From positions 10,664,001-10,728,000 of the forward strand of contig NC_043026.1 in assembly GCF_006345805.1 (NCBI RefSeq): DNA of 64,000 nt, written 5' to 3'. Every line of letters starts with the position of its first letter. Position 1 is the stretch's first letter. The notes beneath the pieces were generated by a model. It was not told where the DNA came from and did no database searches. It was given only the letters and a program-made list of their open reading frames with translations. Below are positions 1 through 64,000 of this stretch, piece after piece. The position numbers and the translations under genes are program-made. The stretch is from Octopus sinensis. Taxonomy: Eukaryota.

Positions 1-189
1 ATCTCATATCGAGAAGACTTGCAGCATTTTATTGAGAAAAATGAGCGCCAATTAAGTTTGTGTAAAGTGATTTTTATTTCGATGAACTGTTTCATGAAAC
101 TGCAAAATGGAAGAAAGTATCTCGAATACCAACAGAGATTAGTTTGTGTGAATATGTATATACATAAATATGTATATATACATATATGT

Positions 190-495
190 ATAAATCTAAG
201 TACGTACGTATGTATGTATGTATTCGCTTATATCTCTATATCTATGCGTATATACACACACAATACGCAGAGATACATACAGACACACACACGTATTTAT
301 GTATATATGTATGTATGTATGTATGTATGCATGCATGTATGTGTATGTATGTGTGTGTATGTATGTATGCATGTATGTATGTGTGTATGTATGTATGTAT
401 GTATGTGTGTGTATGTATGTATGTATGTATGCATGCATGCATGTATGTGTGTGTGTATGTATGCATGCATGTACGTGTGTGTATGTATGTATGTA

Positions 496-526
<31 letters not shown>

Positions 527-560
527 ATGTATGTATGTATGTATGTACGTACTTATGTAC
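190..560. repeat. Compound (ATGT)n/(GT)n microsatellite
   Basis: Direct reading; explains the MYVC/HTYI ORFs in all frames. Confidence 0.95.
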
Positions 561-889
561 GTAGACAGACAGACGGACTGACACAGACTTTCGGAATGAT
601 AGGCTCTCATAAAGTTGGAATATCTCAGTAATGCTCGAGATTTTTCACACATTTTATTTTAGAAAAAAATAATGATGAGAAAACTTAAAAACAATTTATT
701 TTGTTTTTAAAGCTAAGCTTTTTAAACATTTACCCAGGTCACATTGTTGTCCATTTGGAACAGCAACCTTCAATAAATTGACATTTTTCTTCTTTTACTT
801 AATTTTTATTTATTTTCAATGTTATTATCATATTACTAAATATGTCTGGAAAATTTATTTCTTCAAAATTTCATTAATATTATATAAAA

Positions 890-1392
890 CTAGCAGTATC
901 GCCCGGCGTTGCTCGGGTTTGTAAGGGAAATAACTATATAAGCATTTTTAGAGAGTTACTTCCTTTATAGATGCCAATTCGGGCTTTCTTAGCCATTTCT
1001 GTTTTGGTGTCTTCAAGCCATGAAGTCGTTGTTCTAAAAGAACGCTGGTCTCCTTGACAACGCTTTACGACGTTGATTTCCTTACACTCCCTTCCCCCAC
1101 AGCTTCACGAGGGAGGGAAGAAGGGGGAGAAGAAAACAGGTGCAGGTGTGACCATGGACGCCAACTCCGCCGCCATCGACACACGAAAAATTATGCATTA
1201 AAATGGAATAAAAAAGGATGTTAAATTATTTTTAAAATCGTAGACGCGCGCTAATACCCAGACGGGCTCGATATGAATCACGACTATAAGATACCCGAAT
1301 TTGGTTAAACTGCACCGCAAAATGTGGGAGTAGTAAGGAATCTAAATCGAAGGGGACAGACACTCACACAACTACAGTTTTATACATATAGA
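890..1392 (-). mobile_element. Non-autonomous Helitron
   Basis: Minus strand begins A|TCTATATGTATA (1393-1381) and ends with a CCCG..CGGG hairpin (902-917) followed by CTAG|T (893-889), the canonical Helitron termini. Confidence 0.7.
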
Positions 1393-1504
1393 TTTCAATA
1401 AGTTATGGGGAAAATATTCAGTGTGACATGAAATGGTAGATATAGCGTTTCTCTGTCTGTCTCCCTCTCATTCTCATGCATACATACACACACACACACA
1501 CACA

Positions 1505-1861
1505 TACTCTTTTACTTGTTTCAGTCATTTGACTGCGGCCATGCTGGAGCACCGCCTATAGTCGAGCAAATCTACCCCAGGACTTATTCTATCGGTCCCT
1601 TTTGCCGAACTGCTAAGTTACGGGGATGTAAACATACCACTATCGGTTGTCAAGCAATGTTGGGGGGACAAACACAGGCACACAAACATACATATATACG
1701 ACGGGCTTCTTTCAGTTTCCGTCTACCAAATCCACTCACAAGGCTTTGGTCGGCCCGAGGCTATAGTAGAAGACACTTGCCCAAGGTGCCACGGAGTGGG
1801 ACTGAACCCGGGACCATGTGGTTGGTAAGCAAGCTACTTACCACACAGCCACTCCTACGCC
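1505..1861 (-). mobile_element. tRNA-derived SINE, family A
   Basis: Head GGCG(C/T)AGGAGTGGCTGTGTGG..GGTTCAGTCCC (box A/B-like), CORE-like CCTTGGGCAAGTGTCTTCT, internal microsatellite, GTAAAAGA tail; more than 12 copies in the window. Confidence 0.9.
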
Positions 1862-1885
1862 TATATATACATATATATCCATATA

Positions 1886-2258
1886 GGATTTTTTCGGTTT
1901 GAACGGCAGTTTTTTCTAGTGGTGTCATATGAAATTGTCACCCATAATTATGACCCTAGTATCGATCTATTGCATTTCAATCTGTTTTAGGGTTAGGGGG
2001 AAGGGTATATTTTTTTCTTCACAAATGTAAATAAACCCACTTAAATGAGGGACATATTCATACGGCACAGAATGTTTTTTTTACCTCAATAGACGTCAGT
2101 GATTGGTTGAAATTGCAGAAAAACAAAAATCAGAATTTTCTCAATAAAACCAGTAGAAAAAGATGTTTTATAAACACATTCTACCAGTATACGAAGTTTA
2201 AAATTTTTTAGTTAACAAGAAATTATGCTAAAAACTGCTGTTCAAACCAAAAAGATCC
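1886..2258. mobile_element. TA-flanked MITE with ~29-bp TIRs
   Basis: GGATTTTTTCGGTTTGAACGGCAGTTTT and AAAACTGCTGTTCAAACCAAAAAGATCC, each flanked by TA; partial copies at 5731-6340 and 22545-22990. Confidence 0.8.
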
Positions 2259-2351
2259 TATATATATAATAATAATAATATTAGGGAGTATAGCTCCAAA
2301 CTTACTGGAAAAATTCAATTTAGTATTAAATCAAATTTGACAGTATAAATA

Positions 2352-2492
2352 TATAAAATATGAATTAGAGATAAAACCACCATTATGCAATTCAAACAGT
2401 GATAGACATAAACCAATACATAAATAACAAATAATATAACTATAATTATATAGTTGCATAATAGTGGTTTTATCTCTAATTCATATTTTATA
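2352..2492. repeat. 39-bp inverted repeat with 63-bp spacer, inside a dispersed repeat
   Basis: 2352-2390 is the near-perfect reverse complement of 2454-2492; the adjacent 2590-2730 resembles 47985-48120. Confidence 0.75.
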
Positions 2493-2994
2493 TATATATA
2501 TATAGAAGTTCAGCAAAATTTAGATTCAGATGAATATGGTACTTAAGTTAAAGGCACCAGAATTTGGTATGGTATTATCCATATAAATCAAATGGGGTGA
2601 TTATAATCAAAATAAGCAACAAGGATATCCAAGGTAGTGTAGTACAATTGTTTCATGCTACTTCATTTTATTAAACAATGCAAGTATTACATCAGTTTTA
2701 AAACACAATCTTCAGCCACATATACAATTTTTTTAATTGAATGGACAATGTACATTTTTGTACTTATTCCATTTGCCAACATTACTAAGAGGGTATAAAT
2801 ATATATATAGACAGAGGTTAATTTTATGATTAAGAACATGGTAGCAGAAGGTCCTTCTCCATCTGTTGATTTTTTATCACTGATTTCACTTTGTTATTTA
2901 GATTTATCAATGGGGAGGGGGTTCCTTTATTTGGTTCAATGGAGACAAACATGAATATTAAAAAGAAAAAGAAGTTTACAAAAGAAGCCATGCA

Positions 2995-3250
2995 AATTAG
3001 CCTTTTCCTTTCTCCCCTGTATGAATACATTTGTATACAGTTAATTTACTATTTTCACTGAATGATTTATCAGTGAAATGGCTTTACCTTTGTAAGAATA
3101 CGTTTGTGTGAAGTCAAGGCACGATAGTCAGACAATGATTTAGCTGACATCACTTTGGTATGGTTTCTCTCGCATGTGAATACACTTGTGTCTAGTTAAG
3201 CTCCTATTTACAGAGAATGATGTAAAAGATTTACCACAGATATCATAATG
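2995..3250 (-). pseudogene. Decayed zinc-finger repeats downstream of the ZNF-A stop
   Basis: After TAG the frame reads [36 protein letters not shown], followed by frameshifted finger remnants (..[17 protein letters not shown]-like). Confidence 0.85.
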
Positions 3251-5173
3251 CTATGCTCTCTCCCCTGTATGAATACGTTTGTGTATAATTAGTTTACCAC
3301 TTTCATTGAATGATTTGCCACAGATATCACAGTGATAAGGCTTCTCGCCTGTATGAATACGTTTATGTACAATTAAGTGACTACTGTTAGAGAATGATTT
3401 ACCACAGATATCACAATGATATGGTCGCTCTCCTGTATGAACACGTTTGTGTGTAGTTAAACTGCCATTTTCAGTGAATGATTTGCCACAGATTTCACAG
3501 TGAAATGGCTTTTCACCTGTGTGAATACGCTTATGTTTAGTTAAAGTATTACTCTTATTGAAGGATTTACCACAGATATCACAATGATATGGTCTCTCAC
3601 CTGTATGAATACGTCTGTGTACAGTTAAAGAACTGCTGATAGTGAATGATTTGTCACAGATATCACACTGATATGGCCTCTCTCCTGAATGAAGACGTTT
3701 GTGTGAAGTTAAAGCACTCTTGACAGTGAATGATTTGTCACAGATATCACACTGATATGGTTTCTCTCCTGTATGAATACGTCTGTGTTTCATTAAAGCA
3801 CTATTTTCAAAGAATGATTTACCACAGATATCACAATGATATCGCTTCTCTCCTGTATGAATATGTTTGTGTGCAGTTAAGGTACTATTGTAAGAGAATG
3901 ATTTACCACAAATATCACAATGATATGGTCTCTCTCCTGAATGAACACGTTTATGATAAGTCAAAGCACTATTTTGAGAGAATGATTTACCACAGATATC
4001 ACAATGGTATGGCTTCTCTCCTGTATGAATACGTCTGTGTTTGGTTAAAGCACTATTTTCAGAGAATGATTTACCACAGACATCACAATCATATGGTTTC
4101 TCTCCGGTATGACTATGTTTGTGTGCAGTTAAGTTACTATTGTAAGAGAATGATTTACCACAGATATCACAATGATATGGGCTCTCTCCAGAATGAAGAC
4201 GTTTGTGATAAGTCAAAGCGCTACCAATAGTAAATGATTTACCACAGATATCACAATGATATGGTCTCTCTCCTGTATGAATACGTTTATGATAAGTTAA
4301 AGAACTACCAACAATGAATGATTTACCACAGATATCACAATGATATGGTCTCTCTCCTGTATGAATGCGTTTGTGTGTAGTTATCTCACTACTGTTAGTG
4401 AATAGTTTACCACAAATATCACAATGATATGGTTTCTCCCCTGTATGAATACGTATGTGTGTGGTTAAGTGACTATTTCGAGAGAATGATTTACCACAAA
4501 TATCACAATGATATGGCTTCTCCCCTGTATGAATACGTTTGTGTGTAGTTACCTTATCACTCTTCGAGAATGATTTGCCACAAATGTCACATTGATATGG
4601 TCTTTCTCCAGTATGAATACGTTTATGTGTACTTAAGTGACTACTGTAAGAGAATGATTTACCACAGATAGCACAGTGATATGGTCTTTCTCCTGTGTGA
4701 GTATATTTGTGAGAAATTAAGTTACTACTGCGAGAGAATGATTTACCACAGATATCACAATGATGTGGTCTCTCCCCTGTATGAACACGTTTGTGCAAAA
4801 TTAAATAACTATTTCGAGAGAATGATTTACCACAGACATCACAATTATATGGCTTCTCTTCTGAATGAATATGTTTATGTAAAGTTAATTTTTGAAATTC
4901 GACGAATGATTTACCACAGATGTCACACTGATATGATTTTTCTCCTGTATGAATATGTTTGTGTTCATTTAAGTGGCTATTTCGAGAGAATGATTTACCA
5001 CAGATATCACACTGATATGGTTTCTCTCCTGTATGAATACGTTTGTGTCTAGTTAAGTTGCCATTTTGAGAGAATGATTTACCACAGACATCACAGTCAT
5101 ATGACAACTTTTGTTTCTCTTTTATCTTGTCTTCATGGGAAATCAATTCTTTAAGCTTCTTACTCTTTTCCAT
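3251..5173 (-). CDS. C2H2 zinc-finger protein ZNF-A, 640 aa, 22 tandem fingers
   Basis: 24-aa leader plus 22 x 28-aa CxxC-x12-HxxxH units with TGE(K/R)PY linkers; single coding exon. Confidence 0.95.
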
Positions 5174-5472
5174 TATTATTTTTCTCAGTTCACAATATAA
5201 GTATCCTTTCCTTGTATTTCTCCTTGTTTAATCTTAGAAATACTACCACTTCTGTATTTCTGTCCACTGTTTCCTTTCTCTAGCAACACTTACATGGATG
5301 TATTCAAATGTTTACTCAGTATACAAACTCATCTCAGTAATCTAATCAGTAAAATGCAAATCATATTTATAGAAAGAGTTGTATATCTGCTTTGTATATC
5401 ATTTTCTTTGTGTTTCAAAAGATGATAAATATTGAGAATGCATCATCTGTTATGCCAATGTCATCTGATATT

Positions 5473-5584
5473 CTGAAAAAATAAAGAAACAACAGTTTAA
5501 GATATAGTGGCTGCTTTCAAAACACAGATTCAACAGTGCAAAATTTAAAACATTTTTATAGAGATAAACCTTACAAACATTTAC
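5473..5584 (-). other. Predicted short 5'UTR intron of ZNF-A (paralogues 16421-16539, 21995-22108, 31366-31471)
   Basis: GTAAAT donor and pyrimidine-rich TTTCAG acceptor at homologous positions in all four paralogues; no transcript evidence. Confidence 0.65.
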
Positions 5585-5730
5585 CTGAACAACTGAACTT
5601 TTCCATGTATTAAAATTTACATCTAAGAATCTTGTGTGTAGCTTACATATTTGTAAACCACAGCTACACTTTCACATCGTATAATATTATGTGACACCGC
5701 CAGAAAATGTTTCCGGCAGAAATTGTATTC

Positions 5731-6340
5731 ACCTCAGTAGACGTCATTGATTGGTTGAAATTGCTGAAATGCAAGAAATTAAACAACAAATAGGTTACAA
5801 ACTACAGAATTTTCTCAAGAAAGCCAAGAGAAAAAGACGTTTTATGTAACACACTACCAGTAGGCGCAGGAGTGGCTGTGTGGTAAGTAGCTTGCTAACC
5901 AACCACATGGTTCCGGTTTCAGTCTCACTGCATGGCATCTTGGGCAAGTGTCTTCTGCTATAGCCCCGGGCCGACCAATGCCTTGTGAGTGGACTTGGTA
6001 GACGGAAACTGAAAGAAACCTGTCGTATATATGAATATATATGTATGTATGTGTGTGCGTGTTTGTCCCCCTAGCATTGCTTGACAACAAATGTTGGTGT
6101 GTTTACGTCCCCGTTACTTAGCGGTTCAGCAAAAGAGACCGATAGAATAAGTACTGGGCTTACAAAGAATAAGTCCCGGGGTCGATTTGCTCGACTAAAA
6201 GCGGTGCTCCAGCATGGCCGCACTCAAATGACTGAAACGAGTAAAAAGAGTAAAGAAAAAAAGAGAGTATACGAAGTTTAAAAGTGTTTAGTTACAAAGA
6301 AATTATCTTAAAAATCTGCCGGTCAAAGTGAAAAGATCCT
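5731..6340. mobile_element. Truncated copy of the 1886-2258 MITE interrupted by a family A SINE (5863-6265, +)
   Basis: CTACCAGTA|SINE|AGTATACGAAG versus the empty site CTACCAGTATACGAAG at ~2182. Confidence 0.8.
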
Positions 6341-6354
6341 GATATTTTTTATTA

Positions 6355-6495
6355 TAAGGTTGTCCCAAAAGTTCGTAGAAAGTCTTGGAAAATAATGGTC
6401 TTTATTTTGAGGAATAATTTTTGTTGTTCTTGTTAGTACTTGGCGAGTAAAAATTCAATTTTCGCAAGTGTTTACGAACTTTTGGGACAACCTAA
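6355..6495. mobile_element. mariner-derived MITE
   Basis: TIRs AGGTTGTCCCAAAAGTTCGTA / TACGAACTTTTGGGACAACCT with TA on both sides. Confidence 0.85.
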
Positions 6496-6983
6496 TATTA
6501 TTCGCTGTTAATATTCTTGTGAAATTACGACCCAAAAATCATTCTATCTCCCAAAACTGAAATCATATTATTTTATGTTTTTACAATTTTATTCCGTACT
6601 TTTTTTTTCTCCTACGATGTAGGGACCTCTCTCTACCTTATAATTTTCAATTTTCAAGAAAGGATGGACGGAGGGAGGGTGGCTGTGTGGTAAGTAGGCT
6701 TGCCCCAGGGCTAATTTGAAATCTATTATCAGATTACCAAGGGATAACTTTACACTGATATCTCTCATAAGTGTCATGTCATTAAAAAAAAAATATTCAT
6801 TTAATTCTTTCCAGAAAGTAAATTATGGAATAGATCTTAAAAGTAATTAAATTTTCAAAATAATTGTAATCTACATTATTAAAATCTATGAGGAAACAAA
6901 GCTGAAGTGTGTAATTTATTTATACACTTACTTATGTTGTATTTTTCACAACAAATTGCCAAATAATTGTTACCAACATCATA

Positions 6984-7397
6984 TACTCTTACTCTTTACT
7001 TTTTTACTTGTTTTAGTCATTTGACTGCGGCCATGCTGGAGCACCGCATTTAGTCGAGCAAATCGACCCCGGGACTTATTCTTTGTAAGCCCAGTACTTA
7101 TTCTATCGGTCTCTTTTGCCGAACCGCTAAGTGACGGGGACGTAAACACACCAGCGTCGGATGTCAAGCAATGCTAAGAGGACAAACACAGACACACAAA
7201 CATACACGCACATAAATATATATATACATATATACGACAGGCTTCTTTCAGTTTCCGTCTACCAAATCCACTCACAAGGCATTGGTCGGCCCGGGGCTAT
7301 AGCAGAAGACACTTGCCCAAGATGCCACGCAGTGGGACTGAACCCAGAACCATGTGGTTGGTTAGCAAGCTACTTACCACACAGCCACTCCTACGCC
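6984..7397 (-). mobile_element. SINE family A, full length
   Basis: Same consensus as 1505-1861. Confidence 0.9.
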
Positions 7398-7636
7398 TGA
7401 AACGTTTTTGTCGCAAATTTCATTAGAAAATATCAAATTTTCAAAAAGTTATGGGGAAACGAATTGCTAGTTGGGTGGGCGCACATCGGTAGTCACACTA
7501 ACAGACATTTCATAAATTATAATGAAGTATTGGTTTCTGAACATTTCAGTGGTTGGAGTGTATTTCAGAATATTTCTCAAACTAAAACACACATCAAGCT
7601 AACGCGCCAACGATGGAGAGTATAGAAGGGAGCTTC

Positions 7637-9242
7637 CATGGCCAGAAATAGCAGCCAAATCTCGCACAAACCATAAACATCTCTCATCCACAACTAGAAA
7701 TAGCAGCCAAATCTCGCACAAACCATAAACATCTCTCATCCACAACTAGAAATAGCAACCAAATCTCGCACAAACCATAAACATATCTCATCCACAACTA
7801 GAAATAGCAGCCAAATCTCACACAAACCATAAACATCTCTCATCCACAACTAGAAATAGCAGCCAAATCTCGCACAAACCATAAACATCTCTCATCCACA
7901 ACTAGAAATAGCAGCCAAATCTCGCACAAACCATTAACATCTCTCATCCACAACTAGAAATAGCAGTCAAATCTCGCACAAACCATAAACATCTCTCATC
8001 CACAACTAGAAATAGCAGCCAAATCTCGCGCAAACCATAAACATCTCTCATCCACAACTAGAAATAGCAGCCAAATCTCGCGCAAACCATAAACATCTCT
8101 CATCCACAACTAGAAATAGCAGCCAAATCTCGCACAAACCATAAACATCTCTCATCCACAACTAGAAATAGCAGCCAAATCTCGCACAAACCATAAACAT
8201 CTCTCATCCACAACTAGAAATAGCAGTCAAATCTCGCACAAACCATAAACATCTCTCATCCACAACTAGAAATAGCAGCCAAATCTCGCACAAACCATAA
8301 ACATCTCTCATCCACAACTAGAAATAGCAGCCAAATCTCGCACAAACCATAAACATCTCTCATCCACAACTAGAAATAGCAGCCAAATCTCGCACAAACC
8401 ATAAACATCTCTCATCCACAACTAGAAATAGCAGCCAAATCTCGCACAAACCATAAACATCTCTCATCCACAACTAGAAATAGCAGCCAAATCTCGCACA
8501 AACCATAAACATCTCTCATCCACAACTAGAAATAGCAGCCAAATCTCGCACAAACCATAAACATCTCTCATCCACAACTAGAAATAGCAGCCAAATCTCG
8601 CACAAACAATAAACATCTCTCATCCACAACTAGAAATAGCAGCCAAATCTCGCACAAACCATAAACATCTCTCATCCACAACTAGAAATAGCAGCCAAAT
8701 CTCACACAAACAATAAACATCTCTCATCCACAACTAGAAATAGCAGTCAAATCTCGCACAAACCATTAACATCTCTCATCCACAACTAGAAATAGCAGCC
8801 AAATCTCGCACAAACCATAAACATCTCTCATCCACAACTAGAAATAGCAGCCAAATCTCACACAAACAATAAACATCTCTCATCCACAACTAGAAATAGC
8901 AGTCAAATCTCGCACAAACCATAAACATCTCTCATCCACAACTAGAAATAGCAGCCAAATCTCGCACAAACCATTAACTTCTCTCATCCACAACTAGAAA
9001 TAGCAGCCAAATCTCGCACAAACCATTAACTTCTCTCATCCACAACTAGAAATAGCAGCCAAATCTTGCACAAACCATAAACATCTCTCATCCACAACTA
9101 GAAATAGCAGCCAAATCTCGCACAAACCATAAACATCTCACATCCACAACTAGAAATAGCAGCCAAATCTCGCACAAACCATTAACATCTCTCATCCACA
9201 ACTAGAAATAACAGCCAAATCTCACATAGACATCTCTCATCC
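7637..9242. repeat. Tandem array of a 52-bp monomer, ~31 copies (intron 1 of ZNF-A)
   Basis: Consensus CCACAACTAGAAATAGCAGCCAAATCTCGCACAAACCATAAACATCTCTCAT; no unique spacers. Confidence 0.97.
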
Positions 9243-9441
9243 ATGGCAAGAAATGTTAGGGTTAGGGTTACTTTTTAGGGACCTCTGTATTTAAGTAGTA
9301 CCGAAATAGCAACCAAATCCTGCATAAATTATAGACATCTTCATTCATGAAAGATAGAAGCGAAACAAAGAATCGACGCGCCGAAAGTCGAACGTCCACA
9401 GAATTAAAAGCCACTGAATATCTTCAAAGCTTAATACTTAC

Positions 9442-9595
9442 GAAAATGTTCTTTATAAAGCAGAGTTGTTAGAAGCGTGAGTGTGGTGGTCGAGAAATAT
9501 ATTACAAATGTGCTTTATAAGTAATATAAATGTGTTGAACGGAGATGAAGAGAATTTCCAGCAACGACGGAAACGGAAGTAGGATAGTACATAAT
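9442..9595 (-). promoter_or_regulatory. Putative non-coding exon 1 and promoter of ZNF-A
   Basis: GTAAGT donor at 9441; ETS-like ACGGAAGT at ~9573-9580; collinear similarity to 26107-26240 and 33334-33460. Confidence 0.6.
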
Positions 9596-9605
9596 GGAAG
9601 CACTC

Positions 9606-9947
9606 CGTCGGTTACGACGACGAGGGTTCCGGTTGATCCGAATCAACGGAACAGCCTGCTCGTGAAATTAACGTGTAAGTGGCTGAGCACTCCACAGACA
9701 CGTGTACCCTTAACGTAGTTCTCGGGGATATTCAGCGTGACACAGAGAGTGACAAGGCCGGCCCTTTGAAATACAGGTACAACAGAAACAGGAAGTAAGA
9801 GTGAGAGAGAGTTGTGGTGAAAGAGTACAGCAGGGATCACCACCATCCCCTGCCGGAGCCTCGTGGAGCTTTAGGTGTTTTCGCTCAATAAACACTCACA
9901 ACGCCCGGTCTGGGAATCGAAACCGCGAATCCGCTGCCCTAACCACA
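9606..9947 (-). mobile_element. SINE family D (5'-rearranged copy)
   Basis: 3' ~180 bp is the reverse complement of 55930-56100; remnant of a tRNA-like head at the right end. Confidence 0.8.
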
Positions 9948-10123
9948 TATTTCTATCACCTGATGCTGATTACCTCCCTTTACAAGTATTATATTGCAGA
10001 AGATGGTTTCGTGTGTGTGTAATACAATGATAATCCTTTTTTTACTATAGGCACAAGGCCTTAGATTTTGGGAGAGGTAACCAGTCGTTTACATCGATCC
10101 CCAGTACGCAACTGGTACTTTAG

Positions 10124-10898
10124 AAGGCGGCGAGCTGGCAGAAACGTTAGTATGCCGGGCGAAATGCTTAGCAGTGTTTCGTCTGCCGTTACGTTGTGAG
10201 TTCAAATTCTGCCGAGGTCGACTTTGCCTTTCATCCTTTCGGGGTCGATAAATTAAGTACTAGTTACGCACTGGGGTCGATATAATCGACTTAATACCTA
10301 TGTCTGTCCTCTCTATTTTTAGCCCCTTGTGGGTAGTAAAGAAATAGGTATTTCGTCTGCCGTTATGGTATGAGTTCAAATTCCGCCGAGGTCGACTTTG
10401 CCTTTCATTCTTTCGGTGTCGATAAATTAAGTACCAGTTACGCACTGGGGTCGATATAACCGACTTAATACCTATGTCTGTCCTTGTTTGTCCTCTCTAT
10501 TTTTAGCCCCTTGTGGGTAGTAAAGAAATAGGTATTTCGTCTGCCGTTATGGTATGAGTTCAAATTCCGCCGAGGTCGACTTTGCCTTTCATTCTTTCGG
10601 TGTCGATAAATTAAGTACCAGTTACGCACTGGGGTCGATATAACCGACTTAATACCTATGTCTGTCCTTGTTTGTCCTCTCTATGTTTAGCCCCTTGTGG
10701 GCAGTAAAGAAATAGGTATTTCGTCTGCCGTTACGGTATGAGTTCAAATTCCGCCGAGGTCGACTTTGCCTTTCATTCTTTCGGGGTCGATAAATTAAGT
10801 GCCAGTTACGCACTGGGGTCGATATAATCGACTTAATACTTATGTCTGTCCTTGTTTGTCCCCTCTATGTTTAGCCCCTTGTGGGTAATAAAGAAATA
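10124..10898 (+). mobile_element. SINE family B tetramer (head-bearing unit plus three 184-bp headless units) nested in an older antisense SINE
   Basis: Units start at 10347, 10531 and 10715; 10-bp direct repeat GGTACTTTAG at 10114-10123 and 10899-10908. Confidence 0.9.
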
Positions 10899-11086
10899 GG
10901 TACTTTAGTTGATCGACCCCGAAAGGATGAAAGGCAAAATAGACACCGGCGAAACTTGAACTCAGAACGTAGCGATGGACAAACTGTCGCTAAAAAAAAC
11001 AAGTGTGTGTGTAGTTGCGAGGGATTTGCGTGTGAACAAGACTAATGAAATAGAAAAAAGAAAAAAAAAAGAGATCAACAATATCA

Positions 11087-11478
11087 GGCGCAGGAGTGGC
11101 TGTGTGGTAAGTAGCTTGCTAACCAACCACATGGTTCCGGGTTCAGTCCCACTGCGTGGCATCTTGGGCAAGTGTCTTCTGCTGTAGCCACGGGCCGACC
11201 AATGCCTTGTGAGTGGATTTGGTAGACGGAAACTGAAAGAAGCCCGTCGTATATATGTATATATATATATATGTGTGTGCGTGTATGTTTGTCCCCCTAG
11301 CATTGCTTGACAACCGATGCTGGTGTGTTTACGTCCCCGTTACTTAGCGGTTCGGCAAAAGAGACCGATAGAATAAGTACTGGGCTTACAAAAGAATAAG
11401 TCCCGGGGTCGAGTTGCTCGATTATAGGCGGTGCTCCAGCATGGCCGCAGTCAAATGACTGAAACAAGTAAAAGAGTA
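11087..11478 (+). mobile_element. SINE family A, full length
   Basis: Consensus match. Confidence 0.9.
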
Positions 11479-11479
11479 A

Positions 11480-11960
11480 TATGAAATCCTCAATGGGGAG
11501 GAGACATCGAGGGCTGCTCATGGAAAAACCCCGTAAAAACCATGAGTGCCCTGATTTTTTGGGGCAGGCGCATTTTTTCGTTTCCTTTCCTCTTTCCAAC
11601 TGCACGCGTTCACTCGTACCATTCTCGCCACTTTCATCCACTTTTCGGCAAACTAACTAGAAGACAACACTTCCCTCTCTATTCCTATTTTCCTTTTCAT
11701 CAGGGATTGGCCAAAGAGAAAAGTGTTTGTCTTCAAATCCCTTCATTCTCGTCCACCACACAACTTCTTTTGCCATGGCCACCAGGCATATAAAAACAGC
11801 CTTTCCTTCCTGGCTCAAAACCACTAAAATTAGTGGTGACACGATCAGGTAGCGAAAGTGCTACATTGGAAACTGTGTGAAAAGTGGGGCTAGAGAGAGG
11901 CAAGATGTGGTATAAGCACAAACCGCAAAGAGTGGAGTTGGAGAGTAGCAAAATAAGAAA
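11480..11960 (-). mobile_element. Decayed 3' end of an L1/Tx1-like LINE ORF2
   Basis: Translates as ..AVFICLVAMAKEVVWWTRMKG..KRKIGIEREVLSSS*FAEKW.., resembling Tx1/L1 C-termini from memory of the family. Confidence 0.5.
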
Positions 11961-12459
11961 CATAATAAAGTAGTGTTACATTAACAGTAAACAAACCAAC
12001 CAGAGAACATATGCTATATAAGAAAACTGGTAGTCCGCTATTAGAAAACTATTTGGAAATAGATAAATATATTTAACTTTTTAAGTAGGGATATATAATG
12101 ATAAAACCGTCACTTATAACTTATTTATAAGCGTTATCATTATACGTAAATCCTGACTCCAGCTACATAAACGCCATAGCGAGAAATATACTTTCTGGAA
12201 TGCTAATGGACATTAATCGTGCATGTATGTTAAATATGAATAATTTTGTGTTCTTTTAACCGCTATAAAAAAAATACAGTTTCATAATTACAGAAATACA
12301 TTTCATTAATAAGTTGAAGAAAGAGAAAATAATTTTTACATTATTTTATTATATACATATAGCATTTTTAATATTTATATACAATTTGAAGTAAATAATT
12401 TTGTCGTAGAGAATTACGACTTAATATTTTAGCTAATTCTTCATTCTAGCTATAATAGA

Positions 12460-13740
12460 TCCTGTACAACTACCACAAACACATTATACTTTGTTAACCT
12501 TCTTGTAGTTCCATTGCACCTATTATGTGTCCCTATTCAGCACTGAGTATACCATATGGAATTTCTACCTGCACCTTCACTACAAAGAATCTAGGACCAT
12601 TTACCCAAATGGATTAGAGAACTGTCTGTTTTCTTGATAACTAGAACCTTGGTCTTGGCTAAGTTAACTTAAAGACTCTTGCAGGCTTTGTGTTCACACC
12701 TGAAATTTCATTTCTGAATCTACTACAGTTTCAACAATAAGGATGAAGTTATCAGCATAGAGGAGTTCTCATGAACAACCAGTCTTAAATTTTTCTGGAA
12801 TTTTGCAGCAGCCACAGATCTAGCCTGGAGCCTTCAGTTGGTTGTCTCATGGCACCAACACTGTCGCATTTTTATGTGGAAATAAACATCAGCAGGGTCA
12901 CCTTGTTAGACAAACACCCTACAATTACATTATATTTGCTTACCTAGGTAATAAAAAGACCACTTTCTCAAACAAGGCCATCTCCTTAAAAGGATTTATA
13001 ATTTGTTTGCTTTCCTACTTACTACAACTTTGGTCTTTCCTAACTTAAGTCTAAGGCATTTTGATTCCAGACATGTCCACATCTGAAACCTATTATGTAA
13101 CTTGAGTAAAGAATTAGCTATAAGAACAAAATCACAGATCTAGAGGAGCTCCTAAAACCACCTCACCTTAAATTCCTGTTATGACCTGAAGGACTATGAT
13201 AAATAAGAGGGAGCTGAGACCTTGGTGACCTCCTACTTGTACACTAAATTTAGTTAAACACTCTTTGCTAACTTTTACCTTACTGACATTATCCCTGGAT
13301 ATGGCTTGTATGGTATTCATCTCTTCCCAGCTTCCACATTGACCACCAGATAAGGGAGTGAGGAACCCTGTCAACAGCTTTTTCCATGTTTACAAAAGCC
13401 AAGTACAGAGATTAATCTGTTGCTGAATTTTTATCCAGCAGTTGCCTTACTAGGAAGATAGCTTCTTCCAGGAACAAAACCAAACTGCATCTCATGTAAT
13501 TCAACTCCCTTCCTAATTACATAGGATGTGACCCTGACAAAAACAGGATGGAGTTGAAAAGCTTTTATCCTCAATTTTATTAAGATAATCTAGATGCTTG
13601 TAAACTTTCATCTGCTAGTTTTAGTATAAAAAAAACAATTCTTCAGAAAGTTAAGAGAAAACAGTCTGTTGTGGGGCCCTAAACCATAGTTATGCCACAT
13701 GTTTGTTAGTGGTATCTTCCATTTTGTTATGGAGGTCATT
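12460..13740 (-). mobile_element. Two tandem decayed RTE-clade LINE fragments (RT domain)
   Basis: LYLAFVNMEKA, QVGGHQG..LLFIIVLQ, ELLYADNFIL and VNLAKTKVLV motifs with stops and frameshifts; the YADD-to-Cys-rich segment occurs twice. Confidence 0.85.
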
Positions 13741-13819
13741 TCTTATTTATATATTTGACAAATTCACATATGGCTTTGAAAAAAACCATAAACATTTAAA
13801 ACTTAAGGAATAAATATAT

Positions 13820-14035
13820 AGATTTGGCTGTGGAAACCATGCCAAATCAGACTGGAGTTTGGTGAAGCCCCTCAGCTGACCAGCCCTGATCAAGCTGATC
13901 AACCCATGCCAGCATGGACATCATCATCATCATCATCGTTTAACGTCCGTTCTCCATGCTAGCATGGGTTGGACGTTTCGACCGGGGATCTGGGAAGCCA
14001 GAAGGCTGCACCAGGCTCCATTAAATGATGATGAT
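13820..14035. mobile_element. Young family C SINE fragment (-) nested in the tail of an older (+) copy
   Basis: (CAT)n-CGTTTAACGTCCG tail at 13918; the older copy's TTAAATGATGAT tail resumes at ~14021. Confidence 0.7.
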
Positions 14036-14549
14036 AAATTAGGGAAGTGATATTCAACAAAGAGCCATGTACAGGGTTGCAAGTAGGAGGAATTTCAATA
14101 TAGAGATCATGGGAAATGAAATGGAAATGGAAGCAAAGGATGAAGCTGGGAGAAAATTTTAGAATAAAAATGCAAAAACTGAAAATTTTGGAGTCGTAAT
14201 GTCTTTTACATGAAACGCAGGAATATTAAAAAGAAAAGAAATTTACAATGGAACCCATACAAACTAGCTCTTTCCTTTCTCATCCGTCTGAATGCATTTG
14301 TGTGCAGTTGATTTATTAATTAATTCAGTGAATGATTTACTAGTGTAATGGCTTTTCTTTTGTATGAATACGCTTGTGTGAAGGCAATGTACAATGGTCA
14401 GAGAATGATTTAATGCACATCAGAGAGATATGGTTTCTCTCCTGTATCAATAAGTTTGCACATAGTTAGGTTAACACTTTCATCAAATGGTTTTAAACAG
14501 ATATCTCGACAATATGGTCTCTCTGCTGAATGAAGACATTTGTGCATTA

Positions 14550-14648
<99 letters not shown>

Positions 14649-14679
14649 CTATGATTTAGTAGACATCATTGTAGTATTA

Positions 14680-14988
<309 letters not shown>

Positions 14989-16110
14989 TTAACCACAAAT
15001 ATCACAGTGATATGGAGTCTCTCCTGTATGAATACGTCTGTGCATAATGAAGTTACCACTATAACAGAATGATTTACCACAGACATCACAGTGATAAGGC
15101 TTCTCTCCTGAATGAGTACGTTTGTGTGTAGATAATGTACTAATGTCACTGAATGATTTACCACAGATATCACAGTGATATGGTTTCTCTCCTGTATGAA
15201 TACGCTTGTGTGTAGTTAAAGCACTACTAACAGTGAATGATTTATCACAGATATCACAATGGAATGGCTTCTCTCCTGTATGAATACGTTTGTGTGCAGT
15301 TATGCCACTACTCTGAGAGAATGATTTACCACAGATATCACAATGATATGGTTTCTTTCCTGTATGAATGTGTATGTGTGAAGTTAAATGACTACTGTAA
15401 GAGAATGATTTACCACAGATATCACAATGATATGGCTTCTCTCCTGTATGAATACGTCTGTGTTTTGTTAAAGTACTATTTCGAGAGAATGATTTATCAC
15501 AGACATCACAATGATATGGTTTCTCTCCTGTATGAATACGTTTGTGTTCTGTTAGGTCAGTGTTTCCAGAGAATGATGAACCACAGACATCACAATGATA
15601 TGGTTTCTCTCCTGTATGAACACGTTTGTGCATAATGAAGTTAATACTCCTATCACGGAATGATTTACCACAGACATCAAAGTGATATGGTTTCTCTCCT
15701 GTATGAATACGTCTGTGTTTGGTTAAAGCACTACCAACAGTGAATGATTTATCACAGATATCACAATGGAATGGCTTCTCTCCTGTATGAATACGTTTGT
15801 GTGCAGTTATGCCACTACTCTGAGAGAATGATTTACCACAGATATCACAATTATAGGGTTTCTCCCCTGTATGAATGCGTATGTGTGAAGTTAAGGCACT
15901 ACTTTGAGAGAATGATTTACCACAGATATCACAATGGTATGGTCTCTCTCCTTTATGAATATGTTTGTGTTTGGTTAAGTGACTTTTCTTAGTGAATGAT
16001 TTACCACAGACATCACAATCATATGACAACTTTTGTCTCTCTTTTATCATGTCTTCATGAGAAATCAGTTCTTTAAGCTTCTTACTCATTTCCATTATTA
16101 TTGTTTTCAA
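14989..16110 (-). CDS. C2H2 zinc-finger protein ZNF-B, 373 aa, 12 fingers (one degenerate), truncated; possible pseudogene
   Basis: Ends ..YHCDICG* where paralogous fingers read CGK (AAA>TAA); one finger has Cys>Phe and an extra codon. Confidence 0.85.
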
Positions 16111-16573
16111 ATTACAATGTACACATACTTTTCTTGTTTTTTGTTCTTATCGTTCAATCGTATATATACTTCCACTGTTGTCTTTTTGGCCAGTTATCTT
16201 TCTCTAACAACACTTTTGTAAAGCTATCCAAGTTTACATTCAGTCAGTGATGTGCAAAACTTTTGCTAATAATAACATATTAGGACAAATATTTCACAGA
16301 AATATATAAGATTTATAGAAACAGTGTTATAAATCTGTTTTATATCTCATTTTCTTTTAGTCTTAAAAGATGATAAATATTGAGAATGTATCTTCTGTTA
16401 AGCAAATGTCATTTGATATTCTGAAATAATAAAGAAACAACAGTGTAAGATAAAGAGACTGCTTTAAAAATACAGATTCAATAGTGGAAAATTTACAGCA
16501 TTTCTACAGAGATAAACTTTAGTAGAAATAAACATTTACGTGAATGACTGAACTTTTTAATGTATTAAAATTT

Positions 16574-17371
16574 ACAGGCACCCATGCCAACCCTCTTTGC
16601 TTGCGAAGACATGTTGGGGCAAGCGAAAGCGAAATCGAAATCGAATTGAACCAGCCAGGATCCCTGGTCTGGTGGTACATAAAAAGCACTATCTGACTCG
16701 TGGCCGATGCCAGTGCCGCCTCCACTGGCTTCCGTGCCGGTGGCACGTAAAATACACCAATCCGACCGTATGACAGGCACCCATGCCAACCCCCTTTGCT
16801 TGCGAAGACATGTTGGGGCAAGCGAAAGCGAAATCGAATTGAACCAGCCAGGATCCCTGGTCTGGTGGTACGTAAAAAGCACTATCCGACTCGTGGCCGA
16901 TGCCAGCGCCGCCTCCACTGGCTTCCGTGCCGGTGGCACATAAAATACACCAATCCGACCGTATGACAGGCACCCATGCCAACCCCCTTTGCTTGCGAAG
17001 ACATGTTGGGGCAAGCGAAATCAAAATCAAATTGAACCAGCCAGGATCCCTGGTCTGGTGGTACGTAAAAAGCACTATCCGACTCGTGGCCGATGCCAGC
17101 GCCGCCTCGACTGGCTTCCGTGCCGGTGGCACATAAAATACACCAATCCGACCGTGGCCATTGCCAGCGTCACCTGGCACCTGTGCAGGTGGCACGTAAA
17201 AAGCACCCACTACACTCACAGAGTGGTTGGCGTTAGGAAGGGCATCCAGCTGTAGAAACATTGCCAGATAAGACTGGAGCCTGGTGCAGCCTTCTGGCTT
17301 CTCAGATCCCCGGTCGAACCGTCCAACCCATGGAGAACGGACGTTAAACGATGATGATGATGATGATGATG
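16574..17371 (+). mobile_element. SINE family C with a triplicated ~195-bp 5' module
   Basis: Modules start at 16574, 16773 and 16966; GGACGTTAAACGATGATGAT tail; absent at the homologous site of A, C and D. Confidence 0.9.
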
Positions 17372-17415
17372 ATCACAGAATTTTGTGTGTAGCTTACATG
17401 TTTGTAAACCGCAGC

Positions 17416-18090
17416 TTTGCTAGCTATGCTGATGACACAAAAGTCACTCAGACAATTCAGAATCCTCGACATATTGTACATCTGCAACTGGAGTTGGACG
17501 CAATTTACAGGTGGGCCCAGGACAACAACATGCAGTTTAATGCAGGAAATTTCCAAGCCCTGCACAACCGGCACACAAAGCTGAATGACAAGCAGACTGG
17601 ATAAATTAGCCTGAGAGGAATTACAATCCCTGAATCAAAATCAGTGCATGATTTGGGTACTGACACGAGTAATGATGCATCATTCTAGGTGCATGTTACG
17701 AATTTTGGTAATAAAATGCAGACGGCTAGCTGAATAGATCCTCTGAACTTTCAGAACAAGAGTAGAGCAAACAATAATGGTCCCTTGGAAGACAAATATC
17801 CTCAGGCACTTGGACTACTGCTCTTAACTATGGTCAACACAGTATAAAATTAACAGCGAAACTTGAAGCAATCCAACGGAGCTACACAAAGAAAACCGTC
17901 TTAATGCAATGTATGAGCTACTGGAGTTAACACACTTCTCCCTAGAATGAAGGCAGGAAAGTTATGCAGTAATATACATCTGGAAAATTCTGAAACATTG
18001 GCATTGAATGTTACATAAATAGCAGAATGGGGCACCATTGCACAGTGTCAAAGACTCTACCATTACCATCAAAAAACAGGACCAGATTGA
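17416..18090 (+). mobile_element. Decayed CR1/L2-group LINE ORF2 fragment
   Basis: FASYADDTKV..LQLELDAIYRWAQDNNMQFN, later ..HLDYCS*LWS..LEAIQRSYTKK..YAVIYIWKIL. Confidence 0.85.
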
Positions 18091-18094
18091 AGAG

Positions 18095-18640
18095 TATACA
18101 TTCTTCGCATGGCGTTCCCTATTTGGTTGTGGTTGGGCCTTTTCTCCTTCACCAAGCTAACATCTACAATACTTAACATTTTGAAAAAAGGCTCACTTTT
18201 CATCACTGGTTACCAGTCTATCCATAGAGGGTGAGATGAGTTCACAAGAAAGAAAAGAGCAGATGTCCACTTGGGATTTGCAGTTGGCTTCAGACAAATC
18301 ATGAGGTACCCATTTTCCAAGCTGTCGAAGATGGTGGTGAACAGTTGAATGGCTGGAACAAAGCTTACTAGCTAATTCTTCAAATAAAACTGCATGATCT
18401 TTTCTGCCAAAAAGAGCTTGTCTTCAAACTCAATTGGACGTCCTGTTTGGGCCTCATTTGCAAGGCTGAAAATGAGGCTCCACTTCTGAATTTTACAAAT
18501 CATCTTTTGCGGTTTTTTCATTCAGGCACTCTTCTCTATAAGCTGAGGGAATATTTTGAGTTACTTCGGCTGCAGAGTTCCCTTTTTAAAACCCAAAGTA
18601 TTATGTGCCTCAAATATTCCTTAGACACCTCCATGTTTGA
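18095..18640 (-). mobile_element. Decayed mariner transposase, N-terminal half
   Basis: MEVSKEYLRHII..TGRPIEF..SHSTVHHHLRQLGKWVPHDLSE..DRLVTSDEK* (WVPHEL motif and first catalytic D). Confidence 0.85.
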
Positions 18641-18689
18641 AGTTATAACTAGTAAAATTTCAATTAGTAATCTGCTACCAAAAAAGTAA

Positions 18690-19500
18690 TAGCTCTCCAA
18701 ACTTTGCTATGTTGGTTCTTATTGTAGGAACATTCTCTTCCACTGCCAACTTGGTTGCATAGGTAACAGAAGCTACTACTTGTAAAGATACCCTATACAT
18801 TTGAGGAAGTCTACTTTCTGTACATTCTTAGTGTTTAAAGACTACTTTTTCAATCAAGGCCATCTCCTTGTAGGGATTAGGAATTTGTCTGCTTTCCTAC
18901 TTACTAGGACTTTGGTCTTTGCTAAATTAACTCCAAGGCATTTTGATTCCAGACGTGTCTTCACCTGTAATCTATTCTCTAACTCAAGTAAACAATTAGC
19001 TATAAAAAAGGTCACTGACATAGAGGAGCTCCCAAGGTCATCCGGTCTTAAATTTCTCTGTTATGGTCTGAAAGACAAAGATAAATAAGAGATAAGGGAA
19101 TGAGGAACTCTGTCAAAAGCTTTCTCCATGTTGACAAGAGCTAAGTACAGAGGTTTATCTGTCACTAAATTCTCCAGTAGTTGCCTTACTAGGAAGATAG
19201 CATTAGTAGTGCTTCTTCTAGGCACAAATTAAAACTGCATTGCCTCTAGGCCAGCTCCCTTCCTAATTACATGGGATATGATACTAGCAAAAGCAGGGTG
19301 GAGTTCAGAAGGATCTCAATCTTCTTGGAAAACTATTTTCATCAATTTTATTAATATAATTGTAAGCTAGATCCTTGAAAACTTAAATCTGCTAAGTTTA
19401 ATTTAAAAAACAATTCTTCAGAAAGTTAAGAGAAAACAGTCTGTTGTGGGGCCCTAAACCATAGTTATGCTCCATGCTTTTGTGGTATCTTCCATTTTGT
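18690..19500 (-). mobile_element. Decayed RTE-clade LINE fragment, paralogous to 12850-13740
   Basis: LESKCLGVNLAKTKVLVSRKA motif; shares a ~70-bp nearly identical terminal block (19420-19480 vs 13636-13700). Confidence 0.85.
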
Positions 19501-19516
19501 ATTGGAGATCATTGTT

Positions 19517-19850
19517 TCATTTCATTTCATTTCATTTGAGTTTGAGTCCATGCTCAGGCCAAGTCGAAGACTCCACCCTCAGAGTCTGGTGTGGTTGCCA
19601 GGTTGTATTCTCTGTTTAATTTTGACATGTGTAGGAGCGAGTTTGAGTCAGTTTGTGCTCGTTGTGTATATCCTGGGAGATGGGGTTCATCTCTAATGGT
19701 GCTTAAGTATCTATCCAGCTGCAATTTGAATGATTCCACACTGCATCCTGATAGATTTCTGACATGTACTGGAATGGAGTTGAATAGTTGTGCTCCTCGA
19801 ACCAACAGACTTGGTTTATTTATATATTTGATAATTTTGCTGCATTTCTG
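19517..19850 (-). mobile_element. 5'-truncated CR1/L2-group LINE 3' end with (AAATG)n tail
   Basis: VRGAQLFNSIPVHVRNLSGCSVESFKLQLDRYLSTIRDEP..SNSL, then the tail repeat at 19517-19540. Confidence 0.8.
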
Positions 19851-20308
19851 TGTTTGAAAAACCCTAACAGTGAAGTATTTGAAATTTAATAATGAATAAA
19901 TACACAGTAAATTAGGGACATGATATTCAACAAAGAGCCATGTGTAGGGTTGCTAGGAGGAGGAATTTCAATATAAAGGTTCCTACATCATGGGAAATGA
20001 AACAGGAATGGAAGCAACTGATGGAGCTGAGAAAAAATTTTAAAAGAAAGGAAGAAGAAAAACTGAGATTTTTGGAGAAACATTATTTTCATTGTTGTGA
20101 TGTCAATTACATGAAACGGGAACATTGAAAAAAAAAAAGCAAGTTTACAAAAGAACCAATACAAAATCGCATTTTCCTTTCTCCCCAGTATGAATACATT
20201 TATGTGCAGTTAATTTACTATTTTCAGTGAATGATTTACCAGTGAAATGGCTTCACTTTTGTATGAATACATTTGTATGAAGTCAAGGCACGATGGTCAG
20301 ACAATGAT

Positions 20309-21757
20309 TTAGAAGGCATCACTTTGATATGGAATCTCTCTTGCATGAATATGTTTGTGTTTAGTTAGGTTACTATTTTGAGAGAATGATTTGCCACAGA
20401 TGTCACAGTGATATGGCTTCTCTCCTGAATGAAGACGCACATGTCTAGTTAAATGACTACGATCAGAGAATGAATTACCACAGACATTGCAACAATATGG
20501 CTTCTCTCCAGTATGAATACGTTTATGTCTAGTTAAGCTATCACTTTTAGTGAAGGATTTACCACAGATATCACAGTCATATAGTGTCTCTCCAGAATGA
20601 AGACGTTTGTGTGCAGTTATCTCACTACTCTTAGAGAATGATTTACCACAGATATCACAATGATATATCTTCTCTCTTGCATGAATATATTTGTGTGCAG
20701 TTAAGTTACTACTGTCAGAAAATGATTTACTACAGATATCGCACTGATATGGTCTCTCTCCTGAATGAATACGTTTGTGTCTAGTTAAAGTACTTCCTAC
20801 AGTGAATGATTTACCACAGATATCACAATGATATGGCTTCTCTCCTGTATGAATACGTGTGTGTAAATATAAGTGACTATAGCCAGAGAATGATTTACCA
20901 CAGATAGCACAATGATATGGTTTCTCTCCTGAATGAAGACGTTTGTGTTGAGTTAAAGCACAACCAACAGTGAATGATTTGTCACAGATATCACACTGAT
21001 ATGGCTTCTCTCCTGTATGAAGACGTCTGTGTTTAGTTAAAGTACTACTAACAGTGAATGATTTACCACAGATATCACAATGATATGGTCTTTCTCCTGT
21101 ATGAATACGTATGTGTGAAGTTAAGCTACTACTGTCAGAGACTGATTTACCACAGATATCACAATGGTATGGTTTCTCTCCTGTATGTATACGTTTGTGA
21201 GCAGTAAAGCTAGTACTGTCAGAGAGCGATTTACTACATATATCACAATGATATGGTCTTTCTCCTGAATGAAGACGTTTGTGCTGAGTTAAAGCACTAC
21301 CATCAATGAATGATTTGTCACAGATATCACAATGATATGGCTTTTCTCCTGTATGAATACGTATATGTGTAGTTAAGTGGCCACTCTTAGAGAATGATTT
21401 GTCACAAATATCACAATGATATGGTCTCTCTCCTGTATGAACACGTTTGTGCACAACTAAGTGACTGTTTCGAGAGAATGATTTACCACAGATATCACAA
21501 TGAAATGGTTTTTCTCCTGTATGAATACGTCTGTGTTCTGTTAAGTGACTATTGTGAGTGAATAATTTACCACAGACATCACATTCACATGACAATTTTC
21601 GTCTCTTTTTTATCATGTCTTCATGGGAAATCAATTCTTTAAGCTTCTCATTCTTTTCCATTATTAATGTTCCCAAATCACAACGTATAAATACTTTGCT
21701 TTTTTTGTCCTTATCATTTAATCTTATGAATACTTCCACTGCTGTATTTCTGTCCAA
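20309..21757 (-). CDS. C2H2 zinc-finger protein ZNF-C, 482 aa, 15 fingers
   Basis: 56-aa leader + 15 x 28 aa + YQSDAF*. Confidence 0.95.
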
Positions 21758-22544
21758 TAATGATGATAAGGATAATGATGTTACCTTTCTCTAGCAACAC
21801 TTATGTAAATTCATCTTCTCGACACTTCAGTCAGAGATGTACAAAAATTCTCCAATAATATCAGATTACAACTTCTACCACAGATTTGTAGTAACACTTT
21901 TAAACATGTGCCGTGTATAGCACATTCATTTGGTCTTCAAATAATTTTAAATATTCACAATATTTCTTCTGTTATGTCAATGTCATATAATATCCTGAAA
22001 TAAAGGAAGAAACATCAGTGTAAGATACAGAGGTAACTTTAAGAATATAAATTCAACAGTGGATAATTTAGATTACTGTAGAGATAAACTTAAGAAACAA
22101 ACATTTACCTGAACAACTGAACTTTTTAATGTATTAAAATTTATATTACAGAATTTTCTGTGTAGCTTTGTAAACCACAGTTATGCCTTCATATTGTGTA
22201 ATATTATTTAGATTAAACTGCAGAATGGATATCAATAACATTATTTTCTCTCCTGAAATATAATTTGGCATTGTTGTCTAGCCCTGAAGAAGCTCTGAGT
22301 AAAACTATGATTAAAGACATTCCATCCATGAACATCCTTTCCTCTGTAGCATTGTATATCTAGGATTACACCATCCAATACAGTCTTTAATATTTATGAC
22401 CAAAAGGTGATATTTAAGAGAGATGTGCTCTTATTTCTAGTAGATTGTGTGACCACATACAGAACTATGAAGAAAACTATGTTCTTTTCACAGGTCCAAC
22501 CATTTTATTACAATACAAACAAAAATAACATTAACTACGTTAAA

Positions 22545-22990
22545 CTTACAAATTACAATTTTCTCAAGAAAGCCAAGAGGAAAAAATGTTTTATTTTGAC
22601 ACATTCTACCAGTATACAAGGTTTAAAAGTGTTTAGTTAACTAGAAATTGTGTTGAAAACTGCCGTTCAAAAGGAAAAGATCCACATCTTTTCTCTTGGC
22701 TCTATTGAGAAAATTCTATAGTTTGTAAGATATGTTGTTTTTTTCTTCAATTTCAACCAATCAGTGACGTCTATAGAGGTAGAAAAAAAAAAACATTCCA
22801 TGCCATATGAATATGTCCCTCGTTTAAGAAACAGATTGGGTTTATTTACATTTGTGAAGAAAAAAAAGATACCCTTCCCCCCCACCCCTAACCCTAAAAC
22901 AGATTGAAATGCAATAGATCGATACTAGGGTCATAATTATGGGTGACAATTTCATATGACACTGCTAGAAAAAACTGCTGTTCAAACCGA
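22545..22990. mobile_element. Two opposed fragments of the 1886-2258 MITE family
   Basis: 22545-22683 matches its right part in + orientation; 22690-22990 matches its left part reverse-complemented. Confidence 0.8.
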
Positions 22991-23367
22991 AAAGATCCAA
23001 AAATTATTTACTCTGTGTAAAAAAAATTATTTACTTTGTTTAACCCCCCCCCCCCCATTTTATTTGATATATATTCAGCTTTTACATACATCCATGTTTT
23101 GTGCATGCGCGCATCTATTAATTTGCATACGCGCACACGCGCTTGGTAGTCGTTGTAGGACGACGTCACGACGAGCTAGCGCGGATCGGGACCCCCTCTA
23201 CTTGAATAGTATCCAATAAAGTATTGGTTTCTGAATATTTCAGTGGTTGGAGTGCGTTTGAGATTATTTCTCAAACAAACAAACTAACGGGGCGACGATG
23301 GAGTGTAGAAAGTAGCTTCTATAGCTATAAATTGCAGCCAAATCACGTAGAAATCAGACATTTCTCT

Positions 23368-26027
23368 TCCATAGCTAGAAATAGCAGCCAAATCTTGCAC
23401 AAATCATGGACATCTTTCATCCATAGCTAGAAATGACAGCCAAATCTTGCACAAATCATAGACATCTTTCATCCATAGCTAGAAATGACAGCCAAATCTT
23501 GCACAAATCATAGACATCTTTCATCCATAGCTAGAAATGGCAGCCAAATCTTGCACAAATCATAGACATCTTTCATCCATAGCTAGAAATGACAGCCAAA
23601 TCTTGCACAAATCATAGACATTTTTCATCCATAGCTAGAAATAGCAGCCAAATCTTGCACAAATCATAGACATCTTTCATCCATAGCTAGAAATGACAGC
23701 CAAATCTTGCACAAATCATAGATATTTTTCATCCATAGCTAGAAATGACAGCCAAATCTTGCACAAATCATAGACATCTTTTATCCATAGCTAGAAATGA
23801 CAGCCAAATCTTGCACAAATCATGGACATCATTCATCCATAGTTAGAAATGACAGCCAAATCTTGCACAAATCATAGACATCTTTCATCCATAGCTAGAA
23901 ATGACAGCCTAAATCCTGCACAAATCATGGACATCTTTCATCCATAGCTAGAAATGACAGCCAAATCTTGCACAAATCATAGACATCTTTCATCCATAGC
24001 TAGAAATGACAGCCAAATCTTGCACAAATCATAGACATCTTTCATTCATAGCTAGAAATGACAGCCAAATCTTGAACAAATCATAGACATCTTTCATCCA
24101 TAGCTAGAAATGACAGCCAAATCTTGCACAAATCATGGACATCATTCATCCATAGTTAGAAATGACAGCCAAATCTTGCAGAAATCATAGACATCTTTCA
24201 TCCATAGCTAGAAATGACAGCCTAAATCCTGCACAAATCATGGACATCTTTCATCCATAGCTAGAAATGACAGCCAAATCTTGCACAAATCATGGACATC
24301 ATTCATCCATAGTTAGAAATGACAGCCAAATCTTGCACAAATCATAGACATCTTTCATCCATAGCTAGAAATGACAGCCTAAATCCTGCACAAATCATGG
24401 ACATCTTTCATCCATAGCTAGAAATGACAGCCAAATCTTGCACAAATCATGGACATCATTCATCCATAGTTAGAAATGACAGCCAAATCTTGCACAAATC
24501 ATAGACATCTTTCATCCATAGCTAGAAATGACAGCCAAATCTTGCACAAATCATAGACATCTTTCATCCATAGCTAGAAATGACAGCCTAAATCCTGCAC
24601 AAATCATGGACATCTTTCATCCATAGCTAGAAATGACAGCCAAATCTTGCACAAATCATGGACATCATTCATCCATAGTTAGAAATGACAGCCAAATCTT
24701 GCACAAATCATAGACATCTTTCATCCATAGCTAGAAATGACAGCCTAAATCCTGCACAAATCATGGACATCTTTCATCCATAGCTAGAAATGACAGCCAA
24801 ATCTTGCACAAATCATGGACATCATTCATCCATAGTTAGAAATGACAGCCAAATCTTGCACAAATCATACACATCTTTCATCCATAGCTAGAAATGACAG
24901 CCTAAATCCTGCACAAATCATGGACATCTTTCATCCATAGCTAGAAATGACAGCCAAATCTTGCACAAATCATAGATATCTTTCATCCATAGCTAGAAAT
25001 GACAGCCAAATCTTGCACAAATCATAGACATCTTTCATCCATAGCTAGAAATGACAGCCAAATCTTGCACAAATCATGGACATCATTCATCCATAGTTAG
25101 AAATGACAGCCAAATCTTGCACAAATCATAGACATCTTTCATCCATAGCTAGAAATGACAGCCAAATCTTGCACAAATCATAGACATCTTTCATCCATAG
25201 CTAGAAATGACAGCCAAATCTTGCACAAATCATAGATATCTTTCATCCATAGCTAGAAATGACAGCCAAATCTTGCACAAATCAGACATTTTTCATCCAT
25301 AGCTAGAAATGACAGCCAAATCTTGCACAAATCATAGACATCTTTCATCCATAGCTAGAAATGACAGCCAAATCTTGCACAAATCATGGACATCTTTCAT
25401 CCATAGCTAGAAATGACAGCCAAATCTTGCACAAATCATAGACATCTTTCATCCATAGCTAGAAATGACAGCCAAATCTTGCACAAATCATAGACATCTT
25501 TCATCCATAGCTAGAAATGACAGCCAAATCTTGCACAAATCATAGACATCTTTCATCCATAGCTAGAAATGACAGCCAAATCTTGCACAAATCATAGACA
25601 TCTTTCATCCATAGCTAGAAATGACAGCCAAATCTTGCACAAATCATAGACATCTTTCATCCATAGCTAGAAATGACAGCCAAATCTTGCACAAATCATA
25701 GACATCTTTCATCCATAGCTAGAAATGACAGCCAAATCTTGCACAAATCATAGACATCTTTCATCCATAGCTAGAAATGACAGCCAAATCTTGCACAAAT
25801 CATAGACATCTTTCATCCATAGCTAGAAATGACAGCCAAATCTTGCACAAATCATAGACATCTTTCATCCATAGCTAGAAATGACAGCCAAATCTTGCAC
25901 AAATCATAGACATTTTTCATCCATAGCTAGAAATGACAGCCAAATCTTGCACAAATCATAGACATCTTTCATCCATAGCTAGAAACGACAGCCTAAATCC
26001 TGCACAAATCATGGTCATCTCTCATTC
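23368..26027. repeat. Tandem array of a 52-bp monomer, ~51 copies (intron 1 of ZNF-C)
   Basis: Consensus CCATAGCTAGAAATGACAGCCAAATCTTGCACAAATCATAGACATCTTTCAT. Confidence 0.97.
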
Positions 26028-26106
26028 ACAAAAGATAGAAGAGACACAAAGAACCGAAAGCTTTCAATATTAAAAAAATTGAATAGTTTCATTGTTTAGT
26101 ACTTAC

Positions 26107-26240
26107 AGAAATGTTTCATTAAGGATAGTGTTGTTATAAATGCGAGCATAATGTGTATTGAATGTATTAAAAGTGTGGGAATTACGAGAAATTTAAGTAA
26201 GAGGCAATTACGGAAGTACGTTTAATGCACATGCGCATGT
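26107..26240 (-). promoter_or_regulatory. Putative non-coding exon 1 and promoter of ZNF-C
   Basis: GTAAGT donor at 26106; ACGGAAGTA (ETS-like) at ~26210 and GCACATGCGCATG (NRF1-like) at ~26227-26239. Confidence 0.65.
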
Positions 26241-26317
26241 TTTATACGGAATGTTTACGGTAGCTATCATTTGTTACTTCCCTTTAATTTCCACAATTCT
26301 GCTGTCTCGCCGACCCT

Positions 26318-26543
26318 GGCGAGTTGGCAGAAATGTTAGCACGCCGGGTGAAATGCGGCTACGCATTTCGTCTGCCGTTACGTTCTGAGTTCAAATTCCG
26401 CCGAGGTCGACTTTGCCTTTCATCCTTTCAGGGTCGATAAATTAAGTACCAGTTACGCACTGGGGTCGATGTAATTGACTTAATCCCTTTGTCTGTCCTT
26501 GTTTGTCCACTCTGTGTTTAGCCCCTTGTGGGCAATAAAGAAG
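26318..26543 (+). mobile_element. SINE family B monomer
   Basis: TGGCGAGTTGGCAGAA head, GAGTTCAAATTCC box B, CATCCTTTCAGGGTCGATAAATTAAGTACCAG core. Confidence 0.9.
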
Positions 26544-26670
26544 TATATCTATAATTTACTGGGACGTGAACACACCAACACGTGTTGTCGAGTGATGGTG
26601 GGGTAGAAATACAGATACACATAGATATACATATATAAATATATACACACTCAGACATATATATATATAT

Positions 26671-26819
26671 ATATAAATACAGTGTACATTTAAACACCTA
26701 AGAGGTATCCATCATAGGATTCCTTTCACGCTAGAAGGAACAGCTAAAATCAAGCCACTAGCGTGGAAGAAGTTCTATGATGGATACCTCCTGTGTTTAA
26801 ATGTATACTGTATTTATAT
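26671..26819. mobile_element. Palindromic MITE (~65-bp arms)
   Basis: ATATAAATACAGTGTACATTTAAACAC..GAGGTATCCATCATAG mirrored at 26760-26819. Confidence 0.8.
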
Positions 26820-26909
26820 GAATAATATATAGTCTATTGACTAATTTTTCTACACGCTAGGCTACAGGTAGTAAAAATTTCTAAAATCTATATTACCCTG
26901 ATATTATTA

Positions 26910-27475
26910 TTATTATTGAGTGAGAGAGCAGTGCATGCGATCAAAGTGACACTGGGGTAAAATATACGAAGCTCGGTATACCCATCATGACTACCCGTCT
27001 GATAAGGGTACACCAGGCACATACATCATAACCACATGTGCGCGACATAGTGATCTCATATCAAGATAAACAGTGCATGACCTTACAGGTGGGGGCCCAG
27101 TTAGAATTTCCTTCTGGTCGAGTAGCCCATCCCGCTCAAAAGGTCCCTGAATAAGGATTATTTAGGGATGTTGAACAAACCACCCATGTTTCCAAAGGTG
27201 AATTATCCAAACCTCCAAGAATTCCTTTCAACACATGACTATGATGCTCCCCCACTACTTCTGCTCGTGATCAGAGATGCACATATCGTCTGCCACTAAG
27301 GGACATGCTCAACTGGTTAAAGTCAAACAACTAACAAGCAAATCTGTGGTATTGAGCAGAATATTTGCTGTAGCCCATCTTTTATACCAAGACAAAACAA
27401 TGTACATTATAACACTCCCAATCAGTTAAAATCTGAAGCCACGAGAGCCACTGCTTGGTACTGCATCAGGGCATT
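26910..27475 (-). repeat. Unclassified interspersed repeat bounded by (TAA)n
   Basis: GC-richer block with ATT-repeat ends, resembling a common octopus repeat from memory; single copy here, so unverified. Confidence 0.4.
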
Positions 27476-27489
27476 TATTATTATTATAA

Positions 27490-28990
27490 TATATATATAT
27501 GATGGACTGTCCCGTCGGTTTCGACGTATGAGGCACCGAGAACGTACTCTTTCTGTGCCAGTTGTAATACTTATATAGAATGTGACATTTAAGTCCCACC
27601 AACGATTTGCCAGGAAGGCCACAGTTGTTGCAAGTATGAGGATTACAGGTCAGTGCAGGTGGTATATTTACAGTAGCTTTGATCCTTTGCCTCACACCCC
27701 AAAGCCTGTTAATGCTAGTTGTAACAAAGGTTTCAATACCATTTTGACAACGATCTCCATTTTGTTCATTCCAAGACTGTTCGCTATCTTCATCTCTAAG
27801 AGGTTACGTTTCAGTTTGTCCTTATATCTGAGCCATGGTCGACCAACATTCCTCTGCCCACTCTTAAGCTGGCTTTACATGAGAACTAAGAGTATTCTCT
27901 CGTTACTCATTCTGATGACATGGCCGGCCCAGCAAAATTGTGATTGTATAAGGAAGCTCTCAATTCCACCAATTTGCTAAACAAATCTGCATTAAAAACT
28001 TTGTCTTTTAGTGAATATCCGCAGATTGTCCTTAGACTGTGTAAGATGTCTTTCTCTTTTTACTTGTTTCAGTCATTTTGACTGCAGCCATGCTGGTGCA
28101 CCGCCTTTAATCGAGCAACTCGACCCTGGGACTTATTCTTTGTAAGCCCAGTACTTATTGTCGGTCTCTTTTTGCCGAACCGCTAAGTTATGGGGACATA
28201 AACACACCAGCATCGGTTGTCAAGCAATGCTAGGGGGACAAACACAGACACACACATACATATATACGACGAGCTTCTTTCAGTTTCGTCTACCAAATCC
28301 ACTCACAAGGCTTTGGTCGGCCCGAGGCTATAGTAGAAGACACTTGCCCAAGGTGCCACGCAGTGGGACTGAACCCGGAACCACGTGGTTGGTAAACAAG
28401 CTACTTACCACACAGCCACTCCTGCGCAGTCTATTGGGTATCCACGTTTCTGAGCCATACAAGAGAGTAGTAAGAATGGCTGATTTGTAGACCTGTACTT
28501 TGGTGTCAAGTTTCCTGCTCCTTTCCTTCCATATGCGATGACGGAGTTTGTCAACTGCGTTGGTTACCTTTGGGAGACGATTTCATCATCAGGGGGAGCG
28601 TTCAAATTCACTTTACTACCAAGATATGTAAATGACTTCTCATAATTTAGGCTTTTCCCTTCAACCTGTATAGGTATGTTAGGAAAATTGCGAACCGGTA
28701 GCCTCTGCTTGACACCGAACTTGTTTCGGAGTAAGGCAAGGATTACTTCCGTCTTCTTTATGCTGATGGTTAAACCAAAGGCTTTACATGCAGCAGAAAA
28801 CCGGTATAGAAGTTCCCGACCTCCCTCTGCGAAAAGTAGATCACGAATAATACTGGTGCGTAGCAGTATTTTGGCTTTGAAACGCTGATGATTGCATAGT
28901 CCACCACTTGTTTGAAACTGGAATTTGACACCACTTTGTATGTCGCAAAAAGCATACCTCAGCATCACTGAAGAGTGCAAACAAAATAGG
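27490..28990 (-). mobile_element. Decayed RTE/BovB-like LINE 3' portion, interrupted by a family A SINE (28054-28427, -)
   Basis: ACKAFGLTISIKKTEV, FTYLGS, TKVQVYKSAILTTLLYGSETW, WAGHVIRM, GRPWLRYKDKLK and a terminal CxxC..GLKCH knuckle. Confidence 0.9.
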
Positions 28991-29512
28991 GGCCATATTA
29001 TGCCTTTTGTACATATTTGACTTTATTGAATTCCTCTGTATGGAAAAGCAATAACTTCTGCTATTACAAACATATTTAATGAGTGAAGCAATTAAAAATT
29101 AATAAACAATAAATATGCAGTAAATTGTGGAAGTGATATTCAACAAAGAACCGTGTTTAGGGTTGCTAGGAAGAAGGGTTTTAGTGTAGAAGTCCCTACA
29201 TCATGGGAAAGAAAAAGGGCTTGGAAGTAGAGGAGAGTGATGGGTGAAAATATAAAGAGAAAAAAACTGAAACTTTTGGAAATACTTTATTTTCAAAGTT
29301 GTAACATCCATCACATGAAACATGGGAATATTGAAAAGAAAACAAATGCTTACATTAAAACAAACTCCCCTTTTCCTATCTCTCCTGTACAAATATGACA
29401 GGGTGCAGCTAATTTACTACTTTCTGTGAATGATTTACTACTGAAAGAACTTCTCTTTTGTATGAATATGTTTGTGTGAAGTACTACCATCAAGACTGAT
29501 TTAGTACCGACA

Positions 29513-31039
29513 TCACAGTGAAATGGTCTCTCTCATATGAATATGTTTGTGTCTAGTTAAAGAACAACTTACAGTGAAGGATTTACCACAAATATCACAA
29601 TGATATGGTGTCTCTCCTGTATGAATACGTTTGTGTATAGTTAAGTTACCATTTTGAGAGAATGATTTACCACAGATATCACAATAATATGGTTTCTCTC
29701 CTGAATGAAGACGTTTGTGTGTAGTTAAAGCACTATTTTCCATGAATGACTTACCACAAGTACCACAATGATATGGCTTCTCTCCTGTATGAATACGTTT
29801 GTGTTTAGTTAACTGATGCCTTTTATGGAATGATTTACCACAGATATCACAGTGATATGGCCTCTCACCTGTATGAATACGTTTGTGTGTAGTTAAGTAA
29901 TATCTTTTAGGGAATGATTTACCACAGATATCACAGTGATACGGCATCTCTGCTGAGTGAATAAGTTTGTGTGTAGTGAAGTTGCTACTGTCAGAGAATG
30001 ATTTACCACAGACATCACAATGATATGGTTTCTCTCCTGAATGAAGACGTTTGTGTGTAGTCAAAGCACTACTTTCACTGAATAATCTACCACAAGTATC
30101 ACAAGGATATGGCTTCTCTCCTGTATGAATACGTTTGTGTGGAGTTAAGTTACTACTCTTAGAGAATGACTTACCACAGATATCACAATGATATGGCTTC
30201 ACTCCTGTATGAGTACGCTTGTGTTCAGTTAATCTACTACTTACAGTGAACGCTTTACCACAGATATCACAGTGATATGGTTTCTCACCTGAATGCAGAC
30301 GTTTGTGTGCTGTTAAAGAACTACTTTCAGTAAATGACTTGCTACAGATATCACAGTGGTATGGCTTCTCCCCTGTGTGAATACGTTTATGTGCAGCTAA
30401 AGTACTGCTTACAGTGTATGATTTACCACAAACATCACAATAGAATGGCTTCTCTCCTGAATGAACACATTTGTGCTTAGTTAAGTGACTACTTTGAGAG
30501 AATGATTTATTACAGTTATCACAGTGATGGGGTGTCTTTCCCATATGAATATATTTGTGTCTACTTAAGGTACTACTTTGAGAGAATGATTTATCACAGA
30601 TATCACAGTGATGTGGCTTTTCTCCAGTATGCGTAAGTCTGTGTGAAGTTAATTTACAACTTTGAGAGAACGATTTACCACAGATATCGCAGATATATGG
30701 CTTCTCCCCTGTATGAGTACGTTTGTGAGTATTCAGGTTACTTTTTTGAGAGAAGGACTTATTACAGATGTCACAACAATATGGCATCTCTCCTGTATGA
30801 ATACGTTTATGTCTAGTTCTGTCAATACTGCGAGTGAAAGACTTACCACAGATATCACAGTGATATAGCGTTTCTCTTGTATGAATATGTTTGTGTTCAG
30901 TTAGGTTACTTTTTTGAGAGAAAGACTTTTTACAGACATCACAATTATATGACAAATTTTCTCTCTCTGTCATATTTCCATGGGGATGGGAAATCAATTC
31001 TTTAAGCTTTTCACTCTTTTCCATGATATTTCTTCTCAA
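29513..31039 (-). CDS. C2H2 zinc-finger protein ZNF-D, 508 aa, 17 fingers
   Basis: 30-aa leader + 17 x 28 aa; ends through a 2-nt slip in a GA run (GAGACCATTTCACTGTGA). Confidence 0.95.
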
Positions 31040-31609
31040 ATCACAATGTACATATATTTTTCTTGTTTATTCTTATAAATACTTCCAGTACTTCATATCT
31101 GTCCACCGTTACTTTTCTCTATCAACACTTATGTAAATGTATCCAAATTTACTCAGTACACAAACTCATCTTGTAGACATTCCAGTCAGTGATGTTCAGA
31201 ACTTTTGCTAATAATCGCAGATCAGAGCAAATATTTTCTATGGTATCTACCATAGGTTTAAAGAAACAGTTTTATATATTTGCTCTGTATAAAATTTTCT
31301 TTTAGTCTTTATAGATGATAAATATCAAGAATGTGTCTTCACTTATTCCAATGTCATTTGATATTCTGAAATAATAAAGAAACAATAGTGTAGATATAGA
31401 GGTTACTTAAAATATACAGATTCAACAATGGAAAATTTACATTTCTAGAAACTGTAGAAATAAACATTTACCTGAACAATTGAACACTTTCATTAATTCA
31501 AATTTACATCACAGAATCTTGTGAATAGCTTATATATTTGTAAATCACAAACACACCTCTTTACACTGTATAATATTATTTAGATTAAATCAGAAAATAG
31601 GGGCAACGA

Positions 31610-31940
31610 TGGAGTGTAGAAGGTAGCTTCCATGGCTAGAAATAGCAGCCAAATCTCGCCCAAATTATAGACATTTCCATAGCTAGACATAGTAGCCAAA
31701 TTTCACACAAATCAACAGACATCTCTCATCCATTGCTAGAAATATCGGCGAAAGTACAGAATACGCACACCCGGTGGCTTAGGGTTAAGGTTACGCTGAA
31801 AATGGGTAGTATGCATATTCTTTACTTCCGCCGAAATAGCAACCAGTTCACGCACAAATCATAGATAGCTCTCATCCATAGCTAGAAATAGCAGCCAACT
31901 CACGCACAAATAATAGACATCTATCACCCATAAAAGACGG
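31610..31940. repeat. About 4 degenerate 52-bp-family monomers with an ~85-bp hairpin insertion (intron 1 of ZNF-D)
   Basis: GCTAGAAATAGCAGCCAA cores with the same left flank (AACGATGGAGTGTAGAAGGTAGCTTC) as arrays A and C. Confidence 0.85.
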
Positions 31941-32003
31941 GAGACACACAGAATCAATGCGCCAAAAACTGAACGTCTAGAATATTTAAGATAAAAGATT
32001 AAG

Positions 32004-32436
32004 GGCATAGTTTCGGTTGTAGTAGCACAGATTTCCGTCGATTTCCGTAAAAAACTTTTATTTTTTTACATAAGTAATGAGAGCGAAAGAGACTAAGAGG
32101 AAGCGATTTTACGACGATAAGGTTTCACTTTGAAATCGGCCTGTGTGCGTTTGATGGGGTGTGGGAGACAGACAGTATGTTGTGTAAGTGAAGTGCTTCT
32201 GTTAGTGTGTGTGAAGAGACAGAGAGAGTAATGTGTGAAAGAGAGAGATAACTGATTTTTTTACTCGGTGTATGTGTATATGTATGTATGCATGTATGTG
32301 TGTGTGTGTGTGTATGTATCTATGTATGTGTGTGTGTTTATGTATGTATGTATGTATGTATGGCCGATTCATCGTAATTTTTTACTCGGTGTATGTGAAT
32401 ATGTATGTCTGCATGTATGTGTGTGTGTGTAAGTAC

Positions 32437-32468
<32 letters not shown>

Positions 32469-33302
32469 ATGTATGGCCGATTCAGTGTTTACATTATTTC
32501 GAATTAAAACGAAAGATTACCTTGCGGCGCCTGTTTATGTAACAGTCTGCTATGTAGAAAATAATGAGGTTGACTCAATGGAATAATGACAGTGATCGAA
32601 GATATAGGCAAAAAGTTTTTTATTTAATCGTTATACATGCCTTGTCGACTGCTACTGTGCAGCCTTAATGTCTCTGTTGATGTGACGATGGTGAAATGGT
32701 AAGAAAAAGACGGGAGAGTTATAAAATGAGGAGGAGATATTCTTCTCATGAGAAAAGAGTTGCATTCAAAGGAAAAAAAAAGTTAATAGTCTATAGAGGT
32801 GCACAGAAACTGGGTGCAAGCATGCATATATATGCATGTGTAAACATTGTGTTGTGCAGCAAAAGGAACGAACAGTACAAAATGTGTAAGGAAAAGTGAC
32901 AAAATCCGATTGGTAATGTTCTGTGTGAAAAGTCTATGCCGGCCATACATACATACATACATACATAAACACACACACATACATAGATACATACACACAC
33001 ACACACACATACATGCATACATACATATACACATACACCGAGTAAAAAAATCAGTTATCTCTCTCTTTCACACATTACTCTCTCTGTCTCTTCACACACA
33101 CTAACAGAAGCACTTCACTTACACAACATACTGTCTGTCTCCCACACCCCATCAAACGCACACAGGCCGATTTCAAAGTGAAACCTTCTCGTCGTAAAAT
33201 CGCTTCCTCTTAGTCTCTTTCGCTCTCATTACTTATGTAAAAAAATAAAAGTTTTTTACGGAAATCGACGGAAATCTGATCTACGACATACGAAACTTCG
33301 CC
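32004..33302. mobile_element. Non-autonomous long-TIR DNA transposon (Merlin-like), ~360-bp arms, 8-bp TSD
   Basis: AGATTAAG|GGC..GCC|AGATTAAG (31996-32003, 33303-33310); arms 32028-32366 and 32939-33278 are nearly identical. Confidence 0.85.
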
Positions 33303-33333
33303 AGATTAAGTATTTCCGTTGTTGAATACTTAC

Positions 33334-33460
33334 GTGAATGCTTGATATGGACAGCGTTACTATAAAGAGTTTGAGTGTATAAAAAGACGATGAAAAGAAA
33401 TTCATACAACGGACATGTTTAATTCGATGTCAAGAGACATTGCGTGTATTGCGCATGCGC
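33334..33460 (-). promoter_or_regulatory. Putative non-coding exon 1 and promoter of ZNF-D
   Basis: GTAAGT donor at 33333; TGCGCATGCGC (NRF1-like) at ~33450-33460. Confidence 0.6.
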
Positions 33461-33542
33461 TTTTATCATATCTGATACTAAGGCTTGTTATCTCCCTTTA
33501 GGTAGCATTCTGTTGCAATTCAAAGTATTTCTATGTATTTAT

Positions 33543-33781
33543 GAGTGGTTATATACTGTCAACTTGACAGTCCTGTAAGGGAATTACACCACCGCTGTTT
33601 AGCCCTAGGAAGCATCGACGCTTCCTGTCGGCCTTGACACATTTCCTGTGTCCTTATATATTTACGAAGGGGAGACAAACACCCCCAACAGCTAGGAAGC
33701 GTCGATGCTTCCTAGGGCTAAACAGCGGTGGTGTAATTGCCTTACAGGACTGTCACGTTAAGTTGACGTATACAACCACTC
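33543..33781. mobile_element. MITE with ~85-bp TIRs and a 3-bp TAT duplication
   Basis: GAGTGGTT..AGGAAGCATCGACGCTTCCT arm mirrored at 33693-33781. Confidence 0.85.
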
Positions 33782-33842
33782 TATCGCTCCACCACCGTAC
33801 ATATCTCTATGAGATATTTAGAAATTTAATATTTCTGATATG

Positions 33843-34221
33843 GGCAATCTTTCGTCTCTAGTAGACCTTTCCGTCGATTTCCGTAAAAAAAATTTTTTTT
33901 TTACATATGGGCTTGCGGGAACTGTTGAAGTAATGAGAGCGAAAGAGACTAAGAGAAAGCGATTGTATGACGAGGGAAGTTCTTTTGAAGTTACCGTGCA
34001 TGGGAAGCATTGATGTACATGTGTGTGTGTTTGATGGGGTGTGGGAGACAGACAGTATGTTGTGTAAGTGAAGTGCTTCTGTTAGTGTGTGTGAAGAGAC
34101 AGAGAGAGTAATGTGTCTCTTTCGCTCTCATTACTTCAAAAGTTCCCACAAGCCCATATGTAAAAAAAAAAAATTTTTTATGGAAATCGACGGAAAGGTC
34201 TACTGGAGACGAAAGATCGCC
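33843..34221. mobile_element. Second, shorter Merlin-like element of the 32004-33302 family, 8-bp TSD
   Basis: CTGATATG|GGC..GCC|CTGATATG (33835-33842, 34222-34229); shares TTCCGTCGATTTCCGTAAAAA and GATGGGGTGTGGGAGACAGAC blocks. Confidence 0.85.
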
Positions 34222-34442
34222 CTGATATGTATTTATGCGTTCTGGGTAACTGGCTTGTTCCTTCATAGCGTATCTGACAGTTTTAAAGAGCAGATAAGAA
34301 AAAAAGTACCCACACTTAGAGGTATAATGTAACAACGTATATATACTTGCGCAACTATGAACACGCACATTTACATACAGACAACACAAATAAAAGGGCT
34401 CATATATAACTACACCTACGTAAACGAATATATATATATAGG

Positions 34443-34650
34443 TATACTCTTTTACTTGTTTCAGTCATTTGACTGCGGCCATGCTGGAGCACCGCCTTTA
34501 GTCGAGCAAATCGACCCCGGGACTTATTCTTTGTAAGCCCAGTACTTATTCTATCGGTCTCTTTTGCCGAACCGTTAAGTGACGGGGACGTAAACACACC
34601 AGCAGTTGTCAAGCGATGCTAGAGGGACAAACACAGACAAACATATACAC
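34443..34650 (-). mobile_element. 3' half of a family A SINE, broken at its internal microsatellite
   Basis: Consensus match stops at ACATATACACACAC, directly abutting the FAH exon. Confidence 0.85.
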
Positions 34651-34654
34651 ACAC

Positions 34655-34787
34655 TGCCGCCTCATGGACATTGAACTCGAAATGGCTTTCTTTGTGGGAG
34701 GTCCCTCCAACAACCTCGGCACCAATATCCCCATGGCGAAGGCGGAGGAGCATATCTTTGGAATGGTGGTCATGAATGATTGGAGCG
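34655..34787 (+). pseudogene. FAH: Isolated fumarylacetoacetase exon fragment (44 codons + GTAAGT donor)
   Basis: [44 protein letters not shown] vs human [43 protein letters not shown]; phase-1 donor at the position of human intron 8. Functional status unknown. Confidence 0.85.
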
Positions 34788-35035
34788 GTAAGTAGAAGAA
34801 AGGGGTCTTCAGGGTGCTGCCGTATATTGATGGTTGTATCCTGTGGGGTTCTTCTTTGCTTTTTTTCGGGGTTATTTAAAAAAAATTTTTTTTTTTTTTT
34901 TTTTTTTGATTTTTGTTGGAATTTAAAATTGGAGGAATTTGGGCAAAAAAAGAGTTTTTGATGTATCCAGACGAAGTAAGGAAATATCTTTGCATTTGTG
35001 TGTGGTTCCTGAAGCTATTGACTTACACCTTAGCA

Positions 35036-35506
35036 TACTCTTTACTCCTTTACTTGTTTCAGTCATTTGACTGCGGCCATGCTGGAGCACCACCTTTAGT
35101 CGAGCAAATCAACTCCAGGGACTTATTCTTTTGTAAGCCCAGTACTTATTCTATCGGTCTGTTTTGCCGAACCGCTAAGTGACGGGGACCTAAACACACC
35201 AGCATCGGTTGTCAAGCAATGCTAGGGGGGGACAAAACACAGACACACAAACACATACACACACACTTATATATATATACATATATACGACAGGCTTCTT
35301 TCAGTTTCCGTCTACGAAATCCACTCACAAGGCATTGGTCGGGCCGAGGCTATAGCAGAAGACACTTGGCCAAGGTGCCACGCAGTGGGACTGAACCCGG
35401 AACCATGTGGTTGGTTAGCAAGCTACTTACCACACAGCCACTCCTGCGCCTGTGAGATTTTGTTTATGATGTATGTGTATTATACATATTTGCATTATAT
35501 ATGTAT

Positions 35507-35551
<45 letters not shown>

Positions 35552-35950
35552 ATATATATATATATATATATATGGCCGTTCGCCAGCCTCGTCTGGCACC
35601 TGTGTCGGTGGCACATAAAATCACCCACTACACACTCTCGGAGTGGTTGGCGTTAGGAAGGGCATCCAGCTGTAGAAACACTGCCAGATCTGACTGGCCT
35701 GGTGCAGCCTCCTGGCTTCCCAGACCCCAGTTGAACCGTCCAACCCATGCTAGCATGGAAAGCGGACGTTAAATGATGATGATATATACGACAGGCTTCT
35801 TTCAGTTTCCATCTACCAAATCCACTCACAAGGCTTTGGTTGGCCCGAGGCTATAGCAGAAGACACTTGCCCAAGGTGCTATGTAGTGGGACTGAACCCG
35901 GAACCATGTGGTTGGTTAGCAAGCTACTTACCACACAGCCACTCCTGCGC
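35036..35950. mobile_element. SINE cluster: family A full (35036-35450, -), family C (35575-35783, +), family A 5' half (35784-35950, -), with (TA)n between
   Basis: Consensus matches. Confidence 0.85.
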
Positions 35951-36186
35951 ACTCAACGTTTATTTTGTGGACACACACACAAGGGATGGGAGGAAATTTT
36001 TTTTTTTAACTGCTCTTATAACTTTGAGACAAAATATTTTTTAAAATGTTCACTACCTTATAAGAAAAATATCAGTTAAGCAAATTGCCTTCCCTAAAAT
36101 GCATTAAAAGCATTATATCATAATCTGATAACTATTTCAGAAAATAATTGCCATTCTTTTTGAGTATATAAAAGAAAAATTTGGCT

Positions 36187-36895
36187 GGGGCAAAATGAGT
36201 AAGACATGATACAGTAAATTTGTTACTTCAGTTCCCCAGAAAACAGACTTATACACGTCAGTATTCATCCTTAGATATCAGAAAGGGAAAAATAATAAAA
36301 AAAAATATTAAATATCTAGGTCATAGGAAAAAGGCTCAGGGAAAAATGACCCATGGTATGAAATTAACGAAACTCGACTAAATAAAAAAAAATCTTCATA
36401 ACATATCCTCTATGGCTTCTTCACAAACAACTGGAGTCGTCTTCGTCATATATTTACACACCATTAAGTTAAAAAGAAAAAAATTACTGAAATTATATAT
36501 TACTCATTTTACCCCATTTTAGACATCATTTTTTGAAAATTGAAAATTATCAAACTAGACATTAGTGTGGGAAAAAATTCACTTGGAATCCGACAGAGAA
36601 AAGAATACTGATTGTTAAACATCAAAAATTATCCAGATGTTTTATGCGCAACCCCAGTTACAATAGTGTCAAAGTTAACTGGAAATTTCTTGATAAAAAA
36701 GGGGACCTGTAACCTATGTTTTGAACTCCCTCAACAACAACAACTATGATGACCAATCCTTACTCTTAAATATAACGTAGCAATACAAATGTTTATGCTA
36801 TACTTGCAAAGTAATGATTTCAAACAGTTAGGAAAAAATAATGAGAAATCAGAAGTTACTCATTTTGCCCCGGTTACTAATTTTGCGCCTCCCCT
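36187..36895. mobile_element. Probable DNA-transposon remnant
   Basis: GGGGCAAAATGAGTAA (36187-36202) is inverted at 36854-36869; the right end reads TAGGGGAGGCGCAAAATTAGTAACCGGGGCAAAATGAG on the minus strand. Confidence 0.4.
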
Positions 36896-36915
36896 ATATA
36901 TATATATATATATAT

Positions 36916-37170
36916 CATCATCATCATCATCATCGTTTAACGTCCGTTTTCCATGCTAGCATGGGTTGGACGGTTCAACAGGGGTCTGGGAAGCCAGAAG
37001 GCTGCACCAGGCCAGTCAGATCTGGCAGTGTTTCTACAGCTGGATGCCCTTCCTAACGCCAACCACTCCGAGAGTGTAGTGGGTGATTTTTACGTGCCAT
37101 CTGCACAGGTGCCAGATGAGGCTGGCAAACGGCCACGATCGGATGGTGCTTTTACATGCCACCGGCACAG
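36916..37170 (-). mobile_element. SINE family C
   Basis: (CAT)n tail and GGATGCCCTTCCTAACGCCAACC core. Confidence 0.85.
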
Positions 37171-37178
37171 GATATATT

Positions 37179-37210
<32 letters not shown>

Positions 37211-37704
37211 TAATAACAATAATCCTTGGACGGAATTTATAAACATGTAATGTCGAAGCGAACCTGTATTGTGGCATATTTTCTTGCGATCTGATAAACA
37301 TTTAAAAAACCCAAAATGAACGCCATCATCACTTAATGTCTCCCTTTTTCTCTCTGTCCTCCTCTCCCGCTTTGCCACTCACTTCTTCCTTTAAAGCAAG
37401 TGTGACACACACCACAGGTATGTACGTACAAAAACAACAAGTTGGCATATTAATATTATTGATTATTGTATTTAATTCTATGACAGTCACAGCTAGATGA
37501 TGCTAATGTTGTTTCCAAAAGGGTTGGGAATAAAATATATTTTTTCCCCCCATAATAATGACAGACTGAGGCATACTGTTGACTTTTTTTTGCCCATTTT
37601 ATTTTATTACAATTGTTTTTATCATTATGATCCAATGAAATTTCGCCATATTGTAATTTATTATACATGGTCACTTGGGTAAGGAATAATCATGCTTATT
37701 TTCT

Positions 37705-37915
37705 CTTTTGATGATGGTTATTGATGTTGGTGCGGGTAGCAGTGATGATGATGATCATGATGACATTGATGTTGATGATTGTCATGGTGGTAATGATGAA
37801 TCGTAATTATAATGATGATAGCAATGAGAGTGATGTTGGTGGTGATAATGATGGCAATGACATTGATTTGATGACTGTTAATGTGGTGATGATAAATCAT
37901 GATTATGATGATAAT
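37705..37915. repeat. Degenerate (GAT)n microsatellite
   Basis: Direct reading. Confidence 0.8.
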
Positions 37916-38134
37916 TACTAATTTGGTAGAGTGTGTTTTACCAAGAGATTGGTTGTGTTTAACACATTTGTGAAGTTATGTTGAGGTTTGCATCTAGGCA
38001 TAATCTGAGAGCTGAATGGCACCTTTCCTTTCACACTTTTCAAACAGTCCTTCAATGGTCTGCGGTTTCTCTACCACCAACCATCTTTCTCCTGGATGCT
38101 GCAGTTGGATGCACACCAATTGTCTTCATATTGA

Positions 38135-39800
38135 CTAAATATTTTCAGTTTTTCTTTCCACATCAGAGTACCAACCAAAGCAGTGAAGCGCGGAAGCTAA
38201 CGCAGTATCTGTTCCAGAAGTTAGTTCCAGAAGCTGCTTAGTGAATTTTTTTACTGGTCCCCCAAAGAATTCTTTGTCTTGAGAATAACTTTCTTGTAAA
38301 GCAAGAAAAGCCTTGTTTAGCTCATTGATTATTGGGTCACTTCCATCCTCAGCACTTGGTTTTGATGTGCAACCATTTGAAATCTCCATATCCTTCCAGT
38401 CAGCTCCGTCATTTTCATTTATGTGATTGTTTGACTCCATGCAGTTGTCGTCACTGTCAGCACAATGAGGTTCAGTTTTTATATTGTCTATGGACTCCAT
38501 CGTTATACTGTTTGTATCCACTTGATCTGGTTCATTCTGGCAGTTCAGGGGCAGAAACCATTGTTTTGGAACATTCGAACAACCTGTGGCCACTTCGTAC
38601 AACAACTCCCTCATTGAGGGATCATTTATAGGAATGAAGTTCCAGCAGGACAGGATGTTCAGCTTCTTGAAAACCAGGTACTGATGCTTGCATGGTCCAC
38701 CAGTTATTCCTTTCCTGCACTGGCACACACCAAGAGCAATATCCACCATGTAGGTTGTCGGATCATCTGTCTCACTTGGAACCATGAACAAGTTCTTACT
38801 GTTGGCAATCCCAACAATTTCGTTTGGATCAATTTTAGATCCAGCCATGATATCAGGAAAAAATCGAGACTGAAGCAACCTGTCTAGTCTGTTGTTGCAG
38901 ACGTCAATGAGCCGCCTTTCATAATATGTCTCCACTCTTGTGACAATGAAATCGACCAGCTGGATCAAATTATAGGCCCTGGTCCTTTCAAGGATCTGAT
39001 CCTTCATTATCCGCATGGCTGTCTCTGCGTAGTTGTTTGTGTTGTTACCAACATGCAGACCAACTCGATAACACACTGCCCACGATGTCTTTTTGGCACA
39101 GATGTCCTCCAAGTGCTTTCGTACACACTCGTACCTCTTCAATGTTTCATCATTCATGATTTCACCATGTTTTGCCTTCAGCGCCTCGATGGTGTCACAG
39201 TAAATCATGTCCTTCAACAAGGAAAACAAATGTGGCCTGTCTTCCTGCCTAACTGCATTCTTAGCTTCCAAGAGGAAGCGCCAAAATGCCTGAAGAATGT
39301 GAAACACACAATGAAGAAGTGTGGCATCAGAGTAGACAGCATGGAGTGATTGCCTTTCCGATGTACTGTCATCTGTCATGAAGATTTCGGGCCCAGATTT
39401 CCAGCCTCGCCCAAAATATGCACCATTATCCAACAGAGAATTATACAACTTCAGAGCCTCTGTAATTGTTTCTGTGCTCTCACTTGTTGTAATCAGCACT
39501 CCAAGTGGGAGTCCTCCAGCACAACTGTGTGTCAAGAGCAAAAAAACTCGACACCCTTGCCTGTTCATGTTTCCAGATGCATCAATGAATACTAGTTCAC
39601 CAGAATGTTTGATCAGTTTATGCACACGTCTCATCAGTGGCGTTACAATGGCAATGGCAGCTTGTTTTCCCTCTGGCCCAACAAGTGACAATTTGATGTC
39701 ATCACCGAATGATCCTTCCTCGATCTTCCTCTTCAGATCCTTGAGGATAAACTCTCCCTTGGCTTCACCATACTCTTTCTTGAATGTCTGGTAGTATAAC
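38135..39800 (-). CDS. MULE/Mutator DDE transposase, exon 5 (catalytic core + SWIM finger)
   Basis: TTCAG acceptor at 39801; VFIDASGN (D1), FMTDDS (D2), HCVFH (CxxH), NNYAE (E), CQC..PCKH (SWIM). The ORF track's start at 39691 is an internal TTG. Confidence 0.9.
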
Positions 39801-40554
39801 CTGAAGAGAAAGAGAATGAAGTAATATCAGAACCACAGATAGAGAAGGTAGGAACATATTTCACAAAGGGTCACAAACGAGGACTTTTGCTTCCCCACCT
39901 CCCCATTTTAGCAAACTAATATAGTACATTAACGAATTAGTATTACATTGCTGACTATGAATTAGAACAAATTCATTTGCAAGAGTAAATTGCACACCAC
40001 ACACAAAGCGAGGTTTCCACCAGTGTTTTCCCTAGTGTATAATACACTCAGTGCTACCACCAAGTTTCTCTGTGAATGTCATTCATCATGTGTGTATTTG
40101 TGTATGTGTATTAGTATGCATTTGTGATATCTCTCGCGAAAATCCTATAAAATTGCCATACTAAAATAGTTGATTTATGGGTGAAAACAAAGTTGTCTGT
40201 TATTTATGAACGCTCTATTTTCATGGGAAAAATCAACACCAACGTACCATACAAATGTACATATTGAAAGGTGCTTTTAAGTTAGTTCGAATTAACTGTA
40301 GGACTGGTTAAGTGAAGTCCATTTACTCATTAAAAGTGTACTTAAAAGGAAATTAAACCTGTAAAAGTTTACTGTTCTAATCTAAACAAATATTTTTTTT
40401 TTAATATTTCAAAAGAGAAATGAGCAAAATTGGGCAAAAAAAAATGGTAACTAGACTCATTTACATTTTTTAGTAAATTTTGCAAATTGGCAGCACTGAT
40501 GACATCATAGGTGATCTCTCCATTCATGTTGTACATATAATTTCACATACTAAC

Positions 40555-40821
40555 CTATAACAGTACTGTAAATCAGGAGTGATGGATCTATCAGCACTGA
40601 TGAAAAGGTAGTTGTCACTATGCTGGAGTTGTAGATCATACTTGTGCAGTTCCAGTGCTTTTGAAGGAGTATAACCCTTGTTGAACAATTCCAGGAACTT
40701 TACCTTAACCTCTTCACTCACATCCCTATGCTTCAAAGCATCCTCAGCCCTAAGAGGGTGGTTATGCGTGCACTTGAATTTCACAATCAGAGGATGATCA
40801 GGCATATGAGGATCTGAAGAC
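40555..40821 (-). CDS. MULE transposase exon 4
   Basis: TTTTAG|G TCT TCA GAT..THNH..TAT AG|GTTAGT; phase 2/2 joins both neighbours in frame. Confidence 0.85.
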
Positions 40822-40934
40822 CTAAAAAAAAAGAACCAGAACAAACATGTATGTCACAGGCTGCTGTTTTATATAATGGTGTTTTTGTCAATTCAACAGT
40901 TGAACTGAATGCACTGCATCCGATTTCTTGTTGT

Positions 40935-41999
40935 AATGCTTGATCTTCATCATCATCATCATCATCATCGTTTAACGTCCGTTCTCCATGCTAGCATGGG
41001 TTGGACGGTTCAACCGGGGATCTGGGAAGCCAGAAGGCTGCACCAGGCTCCAGTCTTATCTGGCAATGTTTGTACAGCTGGATGCCCTTCCTAACGCCAA
41101 CCACTCCGTGAGTGTAGTGGGTGCTTTTTACATGCCACCTGCACAGGTGCCAGGCGAGTCTGGCAACGGCCACGGTCGGATTGGTGTATTTTATGTGCCA
41201 CCGGCACGGAAGCCAGTCGAGGCGGCGCTGGCATCGGCCACGAGTCGGATAGTGCTTTTTACGTACCACCAGACCAGGGATCCTGGCTGGTTCAATTCGA
41301 TTTCGATTTCGCTTGCCCCAATATGTCTTCGCAAGCAAATCTTGAATAATATATATTTCTTTATTACCCACAAGGGGCTAAACACAGAGGGGACAAACAA
41401 GGACAGACAAACTGATTAAGTCGATTACATCGACCCCCAGTGCGTAACTGGTACTTAATTTATCGACCCCGAAAGGATGAAAGGCAAAGTCGACCTTGGC
41501 GGAATTTGAACTCAGAACGTAACGGCAGACGAAATACGGCTACGCATTTCGCCCGGTGTGCTAACATTTCTGCCAGCTCACCACCTTTTCTTGAATAATA
41601 TAATTGTACGGATCAGAATGGAAATCGATCAATGGAAATTGCAGATGTGTTACCAGTGCCGGTGGCATGTAAAAGAACCTTCCGTTTCGCGACCGTTGCC
41701 AGCACCGCCCGTTTCGTGTCCGTTGCCAGCCTCGCCTGGCCCTTGTGCCGGTGGCACATAAAAAGCACCATCCGTTCGTGGCCGTTTGCCAGCTCTGTCT
41801 GGCACCTGTGCGGGTGGCACGTAAAAAGCACCCACTACACTCACGGAGTGGTTGGCGTTAGGAAGGGCATCCAGCCGTAGAAACACTGCCAGATTTGACT
41901 GGGCCTGATGAAGCCTTCTGGCTTCACAGACCCCAGTAGAACCGTCCAACCCATGCTAGCATGGAAAACGGACGCTAAACGACGATGATGATGATGATG
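40935..41999. mobile_element. Three SINEs in MULE intron 3: family C (40935-41339, -), family B (41354-41588, -), family C (41650-41999, +)
   Basis: Family B copy is flanked by the 14-bp repeat TCTTGAATAATATA. Confidence 0.9.
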
Positions 42000-42195
42000 T
42001 ACGAAAAACAAGCAAAAAAGGAAAGGTGTAGATTTCATCCTTTTTTCACACCCTTTTTCCATAGGGGTGACATTTGTGACACCTGTCAAAAGAAAGTAGA
42101 GATTCGGATACAGAGAAATAATAGAACCAGTACAAAAATTTACAAACAATCAGAACAGTTGTATCCAGGTGAAAACAGATGCAAAATTCAATTAC

Positions 42196-42347
42196 CTGCA
42201 TTTCCTCTTTTTCCCATCAGACTTTTCAAAGGTGCTGACTTTGCCAATCATGCTCAAGCCTGCTGGGCAGTTGGTGTTCTTTGAACCCTTGCGTTGGTCG
42301 GCTGTTGTGGTTCTTGGTTTCGTGTTATGTTGACAGCGAAATTCAGT
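42196..42347 (-). CDS. MULE transposase exon 3 (N-terminal Zn-ribbon: FRCQHN..SKNTNCPA)
   Basis: TTCAG|ACT GAA TTT CGC TGT..TGC AG|GTAATT; phase 0/2. Confidence 0.85.
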
Positions 42348-42615
42348 CTGAAGTGAGAGCGGTGAGAAAGTAAAACTTACATGTGCAAACTTCAGTATTT
42401 TGAAATCGGATCAGGGCCGAAAGAATTCACAATTAGAACAGAACCTACAAGGACAGATTCATTTCTTCAAAAGTACTTTTTAGGTGAAGTGAACATGTAG
42501 CTAGCGATCACTAACTGGACATAAAACATTAAAACTACATGAATATACAAAGAAATTCTGCTGCAAGTGAAATTTGGATTGTTTACGGACTTTAGGGATA
42601 AATGCAAACATCATA

Positions 42616-43019
42616 GCAGGAGTGGCTGTGTGGTAAGTAGCTTGCTTACCAGCCACATGGTTCTGGGTTCAGTCCCACTGCGTGGCATCTTGGGTAAGTG
42701 TCTTCTGCTATAGCCTCGGACCGACCAATGCCTTGTGAGTGGATTTGGTAGACGGAAACTGAAAGAAGCCTGTCGTATATATGTATATATATATATATAT
42801 GTATGTGTGTATATGTTTGTGTGTCTGTGTTTGTCCTCCTAGCATTGCTTGACAACCGATGCTGGTGAGTTTACGTCACCGTAACTTAGCGGTTCGGCAA
42901 AAGAGACCGATAGAATAAGTACTGGGCTTACAAAGAATAAGTCCAGGGGTCGATTTGCTCGACTTAAGGAGGTGCTCCAGCATGGCCGCAGTCAAATGAC
43001 TGAAACAAGTAAAAGAGTA
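42616..43019 (+). mobile_element. SINE family A in MULE intron 2
   Basis: Consensus match. Confidence 0.9.
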
Positions 43020-43359
43020 TAGAACATCATGGAGACCAGCCAGGAGCAATTCTTCAATTGTGCATACAATATATACAACCAAGTACACACCTTTAAAGTG
43101 CTTGGTCATGTGATGACACCGCATTCCATAAATTAAATAAAGAATCGGAAAGAGTCCATGAATTGCCTGAAGAAGTCTTTGAATAGCATTTGTTGGAATT
43201 TTCCAGTCAGACTTTCACATATTGTTTGTAAGTTTCCTTAGAATTTTTCCTATTCTTGCTGGAAAGATTCTTATAACATCCATAAATGACTCCTATTTAT
43301 ATCAATTACGCCCCACCCGTAGCTTTGTGGAAGAATGTTATTATTAATATTATTATTAT

Positions 43360-43600
43360 TATATTATATAAAATCCGTTCTGTCTGTGTGTGTGTGTGTC
43401 TTCTAGGATCTCGGGCATCCTCCATCCGATGGTGCTCAAATTTGATATGTAGATACTGACGGCATCAGGGCATGTATAAGTCTTGAAAACATTACAAAAA
43501 TCGATTCCAGGTGAGAATGCTATCGATAAAGCCGTGGGAACGTGCATTTGTACGTGCAAGTACATCAGCTGTTGCAATCAATACTACGTGTACGTGAGAA
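43360..43600 (+). mobile_element. Possible Helitron-type 5' fragment
   Basis: ATATTATATAAAATCCGTTCTGTCTGTGTG..CATCCGATGGTGCTCAAATTTG resembles non-autonomous Helitron 5' ends; no 3' CTAG end found. Confidence 0.35.
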
Positions 43601-43986
43601 AAATGCACGTGCAGTTTGCGCAAAAAATGCCGGCTGGCTTGAAATAATGCCACAAAATACAGCATATTGAAGAGACCAAAAAAGTAAGATGCAAAAGAGA
43701 TATTTTCTTCAAACTTGGCATGAAGGAAGGAAAGACTATTTGGTTTCCAATGGTGGTGCCCCAGCATGGCTACAGCTCGTGAGCTGAAACTAGACGAAAT
43801 GAAAAAATGAAATGATCCGTAAAAGTTACGTCCATAAGTATCCGCAAGGCAATCCAGCGAAGTGTGAATGGGGCTTTAGGGGCATATATAAAAAGCAACA
43901 AAATTGTTTAGTTATATATGTATCTATCTTTTATTTAATCTCATCAAACCTGTCAAATGTGTGACAATAGTGATAGTGATACACAC

Positions 43987-44183
43987 CTTGAACAAAACCT
44001 TTTCACCAGAGGATGGATAAGTTCTTTCCACTCGAAAAGTTGACAGGGATGACTTCTGCATGGACTCCAACCATTCTTTAGCCCCTTCTTGGTCGAAACA
44101 GCCAACCTCAGTGTTACTTTTACTTCTTTCTCGACAATTTCTATGTTACAAATGTGATGTTTATAGTTCTCAGGTAGGAACTC
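43987..44183 (-). CDS. MULE transposase exon 2 (197 nt; contains a 1-nt deletion near 44085)
   Basis: TTGCAG|GAG TTC..LRLAVSTK-[fs]-AKEWLESMQKSSLSTFRVERTYPSSGEKVLFK|GTGTGT; 198 nt would give phase 0/0. Confidence 0.8.
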
Positions 44184-44219
44184 CTGCAATAAAAGAAATA
44201 TAAAAAAAATATATAAGTA

Positions 44220-44785
44220 GGCACAGGAGTGGCTGTGTGGTAAGTAGCTTGCTCACCAACCACATGGTTCTGGGTTCAGTCCCACTGCGTGGCATCTTGG
44301 GCAAGTGTCTTCTGCTATAGCCCTGGGCCGACCAATGCCTTGTGAGTGGATTTGGTAGACGGAAACTGAAAGAAGCCTGTCGTATATATATATGTGTTTG
44401 CGTGTCTGAGTTTGTTCCCCTAACATTGCTTGACAACCGATGCTGGTGTGTTTACGTCCCCGTCACTTAGCAGTTCGGCAAAAAGAGACCGATAGAATAA
44501 GTACTGGGCTTACAAAAAGAATAAGTCCCGGGGTCGAGTTGCTCGACTAAAGGCGGTGCTCCAGCATGGCCGCAGTCAAATGACTGAAACAAGTAAAAGA
44601 GTAAAAGAGTAAAGTAAAGCAAAATAAAAAAATACATACTAGGCACAGTTGTGTGGTAAGTAGCTTGCTTACCAACCACATGGTTTCGGGTTCATGGCAC
44701 CTTGGGCAAGAGTCTTCTACAATAGCCTTGGGCTGACCAAAGCCTTGAGTGGATTTGGTAGACGGAAACTGAAAGAAGCCTGTTG

Positions 44786-44832
<47 letters not shown>

Positions 44833-45471
44833 CTGTGTTTGTTCCCCTACCATTGCTTGACAACCAATGCTGGTGTGTTTATGTCCCCGTAACTTAGCAG
44901 TTTGGCAAAGAGACCGATAGAATAAGTACTAGGCTTACAGTTGTGGGGTCGATTTGTTCGACTAAAGGCGGTGCTCCAGCATGGCCGCAATCAAATGACT
45001 GAAACAAATAAAAAAAATAAAAGAATATATAAAGCATGATGATGAGTGCCAAGTATTTTTTTCTGCAAACTCATGTAAATTGGGCCCATGACAGAATAAC
45101 TCTCTCTTTTACTTGTTTGAGTCATTTGACTGTGGCCATACTAGAGCACCACCTTTAGTCGAGCAAATCGCCCCCGGGACTTATTCTTTGTAAGCCCAGT
45201 ACTTATTCTATCGGTCTCTTTTGCCGAACCGCTAAGTGACGGGGATGTAAACACTAGCATCGGTCGTCAAGCAATGCTAGGGGGACAAACACACACACAT
45301 ATATATATATATACGACGGGCTTCTTTCAGTTTCCGTCTACCAAATCCACTCACAAGGCTTTGGTCGGCCCGAGGCTATAGTAGAAGACACTTGCCCAAG
45401 ATGCCACGCAGTGGGACTGAACCTGGAACCATGTGGTTGGTAAGCAAGCTACTTACCACACAGCCACTCCT
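44220..45471. mobile_element. Three family A SINEs in MULE intron 1 (44220-44610 +, 44641-45025 +, 45103-45471 -)
   Basis: Consensus matches. Confidence 0.9.
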
Positions 45472-45763
45472 GAAAGTTAAATATTTGTTTTTTTTAAACA
45501 TATAAATTGTTTGATTAAAGTTTGTTTCTTTTTTGTCATTGAGCATTGAGGTGGTTGTGAGGCCTGCCAAAAATAACAGCTAAGTAAGATTTTTTTGGGA
45601 TAAATCTTTTAAATTAAAGTTTATTTGCCAACAACTTGCTCAGAGATTTAAAACTAACTGTTTTTCTCTTTTAAATATCAATAAATGTTTACAAAAACTT
45701 CAAGCAGTTTCCGTACTTTCATATTCGTCAAAAACATTGACTGCTGTAGTAATTCAAACTTAC

Positions 45764-45853
45764 CGCTAACCATCGTATGTGTTCAGTATCAATGATATTA
45801 GCATCTGAATGAGAGCACAATACAAGATTCGAATGGCAATCGGAGGTCGCCAT
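45764..45853 (-). CDS. Putative MULE transposase exon 1 (30 codons)
   Basis: CAAAATGGCG start context, MATSDCHSNLVLCSHSDANIIDTEHIRWLA, phase-0 GTAAGT donor matching the phase-0 acceptor of exon 2. Confidence 0.6.
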
Positions 45854-45964
45854 TTTGAATGCTAGCATATGTTAACTTGGTTGTATGCAAAGGAGTACTT
45901 TACTGAGGTCCGGAACTCTCGTGGGAAAAAAAATTCGCTTCCCGTATGTTATATAGAAACGATA

Positions 45965-46165
45965 CGCATGCGCAATAACTGTACTTCCGTAATTACCTTC
46001 ACGTTAGAACTTTTATACATTAAGGGATTAATTTCTACAAACCCCGGATTGTTTCTGAACTTCATACACACACATACGCTCAAAGTACGTTTAATACATA
46101 TACACACACTTTGTAATAATTTTTTCCTTTACGAAACATTTCTGTGTTTAATAACAATGAAAATA
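45965..46165 (+). promoter_or_regulatory. Inverted fifth copy of the ZNF promoter/exon 1, head-to-head with MULE exon 1
   Basis: CGCATGCGCA, GTACTTCCGTAATTACCT, GAAACATTTCTGT and AACAATGAAAATATT are collinear with the reverse complement of 26085-26240; donor degraded to GTGTTT. Confidence 0.7.
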
Positions 46166-46202
46166 TTTAATCTTAATTTTGTAGGTAGACCTTCCGTTTT
46201 CA

Positions 46203-46264
46203 CTACTTAAATACAGAGGTTCCATAGGGTTAGTTTTTAGGGACCTCTGTATTTTAAATAGTAC
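46203..46264. mobile_element. ~62-bp hairpin mini-MITE with an internal TAGGGTTAG
   Basis: ACTACTTAAATACAGAGGTTCC / GGACCTCTGTATTTTAAATAGT; half copy at 9255-9302. Confidence 0.7.
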
Positions 46265-46477
46265 CCGTGTGCTTACTGGGATCCGGGCGGATTTTCCGAT
46301 TCTGAAAAAAAAATTTTCAAAAATTTAACCCACCCATGTCCCGATTTCTTCATTTTTCACTTTTTCCGGAGATTTTTTTTTTTTTTTTTTTTGCGAAAAA
46401 CAGAAAAATACGGAGATTATGATTCTGAAAAAAATTGTTCGTAAAATTTCAGTTTTTCCAAAAAAAAAAAAAAAAAA

Positions 46478-47280
46478 AAAAATTACCACAACCCCTCCCC
46501 TCCTAATTCTACGGCCTTGGCCTTCAAGCAGATTATCCACATGCTGGAAATAACAGCCAAATCTCACAAAACTGCAATGACATAATGACAGAAATATGTA
46601 ATCAATCTACTCACCTTTCTGCAAAGATTTATTTCAGAGTAATTTCCCGCAGTAATATGATATAGTGAAATTAAAGTGTTGTTTTTTTTTTTTTTTACAA
46701 CTGAAACCTCGGCTATGTACGCCGGCGGAATGCGAGGGATAAACTTCGGTAATGTGTATAGGTGTATAGAAATTCTGGAAATTTTTCTTCGCCGCAAATC
46801 CATACATAGATTTGCCAACGCGAGACCGACCATTTCATATCATTCCATGATCCAGTGACATACGTCAACCGTCTTTTGATTCGGGACCAAAATAGGCCTC
46901 GGGCTGTGCAAGCGTCGGTTTCAGGGTCAACGAAGTTCTATGAATGGTTTACCGTTCGGTGAATATAGCCAAGTTGCTGTAAATTTCTATAGCTGGCCCA
47001 TTTATCGATATGAATTACAGTACCGGGAGTCAAAATTTCTATTATCACAGTTTCCAGTATTGCTGTGCTTTCTTCACTGTGGTATCATCCGACAGCCCAT
47101 GTTTGATGGCCTATCGTCCATACGTTGTCATATTACTGCGGGAAGTTACTCGAAAATTGATTACATATATCTTTCATTATGTTATTGCAGTTTTGTGAGA
47201 TTCGGCTGTTATTTCTAGCATGTGGATAGCGTACTTGAAGGGCAAGGTCGTAAAATCGGGAGGGGTTGGGGTAATTTTTT
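46478..47280. repeat. Long inverted repeat (~150-180-bp arms, ~460-bp spacer); each arm holds one 52-bp-family monomer core
   Basis: 46478-46660 vs the reverse complement of 47125-47280, including CCACATGCT(G/A)GAAATAACAGCC(A/G)AATCTCACAAAAC. Confidence 0.85.
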
Positions 47281-47409
47281 TGACGATCTATCGATTTGAG
47301 AACAGTTTATATCACTTCTTAAACCATGTATATTTCTGAACAAGATCGTCGCTTTCCATAATTTTTTTTACTTGTTTATATATGTGGTGGGGGGATCTTT
47401 TGGAGTCGA

Positions 47410-47600
47410 CGTAAAAGCGAAAGAGAGAGAGAGAGAGAGAGAGGTTATCTTTTGATATTGGCGTGAAGGGAAAGAATTGATGTGTGTTTGATGGGGTGTG
47501 CGAGACAGAGAGTGTGGTGTCTGTGAAGAGACAGAGAGAGCAATGGTGCTGGTGTGTGTGTATGTGTGTGAGAGAGAGAGAGAGAGATAACTGAATTTTT
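47410..47600 (+). mobile_element. Diverged arm fragment of the Merlin-like family
   Basis: TGTTTGATGGGGTGTGCGAGACAGA..GTGAAGAGACAGAGAGAG..GAGAGATAACTGA matches 32150-32260. Confidence 0.6.
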
Positions 47601-47739
47601 TTTAATTCACTTTTTGTAGTGAGTGAATGATTGTCAGAGAAAAAGAGAGAGGTGTTATGTATGTGTGAATGACTTCAGTGACACACACACACATAAATAC
47701 ATACATACAAGATCTACATATACGAATATACATACATAC

Positions 47740-47839
47740 ATACCATACATAGATGGATGTATATATATATATATATATATAACGATGATGATGATGATAT
47801 ATATATAATGTATGTATAATAGATGTATATATATATGTA

Positions 47840-47900
<61 letters not shown>

Positions 47901-47985
47901 AATATATATATATATTATATATATATATATATATATATCTATAATAATATATAGATGTGTGTGTATATATATATATAAATATATG
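47740..47985. repeat. (TA)n-rich microsatellite (also 48920-49090, 35510-35572)
   Basis: Direct reading. Confidence 0.9.
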
Positions 47986-48349
47986 TAAGGTGATTAAAAT
48001 AAAAATAAGCAACAAGGATATAGAGAGGTAATGCAGTACGATCGTTTCATGCAACTCCATTTAATTGAACAATGCAATCATTACATCAATTTAAAATGCA
48101 GAGCAGTCTTCAGCTGCACAAAGACATAGAATTTAATTAGATTAGAACAAATGGACATATTATACATAAAATCTCCAAGAAGTTAAGGAGATAGACAAAG
48201 AACATGCTATGCCAACTCCAGTTTCGAAGTTACTGGATTTTTCAAGAAGATATACATTGTTACAGACTCTGCCTGTCACTAATTTCTTTTTTTTTTTTTT
48301 TTTTTTGGTTTTATGGGATCAGTTTTAATTTATAGACTAGTTTATCAAA

Positions 48350-48650
48350 TCCCATGTATATTTAAGGCTGAGAGAACAGAGAGCAGTATCTGTTAGGGGT
48401 AGGGCTGAGGGAGCAGACAGACATCATAGTTGGTATAGTTATAAAAATCAAGATTTATTAGAAGCAATATCATGAGGTTTGGTAAAGGAAAACTTTTTTG
48501 TGAATTTTCTATCCAAAACCCAATCAAAATGCCTGAAACTTGATACACCAATTGAATGCCAGCTAGCTGTATGTGATTGGTCGGAGATTTGAACAGCTGT
48601 ATATGCATGCGCTCGCACTATGATCCGGTGTTGCCGGGTCATAGTGCTAG
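48350..48650 (+). mobile_element. Short non-autonomous Helitron
   Basis: 3' hairpin GCACTATGATCCGG-TGTTG-CCGGGTCATAGTGC followed by CTAG|T (48647-48651); candidate 5' A|TC at 48349-48351 is less certain. Confidence 0.6.
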
Positions 48651-48922
48651 TATATATATATATATACAAGACTGGAGATGAAGGAAAAAGGTTGGTCATT
48701 CCTCTAAAAATCCTTATAAACTATTATAATTTCTGATGAACTTATTTTACTGCCTATTTTGAGCACTTTTATAAAAACTGTTTAAAAACAAAGCCTTGTA
48801 ATTTACTTTTGAAAATCTTTTTTTTTAAGTGAAACCAGTCAAGGTAATAAACATCTGTAAAAGACCTCTGCATTTTCAAATCCCTTTCCTTTTATATTTT
48901 CACTCGTGTGGTACCTTCCATT

Positions 48923-48986
<64 letters not shown>

Positions 48987-49028
48987 GTATGTATCTGTCT
49001 GTCTGTCTTCTATCTTTCTGTCTGTCTA

Positions 49029-49090
<62 letters not shown>

Positions 49091-49665
49091 GTAGTCAAAT
49101 CGAATAAATAGCGTTAAAAATAACAATAACAAACAACAAGATGACGTGCACATGGAATGGATTAGTGTGACGTTCTGTAAAAGAAGAGAGTTTTTGATGT
49201 TCTGAGTATAGCTCTTCATCGGAAAAGAAAATGGGAAAAAGGAAAAGACCAAAGAGAGAGAAAAAAAATCACCGACAGCACGCGAGTAGTTACATTGCTG
49301 AAGTGACTGGAAGTGGAAAGAGGTAGATGAAAAGTGCTTTTTCTTTTGGTAGAAGAGAGTGTGAAGATGGCCAGTGAGAGAGCCATTATTGTAGGCATGG
49401 CTGCGTTCACCTTACAAACTACGTGGTTTCTGTTCCGGTTTCACTCCTCTTGCATGGCGATATTTTCTAATTCAGATCACCAATACACGTTCACCGGTGT
49501 TAACCAAGCAAAATGCAGTTCTAGGCATGATGAAGTTTTTCTCTTTATCTCTCTTTATTTTTTTTTCACCTGGCTATGACTATAAGCTGCAACCGGAAGT
49601 AGAGTCCACACAGATAAAACAGACAATGAAGTTCATCTATTCACTTTTGAGATGCATCTGTACGT

Positions 49666-49998
49666 GGCACCTTGGGCAAGTGTCTTCTACCATAGCTTCG
49701 GGCCGACCAAAGCCTTGTGAGTGGATTTGGTAGACGGAAACTGAAAGAAGCCCGTCGTATATATGTATATATATATGCATGTGTGCGTGTATGTTTGCGT
49801 GTCTGTGTTTGTCCCCCTAGCATTGCTTGACAACCGATGCTGGTGTGTTTATGTCCCCGTCACTCAGCGGTTCGGCAAAAGAGACCGATAGAATAAGTAC
49901 TGGGCTTACAAAGAATAAGTCCCGGGGTCGAGTTGCTCGACTAAAGGCGGTGCTCCAGCATGGCCGCAGTCAAATGACTGAAACAAGTAAAAGAGTAA
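49666..49998 (+). mobile_element. 5'-truncated SINE family A
   Basis: Consensus match. Confidence 0.9.
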
Positions 49999-50368
49999 GA
50001 GACTATACTTATACATACACATATCAACGTTGAGTCGATGCATATGTAAGTGTCACAACCATGTCTTTTATTAAACACCACACCAGCTTCAGAGACTGAA
50101 CGAAACCCTTAACCCTACCACTCCTCACAGCCAGCATTGTATTTCTATTCTATTCAAGTGCCTCCCTTCAATGACTTGCACACGTGGTCTCCTTAGAAAC
50201 AAGACCAAAACATCTACCATCCAACTACTTGATGCCACAGCAATCAACCACCACTACAACAGAGAATCCGCTTCTGAATAACAATGATGAAGCCACCAAT
50301 GCCATCACTGGATCTATAACATGAAATATGCTTGAATTACTGACTCCAACTAACCACCGTTTTATATA

Positions 50369-64000: not shown

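Follow-up and report, generated by a model that had tools for sequence, protein, structure and literature searches.

Three of the four tandem C2H2 zinc-finger (ZNF) genes in the octopus window (the whole 64,000-nucleotide stretch of Octopus sinensis DNA analysed here) possess an array of the same 52-bp repeat unit a short distance past a conserved splice donor. The arrays of genes A, C and D share their site, flanks and orientation with those of two Octopus vulgaris paralogues, V1 and V2 (L002). They are probably the remains of a single inherited minisatellite, related to the end of a transposon, which was re-amplified separately in genes A and C and has been decaying elsewhere.

The zinc-finger genes and their exon-1 blocks

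The four genes (A, B, C and D) all lie on the minus strand, with coding regions as follows.

3251-5173, minus strand: ZNF-A coding exon, 640 aa with 22 C2H2 fingers (open reading frame list and finger count)
14989-16110, minus strand: ZNF-B, a copy truncated at its 5′ end (open reading frame list)
20309-21661, minus strand: ZNF-C coding exon, 450 aa from the ATG, 15 fingers
29513-31024, minus strand: ZNF-D coding exon, 503 aa from the ATG, 17 fingers

C2H2 fingers are the only domains detected in ZNF-D (Pfam), and the octopus proteins of the cluster likewise have C2H2 domains only. Protein homology searches with ZNF-A or O. vulgaris V2 as queries were dominated by vertebrate ZNFs and did not return V2, the sole protein search to provide handles on octopus sequences being one with a short query, a 62-aa N-terminal piece. 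Look-ups for sequences identical to ZNF-A and ZNF-D returned no entry.

Upstream of the coding exons, the following features were identified.

9390-9627, minus strand: exon-1/promoter block of gene A, ending in a GTAAGTA donor
26056-26240, minus strand: exon-1/promoter block of gene C, with a GCGCATGTGC motif and the donor
33295-33464, minus strand: exon-1/promoter block of gene D, with a GCGCATGCGC palindrome and the donor
32004-33303: insertion between donor and array in gene D, with inverted repeats of ~358 bp and an 8-bp target duplication (AGATTAAG)
45962-46185, plus strand: a sixth, orphan copy (E) of the exon-1/promoter block, in opposite orientation and with a decayed donor

The GTAAGTA donor is conserved on the minus strand at 9435-9441 (A), 26100-26106 (C) and 33327-33333 (D). 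Downstream of copy E, neither a ZNF exon nor intron homology was found. In ZNF-B, homology of the intron ends at 16576, where it abuts a 193-bp tandem element, and neither the exon-1 block nor the 52-bp unit was found in this copy; the array is absent from B because the whole 5′ end is missing there. Inside the window it is true, as a sequence-only reading of this DNA had proposed, that each full paralogue carries its own version of the repeat.

In A, C, D, V1 and V2 the first monomer comes ~95 nt past the exon-1 block and its invariant CGTAAGTA donor. Donor and array are ~77 nt apart in gene C; in gene A, the donor is ~90 nt from the first degenerate monomer and ~185 nt from the main array, in agreement with the ~80-200 bp that had been claimed. 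The ~1.4 kb claimed for gene D was also found, ~1.3 kb of it being the inserted element. The arrays start within ~100 nt of the first donor and adjoin the conserved promoter-like block, as did that of D before its insertion. Judging from the conserved donor, this block and the stretch before the ATG, they would lie in intron 1.

Anatomy of the 52-bp arrays

A profile search identified 31 copies of the unit in gene A, 52 in gene C (~51 had been counted before) and four in gene D.

7644-9255: array A, 31 monomers of 52 bp, 13 of which match the consensus exactly
9256-9302: spacer in gene A, 47 bp, containing TTAGGGTTAGGG
9303-9347: degenerate, donor-proximal monomer of gene A, beyond the spacer (profile search)
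23321-26029: array C, 52 monomers, 22 of which match the consensus exactly
31636-31932: array D, four decayed monomers with 19% pairwise divergence

Tandem Repeats Finder reported a period of 52 in each case, with 30.4 copies at 7644-9223 (97% matches) for array A, 52.0 copies at 23321-26025 (95% matches) for array C and 1.9 copies at 31833-31932 for array D. The monomers of array D are located at 31638-31737 and 31833-31932, with a spacer of ~95 bp (31738-31832) between them. The 47-bp spacer of gene A is a piece of a small palindromic element, other copies of which are present at 46202-46262 and, in degenerate form, at 31775-31795. Array C has a recurring higher-order unit of three monomers (157 bp) at its centre and an almost pure consensus in its donor-proximal third. 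Ancestral bases are kept at the edges of both long arrays, in the truncated last monomer of A (9204-9250) and, in C, in the opening two monomers and the final one. Both array flanks are homologous among A, C and D.

With a unit of 52 bp and head-to-tail arrays of 1.6, 2.7 and 0.3 kb, the repeat falls within the size range of minisatellites, for which units of ~10-100 bp and arrays of 0.1-20 kb are usual. It does not fit classical satellite DNA, which forms very long, abundant and heterochromatic arrays, as the longest array reaches only 2.7 kb and the unit is missing elsewhere in a 266 kb sample.

Homogenisation within arrays

The consensus units of A and C differ at 8 of 52 positions (7, 8, 20, 28, 33, 40, 48 and 50), all eight differences being transitions, and each diagnostic base is fixed in 30-31 of the 31 A monomers and in 48-52 of the 52 C monomers. 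Monomers differ from their own consensus at 0-2 positions in A and 0-3 in C, with the exception of edge monomers (6, 7 and 9). Both the eight fixed differences and the low variation within arrays had been noted previously, and both are upheld. Median divergence inside the array is 1.9% in A and 3.8% in C, as against 18% between the arrays, 15% between the two consensus units and 14-26% in the flanks. When the monomers were grouped by neighbour joining, all 30 from A and 51 of the 52 from C fell into reciprocally pure clades. This is the pattern of concerted evolution within each array. Gene conversion between arrays A and C was rejected, since the eight differences are fixed.

Ancestry of the arrays

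The direction of change was determined with array D and the two O. vulgaris paralogues as outgroups. D, V1 and V2 agree with one another at all eight diagnostic sites, so that A and C have each acquired four derived changes, and the consensus of array D equals the inferred ancestral unit. As site and flanks are common to A, C, D and both O. vulgaris paralogues, the array predates the gene duplications. The polarity given by the outgroups, the ancestral edges and the pure clades together point to separate re-amplification in A and in C, bearing out the earlier proposal of independent expansion with concerted evolution.

The arrays of D, V1 and V2 are decaying, with ~19% pairwise divergence. V1 and V2 monomers interleave in the tree as positional orthologues. 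However, V1 has 12-14 units and V2 has seven, despite flanks that are ~96.5% identical, which shows the instability of these arrays.

Another ~21 ZNF arrays, covered by 202 kb of DNA from O. vulgaris and O. sinensis, lacked the unit, which thus marks one ZNF subfamily. Across the 266 kb sampled, arrays of the unit occur at this subfamily alone, in keeping with the association with ZNF genes put forward earlier.

Relationship to a MITE-like transposon

A small non-autonomous, transposon-like (MITE-like) element is also present in the window.

46476-47281: MITE-like element with inverted repeats of ~131 bp (46476-46606 and 47156-47281)

The 52-bp unit has homology to the inner ends of these inverted repeats (46536-46584 and 47178-47226), local alignments of 38-49 bp scoring 25-28 compared to 10 ± 2 for shuffled sequences. 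The unit-like match is present at all four ends of two copies of the element (46476-47281 and L001 1170-1705), and in the 266 kb sample this dispersed element carries one unit-like copy per inverted repeat. The unit is accordingly homologous to part of a mobile element. However, the arrays are neither inside nor continuous with a recognisable element copy bearing ends and a target duplication, and a search of their flanks for transposon remains found nothing homologous to either the outer repeat or the interior of the element. The direction from transposon to satellite is therefore putative, though a fragment of such an element is the most likely origin of the unit in the history suggested below.

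Proposed history of the locus

A minisatellite would already have lain ~95 nt into intron 1 of the gene from which one octopus C2H2-ZNF subfamily descends, its 52-bp unit most likely deriving from a fragment of a MITE-like element that started to duplicate in tandem. The array would then have been copied along with the gene at each tandem gene duplication. Once the genes were apart, each array would have re-amplified one local variant of its own through slippage or unequal exchange, which brought A to 31 copies and C to 52, with four new fixed substitutions in each and the three-unit higher-order repeat in C. Plain decay would account for the short arrays of D and the two O. vulgaris paralogues, and copy B presumably lost its array along with the rest of its 5′ region. 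Anatomy, common ancestry, the polarity of the changes, homogenisation by array and homology to the transposon repeat are shown by the sequences, while the intron placement, the step from transposon to satellite and the mechanism of exchange are inferred. The data call for no function, and expression, if altered at all, would be so as a side effect of having 1.6-2.7 kb of repeat beside the promoter.

Predicted binding and the question of a regulatory role

A working role in cis is an unlikely alternative. The arrays would then be multimers of a transposon-derived motif bound by ZNFs of the subfamily, their length setting a promoter feedback or titrating the proteins. The position of the arrays next to the promoter-like block would suit such a role, and a further hint comes from a zinc-finger recognition code, crude and hand-made but fixed in advance. 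With this code, the predicted best site of ZNF-D in 57.9 kb is the unit-like motif of the right transposon repeat (30 of 47 bases; p = 0.004 by permutation of finger order), and its top nine predicted sites include the left transposon repeat and D's own array. Among 19 octopus ZNF ORFs, two have their predicted top site on the transposon motif, both of them in the subfamily (p = 0.014 for subfamily against other ZNF ORFs). In addition, positions 1-30 of the unit are better kept in the decayed arrays, with 9% mismatch versus 17% for positions 31-52, and overlap much of the transposon match; this could reflect constraint, but monomers do not count as independent observations, and part of the difference may come from the alignment method.

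Several results stand against this role. ZNF-A and ZNF-C score z 3.0-3.6 on their own arrays under the same crude code, with permutation p values of 0.09 and 0.12 that are not significant, and the ancestral, A and C consensus units reach only 20-22 of 47 for ZNF-D. The second subfamily match, V2, has an unexceptional score and lies in a triplet frame other than that of the ZNF-D site. For ZNF-D, the transposon copy of O. vulgaris reaches 25 of 47, a score shared by many other sites. The arrays of D, V1 and V2 also decay freely. The predicted preference of ZNF-D for the transposon motif is a weak hint. A more specific form, in which the subfamily evolved to recognise the MITE-like inverted repeat and its multimers beside the promoter set a feedback or titration loop through array length, would be improbable.

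A tandem cluster of non-coding RNAs of the microRNA or snoRNA type was also considered and rejected: the unit has no stable fold (z-scores of -1.4 to +1.4 on both strands, nothing beyond shuffled controls), and no Rfam match was found in the window. With decaying arrays in D and the O. vulgaris paralogues, no fold and no code signal for A and C, the earlier speculation that the repeat is an expression-tuning VNTR or an autoregulatory landing pad finds no support here. The locus follows ordinary minisatellite behaviour, with a weak hint of a regulatory role from the predicted binding.

Origin and reality of the array lengths

It is quite improbable that the ancestral arrays were already long and were kept so by selection on length together with turnover, D and the O. 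vulgaris arrays being secondary contractions. Continuous unequal exchange would also yield array-specific fixed differences and ancestral edges. However, three of the five arrays are both short and old (4-14 units), V1 and V2 correspond monomer by monomer, and the blocks of pure consensus in A and C, like the higher-order repeat of C, suggest recent bursts.

Tandem repeats are easily mis-assembled, and the array lengths, or the arrays themselves, might on that account be artefacts. This is very improbable, as each long array is a non-periodic series of many different variant monomers and has ordered edges, their 1.6 and 2.7 kb are below typical long-read length, and related arrays occur at the same site in the independent O. 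vulgaris assembly. Separate insertion of a repeat-bearing mobile element into each gene, which the relationship of the unit to a transposon repeat might recall, is hardly credible and is rejected because the flanks are common to the genes: five genes have the identical insertion point, the same orientation and the same flank on either side, with no target duplication or transposon ends bounding the arrays.

Comparison with known systems

Minisatellites and VNTRs are homogenised within arrays through unequal exchange or slippage (concerted evolution), and VNTRs are defined by variation in copy number between individuals. The octopus arrays resemble them in having a unit of tens of bp, array lengths of 0.3-2.7 kb, edge repeats that escape homogenisation, a higher-order repeat and an identity inside the array far above that between paralogous arrays. 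However, the comparison in octopus is between paralogous loci of one genome and haplotype, not between individuals. In the octopus genome analysis of Albertin, dating from 2015, a 70-90-bp tandem repeat is said to be enriched in ZNF clusters; this may simply be the 84-bp finger repeat. A search of the published literature for a description of the 52-bp repeat found none, and what is new here is the tie of the unit to the inner end of MITE-like inverted repeats.

Tandem repeats derived from the ends of DNA transposons or MITEs have been described before, examples being Tetris of Drosophila virilis (PMC4079207) and DTC84 of the clam Donax (PMC3879986). Such transposon-derived repeats have been reviewed (PMC6947457, PMC12628747), and connections of this kind between satellites and mobile elements are a known trait of molluscs' genomes. 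As in octopus, the repeat unit of Tetris and DTC84 is homologous to part of a transposon inverted repeat. The octopus arrays differ in that they have no bounding transposon ends, have flanks without transposon homology and are confined to a single fixed position in the gene, not scattered along with the element.

The human gene ZNF558 is switched on or off by the length of a downstream VNTR (bioRxiv 10.1101/2020.08.18.255562), and is the model for the idea that a VNTR tunes expression. It too is a tandem repeat that accompanies a polydactyl ZNF gene in cis and has a length that differs between close relatives. However, that VNTR has a 7.46-kb unit, lies downstream and is experimentally backed, while the octopus unit is 52 bp, is placed in intron 1 and is known from sequence. 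ZNF274, with KAP1 and SETDB1, binds the 3′ exons of human ZNF genes (PMC2999557, PMC4939920) and is a precedent for an autoregulatory landing pad, with a ZNF protein on repeats inside ZNF genes. The human target differs from the octopus case in being the finger-coding 3′ exon and in depending on KRAB/KAP1, whereas the octopus proteins have C2H2 domains only and their binding is putative.

Significance

The octopus has roughly 1,800-2,300 C2H2 ZNF genes (PMC6279123), and transposons are predicted targets of octopus C2H2 ZNFs (PMC10547256). The present locus, with natural array lengths of 4, 31 and 52 units, is a clean example of a short intronic repeat followed across tandem gene duplicates, in which it has been inherited, has decayed and has been re-amplified independently. 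ZNF-D and the ~50-bp motif of the transposon repeat and the unit form one concrete candidate pair, and the significance of the locus would be greater only if the weak binding hint holds. If the feedback loop were true, it would be a KRAB-independent invertebrate counterpart of the ZNF-on-ZNF control of mammals, in which the dosage of ZNFs would be coupled to the recognition of transposons.

Zinc-finger genes and the position of the arrays

The best informative protein matches of the window are zinc-finger proteins of Octopus vulgaris, O. sinensis and O. bimaculoides. It carries four tandem C2H2 zinc-finger genes (A to D), whose ORFs are all made up of an 84-bp finger repeat.

Zinc-finger ORFs of the window
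3251-5173, minus strand, ZNF-A, C2H2 zinc-finger ORF
14989-16110, minus strand, ZNF-B, C2H2 zinc-finger ORF
20309-21757, minus strand, ZNF-C, C2H2 zinc-finger ORF
29513-31039, minus strand, ZNF-D, C2H2 zinc-finger ORF

Upstream, in gene sense, of each array of the 52-bp unit lies a conserved exon-1 block which ends with an invariant CGTAAGTA, and another conserved stretch, in which AG acceptor candidates occur, starts approximately 100 nt ahead of each ATG. The conserved donor block and pre-ATG stretch together place the arrays very probably at the 5′ end of intron 1, a position drawn from conservation and not from transcripts. A palindrome of the GCGCATGCGC type, conserved approximately 190 nt upstream of the exon-1 donor in C, D, V1 and V2 (the latter two being paralogues in O. 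vulgaris) and in E (an orphan copy of the block) and not evident in A, is a candidate promoter motif of this ZNF subfamily.

Exon-1 blocks and splice donors
9390-9627, exon-1 block of A; donor at 9435-9441
26056-26240, exon-1 block of C; donor at 26100-26106
33295-33464, exon-1 block of D; donor at 33327-33333
5561-5806 and 11175-11412 of the O. vulgaris locus L002, exon-1 blocks

The distance from donor to first monomer in A and C is ~77-95 nt. In gene D the donor and the array are separated by an insertion (32004-33303) whose ~358-bp inverted repeats are 98% identical and which has an 8-bp target duplication, AGATTAAG; the distance is ~95 nt once the insertion is subtracted. The sequence-only reading had labeled this insertion as Merlin-like, a candidate assignment. 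Copy B retains nothing but the finger exon and, from the intron, its 3′ portion, with intron homology ending at 16576 against a 193-bp tandem repeat, and has neither an exon-1 block nor a 52-bp unit; the description of the array as carried by each full paralogue was accurate. Tandem arrays with 184-bp and 193-bp units are present at 10177-10902, 56470-56840 and 16574-17155, and both units are also dispersed across the window and the O. vulgaris loci.

A 518-aa ORF (38135-39691, minus strand), probably a Mutator-like transposase relic, resembles MULE transposase and the ZSWIM RNaseH-like domain weakly and below threshold (E-value ~4e-4 to 6e-4). A (TAA)n microsatellite of ~6 kb and ~2,000 copies (57980-64000, GC ~4-6%) reaches the window end.

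Anatomy of the arrays

Period-52 arrays were detected in A (7644-9223, 30.4 copies, 97% matches), C (23321-26025, 52 copies, 95% matches) and D (31833-31932). A profile search with the units gave, for A, 31 monomers and a further, degenerate one (9303-9347) past a 47-bp spacer, for C 52, and for D four, split by a spacer of ~95 bp; elsewhere in the window the unit occurs only as single partial copies at ~46547 (plus) and ~47216 (minus). The consensuses of A and C differ at 8 of 52 positions, all eight being transitions, which are fixed, site by site, in 30-31 of the 31 A units and 48-52 of the 52 C units. Units identical to their consensus number 13 in A and 22 in C, with other interior units 1-3 bases off. 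Array C has a three-unit (157-bp) higher-order repeat at its center and is nearly pure consensus in its donor-proximal third. Recounting the arrays and comparing the consensuses thus bore out the copy numbers, the eight differences and the low within-array variation first reported.

The spacer in arrays A and D contains TTAGGG and is a fragment of a small palindromic element, which is also found directly after the donor of E. As it interrupts both A and D, the insertion is old and shared, and has been lost from array C.

Telomere-like repeats
9256-9302, 31775-31795 and 46202-46262, palindromic element fragments (telomere-like TTAGGG repeats)
1987 and 22886, (TTAGGG)2

Ancestry and mode of change

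For comparison, 202 kb from O. vulgaris and O. sinensis assemblies was used, in nine loci that surround octopus ZNF fragments. L002 (O. vulgaris chromosome OX597842.1) holds V1 and V2, which have the exon-1 block, invariant donor and 3′ intron of the window genes, a similar N-terminus (MEKSEKLQELI...) and, at the same donor distance, a 52-bp array (12-14 units in V1, 7 in V2). The unit was not found at the other ~21 ZNF arrays in the nine loci, which, with the V1 and V2 arrays lying at the same site, argues that the array is an ancestral feature of one ZNF subfamily and not of octopus ZNF genes generally. V1 and V2 (L002 5500-8300 and 11100-15600) share ~96.5% identity in intron and coding parts, but only ~86% in the exon-1-plus-array part, and their copy numbers are two-fold apart despite the ~96.5% identical flanks. 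In V2 the array is, in addition, followed by a 2.2-kb insertion.

At all eight sites diagnostic between A and C, D agrees with V1 and V2; four changes are thus derived in A (28 T>C, 33 G>A, 48 T>C, 50 G>A) and four in C (7 A>G, 8 G>A, 20 C>T, 40 C>T), with the D consensus as the ancestral unit. Ancestral bases are kept in the last A unit and in the first two and last C units, as expected when exchange homogenizes the array interior. In a neighbor-joining tree of monomers, the A units (all 30 that could be scored) group in a pure clade, and so, in a clade of their own, do 51 of the 52 C units, while V1 and V2 units interleave, each paired with the unit at the matching position of the other array.

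Divergence of units and flanks
Within A (median pairwise), 1.9%
Within C (median pairwise), 3.8%
Within D, V1 and V2, ~19%
A consensus against C consensus, 15%
A against C, flanking intron, 14-26%

Taken together, the diagnostic sites, edge units, tree, divergences, higher-order repeat and V1/V2 copy numbers demonstrate a short ancestral array that was duplicated along with the gene and then degenerated where it lay in D, V1 and V2, with recent, independent re-amplification in A and C, each from one local variant, for which we infer unequal exchange or slippage. The earlier proposal of independent expansion with concerted evolution is supported and sharpened by the pure clades, the four derived changes per lineage and the low divergence within arrays.

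Relationship to a MITE-like element

The partial matches at ~46547 and ~47216 are the inner ends of the inverted repeats of a MITE-like element, of which a second copy is present in O. vulgaris.

Copies of the MITE-like element
46476-47281, ~800 bp, ~131-bp inverted repeats, 85% identical
L001 (another O. vulgaris locus) 1170-1705, ~540 bp

Across both copies the inverted repeats are ~95-131 bp in length, and each of the four element ends can be aligned with 38-49 bp of the ancestral unit (local score 25-28, against 10 +/- 2 for shuffled sequence). Shared ancestry of unit and transposon repeat is solid. In the literature the commoner route runs from transposon end to tandem repeat (PMC4079207, PMC3879986, PMC6947457, PMC12628747), and it may apply here; the direction is not solid, as the array flanks show no similarity to the outer repeat or interior of the element. 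E, the sixth exon-1 block copy (45962-46185, plus strand), runs opposite to the genes; its donor has decayed, and no ZNF exon follows it. It lies ~320 bp from the element, a nearness which, as a single case, is no more than suggestive.

Possible function and known systems

A role as an expression-tuning VNTR or a landing pad for the cluster's own proteins, as proposed by the sequence-only reading, is speculation, with one weak hint from predicted binding. Unit RNA of either strand folds no better than shuffles, no Rfam match was found in the window, and the arrays of three of the five genes decay freely. In the decayed arrays, unit positions 1-30, which hold much of the transposon match, have 9% mismatches against 17% at 31-52, a difference that comes from non-independent units and to which the alignment method may contribute.

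The landing-pad idea was examined with the canonical recognition code (helix positions -1, 3 and 6), fixed before results, the predicted target of each protein being scanned over 57.9 kb on both strands. The top predicted site of ZNF-D, at 47195 (30/47 specified bases, z = 6.0), falls within the right transposon repeat, on its unit-like motif; the top nine sites of ZNF-D include the left transposon repeat and D's own array, and only 0.4% of finger-order permutations reach 30. Of the 19 octopus ZNF ORFs that have eight fingers or more, ZNF-D and V2, both subfamily members, are the only two with their best predicted site on this motif, and the subfamily scores higher on it than the 13 other proteins (one-sided p = 0.014). 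The V2 score is unexceptional and its triplet frame differs from that of the ZNF-D site. On the O. vulgaris transposon copy ZNF-D reaches 25/47, level with many other sites, and on the ancestral, A and C consensus units only 20-22/47; for ZNF-A and ZNF-C the scan gave no signal on their own arrays. Recognition of the transposon motif by ZNF-D is thus a predicted lead, and the scan does not support gene-specific self-recognition of the arrays.

Classical satellite DNA was rejected as a description, the arrays being short and local, as was, for the 52-bp arrays, a repeat carried within an intact mobile element. The arrays behave as a minisatellite with array-specific homogenization and a transposon-related unit, both kinds being well described. 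Regulatory analogies are provided by the length-dependent VNTR of human ZNF558 (bioRxiv 10.1101/2020.08.18.255562) and by ZNF274, which binds ZNF genes in human (PMC2999557), and these cases show that such roles are possible. The octopus arrays differ from them in unit size, position and protein machinery; ZNF-D has C2H2 domains only. What is new here is the link between the unit and a mobile element. The interest of the arrays is modest unless the lead connecting ZNF-D with the transposon motif is confirmed.

What the first reader, a model, noticed from the sequence alone, without database searches (positions are those of the whole stretch)
34655..34800. Orphan fumarylacetoacetase (FAH) exon fused to a broken SINE
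Seen: 44 uninterrupted codons highly similar to the FAH active-site region (ELE..NDWS) followed by GTAAGT; missed by the ORF track. The 5' side runs straight into the CA-microsatellite of a half SINE with no good acceptor; the only nearby AG is SINE-derived (CACAG|ACAAAC.., in frame). No other FAH exon was recognised in the window. Established: human FAH intron 8 falls at the same phase-1 position. Having intron sequence excludes a processed pseudogene. Options: DNA-level exon capture, an exon of a very large host gene that nests the ZNF cluster antisense, or an assembly chimera or contaminant.
Basis: partly seen in the sequence, partly recalled or inferred. Interest (0 to 1): 0.7.

Follow-up and report, generated by a model that had tools for sequence, protein, structure and literature searches.

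The report
Stray copied piece of octopus FAH gene
This is a roughly 0.9-kb copied piece of the octopus fumarylacetoacetase (FAH) gene (most of one exon plus the start of the next intron) sitting next to a broken short interspersed repeat (SINE) in a zinc-finger gene cluster; it is an ordinary dead gene fragment, not a working exon.

Summary
Window 34655-34787 encodes 44 FAH codons followed by GTAAGT, and it is the only FAH-like sequence in the 64 kb.

An X-padded protein search found the intact FAH gene of Octopus vulgaris and O. sinensis. It is a compact gene of 24-27 kb, next to a carboxyltransferase gene. I mapped 13 coding exons on the O. vulgaris locus, and no zinc-finger genes are called in either fetched locus.

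Window 34655 to about 35546 is a single-copy DNA-level copy of native exon 7 (minus its acceptor and first 23 nt) plus about 0.76 kb of intron 7. The copy includes the SINE that already sat in that intron. It differs from the two native genes by about 3-4% and carries 11 private substitutions.

The 5' end of the copy abuts the CA-rich internal repeat of a SINE that has lost its tail. The 3' end lies in a (TA)n tract. A lone matching SINE tail lies 1.1 kb downstream.

Best reading: a non-processed pseudogene fragment, probably copied into a break in a SINE's internal microsatellite by repair synthesis. The giant-host-gene and contaminant options are rejected, and a mis-assembly is unlikely.

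This is ordinary biology and of low interest.

The parts
34445..34654 (+). Head half of a SINE-like repeat (SINE-A, 34445-34626) plus its internal CA-rich stretch (34627-34654). The tail half is missing at this point.
   Evidence: blastn to a full copy covers repeat positions 14-200 only. Most other copies in the window are full length. It is 92-95% identical to many copies and not specially close to the neighbouring copy.
34655..34787 (+). Copy of the 3' 133 nt of FAH exon 7 (octopus numbering; equals human exons 7+8 fused). It holds 44 codons plus 1 base. The acceptor and first 23 nt of the exon are absent.
   Evidence: 131/133 nt identical to L005 26408-26540. 100% amino-acid identity to the O. 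vulgaris FAH protein P0291. The native exon starts at ttccag|GCAAACCCCCTGTTTTCGGCCCT.
34788..35040 (+). Copy of the first ~250 nt of FAH intron 7, starting with the GTAAGT donor.
   Evidence: Collinear alignment to L005 26541-26790 and to L006. Single copy in the window and in L005.
35041..35451 (+). Full SINE-A copy that was already resident in the parent intron and was copied along with it.
   Evidence: Same position and same flanks as the SINE in native intron 7 of O. vulgaris (L005 26791-27391) and O. sinensis (L006).
35452..35573 (+). Unique intron segment (35452-35509) followed by a (TA)n tract (35510-35573). Homology to the parent ends inside the tract, so this is the 3' breakpoint.
   Evidence: 57/59 nt identical to L005 27393-27452. 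The native loci continue with CATGAGGGGTTGG, which is absent from the window.
35574..35781 (+). Separate SINE-like repeat (SINE-B) ending in (ATG)n, inserted in the TA tract.
   Evidence: 15 further matches (7 of them full length) in the window and L005, most followed by (ATG)n and none by the SINE-A tail.
35782..35950 (+). Lone SINE-A tail half in the same orientation. Probably the missing tail of the head at 34445-34654 (inference).
   Evidence: blastn to repeat positions 202-370 only. 92-95% identical to other tails. No target-site duplication could be seen.

Best explanation
The feature is a non-processed (DNA-copied) pseudogene fragment of the octopus FAH gene.

About 0.9 kb of the native gene was copied into a zinc-finger gene cluster. 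The copied piece runs from the Cys codon inside exon 7, through the GTAAGT donor, and about 0.76 kb into intron 7, including the SINE already sitting in that intron. The copy lacks the exon's acceptor, its first 23 nt and the gene's other 12 coding exons, so it cannot make fumarylacetoacetase. It is most likely inert.

Inferred mechanism:
1. A DNA break occurred in the internal (CA)n(TA)n microsatellite of a resident SINE.
2. The (TA)n end paired with the (TA)n tract in FAH intron 7.
3. Repair synthesis copied leftwards as far as the middle of exon 7.
4. The new strand was joined to the (CA)n end with little or no homology.
5. A second SINE family later inserted into the TA tract.

Shown directly: the homology, its limits, the truncation and the intact parent genes. 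Inferred: the split-SINE reading and the repair mechanism.
For: Parent gene:
- P0291, FAH of O. vulgaris, is 100% identical over the 44 codons.
- Its gene (L005, OX597841.1:13,702,961-13,727,281) has 13 coding exons within 24.3 kb and lies next to a carboxyltransferase gene.
- O. sinensis has the same arrangement (L006; 27.4-kb gene span and the same neighbour).

Homology:
- Window 34655-35451 aligns to L005 26408-27196, and 35268-35546 to L005 27210-27488. This is the best match between the window and L005.
- The unique parts are single copy in both sequences.
- The alignment starts exactly at the Cys codon. The native ttccag acceptor and 23 nt of exon are replaced by the SINE's CA stretch.

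Divergence:
- Exon 131/133 nt. SINE and unique intron parts about 95-97%; the first 250 nt of intron 91.6%, partly from misalignment at an A/T run.
- Private changes outside low-complexity sequence are 11 (window), 22 (O. vulgaris) and 12 (O. sinensis) in about 780 sites.

Other:
- No other FAH exon is in the window.
- A SINE lacking its 3' half cannot arise by retroposition, and the missing tail lies 1.1 kb downstream in the same orientation, after the FAH piece and a stand-alone SINE-B.
Against: - I could not show that the window comes from the same genome as L005 or L006. Exact look-ups of its ZNF ORFs and of the exon ORF found nothing.
- The window copy is about equally distant from both native genes. 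The source could therefore be either species or a third close relative, and the copy's age relative to the species split is open.
- No target-site duplication links the SINE head to the lone tail.
- Sequence similarity does not pair the head with the lone tail. The tail could be an unrelated 5'-truncated insertion, with the head's own tail lost by deletion.
- Only one of the 133 exon bases is private to the copy, and that change is synonymous. Decay is not demonstrated; the copy is simply young.
- No expression data were available.
Confidence: 0.85

Rival explanations
1. It is the ordinary exon of the native FAH gene, which in this species would be a giant gene with introns of more than 23 kb and 34 kb that nest the zinc-finger cluster antisense.
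For: - The reading frame is open, the donor is intact and the intron phase is conserved.
- The amino-acid sequence is identical to O. vulgaris FAH.
Against: - Native FAH in O. vulgaris and O. sinensis spans only 24-27 kb. In O. vulgaris the flanking exons lie 1.8 kb upstream and 1.5 kb downstream of exon 7.
- The window lacks the flanking exons, the acceptor and 23 nt of exon 7.
- Homology to the native locus stops at 34655 and at about 35546.
Confidence: 0.02
2. It is an assembly chimera: reads from the FAH locus were wrongly joined into the zinc-finger cluster through shared SINE or microsatellite sequence.
For: Both ends of the piece lie in repeats, (CA)n of a SINE and (TA)n, where assemblers do err.
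Against: - The piece has 11 private substitutions relative to both native loci.
- It has private indels relative to both: a longer T run, a GTGTGT insertion and a 10-bp deletion at the SINE start.
- It would need two mis-joins 0.9 kb apart.
- If the window comes from a third species, the private changes lose force.
Confidence: 0.04
3. A mobile element captured and moved the fragment. Candidates are Pack-MULE or Helitron-type transduplication, or reverse-transcriptase template switching between a SINE RNA and unspliced FAH pre-mRNA.
For: - A MULE/ZSWIM-like ORF lies 3.3 kb away at 38135-39691 on the minus strand.
- The layout (SINE head 5', gene piece 3') resembles known chimeric retrocopies.
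Against: - The inverted repeats listed across the region that bracket the fragment are ordinary SINE copies in opposite orientation.
- The MULE hits fall below the Pfam cut-offs.
- The piece does not end in a poly(A) tail (it ends in the (TA)n tract), and no target-site duplication was seen.
- The piece ends in a (TA)n tract that is shared with the parent locus.
Confidence: 0.07
4. The fragment has been recruited as an exon of a plus-strand transcript, using a SINE-derived AG acceptor and its own strong donor.
For: - The GTAAGT donor is intact.
- An in-frame AG lies at 34635-34636, and a phase-1-compatible AG at 34621-34622.
- The open frame is kept, with only one private and synonymous change.
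Against: - No plus-strand coding partner is recognisable nearby.
- The copy is young enough that an open 44-codon frame is expected by chance.
- No expression data are available.
Confidence: 0.04

Closest known systems
Non-processed (duplicated) pseudogene fragments
   Same: - It is a DNA-level copy that keeps intron sequence.
- An intact parent gene lies elsewhere.
- The copy is incomplete and cannot encode the protein.
   Different: It is very short: part of one exon plus part of one intron. Both breakpoints lie in microsatellites rather than in a large segmental duplication.
Templated insertions (filler DNA) at repaired double-strand breaks: synthesis-dependent strand annealing on an ectopic template, finished by end joining
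   Same: - A sub-kilobase stretch is copied from a distant locus.
- One junction lies in shared repeat sequence, (TA)n.
- The other junction has little or no homology.
   Different: The mechanism is inferred from the end product only. No empty site or intermediate was seen.
Transposon-mediated gene-fragment capture (Pack-MULEs, Helitrons) and SINE/Alu-mediated rearrangements
   Same: A gene fragment ends up embedded among mobile elements, with a SINE at the junction.
   Different: There are no terminal repeats or element ends around the fragment. The SINE looks like the recipient of the insertion, not its carrier.
Fumarylacetoacetase (FAH, EC 3.7.1.2), PF09298 + PF01557
   Same: The 44 codons are identical to the octopus enzyme. 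They align to chain residues E199, E201 and D233 of mouse FAH, which from memory are the metal ligands.
   Different: Only about 10% of the protein is present. The N-terminal domain and the rest of the C-terminal domain are absent, and the fragment lies outside the gene.

Membership tests
Non-processed (duplicated) pseudogene fragment | Homology to the parent gene extends into intron sequence | tested here: met
   About 0.76 kb of intron 7 is collinear with L005 and L006.
Non-processed (duplicated) pseudogene fragment | An intact parent gene exists at another locus | tested here: met
   A 441-aa FAH product is annotated on each of two assemblies, O. vulgaris and O. sinensis; I mapped its 13 coding exons on the O. 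vulgaris locus. Not proven for the window's own genome.
Non-processed (duplicated) pseudogene fragment | The copy cannot encode the protein | tested here: met
   12 of 13 coding exons, the acceptor and 23 nt of exon 7 are absent.
Processed pseudogene / retrocopy | Introns removed, poly(A) tail, target-site duplication | tested here: not met
   The intron is retained. There is no terminal poly(A) and no duplication was seen.
Functional fumarylacetoacetase gene | Complete PF09298 N-terminal and PF01557 C-terminal domains on spliceable exons | tested here: not met
   Only PF01557 profile positions 49-95 of 214 are present. No other exon is in the 64 kb.
Pack-MULE / transposon transduplication | Captured fragment enclosed by the element's terminal inverted repeats | tested here: not met
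   Among the inverted pairs listed, only SINE copies bracket the fragment.
Templated insertion at a repaired break | The pre-insertion site is intact in relatives, and the junctions show homology or microhomology use | tested here: inconclusive
   The 3' junction lies in a shared (TA)n tract. The 5' junction has at most 1 nt of possible microhomology. The empty site could not be fetched.
Exonised repeat / chimeric exon | Transcripts splicing into and out of the segment | not testable with these tools
   No RNA data were available.

The most novel reading that the evidence does not exclude
The copied FAH fragment is spliced into a plus-strand transcript of the zinc-finger cluster region. It would use its intact GTAAGT donor and an AG supplied by the SINE's CA stretch. 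That would be a caught-in-the-act case of SINE-assisted exon shuffling in an octopus genome.
Probability: 0.04. Interest if true: 0.5.

Novelty: new member of a known kind. Interest (0 to 1): 0.18.

Why it matters
Mostly it matters as a clean-up. It explains an apparently orphan, well-conserved coding exon as a young dead copy, so it should not be annotated as FAH or as a new gene.

It also gives a tidy single example of how the internal microsatellites of octopus SINEs can act as break and repair sites that pick up pieces of distant genes. That would only become interesting if a genome-wide count showed many such cases.

Tried and rejected
**Protein searches**
- The first search with the bare 45-aa peptide returned only short exon-sized ORFs from other animals. 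That tool appears to return only proteins about 1 to 1.75 times the query length.
- A 129-aa chimeric probe likewise returned only proteins of 130-226 aa.
- Padding the exon with X to 258 aa finally reached the full-length octopus proteins.
- The exhaustive representative search gave at best 82% identity (P0033, on contig L002). Its DNA matches the window only within the exon.

**Look-ups and literature**
- Exact-sequence look-ups of the window's exon ORFs and three ZNF ORFs found nothing, so the window's own assembly position is unknown.
- Paper searches for the run accession and for FAH in octopus gave nothing useful.

**Ideas tested and dropped**
- Tandem duplication or a circular-DNA origin of "SINE head + exon piece". 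The upstream head is no closer to the co-copied SINE (92.5%) than to unrelated copies (up to 95%).
- The lone tail belonging to a "SINE-B with the same tail". SINE-B is a stand-alone family ending in (ATG)n.
- Pairing head and tail by target-site duplication or by subfamily similarity. Both were uninformative.
- Pack-MULE capture. No enclosing terminal repeats were found.
- tRNA and Rfam scans of the region found nothing meaningful.
- Two other strong window-L005 matches (26904-27369 and 9593-9928) are multi-copy repeats, not further FAH-locus sequence.

Full report
**What is at the coordinates**

Window 34655-34786 reads as 44 codons without a stop: [44 protein letters not shown]. One further base (G, 34787) is followed by GTAAGT at 34788-34793. 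The peptide matches residues 193-235 of mouse fumarylacetoacetase (FAH) in the PDB at E = 4e-16. It also matches Pfam PF01557 above its cut-off. The match covers chain residues E199, E201 and D233; from memory, these are the metal ligands.

Immediately upstream, 34445-34654 is the head half of a roughly 400-bp SINE-like repeat plus its internal CA-rich stretch. This repeat, called SINE-A here, has at least 15 copies in the window, most of them full length. The start-to-stop ORF over the exon is 59 aa, which explains why a 60-aa ORF track missed it.

**Setting**

The window looks like octopus DNA.
- Four C2H2 zinc-finger ORFs lie on the minus strand: 3251-5173, 14989-16110, 20309-21757 and 29513-31039.
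- There are many SINE copies and a MULE/ZSWIM-like ORF at 38135-39691 on the minus strand.
- A (TAA)n satellite runs from 57980 to the window end.

tblastn found no second FAH exon anywhere in the 64 kb.

**What the exon should look like**

In other animals the homologous exon starts eight codons further upstream, with "(x)KPPxFGPC" after a phase-1 acceptor. L002 shows gagcag|CTAAGCCGCCAGTGTTTGGTCCGTGT and L003 shows the same layout. It ends at the same phase-1 donor after NDWS. In the window those eight codons are replaced by the SINE's CA stretch, which reads TNIYTH. The exon is therefore truncated at its 5' end. This is why no acceptor could be found.

**Finding the parent gene**

A search with the exon padded by X to 258 aa returned P0291, a 441-aa protein named "fumarylacetoacetase-like [Octopus vulgaris]". 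It is 100% identical over the 44 codons. O. bimaculoides is 91% identical and Argonauta 77%.

The O. vulgaris gene (L005; GCA_951406725.2, OX597841.1:13,702,961-13,727,281) spans 24.3 kb. All 13 coding exons map onto it. A carboxyltransferase gene is the only other gene called in the fetched locus, and there are no zinc-finger genes. The O. sinensis gene (L006; CM016888.1) has the same neighbour and a 27.4-kb span.

Native exon 7 is ttccag|GCAAACCCCCTGTTTTCGGCCCTTGCCGC...GGAGCG|gtaagt. The next exon starts at ccag|CCCGTGAC, 1.5 kb downstream.

**The window piece is a copy of part of that gene**

The best match between the whole window and L005 is window 34655-35451 to L005 26408-27196. It continues as 35268-35546 to L005 27210-27488. 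The alignment begins exactly at the Cys codon. It then runs through:
- the remaining 133 nt of exon 7;
- the donor and about 250 nt of unique intron;
- a full SINE-A copy that sits at the same place in the native intron of both species;
- 59 nt of unique sequence.

The alignment ends inside a (TA)n tract. The unique parts are single copy in both the window and L005.

Identity to O. vulgaris, by segment:

| Segment | Identity |
|---|---|
| Exon | 131/133 nt, both differences synonymous |
| Unique intron | about 92-95% |
| SINE head | 95.2% |
| SINE tail | 94.7% |
| Post-SINE unique | 57/59 nt |

In a three-way alignment, private changes outside low-complexity sequence number 11 (window), 22 (O. 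vulgaris native) and 12 (O. sinensis native) in about 780 sites. The copy is thus about 3% from O. sinensis and 4% from O. vulgaris, roughly as far as the two native genes are from each other. It also has private indels. At two residues (the P of GGPS and the second E of KAEEH), the copy shares the O. vulgaris/O. sinensis state, while O. bimaculoides has the state also seen in Argonauta. So the copy derives from the vulgaris/sinensis lineage.

**What this excludes**

- A processed pseudogene: the intron is retained.
- A contaminant: the piece contains octopus intron and octopus SINE sequence.
- The native exon of a giant gene: the native gene is compact, and its neighbouring exons and the first 23 nt of this exon are absent here.
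- A mis-assembly is unlikely, because of the private substitutions and indels and the need for two mis-joins 0.9 kb apart. I cannot check reads, and I could not place the window in an assembly.

**How it probably got there (inference)**

Four observations bear on the mechanism:
- A SINE lacking its 3' half cannot be made by retroposition, so the head at 34445-34654 was separated from its tail after insertion.
- Downstream of the FAH piece come the (TA)n tract (35510-35573), then a complete copy of a different stand-alone repeat ending in (ATG)n (SINE-B, 35574-35781).
- After that come TATATAC and a lone SINE-A tail (35782-35950) in the same orientation.
- A full SINE-A reads head-(CA)n-(TA)n-tail.

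The simplest reading is that one SINE-A was split in its internal microsatellite, first by the FAH piece and later by SINE-B.

The 3' junction lies in a (TA)n tract shared by donor and recipient. The 5' junction, (CA)n|TGCC, shows at most 1 nt of possible homology. This pattern fits a break in the SINE microsatellite followed by pairing of the TA end with the TA tract of FAH intron 7. Repair synthesis would then run back to mid-exon 7, and the new strand would be end-joined to the CA side.

I give this mechanism about even odds. No target-site duplication links head and tail, and similarity does not pair them. A deletion plus an unrelated truncated SINE insertion would look similar.

A tandem-duplication or circular-DNA origin is not supported. 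Transposon capture is not supported either.

**Function**

With 44 of about 420 codons, no acceptor and no partner exons, the piece cannot make FAH. Its open frame is expected for so young a copy, since it has only one private change in 133 nt. Use as a cryptic exon, through SINE-derived AGs at 34635-34636 or 34621-34622 and the intact donor, cannot be excluded without RNA data, but nothing points to it.

**Verdict**

The feature is a young, non-processed pseudogene fragment of FAH lodged in a SINE within a zinc-finger cluster. It is a known kind of thing, of low interest beyond being a neat example of repeat-associated fragment capture.

Noticed in passing
window 7644-9223 and 23321-26025: Two arrays of what looks like the same 52-bp tandem repeat family: 30 copies at 97% and 52 copies at 95%. 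Both show strong negative GC skew and lie between the zinc-finger ORFs.
   Followed up: no
window 57980-64000: A (TAA)n-rich satellite with scattered TGA units fills the last 6 kb of the window, at GC about 4-6%.
   Followed up: no
window 3251-5173, 14989-16110, 20309-21757, 29513-31039 (all minus strand): Four long C2H2 zinc-finger ORFs share an N-terminal '[15 protein letters not shown]' motif, typical of the octopus ZNF expansions. None was found by exact protein look-up.
   Followed up: partly
window 38135-39691 (minus strand): A 518-aa ORF has weak MULE transposase and ZSWIM RNaseH-like matches, about 21 bits against cut-offs near 27. It is flanked by inverted SINE-B copies at 36916-37153 and 41761-41999.
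   Followed up: partly
window 32004-32366 / 32940-33302 and 33842-33949 / 34115-34222: Two long inverted repeats lie just upstream of the finding: 363-nt arms at 98% and 108-nt arms at 94%. They look like foldback or MITE-like elements.
   Followed up: no
L005 27028-27194: The SINE in native O. vulgaris FAH intron 7 carries an extra tail copy after a TA run. O. sinensis and the window copy lack it, so it is an O. vulgaris-specific change.
   Followed up: partly
window 10177-10902 and 56470-56840: A 184/368-bp tandemly repeated unit occurs at two places in the window.
   Followed up: no
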